From IMG/VR virus record IMGVR_UViG_3300008004_000605: a stretch of DNA of 34,250 nucleotides; one strand, written 5' to 3'. This document shows positions 1 to 34,250 of the stretch, piece after piece (the stretch's first letter is position 1; each line of letters opens with the position of its first letter). The translations under genes were made by a program, and so were the position numbers. The notes beneath the pieces are model-generated. The model made no database searches, was not told the origin of the DNA, and worked only from the letters and a program-made list of their open reading frames with translations. The stretch comes from a virus.

Positions 1-290
1 AAGGTTCACAAGTCTCTGATTCAAATCCCTTAAGATTCCATAGCCCGGTCCAGATTCAGCTTCGGTAATAGTTTGCTATGATTCCATTGTACTATTTTTA
101 ATAACCATAGTTCAACAATTATACTTTTAAATGGCTATCCTATATAACAAGGATAGGTTATCAGTTTTTTTCCCCATTGCCTTAACATAGAGTATTTGTT
201 GTGGTTTTAAGCACCCCAATCGGGAAGGAATAGATTTAGATTGTTCTGACGAATCAAACCTTTTCTAATTGACGCATAAGGCACTTAAGT
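1..290 (-). ncRNA. Candidate structured non-coding RNA or long leader, unclassified, truncated by the window edge
   Basis: Follows a sigma70-like promoter on the minus strand. No convincing ORF; G+C higher than the flanks. Helices seen: 288-280 UUAAGUGCC with 215-207 GGUGCUUAA (two G-U pairs), CUAUCCU/AGGAUAG hairpin at about 135-156, CAUAGC/GCUAUG. No family motif recognised. Confidence 0.3.
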
Positions 291-295
291 TAGTA

Positions 296-324
296 AATTT
301 ACGCCAAATTAAAAAATATGTCAA
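296..324 (-). promoter_or_regulatory. Sigma70-type promoter TTGACA-17-TAAATT
   Basis: Perfect -35 (324-319), 17-nt spacer, -10 TAAATT (301-296); points into region 1-290. Confidence 0.6.
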
Positions 325-493
325 CACAATAAAATAAGTTTCAATCAAAAAAATCATGATTTGAAGCAAAAAGATTAATACTGACAAGGAGTTATATTTA
401 TTTATATTTATTAAATTAAAAACACTTGACAAAATTTTTGTACACAACATAAAAAAATTAGTATATAATCCAAAAAATTTTTAGGAGATATAG

Positions 494-727
494 ATGAATG
501 AAAAAGACCGTGACAATTTAGCTTTTCTTTTAGGTGCTAGTCCAACAGTGTTAAAGGATTGGTATGAACAAATGAGTGCAGATGACCATAAGTATGCTAA
601 GGAATTATTGGATTCATTTCAAAAAGAGATAGATGAAAAGATTTTAGATGAAAAAGTATCAGAAGAATTATCAAAAATGGAGACTTTCCCTGATATTACT
701 AAAATGCTGAATAAATTTATGCTTTAA
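494..727 (+). CDS. Small acidic hypothetical protein resembling small ORFs of large environmental phages
   Basis: AGGAG RBS at 483-487, ATG; pattern DRDNLAFLL..SP.VLKDWY.QM..DD..YA.ELL recalled from phage hypothetical proteins (not verified by search). Confidence 0.7.
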   Translation: MNEKDRDNLAFLLGASPTVLKDWYEQMSADDHKYAKELLDSFQKEIDEKILDEKVSEELSKMETFPDITKMLNKFML

Positions 728-1377
728 ATTTTACTAAATTCTTTATTTTCATTAGTTGTTAAAGCTAAATCAATCATAAGTGTTCTTACAAAAATAAGAG
801 TTTTAATTTCTACCGATAAGTTAAGATAATTAATACTTTGAAGAGTTGAGTGATTGATGTTAAAGCATAGATCAAATATGTAATATTTTACAATACTAAT
901 ATTATCCCATTTGCAAGCAAGAATAAGTCCTTCAGACATTATGTTATGAATATCATACGGTATGATGTGATTTTTTGTAAAATAATCAACAATTGATATA
1001 TGGTTGTTATGGCAAGCATAAATAAATCCTTCTTCACATGATTTGAAATATTTATCATCTATAAAAAGAATACTTAAAAAATATTTTAAACATTTTAATT
1101 GCCCATATTCACAAGATTTAATAATAAATTGATTTTTTTCAATATTGTGTGTGTTGTAGTCTTCAATATTGCTAAAAAGATATTCAATAATATCTAAATG
1201 TCCATATTTAATGGCTTCCAAAATTAAATTTTCAATATTAAATGAAATGTCTATATAGTCTTTAAATTGAGGGTTTGTTAATATTTTTTTAATGGAATAA
1301 AGATTTCCATTTTGACAAAATTCTAAAATGGATTTTTCAATAGATTCTAAAGAGAGGTTTAAAGATGTTGAATTCAT
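724..1377 (-). CDS. Ankyrin-repeat protein with C-terminal KI tail
   Basis: Four ankyrin-like units: LILEAIKYGHLDIIEYLF, FIIKSCEYGQLKCLKYFL, GFIYACHNNHISIVDYF, GLILACKWDNISIVKYYI. Confidence 0.8.
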   Translation of the reverse strand: MNSTSLNLSLESIEKSILEFCQNGNLYSIKKILTNPQFKDYIDISFNIENLILEAIKYGHLDIIEYLFSNIEDYNTHNIEKNQFIIKSCEYGQLKCLKYFLSILFIDDKYFKSCEEGFIYACHNNHISIVDYFTKNHIIPYDIHNIMSEGLILACKWDNISIVKYYIFDLCFNINHSTLQSINYLNLSVEIKTLIFVRTLMIDLALTTNENKEFSKI

Positions 1378-1617
1378 ATTTGTTCTGACATTAATTTACT
1401 AAATATCTTTTACATTATAAAAAAAGTCAAGAAAAAATAAAAAACATACAAAATTAAAATTTTGGGTATTGATTTTAGATAAAAATATTGATAACTCTTT
1501 TGAAGATATAAAAGTGATAAGTTTATTTATACAAGGTAATTAATCAGAAGTTTTTAAAATAAATTTTGTCTGAATAAGTATAAGTTTAATAAAGTTAATA
1601 TAAAAAAAGAGGAATAT

Positions 1618-2763
1618 ATGATTGATTTAAGTATTGTAAAAATATTAGAAAAAGAAAAAGTTAGACAAGCAACAACAATAGAGTTAATTGCAAGTGAAAA
1701 TTTTGTAAGTAAAGCAGTTATGGATTTATGTGGTTCTGAATTCACTAATAAATATGCTGAAGGTTTGCCTGGTAAAAGATATTATAATGGATGCGAAAAT
1801 GTAGACGAAATAGAGGTTTTAGCAATAACATATTTAAAAAATCTATTTGGATGTGAATATGCAAATGTTCAGCCACATAGTGGAGCAAATGCAAATTTTG
1901 CTGTATTTAAAGCTTTTTTAAGTCCAAATGATACTATCGTAGGAATGGATTTATCTAGTGGTGGTCATTTAAGTCATGGAGCCTCAGTAAATATTAGTGG
2001 TGCTTGGTTTAATTCTGTAAGTTATGGTGTTAACAGCATGGGGTTATTAGATTATGAAGAAATACAAAAGTTGGTATTAAAAGAGAATCCAAAAATGGTA
2101 ATAGCTGGAGCTAGTGCATATAGTCAAATAATTGATTGGAAAAAATTTAAAGAAATAGCAGATAGTGTAGGTGCTATTTTATTGGCAGATGTAAGTCATT
2201 ATAGTGGATTAATTGTTGCCAAAGAATATCCAAATCCACTTCCTTATGCAGATGTTGTAACTAGCACAACACATAAAACACTACGTGGTCCAAGGGGTGG
2301 TGTAATTATGTGGATGAATGAATCTTTTTCTAAAAAAATTAATGGTGCTGTATTTCCAGGAACACAAGGTGGACCATTAATGCACATTATTGCAGCTAAA
2401 GCTCAATGTTTTTATGAGGCTAGTCAACCAGAATTTAAATTATATGCTAGACAAATTAAATTAAATTCAAAAGCTATGGCCAAAATTTTTAAAGCAAATA
2501 ATATAGATATTGTCAGTGGTGGCACAGAATCTCATATGATGACAATAGATTTAACAAAAGAAAACATAAGTGGAAAAGAGTATGCGAATCTTTTAGAGGC
2601 CAATGGAATTACCGTTAATAAAAATGGAGTTCCTAATGATAAAAGAGGTTTTGTTGAAACATCAGGTATTAGAATCGGGGTAGCAGCAGAAACAACAAGA
2701 GGTCATAAAGAAGATTGGTTTGAAGCCCTTGCTTTAAAAATGATTAAAATTCTTAAAGGGTAA
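1618..2763 (+). CDS. glyA: Serine hydroxymethyltransferase (short, 381 aa)
   Basis: IELIASENF, TNKYAEGLPGKRYYNGC, NVQPHSGANAN, GGHLSHG, PLP-lysine motif TTHKTLRGPRGG, FPGTQGGPLMHIIAAKA; GAGGA RBS. Confidence 0.97.
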   Translation: MIDLSIVKILEKEKVRQATTIELIASENFVSKAVMDLCGSEFTNKYAEGLPGKRYYNGCENVDEIEVLAITYLKNLFGCEYANVQPHSGANANFAVFKAFLSPNDTIVGMDLSSGGHLSHGASVNISGAWFNSVSYGVNSMGLLDYEEIQKLVLKENPKMVIAGASAYSQIIDWKKFKEIADSVGAILLADVSHYSGLIVAKEYPNPLPYADVVTSTTHKTLRGPRGGVIMWMNESFSKKINGAVFPGTQGGPLMHIIAAKAQCFYEASQPEFKLYARQIKLNSKAMAKIFKANNIDIVSGGTESHMMTIDLTKENISGKEYANLLEANGITVNKNGVPNDKRGFVETSGIRIGVAAETTRGHKEDWFEALALKMIKILKG

Positions 2764-2769
2764 CAGGGA

Positions 2770-2803
2770 AAAACATCTTAATATTTAAGGGAGAAGATGT
2801 TTT
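2770..2803. terminator. Stem-loop between convergent genes, possible terminator
   Basis: AAAACATCTT (2770-2779) / AAGATGTTTT (2794-2803) inverted repeat just after the glyA stop. Confidence 0.45.
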
Positions 2804-2808
2804 GTTAA

Positions 2809-3099
2809 TCATGAATTATAGTTAATATTGTGAATTAATTTAACTTTTTCTTCGTTAGTAAGTGGATCAAGAATATCAAATTCTTTTTCTAAAAATTCTT
2901 GTTCATTAATTTCTTTTCCATTAAAAATAGAATCATCAATATGTGTTGTCTCAAATGGTGTGGCTTCTTGACAGACAATAGTATCATAAGCATGAATTAT
3001 TGTTTCTCCACGAATGGCATATCTTTTTTTAGAAACAGAAACAACTTCAACAATAAATAAACGGTCTTCTTTCTTTACTAATGTATTAATGTTATTCAT
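2809..3099 (-). CDS. Hypothetical protein (start revised to ATG 3099, MNNINTLVKK)
   Basis: The track start at 3153 overlaps a promoter; AAGGA RBS precedes ATG 3099. Confidence 0.7.
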   Translation of the reverse strand: MNNINTLVKKEDRLFIVEVVSVSKKRYAIRGETIIHAYDTIVCQEATPFETTHIDDSIFNGKEINEQEFLEKEFDILDPLTNEEKVKLIHNINYNS

Positions 3100-3124
3100 G
3101 ATGATATATCCTTTTAGTTGGTGA

Positions 3125-3153
3125 ATTTTATGGCTAAAAGATAAAAAAGTCAA
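3125..3153 (-). promoter_or_regulatory. Sigma70-type promoter TTGACT-17-TAAAAT
   Basis: -35 at 3153-3148, 17-nt spacer, -10 at 3130-3125. Confidence 0.65.
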
Positions 3154-3170
3154 TAATTATATTTTTTACC

Positions 3171-3279
3171 TGACTTAAAATAATGTGGATGACTTAACCG
3201 ATTCACTAATGCTGACAATGACTTAGGCTTGTTTTGACTCAAATTTGTGTTATAAGTCAAGAATTCTGTGGATAAGTCT
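3171..3279. repeat. Cluster of TGACTTA heptamers upstream of the transposase
   Basis: TGACTTA at 3171, 3190, 3219; TGACTCA at 3235; inverted TAAGTCA at 3253 and TAAGTCT at 3273. Confidence 0.7.
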
Positions 3280-4143
3280 ATGAAAAATTGCCCTAACACT
3301 ACTTGCCAAAACCATACTGGAACACCAAAAAATTGGTATGTTAAGAATGGCTACTACAAGCCAAAGTCTACCAATCAGAAGACTCCAAGGTATCAATGTA
3401 AGGCTTGTAAAAAGAACTTCTCCACACATACAGACTTACCATCTGCTAACCAGAAGAAGCCCAAGATAAACCAGGAACTTTTCAAGTTGCTTGTGTCTGG
3501 TGTGTCATTGAGAAGAGCAAGCAAGATTTTGGAAGTGGAATACAACACTGTGGTTGCTCACTTCAACTACTTGGCTGAACAAGTCAAAAAGGCTCACTAC
3601 AAACACTTGAAGACCATACAGACTACCTTTGTCCAGGTGGATGAGATGGAAACCTATATACATGCTCGTGCAAAGCCTTTGTCTGTTCCTTTGGTGGTAA
3701 GGGTTAAGACTGGTGAAATTCTAGGCTTCAGTGTTGCCAAAATGCCTGCTAGGGGAACTCTGGCACAGATAGGTATCCAAAAATATCAATGGTATGACGA
3801 TGAGAGAAGTAAGAAATTTCAGGCTATGTTGGTGTCTATCAAAAATTGCTTTGACCCAAACATAACATTCAAGTGTGACAACCACACTTCTTACAACAAA
3901 TGGATAACCAATCAAGTTCCCAATGCTAAATTGGAACAAATCACAGCCGGCAAGAAGAAGTCAAAGAGAGATGGTGATAAAGAATTTGACCCCTTGTTCT
4001 CTATCAACAATACTTTTGCCCGTATGAGGCACGATATGAATAGATTGGCAAGAAAAACTTGGTCAACTACAAAAGCCATACACGGATTAGAAAATCATAT
4101 ATGGCTTTATATTGCTTGGAACAATAAATATAAGATTAAATAG
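3268..4143 (+). mobile_element. IS1-family transposase (fused InsA/InsB-like: Zn ribbon, HTH, DDE)
   Basis: CPNTTC...RYQCKACKKNF zinc ribbon; GVSLRRASKILEVEYNTV HTH; VQVDEMETY, FKCDNHTSY, SINNTFARMRHDMNRLARKT DDE-type blocks. G+C 37-45% in two lines counted, well above flanks. Start is GTG 3268 or ATG 3280. No right inverted repeat found. Confidence 0.85.
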
Positions 4144-6777
4144 TTATAAATCTATTCTTTCTTCCATTAATTTTCTTGCTTCTTCTTTTGTAAATACATT
4201 ATCAAAACCAGCAATAAATTCTGATTCTTTAACTACTCCATCTAAATATGAAAGACTTGCCTCTTCATATTTTTTAAAAGCAAATATAGCCATAGTCAAT
4301 TCATCCCTATTAAAAACATTCAATCTACATAATTCCTTAAATGATTCTATGGAAATTCCTGTTGATTTAACAAATAAATCTGGTTCTATACTTAAAATTA
4401 ATTCTTCAATAGATGACTCTCTATCATCAGTAAGATACATGAAAATAGGTAATCTAGTAATCAGTTTTTTTAATAACTTTTGAATTGTTTCTCTGTGTTT
4501 TTTTGCCTCATCTACTTTACTTTTAACATCTGAAGACAACTCTTTATTACTTATTTTTGCATCTTTAACTAGACTGTCTGTTGATATGATTATATCAAGT
4601 TGATTTTTTAATTTTCTAAATGCTTCAATTTGTGAAAGTTCATCTATTAATGGTTGATTGTTTTTTAATTTAGTAAGAGTGTTACTGTCAAGATTTATAA
4701 CAGAATCACTTTGAAATTTTTTAGCCAACATTGAAGATGAAGTTCCAGTTAAAACATAATCCAATAATCCTTTGGCATCTAGTTTGCTCATTGAATATCC
4801 ATCAGAGAAAAATATAGGAAGAAAATTAACAAACGATACTACAACATCTTCTGGATTTTGTAATTCCTTATTTGTGTTTGAATTAGATTTAATTATTGCC
4901 CTACTACAATAATCAGAAACAACCCTTAATGCTCTATTTGGAGCAAAGTCAAAAACATAACATCTATCTTTGATAATTTGTGTATCACCAGTAATTTTAT
5001 TTTTAACCACCCAAGGGCTTTGAACACGAAATATAGATTGAAAATAAGATTCTGGACTAGATAAACTTCTCAAAATCAATATACCTGTCCAGGGGGGAAC
5101 AGTCACACCTGTAGTTAATTTTCCACATGTTAGTGTAATTGTTTAATTCTCCATTGGAGTTTTCCCATTTCTATTTAAAGCAATATTCACTGGTTTTAGA
5201 GCATCTATACCAGAACCAGCCTTTATTCCAGATGCATTTATAATTTCATAACCTTCAAATACTCTATTCTCTTTTGTCAAATCTTTTAATAATTCAAACA
5301 TAGCAGAACAAGAAGCCACATCAGGTAAAAACCATAAAGTATGATTTAAATAAGATTTCAAATCCCCTTCTTTAAATGGCAAGGGGGATTCTTTTTCGGA
5401 TATTGTTGATAAAATATTAGAATTTGTATTGTTTTTGTATGCCTTAATTTCAAAAGATTTATTTTTTCCTGTTATCGTTTTTAGCCACTGAAGAACTTGG
5501 TCTTCATAAATAAATGTGTATTCTCCATCTTTTTTTATTGCTTTAAAAAATAGATTCAAACTAAAATCAACACTTCCGGTGTCTTTTTCTATTTCTTCCT
5601 TCCATTCCTTGTCCATTTTATAAGTTAACATTACCATTTGAGGTAATTCAGCATAGGGATTAACTTCGTTTGAATTTGTGATAGACCAATTTTCTTTTGC
5701 ATTTTGCTCATCAGCATATGTCCAACTAAATACTTGTTCGTCACTAAATTCTCCAGAACTTAAACTTCTAAAAGGTGTTCCAGATAAATATAAATAGTGA
5801 TTTGACTTAAATGTTTTTTCAACTTTTTGTGATGTTTGTGTTTCAATTGTATCAATTTCTTCTATAGATTCTGTAGGGTCGTATAATTCTTTTGCATTAT
5901 CTCTCCAACTACCAAAGTGGTATTCATCTAAAACTATACAGTCCCATTCAACATCATAAAATGTTATGTGTTTATCTTTGATGGATTTATCTTTGTTTTG
6001 TATATCTTGAAAAGAAGCAAAACATACAACTGGAACATCTTTATTAAAATCATTTATTGTTAATTTTGAGTCTGATATGTTTTTTGGATTTTTGAATATC
6101 CAACCTTCAAAATCAGTATGATTACTTATGTCTTCTTCCCAAGAATTTTGAACTACTGGTTTGTATGTTAAGACTAATATCTTTTTCCAACCCATCTGTT
6201 TAATTAATTGATAAGTAGTATAGGTTTTTCCAAATCTCATTTTGGCATTCCACAAAAAATGTGGGGCTGGAGAGTCTGTATTTTTTGGATGTTTTAAAAA
6301 ATACTCTTTAGTAACCTCTATGGCATTTTCTTGCTCTTTCCTTGGTTTGAATGAATTCTTGTTCGCATTTGAATCTAAAGGTTTTTTATCTTTAATAAAA
6401 TTAATGGCATTTTTAATGTCATCTAATGAACATTGAAACCACTCACTTGCACAGTTATTCTTATCGTAAAAACGGTTTCTTTTTAAATTATTCTCCAATA
6501 TTTTATGTATGTCTTTATCTGTAAAATATTCATTTTTGTTATAAACTGCATCTTCAATCCAAAGCACTTCATAATGCTCATCAGCATTAGGCATAACAAT
6601 ATTTGTCACTTGTTCGCTAATTCTTTTTTCAGCAGCCTCTTCTTTTGTTCCAACTCTTTCTGTATATCCAATTTTTAGCCAACCCTGGATTTTATTTACT
6701 GGAGTTGTATAAACATAAATTCTTGGAGTGCCATTATTAGGTAAATATTGCTTTGTATTGTTGTTATTATTAAGCAT
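4144..6777 (-). pseudogene. T5orf172/GIY-YIG plus SF2 helicase restriction endonuclease (ResIII-like), split by one in-frame TAA
   Basis: N-terminal IYVY...GWLKIGYTER...EWF; Walker A WNAKMRFGKT; Walker B IVLDEYHFG. Track ORFs 5143-6777 and 4144-5106 are in the same frame: EN*TITLTCGKLTTGVTVPPW with TAA at 5145-5143; about 877 codons if joined. Confidence 0.85.
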
Positions 6778-6788
6778 TTTTTACCCCT

Positions 6789-7556
6789 TCAATAATTTTT
6801 CACTATACTATCAATAAACTTTATCTCACTATCTTCAATTCCATATCTTTTATATAGCAAGTCATCAGTCCATTGTATATTCATATCTAATATTGGAACA
6901 AAACTAAATTTTGTTTTGGTAATATTCTGAGTTAATTTTAATTGACTTACCAAAAATCTAAAAAATTTAGTTCTCATATAAATAGCAAAATTATCTGCTT
7001 GTTTTTTTGTATCAAAGGCTCCTGCCACGAGATATGTTTCTGAACAACAAGAATTTTGTTCTGTTAAATTGGCCAAGTTTTTAGATAACTCTTCAAATGG
7101 TTTTGAATATTTAAAATTAATTATATAATCAGCTAGTTGTTCTATATCAATAATCATCGTTCTTAAAACATTATGGTTACCATAATGATCTTCATTATCA
7201 TTAGTATAAGATGTTTCTATAAATTTATCAAAAGAATAATTGGTAATAAAATTATTATAGTAATAATCAATAAATTCATAATCTTCAAAACTTAAACCAT
7301 ATGATGAAAATTCATAATCTTGAATAATCAAATTATTTATTAAATCACCAATAGATGATTCATCAAAAGAGTTGCTTTTTAGTTTTGTCCTTGATTCAGT
7401 ATCTTCATCAGTTTCATTATTCCAACAACCAAAGCCACCTATACTAATGGTATGATCAGAATATATTATTGATTTTTTATTTGGACTAAACTCAAATACA
7501 AAAGAATTAGTAGATGCACGAACATTAAGACAATCAACCTTAATATTTTCGAACAA
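6789..7556 (-). pseudogene. Chimeric ORF: unrelated acidic N-terminus fused to the C-terminal ~90 aa of an Eco57I-like methyltransferase
   Basis: NSCCSETYLVAGAFDT...YMRTKFFRFLVSQLKLTQ...FSFVPILD...WTDDLLYKRYGI..SEIKFID resembles the C-terminus of the methyltransferases that accompany this endonuclease family. No SAM-binding or NPPY catalytic motif present. Confidence 0.65.
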
Positions 7557-7764
7557 TAACTCTTTTTAAAATTCTTTATTTATTTGTAACATTTGTTCAT
7601 TATATCATAAAAAATTAAATAATGATTTTTAAATTTAATCAATAGGTTAAAATTAATATTTAAAAATTTTATAGACATTACAACTAAACTGTTGTATATA
7701 AACTAATAATTTAATGTTGAATAAATGTAACTTAAAAATGTAACCTTAAATAGACAACTAAAGT

Positions 7765-7822
7765 TTGACAAGTAGTGTGTTTTTGTTTATTATTTGAAAC
7801 TGCTTTGTAGATTTTATAAAAT
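7765..7822 (+). promoter_or_regulatory. Tandem sigma70-type promoters for nrdA
   Basis: TTGACA(7765)-17-TATTAT(7788) and TTGAAA(7794)-17-TAAAAT(7817); AAGGAG RBS at 7861. Confidence 0.65.
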
Positions 7823-7871
7823 TTAATTTTTTAAAATTATGTTATTCTACAAAAATAATTAAGGAGTTTTA

Positions 7872-10800
7872 ATGCAAATAACAAAAAGAGATGGTAGCAA
7901 ACAAGAGTTAGATTTAAATAAGATTCATGCTGTTTTAACATGGGCTTGTGAAGGAAGAAATGATGATGCGTTACACCCAATAAAAGGGGTATCAATTTCT
8001 CAAATAGAAATGAATGCACAATTACATTTTTATGATGGTATGCCAACTAAACAAATTCATGAAACACTAATTAAGGCTGCTTCAGAATTGATTTCAGAAG
8101 ACTTTCCAAATTATGATCAGGTTGCTGCACGTTTAGTATGGTTTTCTGTAAGAAAAGAAGCATTTAGAAATAATTTGCCTCCACATTTGTCAAAAATAAT
8201 TCATACAAATGTTGAAAATGGAGTATATGCAAAAGATATTTTAACAATATATTCAGAAGAAGAATTAGATGAAATAAATGCAATGATAGACCATCGTCGT
8301 GATGACTTATTTAAATATGCTGGTGCAGAACAAATGAGAAAGAAATATTTAGTTCAAAATCGTAAAACAAAAAAAGTTTTTGAATCATTTCAATTGCCAT
8401 ACATTATGGTTGCTGCGATATTATTTAGCAGTTATCCAAAAAACACAAGATTAAAATATGTTAAAAAATATTATGATTTAATATCTCAACATTATATTTC
8501 TTTGCCAACACCAATTATGGCAGGATTAAGAACAAGTGTGAAACAGTTTAGCTCTTGCACTCTAATTGAATCTGGAGATTCATTAAAATCAATAAATGCG
8601 GCCGCGGCAGCAATTGTAGATTATGCATCAAGAAAAGCAGGAATTGGTTTAAATATAGGTCAAATTCGTGCTGAAGGCCAAAAGGTTCGTGGTGGAGATG
8701 CAGTTACAACTGGAGTTGTGCCTTTTGCAAAATATTTTAATGGAGCATTAAAATCATGTTCTCAAGGCGCAGTGCGTGGAGCTTCAGCAACATTCAATTA
8801 TCCTATATGGCATCTAGAGTTTGAAAGATTAATTGAGTTGAAAAATAATAAAGGAACAGAAGAAACTCGTTTAAGAACTGTTGATTATTGTATTCACTTA
8901 AATCGTTTGTTTTATGAGCTTTTAGTTAAAAAAGGTGAGATTACTTTTTTTAGTCCAGAAGAAGTTCCTGAATTATATAAGGCATTTTATTCTAGTAATT
9001 ATAAAGAGTTTGAAAAACTTTATAAACAATATGAAAAGGATCCAAAAATAACTAAAAAAAAATTACCTGCTGTTGAGGTTTTTCAAAAGATTTTACAAGA
9101 GCGTTTTGAAACTGGTCGTATTTACATTATGAATGCTGACCATGTGAATACACATAGTTCATTTTATGAGTCAATTAAAATGACAAACCTTTGTTTAACA
9201 GGTGATACAAGGATTGTTACAAATAAAGGAATAAGAACATTAACTGATCTATATTCTTCACAAGAAGAATTTAATGTTTCTTCAGATGTTCGTGCTATTG
9301 AAAATCAAGAAATTATATTAAAATATGGAAATAGAAGTGAACAGAGATATTCAAATAAGATTGCTCAATTTGGTACAGATAATTTTAGAAGTTCTAAAGT
9401 TTTCATGACTAACCCCAATGCTGCTGTTTTTGAGGTTAAAACTGCTAGTGGATATTCGATAAAAGGAACTTCAGATCACAAGGTAATGACAGGTGATGGT
9501 TGGAAAACTATTGGTGAGTTATCTCCTGATGATAGTTTATACATTCAATCTGGTGAAGGTTTATTTGCTGAAAAATATGTGTTTGAAAAATTTGAATATG
9601 TTTCTTCAAATAATAAATGGAATAAGTATTATGCAGTAAACAAATTTAATGTTCCTACTGAGTCTGATGAAGAATTGGGTGAATTGATTGGTTGGCTGGT
9701 TGGTGATGGATTTATAGATACAACAAAAGACCATACTTATTTTGTTTTTGGAAATAAAGATTATGATCTAATTCCTAAAGTTAAATCTTATATTAATAAG
9801 ATTTTACCAACAGCGACGATTTCATTTAATGAATTTGAAAACTCTAAACAAATGTATGTTCAAGATAGACGTTTAGGATTGTGGTTGAAAAGTATTGGTG
9901 TTAGCAACAAGAAATCACATGAGAAAATTGTTCCTGGATTCATTTGGAAATCTGATAAAAAAACTGTTGCAGGATTTTTGCGTGGACTATTTTCTGCTGA
10001 TGGAACAGTATTAGCTTCTAATAAGGATAATTTTTCTTTAGCACTAAATAGTACAAGTAAAAAAATGTTAGATGAAGTTACTATACTATTAAGTAATTTT
10101 GGAATTAGAACATCTATTTACTTAAGAAAAGAAGAAGGTTTTGAATTATTACCAAATTCCAAAAGAGTGAAAGAACTTTATCCTACAAAAGAAATGTTTG
10201 GATTACATATTGGTAAAAATAATAGAGATATTTTTAAAAATGAAATTGGATTTAATTTATTGTATAAAAATGAAAAAGTAACTAATTTATCTTTAATGAG
10301 AAATGAAAAAACAAGAAGTGGGTTTTATCCAGAAAGATATCAGGATAGAATTATTTCTGTAAACTTTATAGAGTTTGCTCCAGTATATGATATTACTGTT
10401 GAAGAAAGTCATTCATTTATTGCTAATGGTTTAGTTGTTCATAATTGCACAGAGATTACATTACCAACAGCACCAGTAACATATGCTGGAGATACTCAAT
10501 ATGCTGAAGAAGATGGATTGATAGCACTTTGTACATTATCTGCTATTAATTGGGGGAAATTTATACCATTTGGTGATTTAGATGAAGAAAGTTCTATACC
10601 ACAAAGACAAGAAGTTAGGCTTAAAGATGCTTGTGATATGGCTGTTAGAGGGTTGGATGCACTTCTTGATTATCAAGAATATCCTGTGGAAGCAGCACGT
10701 CGTCATAGTATGAGATATCGTCCATTAGGAATTGGTATTATTGGATTTGGGCATTGGCTAGCTAAAGGTAAATTATATTGGGGAGAAGATAATACATTGG

Positions 10801-11411
10801 TTGAAGTTGAAACTATGATGGAAAAAATGGCTTATTATTTAACTGAGTCATCAATTAATTTAGCTGAAGAATTTGGTGGATTAACAACAAAAACAAAATA
10901 TCATGATGGAATTTTTCCTATTGATACTTCTATGTTTAAAGCGAAAACAAAAATGGATTGGAATTTGCTAAAAGCAAAAGCGAAAAAATTTGGTATTCGT
11001 AATGCAACATTAATGGCTTTAATGCCATCAGAAACATCTTCACAATTGTCTAACGAAACTAATGGTATAGAGCCACCAAGAGATATGGTATCAATTAAAG
11101 GTTCAAAAGAAGGTGTGTTGCCACAAATTGTTCCTGAATATACTAAGTTGGCAGCATTTTATCAAACTCTTTGGCAAGTTGAATCTAGAGATTATTTAAA
11201 AACAATTGCTATACTACAAAAATATATTGACCAAGCAATTAGTGTAAATACATCTTATGACCCAGGTAAGGGGGAAATTAAAATGAGTAAGTTAATTGAA
11301 GATTTATTGTTTGCTTATAAGCTTGGTCATAAAACATTATATTATTCTAATACTCGTGATGGAAGTGGTGAAAGTGATGATAGTTGTGATACTGGAGCCT
11401 GTAAAATATAA
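7872..11411 (+). CDS. nrdA: Class Ia ribonucleotide reductase alpha subunit, intein-containing
   Basis: N-terminal ATP cone (ITKRDG...KI), PTPIMAG, QFSSCTLI, QGAVRGAS, NL/CTEI, LCTLSAIN, MPSETSSQLSN, KTLYY, C-terminal C-x4-C. Extein is 761 aa after removing the intein. Confidence 0.97.
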   Translation: MQITKRDGSKQELDLNKIHAVLTWACEGRNDDALHPIKGVSISQIEMNAQLHFYDGMPTKQIHETLIKAASELISEDFPNYDQVAARLVWFSVRKEAFRNNLPPHLSKIIHTNVENGVYAKDILTIYSEEELDEINAMIDHRRDDLFKYAGAEQMRKKYLVQNRKTKKVFESFQLPYIMVAAILFSSYPKNTRLKYVKKYYDLISQHYISLPTPIMAGLRTSVKQFSSCTLIESGDSLKSINAAAAAIVDYASRKAGIGLNIGQIRAEGQKVRGGDAVTTGVVPFAKYFNGALKSCSQGAVRGASATFNYPIWHLEFERLIELKNNKGTEETRLRTVDYCIHLNRLFYELLVKKGEITFFSPEEVPELYKAFYSSNYKEFEKLYKQYEKDPKITKKKLPAVEVFQKILQERFETGRIYIMNADHVNTHSSFYESIKMTNLCLTGDTRIVTNKGIRTLTDLYSSQEEFNVSSDVRAIENQEIILKYGNRSEQRYSNKIAQFGTDNFRSSKVFMTNPNAAVFEVKTASGYSIKGTSDHKVMTGDGWKTIGELSPDDSLYIQSGEGLFAEKYVFEKFEYVSSNNKWNKYYAVNKFNVPTESDEELGELIGWLVGDGFIDTTKDHTYFVFGNKDYDLIPKVKSYINKILPTATISFNEFENSKQMYVQDRRLGLWLKSIGVSNKKSHEKIVPGFIWKSDKKTVAGFLRGLFSADGTVLASNKDNFSLALNSTSKKMLDEVTILLSNFGIRTSIYLRKEEGFELLPNSKRVKELYPTKEMFGLHIGKNNRDIFKNEIGFNLLYKNEKVTNLSLMRNEKTRSGFYPERYQDRIISVNFIEFAPVYDITVEESHSFIANGLVVHNCTEITLPTAPVTYAGDTQYAEEDGLIALCTLSAINWGKFIPFGDLDEESSIPQRQEVRLKDACDMAVRGLDALLDYQEYPVEAARRHSMRYRPLGIGIIGFGHWLAKGKLYWGEDNTLVEVETMMEKMAYYLTESSINLAEEFGGLTTKTKYHDGIFPIDTSMFKAKTKMDWNLLKAKAKKFGIRNATLMALMPSETSSQLSNETNGIEPPRDMVSIKGSKEGVLPQIVPEYTKLAAFYQTLWQVESRDYLKTIAILQKYIDQAISVNTSYDPGKGEIKMSKLIEDLLFAYKLGHKTLYYSNTRDGSGESDDSCDTGACKI
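9192..10445 (+). mobile_element. Intein with LAGLIDADG homing endonuclease (418 aa) in NrdA
   Basis: Starts CLTGDT, block B TSDHKV, LAGLIDADG motifs LIGWLVGDG and FLRGLFSADG, ends VYDITVEESHSFIANGLVVHN followed by Cys. Confidence 0.95.
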
Positions 11412-11415
11412 AAAT

Positions 11416-11448
11416 AAGAAAAGCCTTGTGAAAATCAAGGCTTTTCTT
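11416..11448 (+). terminator. Rho-independent terminator after nrdA
   Basis: Perfect 13-bp inverted repeat AAGAAAAGCCTTG / CAAGGCTTTTCTT with a 7-nt loop. Confidence 0.85.
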
Positions 11449-11498
11449 TAACTATTATGAATGGTTTGTTTTTAGATAAATAATGTCATAATTAAATT

Positions 11499-12001
11499 AT
11501 GAAAAGTATAAATTTAGAATTAGAAAATATAGCCAAACATTGTGATTTGAAAGAATGGATGTTAAAGTATCAATCTTTTCCTAAATCACATGATGGTAAA
11601 AAACAAAGTTATTTAAATAATAGCATTTATAAATGTTTTTCTAATAGTTTATAATTTAAGAATAAAAAACCATTGCTAGATTTTTTATTAAGTTAAGGTG
11701 GTTCATTTACAAATGAAACATTAAGTAAAATGTCTGTTCAAGGAGAAAGAGAAACAATAAGAAACTATATTCATACTTTTATCTGGGAAGATTTTTTTTA
11801 ATCCATCAAAAATTACATTAAATAGTAAAAAGAATTGTTTTGAAGAATGTATTCAATTAGGCTTTAATTATTTTAAAGAAGAAATGTTAATTATACCAAT
11901 AACTGAAATTGCTGAAGATTTACATCCATTTTTTAATAAAATAAGTTTAACATTTAATCTTTCAGAACAATTAATTTTAAATGTTGAAAAATAAAATTTA
12001 A
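11499..12001 (+). pseudogene. Decayed ~165-codon ORF of the KI-tail family
   Basis: ATG 11499; in-frame TAA at 11652 and 11694; +1 shift in T8 run 11792-11799; further +1 shift near 11990; ends AAA ATT TAA at 11993-12001. Reconstruction is inferred. Confidence 0.6.
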
Positions 12002-12002
12002 T

Positions 12003-12336
12003 ATGAAATTACAAACAAAAGAAAAAATAGAAAAGTGGCTATATGAATATGGTATAGAAAAGTATATAATTAATGATAATTTAACTATTGATGTTAATGG
12101 TGATGTGGATTTATCTGATAAAGATTTAATTGAAATATTAGTTAACATTCAATAATGTTTCTGGTGATTTTTATTGTTCAAATAACGAATTAACGAGTTT
12201 AAATGGGGCACATTAAAAAGTAGGTGGTTCTTTTAATTGTTATAATAATAGTTTACAAACACTATTTTATATCCCCAAGATTATTGGTAGAAAAAAACTA
12301 ATAGAGTTAAGATTTGAATTTTTGATTAAATTATAA
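12003..12336 (+). pseudogene. Decayed LRR-like repeat protein (VxGDFYCSNNxLTSL type)
   Basis: MKLQTKEKIEKWL..YGIEKYIINDNLTIDVNGDVDLSDK, +1 shift near 12147, then FNNVSGDFYCSNNELTSLNGAH*KVGGSFNCYNNSLQTL with TAA at 12214. Confidence 0.75.
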
Positions 12337-12386
12337 TTATCTATTATACTTTAAGAGAGTATAAAAAAAACAAAACGTGGTTAAAT

Positions 12387-13340
12387 ATGGAAAAAGAAAA
12401 AATTTTAAAAATAGCAATTGATATTTTAACTACTAAATATAGTGATGAATATATTGAAGAGTTGTGTAACAGTGGATATAAAAAGTTTTTATTAGGCCTA
12501 TCAAAGTTAGATGAACGTCAAATAATAAAGGTGTTAAATATTCATCCTGAGTATGCAAATAAAAAGATAACTGGATGGCATTCCTTACATTATGCCTGTT
12601 TACTTAATAATCCACATATATTGGATAATTTTATGAGGAAAGCTATAGCTGATGGAATGAAGACATTACCAACAACTGAAGTAATTAAAAAAGAAATAGA
12701 CAGTGGTTTAACTCTATTGAATTTTTGTGCATTCACAAATAACGAATACTCTTATGCAAAAGTTCTTACATTTCTAGGGAATATAGAAGAACAAAATTTT
12801 GAGGAATCATTAAGGTATGGATTACTTAATGGAAGTTATAAAACAGTTAAGTTAATTAATAAAATAATAGGTGAAGAAAAGTCTCAACAATTAATGTTGG
12901 AATTTTTCACTTCTAAACATATTACTCAAAATGGAAGATTAAGAGAAAATATAGATTATGCTTTAGTTGAAACATTTAAGCATAATCCATCAAAATTTGA
13001 TGATTATGGTATAGATATAAGAACAACAATTGTTGGGAAACCAAATTACTTTACATCAACATTAAAATTATTTTTAAGGGATACATATACTATTGAAAAA
13101 CAAGGTATAAATACAATTAAAAATTACTTAAGGTATTTTACAAGTAAAGGGTTTGATTTTGATACAAAAGATAATGAGGGTGTTACTCCAAGAGTATATT
13201 TAAATAAATTTATAGATAAATTATTTGATCAGAGCTTAAGAGATCAATTAATTAATTTTTTACCAGAAGTAGAAAAGGTTGCATTAGATAATGTTCTTGA
13301 AAAATCTACCTTAATAGAACCAAAGAAAATAAAGATTTAA
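12387..13340 (+). CDS. Degenerate ankyrin-like protein with KI tail
   Basis: GWHSLHYACLLNNPHIL, GLTLLNFCAFTNN, DFDTKDNEGVTP; ends LDNVLEKSTLIEPKKIKI. Confidence 0.65.
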   Translation: MEKEKILKIAIDILTTKYSDEYIEELCNSGYKKFLLGLSKLDERQIIKVLNIHPEYANKKITGWHSLHYACLLNNPHILDNFMRKAIADGMKTLPTTEVIKKEIDSGLTLLNFCAFTNNEYSYAKVLTFLGNIEEQNFEESLRYGLLNGSYKTVKLINKIIGEEKSQQLMLEFFTSKHITQNGRLRENIDYALVETFKHNPSKFDDYGIDIRTTIVGKPNYFTSTLKLFLRDTYTIEKQGINTIKNYLRYFTSKGFDFDTKDNEGVTPRVYLNKFIDKLFDQSLRDQLINFLPEVEKVALDNVLEKSTLIEPKKIKI

Positions 13341-15094
13341 ATTTTCTTTACTTTTTGCTTTACTGTATTGTGAGTAAGGTTAGCATCTAATTCTAAAACA
13401 TTGAATTGTTTAACAATTTTGTCAGCTATTAAATCTTCTTTACCATATGTTTTAAAGATGCTAATAATTTCATTCCATTGATTATCAAAAAAATCAGAGC
13501 CTAATTTAACATTATTTGTTAGACATGAATCTAGCAGTGAGTTAATTATAACAAATAGGTTAGACTGTTGTTTATATTCAGTAGTTAATATTTTATATTC
13601 ATGAGATGATTGATGTTCGCTTGTCCAAATTTTCGTCCAATTATCTTTAATTTTTGTTAATGTATTTTTTTTATCAAAGTCATTAAGGTTGTTAAAGTTT
13701 TTATTTATAATTTGGACTAAGACATTATGTTCAAGACTTGAATTAATGGGAAGTTGCAATGAGGTGATAATTAAAGCATCTAAAACATTAAGGGATTCAT
13801 TAAATGGTTTTTTAAAATCTATTTCTTTTTTATTTAGCCATCGTAATAAGTTAGAAAAACACTTTAGTGAAACATTTGCCTTACTGTCGTTAAGTTTAAG
13901 AAAATCCCACTCTCCATTTTGTGATTTAACCCAATCATCTTTTGAATTATCTAAGTTCTCAGGTTTTATTGGGAAATAACACTTTATATTCATTTCAGAA
14001 TTAACATATTGACGATTATTTGTTTTTAAAACAGCAGATAACATATCTGAATAATCCTCTATTTTGTCTTTACTTTTTAACCAATTCTTTAAAAATGCTT
14101 GTTTGTTTGTTATTAAATCTGGTTTATTAGGAACAGAAATTAAAACTTTATTGAAATCAACTTCAATTTTTTGATTTTTATTCAGTTGATTTAATGTCCT
14201 AATTTTACCTTCTTTAAGTAACTTGTTTTGTAAAGTCATTTTATTGGTTTCTTTATCAAAGAAATCTACACAATTAAGATTTACATATTTAAGTTCAAGT
14301 GTTTTTATAAGTGAAGATAAGTATTGTTCTTTAGGAATAGAACATGTTGAAAACAATATTTTACTTTGAAAATCAATATTAGTTGTTTTGTCTGTTGAAA
14401 TATTTTTCCAAATATTTTTCCCATCAGTAAGAATTTCTTTTATATCAAAAAAAGAAACAAATTTTCCATTTCTTGCCTGCTTAAACAATTTATTCATTTG
14501 AAAAACATTAGACAACCATAAGGTTTCAGAATTATCTTCCTTAGTAACTACTGTCCATGGAGTTAGGCCAAATAAAGAATCAATTTTTTTCATTTCATCA
14601 ATATGATGACAAGAAAGTAGAAATTGATTTAGATTTTGTTTATTTGTATCTAATTTATAAGTGTTCCAAATTATCTTTATTTCTTCATCTTTTAATAATC
14701 CAAGACTAAACGCTTGATAAGCAATTTTCTTCATTTTTAAAGAATCAATATTTATATCGTTAAAAAAATAATCATGGAAAGATTTTTCAGTAAAACCTTT
14801 AAGTGATAAAAATTTTAACTTAATTAATGGTTTTTTTTCATTACGAGAAATATTTGTATAAAGATTAAACTCTAATAGTTTTTCCCAGGTTAATCCTTGC
14901 TCAAATAATATATAAAAAGATTGTGCAATAACTTTTTCAACATTATCATTTGTTTTAAATTCAATATATAAAGAAACTAAATCTGCAACAACATCCTCAA
15001 TTGATTCTTCTTTTTTATTTATGGACAAAAAAATTGTATCAGTTGTGATTTTATTTTTCTGTAAAATTAGTTCTTTAATATTTTGATATAACAT
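13337..15094 (-). CDS. Hypothetical 585-aa protein with KI tail
   Basis: Long open frame, ATG preceded by AGGAAAG; ends LDANLTHNTVKQKVKKI; no recognisable domain. Confidence 0.8.
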   Translation of the reverse strand: MLYQNIKELILQKNKITTDTIFLSINKKEESIEDVVADLVSLYIEFKTNDNVEKVIAQSFYILFEQGLTWEKLLEFNLYTNISRNEKKPLIKLKFLSLKGFTEKSFHDYFFNDINIDSLKMKKIAYQAFSLGLLKDEEIKIIWNTYKLDTNKQNLNQFLLSCHHIDEMKKIDSLFGLTPWTVVTKEDNSETLWLSNVFQMNKLFKQARNGKFVSFFDIKEILTDGKNIWKNISTDKTTNIDFQSKILFSTCSIPKEQYLSSLIKTLELKYVNLNCVDFFDKETNKMTLQNKLLKEGKIRTLNQLNKNQKIEVDFNKVLISVPNKPDLITNKQAFLKNWLKSKDKIEDYSDMLSAVLKTNNRQYVNSEMNIKCYFPIKPENLDNSKDDWVKSQNGEWDFLKLNDSKANVSLKCFSNLLRWLNKKEIDFKKPFNESLNVLDALIITSLQLPINSSLEHNVLVQIINKNFNNLNDFDKKNTLTKIKDNWTKIWTSEHQSSHEYKILTTEYKQQSNLFVIINSLLDSCLTNNVKLGSDFFDNQWNEIISIFKTYGKEDLIADKIVKQFNVLELDANLTHNTVKQKVKKI

Positions 15095-15192
15095 AAACTT
15101 TCCTATATAATATAATTATAATAAAACATCTTCTATATGTCTATTTGATTTAGACCGTTGAAGAGTAGTAAAATTTTTAATAAGGAATAATT

Positions 15193-16353
15193 ATGAATAT
15201 AAATGAAATAACAAAAGAAGATATTAATGAAAGAGAAAGAAGAGAAAAACAACAAGCATTAGAAGTTGTCTCTCAAAAAAATTGCATACTAAGAGTTGTG
15301 GCCGGTTCTAATGCATATGGAACTAATAATCCTGAGAGTGATTGGGATGAGCGTGGTATTTTTGTTGATGAAATGTCTAGAGTGATGTTACCTTTTGAAA
15401 AAATAGAACAAGTGCAATTAACTAGAGATGATGTCGTATTATATGAATTATCTAAATATATGCCACTATTACTATTGCAAAATCCAAATGTTATTGAATT
15501 AATTTGGACAGAAAAATCAGATATTATTGAAAAAAATGAACTTGGTGATTTATTGTTGGAAAATAGGTATGAGTTTTTATCTAAACAAGTTAAAGATAGT
15601 TATGTTGGTTATGCTCAATCACAATTAAAAAGAATCAAGGGACATAATAAATGGATTAATAATCCACAGCCTGAAAATGAACCTAAACAAAAAGATTTTA
15701 TATCTGTTGTTTGGAATTATACAAATGTTAAAGAGTTTAATAAGAAGGCTCCGTTAGATGGTTTTATTGCTGTTAATATAGGTGAAAATAATTTTTCTTT
15801 ATGGTCTATTGAAAAATTAAAAATAGATAAAAAATCATGGATAGATTCAGCAGGTAATCCTGTAGCTATTTCAAAGCAAGAATTAGATTCATTTAATCCA
15901 AATAATTTACCACCTGATGTAATTGTTAAGGTGAATAGGGATATTTACAGTGCTAATCACACAAACTGGAAAAGTTACTGGACATGGAAAAATAATAGAA
16001 ATGAAAAAAGGTCTGTATTAGAGGAAAAGTTTGGTTATGATGTAAAACATGCAATGCATTTAATCCGATTATTAAGAAGTGGTTTAGATATTTTAGAAAA
16101 TGGTATTGTTCCTGTAAAAAGACCAGATAAAGATTATCTTTTAGATATACGAAATGGTAAATTCACATATGATGAAATTATTAAGGAAAGCGAAATGTTA
16201 ACTAAAAAGGTAGAGGAAGTTAGTAAAAAAAGCTCTTTACCAAATGAGCCAAACTATCCACTAGCAAAAGCCTTAATGTTAGAAATATATATGAAGCAAT
16301 GGAATTTATCACCAAAAGAAATTGCAACAAAAGTTGTAGGATTAAAAATGTAA
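15193..16353 (+). CDS. DNA polymerase beta superfamily nucleotidyltransferase (RlaP / T4 NrdC.11-like)
   Basis: AGSNAYG...SDWDERGIF signature; QNPNVIELIW; GYAQSQLKRI; RSVLEEKFGYDVKHAMHLIRLL; AAGGA RBS. Confidence 0.88.
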   Translation: MNINEITKEDINERERREKQQALEVVSQKNCILRVVAGSNAYGTNNPESDWDERGIFVDEMSRVMLPFEKIEQVQLTRDDVVLYELSKYMPLLLLQNPNVIELIWTEKSDIIEKNELGDLLLENRYEFLSKQVKDSYVGYAQSQLKRIKGHNKWINNPQPENEPKQKDFISVVWNYTNVKEFNKKAPLDGFIAVNIGENNFSLWSIEKLKIDKKSWIDSAGNPVAISKQELDSFNPNNLPPDVIVKVNRDIYSANHTNWKSYWTWKNNRNEKRSVLEEKFGYDVKHAMHLIRLLRSGLDILENGIVPVKRPDKDYLLDIRNGKFTYDEIIKESEMLTKKVEEVSKKSSLPNEPNYPLAKALMLEIYMKQWNLSPKEIATKVVGLKM

Positions 16354-16383
16354 AGGTTGTTTATTTTAAACTTTAGTGCTTAT

Positions 16384-16416
16384 AAAGGCCATATCTATTT
16401 ATTTAAATATGGCTTT
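16384..16416. terminator. Stem-loop between convergent genes
   Basis: AAGGCCATAT / ATATGGCTTT 10-bp stem with one G-U pair, A/T-rich on both sides. Confidence 0.5.
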
Positions 16417-16506
16417 ATCTATTTATGTTATTAAAAAAGTTTTTAATAAAAACTAGAAATTAATTTCTTATTATAAAATTTTAACTTATTTTATAATAAG
16501 AGTAGA

Positions 16507-18060
16507 TTAATCTTCATCATCAGCAGTAATTTCTAATAAGTTTTGTGTTTTTAGAAAAATAAAGTAAGCTATTAAGGAAGTTTTAAAATGAGAAACTTGT
16601 TCTTCAATCATATCAAGTTCTGTAAGCCACTCTTTATAGTGTTCAAGATAGTTATCGTTTTTTTCTTTAATTTTATTATATTTATTTTCTGAAATAAAAG
16701 AAACTTCACTAGTGTTTAGAGAAAAGCTATCAATTCCAATTTTTCCTTGTTTAGCTGCCCACTTACCAAAACCTGATATGTAGCTAGTCATATATATTTG
16801 GTCTAAAATTGTTGTTTGTGGATCAATCAATTTAATTAAATTATAAAATAAATTAGAAACAAAAATTTCAACATCTTTAAGATTTTTATCATGTTGAGTT
16901 TTAAATGCCATTAATACTGGTGAAAATGTATCAGATTTTATTTCCTTTTCATTAATAACCTTGGCTATGTCATAAATAAAATTTTTAAATTGATTAAGTG
17001 TGTCTTTAACTTTAACATTCCAATCAAAATTATTAATTTCTTTAATGGCATCATCAATATAGTTTGTAATTTCATTACCTATAATGATTTGTTTTACTTT
17101 AAAATCCTCTGATTGTCTCATGTATCCGACAGGACTAGATACCATTCTTGTTGTTCCAATATAGCCATCAATTTCTTTGTGGAAATGTCCATGAATCCAA
17201 ATATCTGGAGCAAAATTATGTTCAAAGAATTGATATGCTGAATTAACATAAAATCCCATCATTAAAATATCTTTTTCAGCCGGTATTTTTTGTTTCAAAT
17301 ATTCTTTATAAACTGCTTTATTATTAATATAAGGTGATGTTAAAATATTCTCATTCATTCCTAATGTTTTCATCCAAAAGTCTGGAATAGGTAGATGATG
17401 TGAAACTACAATGGTTTTTCCATCAAATGGTTCAATTATTTTATTTTCTAAAAAATCAATACTAGTAGAATTTTCTTCAATTTGTAGATATGGATTAAAT
17501 GATTCTAATTCTATTAGGTTTGTAGCAACATCTGGTTCAACACCATTTTTAACCAAAAACTTAAACATCTCATCAACTTTTGTGCTATTTAAATAAAATT
17601 TTCTTGCTGTAATCTTCCTAAAATCAGCCATTGACATAAAATGTTTAACTACATAATTTTTCTTTATCCATGCCCAGTTTTGAGCCAATTCAGTCCAAAG
17701 TGTAGAACCTAAAAATCGGATACCATGTATAATTTTTTCTTCATTATGAAGAAAATGTATTTTTTCAAAACCTGGCTCTTTAGATTTAGCCTTTAAGTTA
17801 TCTATAACTTCATAATAGTCATGATTCCAAAACTCATGATTTCCACATATATAAATAGTGTCACATTGAAATTGGACAAGCCATTCCATTCCTTGAGTGT
17901 TTTCAGAAATATCACCAGCACAAATTAATATTGGTATATTTTTATCATTTTTACATTTTAAAATTTGCTCATGTAACTTATTAGCAAATGAGTTTTGCAT
18001 TTCTATTGGTCGGCCCTCTAAGTGAACGTCGTCAATTATAAATAAAATTGTTTGCCCCAT
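16507..18060 (-). CDS. Calcineurin-like metallophosphoesterase with ~190-aa C-terminal extension
   Basis: All five motifs: DDVHLE, AGDIS, GNHEFW, SHHLP, HGHFH. Promoter TTGACA...TAAAAT at about 18085-18114. Confidence 0.88.
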   Translation of the reverse strand: MGQTILFIIDDVHLEGRPIEMQNSFANKLHEQILKCKNDKNIPILICAGDISENTQGMEWLVQFQCDTIYICGNHEFWNHDYYEVIDNLKAKSKEPGFEKIHFLHNEEKIIHGIRFLGSTLWTELAQNWAWIKKNYVVKHFMSMADFRKITARKFYLNSTKVDEMFKFLVKNGVEPDVATNLIELESFNPYLQIEENSTSIDFLENKIIEPFDGKTIVVSHHLPIPDFWMKTLGMNENILTSPYINNKAVYKEYLKQKIPAEKDILMMGFYVNSAYQFFEHNFAPDIWIHGHFHKEIDGYIGTTRMVSSPVGYMRQSEDFKVKQIIIGNEITNYIDDAIKEINNFDWNVKVKDTLNQFKNFIYDIAKVINEKEIKSDTFSPVLMAFKTQHDKNLKDVEIFVSNLFYNLIKLIDPQTTILDQIYMTSYISGFGKWAAKQGKIGIDSFSLNTSEVSFISENKYNKIKEKNDNYLEHYKEWLTELDMIEEQVSHFKTSLIAYFIFLKTQNLLEITADDED

Positions 18061-18127
18061 ATCAGTCCTAGTTAATAGATATATATTTTATACAAAACTT
18101 TTTAATAATGTCAAAATGAAATTATTA

Positions 18128-18934
18128 TTATTCGTTAATTATCTGAATTTTATTTATATAATCTAAAAATCCATTTTGGGATATTTTATATATAAGGTCA
18201 AAATCGTCTTCTATTTTAATATTTTCAATATTGTCTAAGAAGTATGGAATAGCAAATCCAGAGGCATATTTGTTTTTAATTGGATTACTGTTGAAATCTT
18301 CAATACGTTTTTTTGATAAAAATAATATTTCTTCAAGATTTTTATCGTTATTAGACTTAACTAATAATGATAATGCAAAAATATCTGAAAATATTTCATG
18401 ATAAACAGATATTGGAGGTGCTATTTTGAAATCTTTATTTAAACAGTGTATATCTTGTAAGCTTCTAATAGATAACATTGTTAAATTTTCAATTTTTTTA
18501 TTTAATATAGAAATTTTATCTTTTGATAAATCTATTTTCCAATTAATATCATTAGTAAATTGAGATTTATCTAAAACACAATGACCAATTTCATGCCAAA
18601 TAGAGAATGATAAATCATGTTCAAAAGAACTTAATAAAATTGGTTTTTCATTTGGATAAGATACGGTGATAAGACAAGTTTTTGTTTGGGCATTACTTTG
18701 AGAAATATATTTTTTAGAGTTTCCAATATTTAGATTAATTTCACCAGAAACAACATCAACAGAATGGTTATAATAAATAGATAAAGTTTCATCTATTATA
18801 GTGCTATATGTTTGTTCCTGAATTTTATCAGAATAATTAACCGTCAATGTTTTTGTTTGAGAAAAAGAAAAGATTGGGAGCCAAAGCAATAAAGTAATGG
18901 TGTTTTTTAATATTGTTATAAATTTCTTTTTCAT
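18128..18934 (-). CDS. Exported putative zinc metallopeptidase (HExxH plus ExxxD)
   Basis: Signal-peptide-like MKKKF...LLLWLPIFSFS; IWHEIGHC; YHEIFSDIFAL. Confidence 0.6.
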   Translation of the reverse strand: MKKKFITILKNTITLLLWLPIFSFSQTKTLTVNYSDKIQEQTYSTIIDETLSIYYNHSVDVVSGEINLNIGNSKKYISQSNAQTKTCLITVSYPNEKPILLSSFEHDLSFSIWHEIGHCVLDKSQFTNDINWKIDLSKDKISILNKKIENLTMLSIRSLQDIHCLNKDFKIAPPISVYHEIFSDIFALSLLVKSNNDKNLEEILFLSKKRIEDFNSNPIKNKYASGFAIPYFLDNIENIKIEDDFDLIYKISQNGFLDYINKIQIINE

Positions 18935-18964
18935 ATATAATGTTTCATAAATTATTTAATATAG

Positions 18965-19798
18965 ATGAATCATAATATGAAAAAGAAAAATACTCAAGAA
19001 GAAAACAATATATCCTTAAGTGGGAAAGTTATAGATAAAGAGACAATTGTTAAAAATTGGTTACCTAGATATACTGGTATGCCATTAGAGATGTTTAAAA
19101 AGCATATTTTACTTGTTAATTTTAAGCATTATTTAAAGAGCTTCTCTGAACACTATAATGTTCCAATTTATGGAGAGGATAAGGCAATGCAAGTTGCAAG
19201 CTATGATGATATAACAATCATTAATTTTGGAATGGGGAGTGCAAATGCAGCAACAGTAATGGATTTATTGACAGCTATAAAGCCAAAAGCTTGCCTTTTC
19301 CTTGGGAAATGTGGTTCATTAAAAGACAAAATATCAGTGGGTTCTTTATTATTACCAATTGGAGCTATTCGTGGAGAAGGAACAAGCAATGATTATTTTC
19401 CTGAAGTGGTTCCCGCTTTACCAGCCTTTCAACTTCAAAGAGCAGTAAGTCATATTATCAAAAGATATGAGCAGGAGTATTTTACAGGAACTATTTATAC
19501 AACAAATCGTAGAGTGTGGGAGCACGATGAAGATTTTAAGAAAAAATTACATGATATGAGAGCTACAGCAATTGATATGGAAACAGCAACTATATTTATT
19601 ACTGGATTCCATAATGATATTCCAACAGGAGCATTACTTTTAGTGAGTGATCAACCCATGACACCAGAAGGAATTAAAACTGAAAATTCAGATAAGGCTG
19701 TGACTGGAAACTTTTCGCTATTACATTTAAAAATAGGAATGGATTCATTAAAACAAATACGAGATAGTGGAGAATCTGTAAAGCACTTGAAATATTAA
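18965..19798 (+). CDS. amn: AMP nucleosidase, short form (PNP/UDP family)
   Basis: NWLPRYTG, IINFGMGSANAATVMDLL, LFLGKCG, AIRGEGTSNDY, YTTNRRVWEHD, IDMETAT, GALLLVSD.PM.PEG.KT. Confidence 0.9.
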   Translation: MNHNMKKKNTQEENNISLSGKVIDKETIVKNWLPRYTGMPLEMFKKHILLVNFKHYLKSFSEHYNVPIYGEDKAMQVASYDDITIINFGMGSANAATVMDLLTAIKPKACLFLGKCGSLKDKISVGSLLLPIGAIRGEGTSNDYFPEVVPALPAFQLQRAVSHIIKRYEQEYFTGTIYTTNRRVWEHDEDFKKKLHDMRATAIDMETATIFITGFHNDIPTGALLLVSDQPMTPEGIKTENSDKAVTGNFSLLHLKIGMDSLKQIRDSGESVKHLKY

Positions 19799-19827
19799 AA
19801 ACATCAGTTAAAACAAGAGATTTAATT

Positions 19828-20871
19828 TTAACGAAGATTTTGTTTTTCTTGTTTTTTCTTTTTGTCTTTAAAAAATTCTTGGCTATCTAATTTTACCTGA
19901 ATAGCATAACTTGATGCTAATCTTGGATAAAACTCAATACCTGTTAGCTTTTCAACTTCTTGTATTGGAACAACAAAATCAGATAAAGAACATGGATTTC
20001 CGTGACATGTGTATACATTTTTTTGGTCATTAAATTTTTGATTTGTAGTTGTATATATTTCTTTATTAGGGAAAATATAAGAAACAGTTCCATATGTGTA
20101 TGGTTGAGTAATTATTTTATAAAAATGAGTTGGAATAAGAGTTTCTGATTTTGGAAGTTTACCATTAGTTGTTCCATTAAGGTAAATAACTCCAGTAGTA
20201 ACATAAATGATTGTTTTATCCCATGCTAGAAGTCTAGTTTGATATTCTAACTCAGACCAAATTGTATTTGCTAGATTATTAGAAACCATAGGGGCTGTTG
20301 ATGAAAACAAATAGGTTTGATTCATTGCTTTTAAATTTAACTTTTCTAAATCATCTGGCATCAAACTTTCATTATTAATTATTTCATTTTGAAATGGAGT
20401 AAGTGATTTTGATGTATAGATAGAGTTAATGTAGTCTGCTGGAAGCTGTTGCATAATTCCTGGAATATCATCATCAGGCCCAAATTTTGCATCTAAAACA
20501 AATGGTTTCATTTCGAAATTTTTTTTCTCTAAAACTTCACTACTCCAAAGAGGAACCTTTAATAATGGATCAAATTGAACGGCAAATTTACTATTACAAA
20601 TAAATAAAGATCTTTTGTTTACTTGTTTATCTTTTATTCTTGGTGCTCCCCAAGGGTAATTGTCTGGACATTGTCCTTCTTTCATAAATTTTGTTAAGTC
20701 TTTACCTTCAGCTTGGTCAACAGATTTTCCTCCTGGTTTAGAATGAATTAAATCAGAAAAAAAATGACCAAAATCAAAAGCATAGACATTTGATGTCATC
20801 ATAATAGTTGTTAAAAAAAGTCCATTAAGAAGTTTTTTGTTTAAAGTTCTTGCCATTTTAGTTTTTTCCAT
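19828..20871 (-). CDS. Exported DNA/RNA non-specific endonuclease-fold protein lacking catalytic residues
   Basis: Signal peptide (...TSNVYA); FAVQFDP..KVPLWSSEVL, IWSELE, YVTTGVIY, IPTHFYKII, IQEVEKLTGIEFYP. The expected DRGH is replaced by TSKS. Confidence 0.8.
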   Translation of the reverse strand: MEKTKMARTLNKKLLNGLFLTTIMMTSNVYAFDFGHFFSDLIHSKPGGKSVDQAEGKDLTKFMKEGQCPDNYPWGAPRIKDKQVNKRSLFICNSKFAVQFDPLLKVPLWSSEVLEKKNFEMKPFVLDAKFGPDDDIPGIMQQLPADYINSIYTSKSLTPFQNEIINNESLMPDDLEKLNLKAMNQTYLFSSTAPMVSNNLANTIWSELEYQTRLLAWDKTIIYVTTGVIYLNGTTNGKLPKSETLIPTHFYKIITQPYTYGTVSYIFPNKEIYTTTNQKFNDQKNVYTCHGNPCSLSDFVVPIQEVEKLTGIEFYPRLASSYAIQVKLDSQEFFKDKKKKQEKQNLR

Positions 20872-20925
20872 TTAACGTAGTAGTATAAGAATAATAGAAA
20901 AATTAAATTCTGCAAGAGATTTAAA

Positions 20926-21474
20926 ATGAAAAAGCAAAAAGATTGGAAATTAATACTAAACATAACATCTCATCATGGAGTGTTTATTAATGTTGGGGAA
21001 AGGGGTGAGTCCTTAATGACCCTATATGAAAACATTGACGAAATTAAATTAATAAATGATGTTTTAATTCTTTTACCATCAACTCAAGAGTTCGAAAATA
21101 AAGATACAACAAATTATATAAAAAAACTTGCACCATTATTAAAGTCTTTTATTGAAGATAAAAGTAAAAAAACAATAATTACTGAAGAAACGGTATTAAA
21201 TACATTATTAAAAGAAGATAAAAGAACAAGTTTTTTTAAATTCTTAGTTAATAATAAGAAGAATATAGTTGTTTTTTGTAAAACTGATTATGAAAGATAT
21301 ATTAAATCAATTCAACCATCTTATCATTATATATTAATGACCAGTGAAGGGTGGGGGAAAAATACAGAAATGTTTAATAGATTTAAAGATATAAAGATAG
21401 CAATAGAAAAAATTTATAACCCATTTAAAAACCCATTAGTTGCTTTTAAAAAATATGCTGAAGAAAAATCTTAA
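20926..21474 (+). CDS. Hypothetical protein
   Basis: 182-aa open frame with ATG; fills gap between neighbours. Confidence 0.7.
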   Translation: MKKQKDWKLILNITSHHGVFINVGERGESLMTLYENIDEIKLINDVLILLPSTQEFENKDTTNYIKKLAPLLKSFIEDKSKKTIITEETVLNTLLKEDKRTSFFKFLVNNKKNIVVFCKTDYERYIKSIQPSYHYILMTSEGWGKNTEMFNRFKDIKIAIEKIYNPFKNPLVAFKKYAEEKS

Positions 21475-21944
21475 TCAACCCATGTATTACCTATTGATTC
21501 TTTAGGAATTTCTATCTTCAGTGTGTCATCAAAAAAATATTGATCTAAAAGGAAAATCTTTTTCCATATTTCATGTTGTTGATTAAGATTAAGATTATAT
21601 GTATTTCTAATTCTTATAAAAATTTCACTAACTTTTTCAATAAAATTATGATTTTTAATTAGAATAGCATTTTTCTTACTAAACATAATTAATTCATAAA
21701 TATTTTTGGTAATTTTACTTCTATCTACATTGTCAGAAAAGGTTATGGTATCAATTGATAGAGGGTAGTCTTTTGGCTTCGTTAATACTAAGGCTTTTTT
21801 ATTAATAATAATCATAACCTTTAATACTTCAGAAGAAACATCAATAGATAATACAGCACAATTATTTTTTTGTGCTAAAACAATATTTTCATAAAATGAT
21901 GTATATGTTTTTTGAATAAAGTAAATCTTTTTGAAAAAAAACAT
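21471..21944 (-). CDS. Hypothetical protein
   Basis: 157-aa open frame; shares the TTAA stop with the convergent neighbour. Confidence 0.6.
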   Translation of the reverse strand: MFFFKKIYFIQKTYTSFYENIVLAQKNNCAVLSIDVSSEVLKVMIIINKKALVLTKPKDYPLSIDTITFSDNVDRSKITKNIYELIMFSKKNAILIKNHNFIEKVSEIFIRIRNTYNLNLNQQHEIWKKIFLLDQYFFDDTLKIEIPKESIGNTWVD

Positions 21945-22012
21945 ATTTTTAATTTAATAAATAAACACTATTTTAAAGTAAATTTAATAGGGTTATTAAT
22001 TTAAGATTCCGT

Positions 22013-22666
22013 TTAGTTATTATCTTTAGGCATATTAAAATCAACATCTTTAATTGCTTTTAATAATTCTTTATCTTGATTAACATTTTCATTAATTATC
22101 TCTGAAATTAACTCCATATCATCATCAGCAACATCCCTTGTATTAGATGTTAATTCACTACCAAAAAAGATTCTTTGACATTCATCATGAATTATTCTCA
22201 TTACTCTAAAATGCATATGTTTTACACCAAGAATAAATCTTTCTTGTTGCTTATAGCTGTCATATAAATGTGGGACATCAAACTCCCAATCATAAAAGAC
22301 ACGTCCACGAGCAATATCAATAGTTGGATCATTTTTGCTACCCCAAATAGAGTAGACTTCATTATGTGAGTCAGAAGCAAAAGCACCTTGAAGTTCGTCA
22401 TCATTAATGGCTATTCCAATTTTTAATGTGTCTGAAAGTTGCCAAAAAGAATAAAAAACATTAAAGTTCTTATCAAAAAAACTCCCATTAATATTAATAA
22501 TCATATCTCCATATTCACTATTAACAAAAGTATTGGACATGTCTGGAAGAATGTAATATTTATCTTGATTCAAGACAATATCTATTTTAGATGGTGGTCT
22601 ATTAATATGTTCAATAATTTGCTGAAAAAAAACTTCTCTTTTAGACAGAAGGGTATCTTTATCCAT
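22013..22666 (-). CDS. Hypothetical acidic protein
   Basis: AAGGAGA RBS, ATG, upstream promoter TTGACT-16-TAAATT. Confidence 0.8.
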   Translation of the reverse strand: MDKDTLLSKREVFFQQIIEHINRPPSKIDIVLNQDKYYILPDMSNTFVNSEYGDMIININGSFFDKNFNVFYSFWQLSDTLKIGIAINDDELQGAFASDSHNEVYSIWGSKNDPTIDIARGRVFYDWEFDVPHLYDSYKQQERFILGVKHMHFRVMRIIHDECQRIFFGSELTSNTRDVADDDMELISEIINENVNQDKELLKAIKDVDFNMPKDNN

Positions 22667-22707
22667 AGGGTTCTCCTTAATTGAGTAAAATTTAACACTT
22701 TGTGTTT

Positions 22708-22730
22708 AAAAGTCAAGAAAATTGACTTTT
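22708..22730. promoter_or_regulatory. Palindrome AAAAGTCAA-5-TTGACTTTT made of back-to-back -35 boxes
   Basis: Perfect 9-bp inverted repeat between divergent genes 22013-22666 and 22757-23617. Confidence 0.6.
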
Positions 22731-22756
22731 TAATGTAAATTTTTTAATAAGAAAAA

Positions 22757-23617
22757 ATGATAAATAATATCTTCAAAAAATTAAAAAAAGCCCAAAATTC
22801 AATGTCGGTTAAAGATTATTGTATTTATTTTTTAAATATTTTTAATCAAGATTACTCAATATGGTCATTAGAGAAATTAGAGAAGGAAATAAAGAAAGCA
22901 AATGGTGATTTATTTCCAGAATCTATTAATTTATATAATTATTTTCATGATGGAAATTATGAATTTGTAGCAAATTTTATATATTCTTTTCCAAATATTA
23001 AAAAAGAGTGGCTTATGTCAAATACTAATTATTTAGAATTAGATGAGATTGAGATTTATAAAACAATATTTGATAAAAATTCAGAAGATTTTATTTTCAG
23101 TAAATTAATGTTTAATCAAGAAAAAATGCTGTGTGATGATAGTATAAATAAGATAATTACTTATTTGTTTATATTGTTTCTTCCTGGTATTAATAGTGAT
23201 GAATTTTTGTTCCATTTTAAAAAGAATAAACCATTAATATGTTGTGTTAATGTATCAAATAAAAGTTTTGATACTTTATTGGAAATAACTACAGAATATA
23301 TTAAAAAAAATAATTTTACTTATGATAAAAATTTAAATCACTTATTGGTTGGTGACTTTATGACCATAGCGAATGAATTACATGACTTCAATGAAGAAAC
23401 AAAATGGACAGAAATTTTACCAATCTATAAAATAAATAAATTTTTTGATTTAAATTATGGATTTTTAAATATAAGTGATACTATTGATAAAAAAATAATG
23501 ATACTTTTTGAAAATTTACCAACAATACTTTTATTTATAGAAAAAGAATATTCATATTTAAAGTTAAAAAAAGAGTTGTCATCAAGTGATAAAAAAGAAA
23601 AAATCCAAAAAATTTAA
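22757..23617 (+). CDS. Hypothetical protein with KI tail
   Basis: 286-aa open frame; ends LKKELSSSDKKEKIQKI. Confidence 0.75.
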   Translation: MINNIFKKLKKAQNSMSVKDYCIYFLNIFNQDYSIWSLEKLEKEIKKANGDLFPESINLYNYFHDGNYEFVANFIYSFPNIKKEWLMSNTNYLELDEIEIYKTIFDKNSEDFIFSKLMFNQEKMLCDDSINKIITYLFILFLPGINSDEFLFHFKKNKPLICCVNVSNKSFDTLLEITTEYIKKNNFTYDKNLNHLLVGDFMTIANELHDFNEETKWTEILPIYKINKFFDLNYGFLNISDTIDKKIMILFENLPTILLFIEKEYSYLKLKKELSSSDKKEKIQKI

Positions 23618-23634
23618 TTTTGGATTCGTAATTT

Positions 23635-24555
23635 TTAAAATTTCAAATTAAATATTTTAGATTTATCGTAATTTTTGCCATAAATTTTTGTTAAATCATT
23701 GCCATCAAAATATAATATTTGAGTAGTTGGTGACTTTTCAGATAAGATAATAGCCTGTGAGCAATCACTTTCAATAAAATGAGTAAATCCATTCTCTTGT
23801 ATAAATTCAACCTTGGCATTAATTAACGGAGCAAATTTAGTTTTACATAATTCCATAGTTAAAGAATCTTTAGGTATATCTAAGTTTGAAATTCCTGATG
23901 CTGACTGTAGTTTTCTATCAAGACTATCAACATCAAAAATTTCAATCCATTCCCCAAATATTTTTTTCCCTAACGATTGTTCAAATCTTGATTTACAATC
24001 ATGTGATGAAAATCCAAGAGAATGAAATTCTTCAGTTGAAGATTTAATATCATCATTTTGCAATCTATCTAGATGTGTTTGAGGGGTAAATGATCGCCAT
24101 TCCCAAGGTGGTTGAAAAAATCTTTCATGAGTCAATCCACAAATGTCTGGTTTATATTTAGAGTTAACATCAACAAGTGTGGAATATGTAACTAAATTGA
24201 TATTTTCAGAATAGATTTCTTTAAAAAATTTTTGTACTTGAAAAATGGTATCACCTGTTCCACAAATTGAATCAACATACAATAAATTTAAAGTATCAGA
24301 AGTTCTTAATTCTTTTGGTAAAAATAACTCAAAGTCTTTATAGTTTGTTTGTCTTGGAGCACTCAAAACCCCCATGGGAATATCAAGATAGCTTGCGATA
24401 ATTGAACCTGGAATTGTTCCATTTCTTAATTTTGAAACAATTCCATTAAACTTCATAGAATTATCAATCTGATATTTTTCAATTAAATCAAAATGATTCC
24501 AAACAAAATTACCAAAATCTTGATAGTCCATTTGTAAAACTTTTATTGGTAACAT
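23635..24555 (-). CDS. Type I phosphoribosyltransferase (Gpt-like) fused to an extra C-terminal domain
   Basis: IVSKLRNGTIPGSIIASYLDI (compare Gpt IIAVSRGGLVPG), PRPP loop LLYVDSICGTGDT, FFQPPWE; C-terminal FIESD.SQA. Confidence 0.75.
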   Translation of the reverse strand: MLPIKVLQMDYQDFGNFVWNHFDLIEKYQIDNSMKFNGIVSKLRNGTIPGSIIASYLDIPMGVLSAPRQTNYKDFELFLPKELRTSDTLNLLYVDSICGTGDTIFQVQKFFKEIYSENINLVTYSTLVDVNSKYKPDICGLTHERFFQPPWEWRSFTPQTHLDRLQNDDIKSSTEEFHSLGFSSHDCKSRFEQSLGKKIFGEWIEIFDVDSLDRKLQSASGISNLDIPKDSLTMELCKTKFAPLINAKVEFIQENGFTHFIESDCSQAIILSEKSPTTQILYFDGNDLTKIYGKNYDKSKIFNLKF

Positions 24556-24570
24556 ATTTTCTTTCTCCTA

Positions 24571-25686
24571 TTAAGAACTTTTACCATAAACATCATTGGT
24601 TTGAATTGTAGTTCTATAAAATGTAGTTCTCTTTGGTAGTTCTTTTAGATTTTTTGCACCAACATAAGTGCAGGCAGACCTAACACCACCTAAAATTTCA
24701 AGAATAGTTCCTTGAACATCACCACGATATTTAAGTTCAACAACTTTACCTTCAGAAGCTCTATATTCAGCTACGCCACCAGAATATTTATTCATTGCTT
24801 CATCAGATGACATACCATAGAATTTTAAGTGTTTTTGACCATCTTTAATAAATGGTTCCATTTCTGATTCAGTATGACCTGCTAACATACCACCTAACAT
24901 TACAAAGTCAGAATTGGCACCAAAAGCCTTAGCTAAATCAGCAGGTACAGTGCATCCACCATCACTACAAATTTGCCCTTTTAATCCATGAGCAGCATCA
25001 GTAGTATCAATAATTGATGAAAGTTGAGGTCTTCCTACACCAGCCATTTTTCTTGTTGTGCATGCAGAACCTGGACCAATACCAACTTTAAGAATATCTG
25101 CTCCACTAAAGATTAGTTCTTCTACTATATTTCCTGTAACAACATTTCCAGCCATCAATATAATTTGAGGATGTTTTTTACGAAACTCAACACAAAAATC
25201 AACGAAAGATTGCATATATCCATTCGCAACATCAACACAAACCATTTTAATACCATGGTTGTTATGATCTTTAATGTTTTCTTTCCAATATCCAACTTCG
25301 GATAATACTTTTTCAAATTTTAAAATATCTTTATTAACTATTCCCATAGAGTAAAAGCTATGTTGCATAGGGTGTTTATTTTGCTCTAAAAGTTCAATTT
25401 CAGAACTGTCTGTCTTTTTGCCAAAAAATTCAATTAAGCTATTAATAGAATAGTGTTTATGAATGGCTGTCATACATTGGTGTTGTGCTAAGGCTCTTGC
25501 CATAGTCATTGTGCCAACTGTGTCCATATTAGCTGCAATAATAGGAACTCCATGCCATTCATATGATGAATGAGCAAAGTTATAGTGCTTTACGAGAGAT
25601 ACATCTGACCTAGATGACAAGGATGACCTTTTGGGTTCAATTAAAACATCTTTAAAGTCCAATTGTAGTTCATTTTTTATTTGCAT
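24571..25686 (-). CDS. guaC: GMP reductase
   Basis: LDFKDVLIEPKRS, PIIAANMDTVGT, VDVANGY, KVGIGPGSACTTR, SDGGC, FYGMSS, YRASEGK, GGVRSACTYVGA. Confidence 0.96.
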   Translation of the reverse strand: MQIKNELQLDFKDVLIEPKRSSLSSRSDVSLVKHYNFAHSSYEWHGVPIIAANMDTVGTMTMARALAQHQCMTAIHKHYSINSLIEFFGKKTDSSEIELLEQNKHPMQHSFYSMGIVNKDILKFEKVLSEVGYWKENIKDHNNHGIKMVCVDVANGYMQSFVDFCVEFRKKHPQIILMAGNVVTGNIVEELIFSGADILKVGIGPGSACTTRKMAGVGRPQLSSIIDTTDAAHGLKGQICSDGGCTVPADLAKAFGANSDFVMLGGMLAGHTESEMEPFIKDGQKHLKFYGMSSDEAMNKYSGGVAEYRASEGKVVELKYRGDVQGTILEILGGVRSACTYVGAKNLKELPKRTTFYRTTIQTNDVYGKSS

Positions 25687-25752
25687 ATAGTTCCTTGTTA
25701 TAATGTAATGATATGTTAATTTGTTATTTTAGAAAAATCAAGAATAATAAAT

Positions 25753-26160
25753 TCAATATTTTTCTTGAATAAAATTTTTAAATGATTTTAGTCGTAGAAT
25801 TGCTTCTTCAATTTTATTATCTGTAATTGTTTTTTCTCGAATAATAATAGCAATTTGAAATATTTCTAGCCATGATAATTCCTCTTGAAATTTTAATTTA
25901 TAATCGTATATTGACTTTAACTCTTTAGAAAAAATAATTGTAAAATCATGAACGGAATATTCGTTATTTGGAATAAGATTTTCTTTAACCTTACGAAATA
26001 AAATTTCTTTTCTAAATATAAGATTTTCAGAAAGTCCAAATAATATATGATGTTCATCAACAAAAGAATTTTTTATAAATTGTTCTTTTGTATTAACAAA
26101 TCCAGCAATTAAATCAATTCCACCAAAATTTTTAAATAAATAAATATGAGAATCTTTCAT
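25753..26160 (-). CDS. Hypothetical protein (start likely ATG 26160)
   Basis: Open frame; the track TTG start at 26181 is less likely than the ATG seven codons later. Confidence 0.6.
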   Translation of the reverse strand: MKDSHIYLFKNFGGIDLIAGFVNTKEQFIKNSFVDEHHILFGLSENLIFRKEILFRKVKENLIPNNEYSVHDFTIIFSKELKSIYDYKLKFQEELSWLEIFQIAIIIREKTITDNKIEEAILRLKSFKNFIQEKY

Positions 26161-26217
26161 GAAAAACCTTTCTATTGCCAAAAAAGCTTAATGGTAAAAA
26201 GATAAAAAGTAAATAGC

Positions 26218-26937
26218 TTAATAGGTTTTTGGTCTTATTTTTTTAGTTTCATTTTCAGAAATATGACGGTGCTCTTGTGGAAAATGTTTTTCTGTAAATT
26301 TTGAATCAATATCATGAATATGTTTAATAACTCCGATATCTGGATTTAATTGCATGTTCTTAATTTCGTTAACTAATTCTTTGTTAGGATAGTCTTGAAG
26401 AGATATATTAATTTGACGATAAGAAGATGGAATTTCTTCTTTTAACATAAGCATAGAAGCTACAAATTTACTTTTTTCAATCATTGTTGTTGAAACCATA
26501 TCTCCATATGCTGCGCAATAAGTATGAAGGTGCTCAATATTCATAAATTTATCTTTAATTCTTGTGGAACATAATTCAGACAATATTTTTCTAGAAACTT
26601 CTATTGTGGCCATATTGTCATCTTTTGTCATTTGTCTTGGTAATATTTTTTCAATAAAAGTAAATTGTCCATCTTGTATTTTAGATGAACGATTTTCATT
26701 TTTTGCTATTTGAGACTCCAATAATTCATCGTAACTTAAGTCTGGCATAAGGGGATGTCCATATCTACCAGAATCAACACCAATTCTAACTTTTTCAGCA
26801 ACAACATCTAGTGCCATTTCTCTATACATGTTTTCTGTAATTTCAAAAGATGGGAATTTAAAAATAATAGGAATGAGCTTTCCATTTGTGAAGTTAGTTT
26901 CACAAAATTCAATAACAGCCTTTAAATGAGTTCCCAT
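26218..26937 (-). CDS. Hypothetical protein with basic C-terminus
   Basis: AAGG RBS, ATG, 239 aa; ends ENETKKIRPKTY. Confidence 0.75.
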   Translation of the reverse strand: MGTHLKAVIEFCETNFTNGKLIPIIFKFPSFEITENMYREMALDVVAEKVRIGVDSGRYGHPLMPDLSYDELLESQIAKNENRSSKIQDGQFTFIEKILPRQMTKDDNMATIEVSRKILSELCSTRIKDKFMNIEHLHTYCAAYGDMVSTTMIEKSKFVASMLMLKEEIPSSYRQINISLQDYPNKELVNEIKNMQLNPDIGVIKHIHDIDSKFTEKHFPQEHRHISENETKKIRPKTY

Positions 26938-27026
26938 TTTATACCTTTATATTTTTTATAAGTTGTTATTATTTTAATTGATTATTTTTAAAAGGCAAAT
27001 AAGAAGGTGTTAATATTTAAATATTT

Positions 27027-28103
27027 TTAAATTTTTTTTGAAATAAATGGTATTTCTAAAAGTATAGAATATGTATTTGTGTCGTTTGTTATGTCAAACT
27101 TAACATCACCATCATAACAAAGTTTAAGTCTATCCAATAGGTTTATCGTGCTCATATTGTTATGATTATTGATGTTTTGTTTGGATTCTGTATTTATATT
27201 TGGTTGGGGGTTTTTAATTTCTACGACTAAGTTTGAATTTAAATTTTTCTTAATAGATATTTCTATAGTTCCACCATCTTCTAAATTCTGAATTCCATGT
27301 AAAACACTATTTTCAATTAATGGCTGAATTGATAACTTTGGAATAATTCCCGAAACAATAATGTCTTCTTCTTGAATATTCCATACAACATTAAGTCTCT
27401 CTCCAAGTCTCATTTTTTCAATTTCTAAATATTTTTTAGATAATAATATTTCCTCACTAATAGTATGCATGAAAGTATTTTCTTCTCTTAAGCTAGCTCT
27501 TAAAAGTTCAGAAAGATTTAATAACATTTTCTTAGCAATTTCTGGTTCTTTTTTAATTAAGGAAACTATTGAATTTAATGTGTTAAATAAGAAGTGTGGT
27601 CGCATTTTAGCTTGAAGAAAACTTAGCTTAGCTTGTAAATAACTAGGGTGTAAGTTTTTCTCTCTCCAATCAAAATAGATTAAAAAGAAAAACAAAATAC
27701 CAAAAGAAAGAGCAAAACGTGCCAATGTTTCATCTAGTTCATTAAAAAATGTATCAAAAGATCTTGTCATGGCTGCATAAACTAAATAAACACAAAAAAA
27801 GTTAAGAAATATTAAAAAGAAAATAGCACCTAATGGTTTTAGTTTTTTTAATATATTGCAAGAAAAAATTAATAGTAATAATTGCATTATGACATATGGA
27901 GCAAAAATTTTAAGATTAATCCAAAATTTGAAATAAAATTCAGAAGCCTTATTAACTTCTGAAAATGAGTAAATAACACAGATGAAAAATGAAACAAGCA
28001 TTATTTTTAGTATATTCCAACCATCACTAAAGTCAGGAATATATGGAACTCGTTGTTCTATTCTGAAAAGAACTTTCCTTAAGTCTTTAATAAAGCCTTT
28101 CAT
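27027..28103 (-). CDS. Membrane-bound LytS/AlgZ(FimS)-type sensor histidine kinase, no adjacent response regulator
   Basis: Four hydrophobic segments; H box LQAKMRPHFLFNTLNSI; EILLSKKYLEIEKMRLGERL; N box IQPLIENSVLHG; degenerate G boxes. Confidence 0.88.
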   Translation of the reverse strand: MKGFIKDLRKVLFRIEQRVPYIPDFSDGWNILKIMLVSFFICVIYSFSEVNKASEFYFKFWINLKIFAPYVIMQLLLLIFSCNILKKLKPLGAIFFLIFLNFFCVYLVYAAMTRSFDTFFNELDETLARFALSFGILFFFLIYFDWREKNLHPSYLQAKLSFLQAKMRPHFLFNTLNSIVSLIKKEPEIAKKMLLNLSELLRASLREENTFMHTISEEILLSKKYLEIEKMRLGERLNVVWNIQEEDIIVSGIIPKLSIQPLIENSVLHGIQNLEDGGTIEISIKKNLNSNLVVEIKNPQPNINTESKQNINNHNNMSTINLLDRLKLCYDGDVKFDITNDTNTYSILLEIPFISKKI

Positions 28104-28117
28104 TTATATCTCAAAAA

Positions 28118-28666
28118 TTAATTTTGCATTAAAAAATCTAAGTATAATTTTTCTGTATTTTTTCTACCATTTTCTTCTGTATAATTAATTGAAGAATTGT
28201 TAAATCCAGATATATCATTAATAAAAATGTCTGAAACTGGAACATTAACTGAATTAGCTTTGGAATTTTTAGGTTTTGCTGATTGAAAATTTGATGTAAA
28301 AATAAACAAATCTTTTTGAATTTTTTGTTCTTTTGCTTTGGCATCATTATAAAGTGCCATCTCTTTATCAAATGCAGCTTTAGCTTCAGAGTTCATTTCT
28401 TCTTGTTGAGTTGTTTCGCCTTGCTTTTCATCAGTTGTGCCCATTGTTTTCTCTTGTGTTACAACATGAGTAACATCTTGAGCTAATTGAGAGATAGATT
28501 TGGGGGTTTTAATATAAATACCTGGTTTTGGTGAAATATAAGAAGAACTCTCTCCTGTATTTGTATTGCTAATGTTTATATAGCTAGCACCTGTAGGAAC
28601 AACTTGGGAAAAAGATGTTATTGAAATAGTTGTTAGTAGAATAATGGATAAAATATGTTTTTTCAT
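28118..28666 (-). CDS. Exported hypothetical protein
   Basis: Signal-peptide-like MKKHILSIILLTTISITSFS. Confidence 0.7.
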   Translation of the reverse strand: MKKHILSIILLTTISITSFSQVVPTGASYINISNTNTGESSSYISPKPGIYIKTPKSISQLAQDVTHVVTQEKTMGTTDEKQGETTQQEEMNSEAKAAFDKEMALYNDAKAKEQKIQKDLFIFTSNFQSAKPKNSKANSVNVPVSDIFINDISGFNNSSINYTEENGRKNTEKLYLDFLMQN

Positions 28667-28699
28667 AAAACTCTCTTTTGAAATTAATTTATTTAACTA

Positions 28700-28777
28700 A
28701 ACTTATTGAAATAAAAAATTAAGTCAAGATTTTATTTGTCCTATATTATGTCTTGTGGCTTGACTTTTTAAAGATTT
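28700..28777. promoter_or_regulatory. Divergent promoter pair with CTTGACTT -35 elements
   Basis: Minus: TTGACT-16-TAAGTT (AAGTCAAG at 28721-28728). Plus: TTGACT(28750)-16-TAAATT(28772). Confidence 0.55.
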
Positions 28778-28806
28778 TTATTAAATTTTTAAAAAAGGAA
28801 CATATT

Positions 28807-29304
28807 ATGACTGATAATGCAAAAAAACTTGGAACCCTAGAAGAGATGACTAAAGAAAGTTTTGAAAAAAGACCAAGCCAGGCAATAGAAGCAATAGAAG
28901 AGTATATTTTAAACTTAAAAGAAGATGATGAAGAAAGAGCTATAGCATTAGAGTCAAGATTAAAAATTGATTCAAAATATTTACACCAATTTAAAGTAGC
29001 TATGACACATACTCCAATAATGGTTTTTTTAATTTCAATAAAATCATCTGGAAGAGAAGAAATAGAGATAGATTTAGATCAATATGTTAGAGAGTTTTTA
29101 TTTTTCTCAAGAGATGATGATAAGGAAATATATTCAATGAAACTATTTTATTTGGTTGGATTAAATGCTACAGAACTCCAAAGAAAAGAAGATGGTAAAC
29201 CAGTTGAATATACTCAAGAACAAAAAGATGAATTTATTAAATATGATCAAATGTTAAGTTCATTAACAAAAAAATATTCTGAAAGTAAATTATATTTAGC
29301 TTAA
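28807..29304 (+). CDS. Hypothetical protein (start revised to ATG 28807, MTDNAKK)
   Basis: AAGGAA RBS precedes 28807; the track start overlaps the promoter. Confidence 0.75.
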   Translation: MTDNAKKLGTLEEMTKESFEKRPSQAIEAIEEYILNLKEDDEERAIALESRLKIDSKYLHQFKVAMTHTPIMVFLISIKSSGREEIEIDLDQYVREFLFFSRDDDKEIYSMKLFYLVGLNATELQRKEDGKPVEYTQEQKDEFIKYDQMLSSLTKKYSESKLYLA

Positions 29305-29390
29305 TTATTATGACTAATATTATAAATAAACTTATTTTTAACTAATTTATAAAAACAATTAAAACGAATAAGCCAATTAAGGAGCAATAT

Positions 29391-30375
29391 ATTGGCTTCA
29401 AAATAATAAATAATATTTTACTAACTTCTGCTCTTGTTGCATGTGGTGGTGGTTCTGATGCCGACAATAAGGATATATCCATTCCAACAGAAGTAATTAA
29501 CCCAATAGAATCAATTGTTTCTTTTTCACAAAGATTAATTATCTCTGATGGGCTTAGTAATGATGTAGTAAATTATGTTTATGATATAGCCTCTAATACT
29601 TTAAATAATCCACCATTAGATACTAAAGGTTGGACTATAACTGCAAGATATATGGGTGAAAATCCTTATGATACAAATAATTTCTCAGTAGATAATGGAG
29701 CAATAAAAAGCATTATAGATAATACAAAATTTAATGATTCAATTATTATTGGTGGTCCACATATAGCTATTGAAAAAAGATTTGACAACTTACAACTTAC
29801 CTATGTTTTTAAATAACAAACCGATTGTCTTTGGCTTTAATTCAACATTAGGTGAACAACCAAATAAAGAAAATGTTGCTCAAGCATCTTTATTTAACTA
29901 TATTAAGGATAATAAAGGAAATACATTTGCTATAGTAATGAATTTTTATGATAATCGGTTTAATAGCTTTACTCCATTTGTATCAAATGATACATATACA
30001 GCTTTTGTTTCAACTCCAATGGAAAACACTCAATTCCTAACAGTATTAGAACCGTCAAGTACAGAACCATATAAGAGCACAGTATTTATAAGCTCTGATA
30101 ATTTTTCTAATATTTTGAAACAGATGAATGAGAAATGCATATTAAATTGCATTAAGTGGGATATGGATATATCTAAATATAATTTAACATCAGTTGGAAT
30201 TCTACATGAAGTATTTGAATTAAACCCTAATATTAATTTTAAAAGTGAACTTCAAGTAAATGGATTACAAATTAGTCGGTAATCTAATTTGTATCATATG
30301 ATAAGCAACACCAAATCATTAGGTTGGAGTAATTATAAAGCCAAAGGCTTGTTGCAAAGAATACAACGAGTCTAG
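29391..30375 (+). pseudogene. Disrupted lipoprotein gene (lipobox LVAC-GGGS)
   Basis: AAGGAG at 29379-29384, then ATT at 29391 opening IGFKIINNILLTSALVACGGGSD... to TAA 29814. Track ORF 29770-30282 overlaps in the +1 frame. In-frame TAA 30280, then protein-like sequence to TAG 30375. Confidence 0.6.
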
Positions 30376-30434
30376 GCTAATTTTTTTATTTTGACAGATA
30401 AATTTTCATTTAAAAACAAAGTTTTTTATCTCAT

Positions 30435-31280
30435 TTATTCGATAATGGTTTGCTGAAGTTTCTTTAAAGCTTCATTTTCAATCTGCCTTACTCTTTCACT
30501 AGAAACATGTAGAATTTTAGAAATATCTTTGTGGGTTGGCTTATCTTCACTATAATACCGTAACTCTAAAACTTTTTTCTGATTTGGATTTAATGTTTTA
30601 ATCCCTTCTTTTAGTTTGTTTGAAAAAAACTCACTATCGTATTTATTTTGATAATCTGATTCTGGTGTTTCAAAAGTTGGAATATCAAAATGTTCATCAT
30701 CAGAATCAGATGGGGAATTAAATGAAAAATCTTCAGTAGAAAAATAAGATTGCATTTCTCTAGCTTCTTTTTCTGAGACATCTAATTTCAAGGAGATATT
30801 TTTAATAAATTCATTTTTAGGTAATCCTAAATTAATCATTTCTCTTTGAATGCTTTTAAAATTAAAAAATAATTTTTTTAAATTTTTTGTTGTTGCAATT
30901 TTTACAATTTTCCAATTTTTAAGAATATAACTTTGTATTTCAGATGTAATCCATATTTTTGAATAAGTATATAATCTAACTTTGTATTTCGTATCAAAAT
31001 TTTTAACGGCTTTCATTACCCCAATATTACCTTCTTGAACTAAATCTTCCATTGGTAATCCATAGCCACTATACTTTGATGCTAAATGCAAAACAGTTTT
31101 TAATTGAGACATAATTAACTTTTGAGCAGAAACTAAACAATTGCTATTTTGGAATTTTAAAGCAAGTAGTTTTTCTTCTTCTTCAGTAATAGTAGGCAAT
31201 GATTTAACAAAAAGCTTATATGATTCAAAAGAACTAATTGGTGGCATACCTGTTGGTATAAGCGAAGTACTAATATTCAT
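30435..31280 (-). CDS. rpoH: RpoH (sigma-32)-like RNA polymerase sigma factor, divergent
   Basis: KYSGYGLPMEDLVQEGNIGVMKAVKNFD; WI.SEI..YILKNWKIVKIATTK; RpoH-box-like KKLFFNF; region 4 LHVSSERVRQIENEALKKL; GGAGG RBS. Confidence 0.88.
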   Translation of the reverse strand: MNISTSLIPTGMPPISSFESYKLFVKSLPTITEEEEKLLALKFQNSNCLVSAQKLIMSQLKTVLHLASKYSGYGLPMEDLVQEGNIGVMKAVKNFDTKYKVRLYTYSKIWITSEIQSYILKNWKIVKIATTKNLKKLFFNFKSIQREMINLGLPKNEFIKNISLKLDVSEKEAREMQSYFSTEDFSFNSPSDSDDEHFDIPTFETPESDYQNKYDSEFFSNKLKEGIKTLNPNQKKVLELRYYSEDKPTHKDISKILHVSSERVRQIENEALKKLQQTIIE

Positions 31281-31304
31281 AAAACCTCCATATAAATATT
31301 TTTC

Positions 31305-31400
31305 ATTATAACATAAAAATCAATAAAAATCAATCTGATAAATTAAATATAAAAATCATTAAAAATAATCTTTGATTTTTTATCATTATTTTTATACAAT
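31305..31400. promoter_or_regulatory. Divergent sigma70-type promoters for rpoH and dnaE
   Basis: Minus: TTGATT(31333-31328)-17-TATAAT(31310-31305) with extended -10 TG. Plus: TTGATT(31372)-17-TACAAT(31395). Confidence 0.7.
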
Positions 31401-31432
31401 ATAAAGGTAAGATTTTTAAAGGAAAGAAAAAA

Positions 31433-34250
31433 ATGAGCTTTATACATTTGAAGACACAAACAGAGTATTCTATTACTCAAGGTTTAAATAGAATTGAAAA
31501 TATAGTTAAAAAAGCAGTAGATGACAAAATGGGTGCTTTAGCAATAACTGACTTAAATGGTATGTTCGGTAGTATTACATTTTATGAAGAGTGCACTTCA
31601 AGTGGAGTAAAACCAATTATTGGTATAGATATTGGTGTTGAACAAGACGATGGAAACTCTTATCAATTAACCCTATTAGCAAAAAATCAAAATGGATATA
31701 AAAGTTTAATTGCTTTAAATAGTAGAGCATATACAGAAAATAGAAAGTCAGATAGCTCATTTATAAAAGAAGATTGGTTAAGTGATTTGAAAGATGTTGT
31801 AATTTTATCAGGTGCAAAACAAGGATTAATCGGTCAAAATATTTTAAATGGAAAAATGAATGAAGCTATAGAGATTGCTACTCAAATGAAAGACTTTTTT
31901 GGGGAAGATTTTTATATAGAATTACAAAGAGATGGTTCTCTTGAAGAAGAGTTGTATATGGATGGTGCTGTAGAAATTTGTCAAAAATTGGGAATTGCTC
32001 CAGTTGCAACACATCCTGTAATATTCCTTGAATCAGAAGATTTCGTAGCTCATGAAACGCGTTATTGTATTGGTCATGGTGAAGCTCTATTCAGTTTGAA
32101 GCGTAAAAAGTTATTCAATAAAGATATGTATTTTAAAACTCAAGAAGAAATGGAGTTGTTATTTGAAGATATACCTCAGGCATTATCAAATACGGTTGCA
32201 ATAGCTAAAAAGTGTAATATTGAAATTGTACTACATCAACCACAACTTCCTCATTTTCCTACTCCAAATGGTGAAGATGTAAATACATATTTTACGAATA
32301 TAGCTAGAAAAGGATTGGTTGAAAGACTAGAGGATGATTTCCCAGATGTGAATAAGAGAGAGGCTGTTCATAAAGAATATGAAGACCGCTTAAATGTTGA
32401 AGTTGAAATTATTAAAAAAATGGGTTTTCCTGGTTACTTCTTAATTGTTTCTGATTTTATTACATGGGCAAAAGAGCAGGATATTCCTGTTGGTCCAGGA
32501 AGAGGTTCTGGTGCAGGTTCTTTGGTGGCTTATGCAATGAAAATTACAGATCTTGACCCATTACCTTATAATTTATTGTTTGAGCGTTTTTTAAACCCTG
32601 ATCGTGTAAGTATGCCTGACTTTGATATTGACTTTTGCCAATCAAGAAGAAATGAAGTGTACGAATATGTTAGAGAAAAATATGGTGAAGACGCAGTTTC
32701 ACAAATTGGAACATTTGGAACAATGGCAGCTAAAGCTGTTGTGAGAGATGTTGGTCGTGCATTAGCTTATAGTTATGATTTCGTTGATACATTAGCAAAA
32801 ATGATTAACATAAATGCCGCAAAACCAATCACATTAAAAGAATTTATTTTTGGGAAAAAAGACAAAAAAGGTGAAGAGTATGAAATTCAACCAGATGAAA
32901 AGTTACAAAGTCGTTATAATAATGAACCTGATGTTAAGAAACTTATTGATATTGCCTTGAAGCTTGAAGGAATTACAAAACAAGTTGGAACTCATGCTGC
33001 TGGAGTTGTTATTGCACCAACAAAATTAACAGAGTTTACTCCATTATATACATTAAGTGCTGGTTCTGCACCATCTAGTCAGTTTGCAAAAGATGATGTT
33101 GAAACTGCTGGTTTGGTAAAGTTTGACTTTCTAGGATTAAGAAATTTAACAACGATTAAAGAAGCGGTTGATTTAATTAATGTGCGTCTTGAAGAAAGGG
33201 GAGAACCTGCTTTAAATTTGAAAAAAATAGATTTAAATGATGCAAATGTTTATAAGAGCATCTTCGCAAATGGTAATACAACAGGTATTTTCCAATTTGA
33301 GGGTAGTGGTATGACTGCTGTTCTTCAAAAGGCGAATCCTGAAAAATTAGCAGATTTAATAGCAATTAATGCTCTATATCGTCCTGGTCCAATGGATATT
33401 ATTCCAGATTGGTTAGAGTCAAAAAATAGACCAGAAGATCAACGAGATTATCCACATCCAAGTCTTCGTGAAATGTTAAAAGAAACTTATGGCTATATGA
33501 TTTATCAAGAACAGGTTATGCAATGCGCTCAAATAATTGCAGGATTTTCTCTTGGTAATGCTGACTTGCTTAGAAGAGCTATGGGTAAAAAGAAGCCAGA
33601 AGAAATGGAAAAACAGCGTGATATCTTTATTAAAGGTGCCTTAAAAAATAATGTCGATGAAAAAACTGCAACAGGAATATTTGATTTGATGGAAAAATTC
33701 TCTGGTTATGGTTTTAATAAGTCACATGCTGCTGCTTATTCTTATTTAGCATATCAAACTGCGTATTTAAAAACATATTATCCAGATCAGTTTTTAACTG
33801 CTACTTTAAATTCACATATTGGAACTTTAGATACTGATAAAATTGCTATTTTAGCCAAAGATGCTAAAAATAATGACATAACTTTATTACCACCTGATAT
33901 AAATTCCTCCAAATATACATTCGTTGTAGAAAATGATGGTGAAATTCGTTATGGTTTAGGAGCAATTAAAGGTGTTGGGGAAAAGGCAGCTTTAGCAATA
34001 GAAAAAGAAAGATTAAAAAATGGTCCTTATACTGATTTCTATAACTTTTTAGAAAGAGCAGGTCGTGGTAATGTAAATAAAAGAGTAATGGAAGCATTAG
34101 TAAAAGCTGGTGTTTTAGATAGTCTAAATGATAACCGTGCTCAATTATTTGAAGGAATTGCTTCAGGACTAGATTATGTAGCTAAGTTTAGAAAAAAACA
34201 AATGGAAAATGTGTCTGTTCTTGGTGATTCTCTTTTTGATGATGCTCCTG
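31433..34250 (+). CDS. dnaE: DNA polymerase III alpha subunit, running off the window end (939 codons seen)
   Basis: Hand translation: MSFIHLKTQTEYS (PHP), GPGRGSGAGSLVAY, FERFLNPDRVSMPDFDIDF, GTHAAGVVI, KFDFLGLRNLT, GIFQFE, LYRPGPM, IYQEQVMQ, GYGFNKSHAAAY. Missing from the ORF track because no stop lies inside the window. Confidence 0.96.
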   Translation, partial: MSFIHLKTQTEYSITQGLNRIENIVKKAVDDKMGALAITDLNGMFGSITFYEECTSSGVKPIIGIDIGVEQDDGNSYQLTLLAKNQNGYKSLIALNSRAYTENRKSDSSFIKEDWLSDLKDVVILSGAKQGLIGQNILNGKMNEAIEIATQMKDFFGEDFYIELQRDGSLEEELYMDGAVEICQKLGIAPVATHPVIFLESEDFVAHETRYCIGHGEALFSLKRKKLFNKDMYFKTQEEMELLFEDIPQALSNTVAIAKKCNIEIVLHQPQLPHFPTPNGEDVNTYFTNIARKGLVERLEDDFPDVNKREAVHKEYEDRLNVEVEIIKKMGFPGYFLIVSDFITWAKEQDIPVGPGRGSGAGSLVAYAMKITDLDPLPYNLLFERFLNPDRVSMPDFDIDFCQSRRNEVYEYVREKYGEDAVSQIGTFGTMAAKAVVRDVGRALAYSYDFVDTLAKMININAAKPITLKEFIFGKKDKKGEEYEIQPDEKLQSRYNNEPDVKKLIDIALKLEGITKQVGTHAAGVVIAPTKLTEFTPLYTLSAGSAPSSQFAKDDVETAGLVKFDFLGLRNLTTIKEAVDLINVRLEERGEPALNLKKIDLNDANVYKSIFANGNTTGIFQFEGSGMTAVLQKANPEKLADLIAINALYRPGPMDIIPDWLESKNRPEDQRDYPHPSLREMLKETYGYMIYQEQVMQCAQIIAGFSLGNADLLRRAMGKKKPEEMEKQRDIFIKGALKNNVDEKTATGIFDLMEKFSGYGFNKSHAAAYSYLAYQTAYLKTYYPDQFLTATLNSHIGTLDTDKIAILAKDAKNNDITLLPPDINSSKYTFVVENDGEIRYGLGAIKGVGEKAALAIEKERLKNGPYTDFYNFLERAGRGNVNKRVMEALVKAGVLDSLNDNRAQLFEGIASGLDYVAKFRKKQMENVSVLGDSLFDDAP

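Follow-up and report, generated by a model that had tools for sequence, protein, structure and literature searches.

Four otherwise unrelated proteins encoded in the window (the whole 34,250-nt stretch of viral DNA analysed here) end in one common short tail, in which L-x3-L is followed 10 or 11 residues later by Lys-Ile and the stop codon. Judged from sequence, this shared tail is under selection at the protein level. ORF ends are enriched in it, three unrelated families conserve it, no structure is predicted for it, and a fourth family, that of an RlaP-like nucleotidyltransferase, has had it appended in this clade only. We consider it rather probable that the tail, as a modular short linear motif specific to the clade, serves its carriers as a shared tag for docking or addressing. 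The intact ORFs that match the tail exactly are the following.

724-1377, minus strand: 217-aa ankyrin-repeat protein, ending LMIDLALTTNENKEFSKI (about nt 724-780)
12387-13340, plus strand: 317-aa ankyrin-fold protein, tail residues 300-317 (LDNVLEKSTLIEPKKIKI, about nt 13284-13340)
13337-15094, minus strand: 585-aa alpha-solenoid protein, tail residues 569-585 (LDANLTHNTVKQKVKKI, about nt 13337-13390)
22757-23617, plus strand: 286-aa ORFan, tail LKKELSSSDKKEKIQKI (about nt 23564-23617)

A previous sequence-only reading of this DNA had counted five proteins with an L-x3-L-x10/11-K-I-stop tail, all closing on the codons AAR ATT TAA. The four intact ORFs are exactly as described (AAA or AAG, then ATT TAA). 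The fifth, a 'pseudogene' at 11499-12001, was rejected as a tail case, as KI arises there only by deleting a base by hand; as written it ends ...LILNVEK-stop, and three-frame translation revealed several frame breaks and LRR-like remnants. It belongs to a larger degraded region.

11412-12386, plus strand: multiply broken gene remnants, including 11499-12001

The bodies of the tail proteins had also been described as unrelated and, consistent with this, neither blastp nor hhalign found any kinship among them; with hhalign probabilities of at most 2%, a homologous C-terminal domain as the source of the tail is ruled out. The claims that two carriers contain ankyrin and that no carrier has an N-terminal signal peptide were likewise confirmed, ankyrin being identified by Pfam in the 217-aa protein and by fold in the 317-aa protein, and a hydrophobic N-terminal segment being found in 0/4 carriers. 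The carrier N-termini have nothing in common, the carriers gave no matches in PHROGs, and promoter context does not set the tail genes apart from other genes. The central claim, a single protein-level tail common to otherwise unrelated proteins, was borne out by the orthologs of three families, which keep the tail while their bodies diverge to 28-46% identity.

End statistics were computed on the roughly 30 ORFs of the replicon. Of 30 window ORFs, 6 terminate in KI, where internal positions would predict 0.26 (binomial 2e-7), and 4 terminate in the full L-x3-L...KI regex, where 0.01 are expected, a figure that is post hoc. Among other phage contigs, KI ends were found in 1/61 cases at GC below 32%, 5/596 at GC 32-40% and 6/1361 at GC of 40% or more, so that AT-rich controls of similar GC stand at 0.8-1.6%. 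The ratio of end to internal KI is 24 in the window versus 1.6-2.1 in other AT-rich phage contigs; K-hydrophobic ends reach 36% in the window, and [KR]-hydrophobic ends do not exceed 17% in any other fetched contig. The possibility that KI-stop is no commoner than composition predicts is contradicted by this enrichment. When a matrix was built from orthologs of the 585-aa family only, the ends of three unrelated ORFs in the window ranked within the top 0.03-0.45% of the null, the 286-aa end being in the top 0.03%. Orthologs of the 317-, 286- and 585-aa families, which sit in related metagenomic replicons on contigs of up to 348 kb, end K-[ILV] in 19/19 cases, and all three families have conserved positions (L-x3-L, Pro, Lys at -5) as far as 15-18 residues upstream of the end.

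Six orthologs of the 317-aa protein (38-46% identity) retain S-L-x-N-x-L...PK(K/R)(I/L)K(I/L/V)-stop, with L300, N302, L304 and K316 invariant in the family and I, L or V as terminal residue. Foldseek, which matched ankyrin domains at a probability of 1.00 and E values of about 1e-4 to 1e-3, gives this protein an ankyrin fold. In its AF2 model the last helix spans residues 282-301, and pLDDT is below 50 over 308-317. The 585-aa gene is convergent with it, the two stops overlapping at one TTAA. By word-index protein search the 585-aa protein was an orphan; its orthologs, which settled the question, were recovered by exhaustive HMMER search. The ten aligned orthologs share 22-36% identity, and two of the only three invariant positions in the 651-column alignment are the tail lysines K581 and K584. 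I585 and L569 are near-invariant, and identity in the family is 0.76 in the last 8 columns versus 0.51 overall. The fold could be assigned only as a generic alpha-solenoid; the last helix of the AF2 model spans 555-572, and residues 576-585 have low confidence (pLDDT below about 50). Neither the 317-aa nor the 585-aa model contains secondary structure beyond this last helix. The 286-aa ORFan has one ortholog (P0036, 43% identity), which retains YLKL-KEL...IQKI-stop; an atlas search with the ORFan gave a signal below the noise level. A search of IMG/VR for relatives of the 585-aa and 317-aa families found none.

The 217-aa protein (Pfam Ank_2 at 1.8e-9) is a probable carrier, as far as its sequence indicates. 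Its end fits the L-x3-L-x11-KI regex; matrices anchored at the C-terminus place it only at about 8-10%, and by matrix scoring it resembles the other tails little beyond KI. A related ending, K-M, which the sequence-only reading had not listed, was found in one additional gene.

15193-16353, plus strand: RlaP-like nucleotidyltransferase (Pfam RlaP), 16-residue tail past the conserved Trp (NLSPKEIATKVVGLKM, about nt 16303-16353)

All close-clade RlaP proteins (12/12) carry a tail, Lys-rich and 12-21 residues long, with a median of 15.5 residues past the Trp and a [KR]-hydrophobic end in 6/12. In distant RlaP proteins (n=118) the tail is essentially absent, with a median of 3 residues past the Trp and such an end in 3/118. 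This comparison of the close relatives, contigs of 36-436 kb, was made at the RlaP gene only, and it indicates that the RlaP-like gene gained an appended tail in this clade only. As half of the close-clade tails lack the [KR]-hydrophobic end, the tail rule looks looser in RlaP.

Two further ORFs end in KI, both absent from the earlier list.

7872-11411, plus strand: class Ia ribonucleotide reductase alpha subunit (NrdA, by Pfam) with a LAGLIDADG intein, ending GACKI with codon ATA
27027-28103, minus strand: LytS-type histidine kinase (Pfam His_kinase) with four TM-like segments, ending ...PFISKKI

E. coli R1 and a second class Ia enzyme of solved structure have exactly this ...GACKI end; it is ancestral, and NrdA is out as a carrier of the tag. 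The end of the histidine kinase has no L-x3-L and scores at about 6-16% of the null, and on this sequence evidence the kinase has the KI dipeptide alone in common with the carriers and is probably not one of them. Because NrdA and the kinase share only KI, the idea that the tail might occur equally on core enzymes does not hold for the full motif, which is absent from them.

The replicon is AT-rich, giant and probably phage-like, and its gene content looks closer to that of a huge phage than to that of a cell. The window holds a T5orf172 domain, the intein-bearing NrdA and nucleotide-metabolism genes; its genes are bacterial in type, with Shine-Dalgarno sites, sigma-32 and DnaE. The window DnaE has a best GTDB identity of 51% among the matches listed, and the DnaE tree places it on a long branch apart from the beta and gamma clusters. 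Relatives are found on contigs of 72-436 kb. The RlaP family occurs on many IMG/VR contigs of up to 379 kb, one of which (L258) carries RlaP and NrdA together. The close clade was searched for in IMG/VR and not found, and IMG/VR contigs with DnaE and RlaP have no tail ORFan in common with the window. At the DNA level, nothing in the plasmid and phage collections matched the window, and an exact 50-mer was not present in viral, genome or metagenome collections; tRNA and Rfam searches of the window found nothing. Among the 31 window ORFs, compared with Pfam, NCBIfam and PHROGs, we found no T4SS, Dot/Icm or coupling-protein gene, no protease, AAA+, PDZ or TPR gene, and no capsid, terminase, portal or other structural gene.

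Relatives retain the tail while the bodies diverge, and it therefore looks like an undescribed address label. In the anatomy that we propose, the last helix of each carrier would close with hydrophobic-(E/D/x)-L-x3-L. About 9-14 polar, Lys-rich residues with no predicted structure, often including K-P or P-K near the end of the stretch, would come next, and at the free carboxy-terminus the chain would finish on an invariant Lys plus an aliphatic residue (K-I; less often K-L, K-V or K-M). Free C-termini are read by PDZ and TPR domains, by AAA+ pores and by capsid interiors. One shared partner may read the free K-hydrophobic terminus and gather the carriers, mostly repeat scaffolds and a nucleotidyltransferase, at one place. 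Our best single guess, offered tentatively and by analogy with encapsulin cargo-loading peptides on HK97-fold shells, is that the carriers would be loaded into the particle and delivered with the DNA. With more reserve, we suggest that a C-terminal cargo-loading peptide, made up of a helix-capping L-x3-L, a flexible tether rich in Lys and K-aliphatic-COOH, may load dozens of unrelated proteins, among them ankyrin and solenoid scaffolds and a nucleotidyltransferase of the RNA-repair type, into the particle, or into another dedicated compartment, of giant phage-like replicons. Docking to another hub or compartment encoded by the replicon seems doubtful to us.

The tail might instead be a degron, tagging early proteins for an AAA+ unfoldase or protease of the ClpX type and thereby for timed removal or remodelling, a reading that we regard as unlikely. 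MuA of phage Mu carries a C-terminal ClpX recognition tag, RRKKAI, on a disordered tail, and the resemblance lies in the disorder, the cluster of several basic residues and the terminal Ile. Carrier tails of 12-14 residues without predicted structure would also suit pore engagement. However, the link is one of resemblance: the MuA tag has Ala at the second-to-last position and belongs to one protein, whereas the window tails have an invariant Lys, L-x3-L and often Pro, and occur in several families. A pore-engaged degron needs neither a conserved L-x3-L nor a Pro in the tail, and the window has no protease or unfoldase gene.

A role in secretion or translocation appears improbable. Here a type IV coupling protein (VirD4/DotL type), or some other ATPase for export, would read the basic tail, and the carriers would be effectors destined for another cell. 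Substrates of VirB/D4 systems have positively charged C-terminal signals, and two ankyrin-type carriers and one alpha-solenoid are typical effector scaffolds. Like type IV signals, the tails are C-terminal, without predicted structure and mildly basic, on unrelated and often ankyrin-bearing bodies with no Sec signal on any carrier; over the last 12 residues, RlaP and the 317-, 585- and 286-aa proteins have a net charge of +2 to +4, and the small Ank protein has one of 0. Such charge is nevertheless ordinary within the Lys-rich window proteome. Type IV signals are a loose, poorly conserved compositional bias, unlike the near-fixed last two residues of the window tails, a K-aliphatic end that is kept across orthologs of 30% identity. 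The phage-like gene content and relatives also speak against secretion, as does the lack of T4SS components in the window, and the tail can be linked to type IV secretion by analogy only.

That the carriers share no function at all, with KI produced by the Lys/Ile-rich composition at 26% GC, by stop-codon context or by a DNA site AAAATTTAA, is very unlikely and already largely refuted. Lys at the second-to-last position favours termination and is raised there generally (16% in other low-GC phage contigs versus 9.5% overall), the window proteome contains 10% Lys and 9% Ile, and two KI ends, those of NrdA and the kinase, are indeed foreign to the motif. Against this stand the shortfall of KI ends predicted by composition or seen in similar-GC controls, and the conservation upstream of the end in three families. 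The DNA site, which the sequence-only reading had offered as an alternative, fails because the surplus of the nonamer (23 occurrences versus 15.8 +/- 4.1 expected) is no larger than the number of gene-end copies, five, because ATT and AAA use at the ends matches overall codon usage, and because the interchange of I, L and V at ortholog ends destroys the nonamer.

The tail, read as an address tag, matches no known tag of secretion systems, encapsulins, peroxisomes or AAA+ proteases. The peroxisomal signal PTS1, [SAC]-[KRH]-[LMI]-COOH, is read by the TPR domain of Pex5. Like the tail, it has a basic residue at -2 and an aliphatic one at -1, depends on the free carboxylate and is preceded by a flexible, basic dodecamer. 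PTS1 was set aside on position -3, where it has a small residue but the three conserved families have K, I, L, N, Q, V or M, and only SKI of the small Ank protein fits; in addition, the window genes are of bacterial type and nothing points to a eukaryotic host.

Giant phage heads contain more than 50 proteins, and the capsid-targeting sequences and propeptides of T4 and of phiKZ-like giant phages lie at the N-terminus and are cleaved by the prohead protease. The likeness to these capsid-targeting sequences is that many unrelated proteins would be sorted into one particle for co-injection. The window element was not assigned to the T4 type, as it is C-terminal and shows no sign of a cleavage motif. 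Since the signals by which phages are known to target proteins to the capsid are propeptides cleaved from the N-terminus, we know of no phage precedent for a C-terminal version.

The motif marks ORFan and repeat proteins of an unstudied clade of giant replicons, with contigs of up to 436 kb. A conserved tag groups such uncharacterised proteins by destination ahead of function and provides a direct bait for its reader; if it loads a capsid or compartment, it would be a simple, portable cargo-loading tag. Encapsulin shells have the fold of tailed-phage capsids (HK97), and their cargo-loading peptides are, like the tail, short, conserved, at the extreme C-terminus of unrelated cargo, joined by a flexible linker, modular and appendable. 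The tail is not itself such a peptide: its sequence differs from the Gly/Ser/Leu-rich family 1 peptides of the ...SLGIGSLK type, and the window contains no HK97-fold or encapsulin family match. To our knowledge, no phage uses an encapsulin-type C-terminal peptide. If the particle-loading reading is true, tailed phages would have in this tail their first sorting signal that is C-terminal and left uncleaved, and encapsulin loading would have a living counterpart.

Four intact ORFs of the window close in Lys-Ile-stop (a KI end), exactly as written in the sequence-only reading, which had proposed an L-x3-L-x10/11-K-I-stop tail shared by five proteins.

724-1377, minus strand: 217-aa ORF, ends ...LMIDLALTTNENKEFSKI
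12387-13340, plus strand: 317-aa ORF, ends ...LDNVLEKSTLIEPKKIKI
13337-15094, minus strand: 585-aa ORF, ends ...LDANLTHNTVKQKVKKI
22757-23617, plus strand: 286-aa ORF, ends ...LKKELSSSDKKEKIQKI

The fifth case, at 11499-12001, did not hold, as its frame closes in ...LILNVEK-stop and gives KI only once a base is deleted. The ~1 kb between NrdA and the 317-aa gene (11412-12386) consists of multiply broken frames and, because leucine-rich-repeat-like units survive in it as remnants (...GDFYCSNNELTSLNG... and ...GGSFNCYNNSLQTL...), we regard it as a decayed gene or genes. Two KI ends had been overlooked, those of NrdA (GACKI) and of the LytS-type histidine kinase at 27027-28103, minus strand (SKKI). 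As E. coli R1 and another solved class Ia enzyme share exactly this GACKI end, we consider it ancestral; the kinase, with four TM-like segments, lacks the upstream motif. The K-Y end of the short-form AMP nucleosidase (18965-19798, plus strand; NCBIfam PRK07115, 393 bits) is probably ancestral and no part of the tag, since its alignment reaches the end of the family profile. We counted an RlaP-like nucleotidyltransferase (15193-16353, plus strand) as a further carrier. Consistent with the earlier statement that the carriers have no N-terminal signal peptide, a Sec signal was found in none of them, and the three Sec-signal proteins of the window are all without the tail.

KI occupies 0.86% of internal dipeptide positions, which predicts 0.26 KI ends for 30 ORFs, whereas 6 of 30 were observed (binomial 2e-7), counting the ~30 ORFs within the 34-kb window. 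The full motif of the sequence-only reading likewise exceeded chance, closing 4/30 ORFs with 0.01 expected, a post hoc figure. An outside baseline was taken from ORFs called in fetched IMG/VR contigs, grouped by GC.

KI ends and end-to-internal ratio of KI in fetched IMG/VR contigs and in the window
Contigs with GC below 32%: KI ends 1/61, ratio 2.1
Contigs with GC 32-40%: KI ends 5/596, ratio 1.6
Contigs with GC 40% and above: KI ends 6/1361, ratio 1.7
Window, same comparison: KI ends 6/28, ratio 24

Ends of the [KR]-hydrophobic type made up at most 17% in every other fetched contig; K-hydrophobic ends made up 36% in the window.

Conservation in orthologs was followed in three families, those of the 585-aa, 317-aa and 286-aa proteins. 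Homologs of the 585-aa protein, none of which appeared in a word-index search, numbered about ten in an exhaustive HMMER search. The resulting alignment of 11 sequences (22-36% identity to the window's own member) has 651 columns, of which no more than three are invariant, W486, K581 and K584, with I585 and L569 near-invariant; K-x-x-K-[IL] closes every member (KIKL in one), and the consensus reads ...hydrophobic-E-L-x3-L-x8-11-K-P-x-K-I. Six orthologs of the 317-aa protein (38-46% identity) retain K-S-L-D-N-x-L-P-K-x4-Q-P-K-K-I-K-[ILV], in which L300, N302, L304 and K316 are invariant, and the one ortholog of the 286-aa protein (43% identity) retains YLKL-KEL...IQKI. Across families, K-[ILV] ends 19/19 orthologs and the broadened motif fits 17. 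Scored against all internal 20-mers with a C-terminus-anchored matrix that was built from the 585-aa orthologs alone, the C-termini of the RlaP-like, 286-aa and 317-aa proteins rank within the top 0.03-0.45%. The bodies, which had been described as unrelated, are indeed without homology by blastp or hhalign.

AlphaFold2 models of the 317-aa and 585-aa proteins (mean pLDDT 80 and 84) showed that the last helix stops within L-x3-L, at residue 301/317 and 572/585, beyond which no secondary structure is predicted and the final ten residues are of low confidence. The ankyrin repeats ascribed to two carriers were recovered in the 217-aa protein by Pfam and in the 317-aa protein by fold; the fold of the 585-aa protein is that of a generic alpha-solenoid. 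Distant RlaP copies, 118 in all, have a median of 3 residues between a conserved Trp and the stop, and 3/118 end in [KR]-hydrophobic, whereas the 12 copies of the close clade carry 12-21 Lys-rich residues beyond this Trp and 6/12 end in [KR]-hydrophobic (LKF, LKM, PRI, NKM, PKM, VKL); the window protein ends in GLKM. The comparison thus indicates that an enzyme family of old standing gained the tail within this clade alone.

The window (34,250 bases, GC ~26%) holds 31 substantial ORFs and is 89% coding. About half of the ORFs have no family assignment, and no tRNAs or Rfam matches were found in the window. Family searches recognised the following genes.

7872-11411, plus strand: class Ia NrdA, split by a LAGLIDADG intein (Pfam Intein_splicing and LAGLIDADG_3, residues ~480-860)
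30435-31432: sigma-32 family factor (NCBIfam sigma-32 subfamily, 255 bits against a cut-off of 241; below the RpoH equivalog cut-off)
Within the window: SHMT gene
Within the window: GMP reductase, AMP nucleosidase and PRTase-like protein
Within the window: LytS-type histidine kinase and T5orf172/ResIII helicase
Within the window: RlaP-like nucleotidyltransferase, faced by a metallophosphoesterase

No nrdB gene adjoins NrdA. The sigma-32 family factor and dnaE form a back-to-back divergent pair, to our knowledge not an arrangement of bacterial chromosomes. Exact copies of window proteins are present on ~45 public contigs of up to 221,187 bp. At the DNA level, the phage, plasmid, IMG/VR, GTDB and JGI collections gave no exact or near match. 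The 585-aa protein differs from its commonest public version (45 contigs), while nine further window proteins that were checked are found on 37-49 contigs each, and the window therefore comes from a minor strain variant. Its DnaE has at most 51% identity to any bacterial or viral copy among the matches listed, and in the tree it is long-branched and falls within neither the beta- nor the gammaproteobacterial cluster. The only tree partner is the viral, long-branched copy of a 42-kb IMG/VR contig, L002 (46% identity), a join flagged in the tree as possible long-branch attraction. Relatives of the RlaP-like gene at 56-76% identity lie on metagenome contigs of 36-436 kb (where the RlaP gene alone was read), and more distant copies on many IMG/VR phage contigs of up to 379 kb; on one RlaP-bearing IMG/VR contig, L258, NrdA is also nearby. 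Contigs regarded as relatives of the replicon are JACCDQ011652650.1 (436 kb), a JGI contig of 347,703 bp, JACCDU010682961.1, JACCDG011468944.1, JACCEE010019346.1 and LNFM01001129.1. We place the replicon in a clade, so far unsampled, of giant elements that are probably phage-like.

End enrichment, conservation across families, the lack of predicted structure, the invariant K-aliphatic terminus and modular gain together fit a short linear motif, whose free C-terminus would be read by one common partner. The carriers are two ankyrin-type scaffolds, one solenoid, one ORFan and one nucleotidyltransferase, and family searches found no capsid, terminase, T4SS, AAA+, PDZ or TPR genes within the 34-kb window. 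We ranked the possible roles on the phage-like context. Loading into a particle, by analogy with encapsulin cargo-loading peptides, ranks first, though as a tentative possibility; a degron, which would resemble the RRKKAI type of MuA, appears unlikely, docking to another hub or compartment is likewise doubtful, and a secretion signal is quite improbable. Position -3 of the tails is not a small residue, which excludes PTS1 as a family.

A DNA-level site, which the sequence-only reading had offered as an alternative on the basis of the shared AARATTTAA, is ruled out. Counted over both strands, this nonamer has 23 copies where 15.8 +/- 4.1 are expected, a surplus that corresponds to the five gene-end copies, the remaining 18 being out of frame, antisense or intergenic. 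ATT accounts for 61% of codons for Ile and AAA for 82% of those for Lys, which makes ATT at 5/5 ends, a point that reading had singled out for checking, and AAA at 4/5 unremarkable. The final residue varies in orthologs (I, L or V), and the nonamer is thereby lost. The convergent pairs at 724-727, 13337-13340 and 21471-21474 share exactly four bases, TTAA, giving TAA on each strand; at ~13332-13345 this yields a near-palindrome, with both genes closing in K-I-stop. At 23590-23640, between convergent genes, an inverted repeat (ATCCAAAA / TTTTGGAT) holds the stop of the 286-aa gene in its loop and may act as a bidirectional terminator.

Particle loading by a C-terminal tag would differ from the phage capsid-targeting signals described so far, which are N-terminal, cleaved propeptides; a C-terminal version, if true, would therefore be new.
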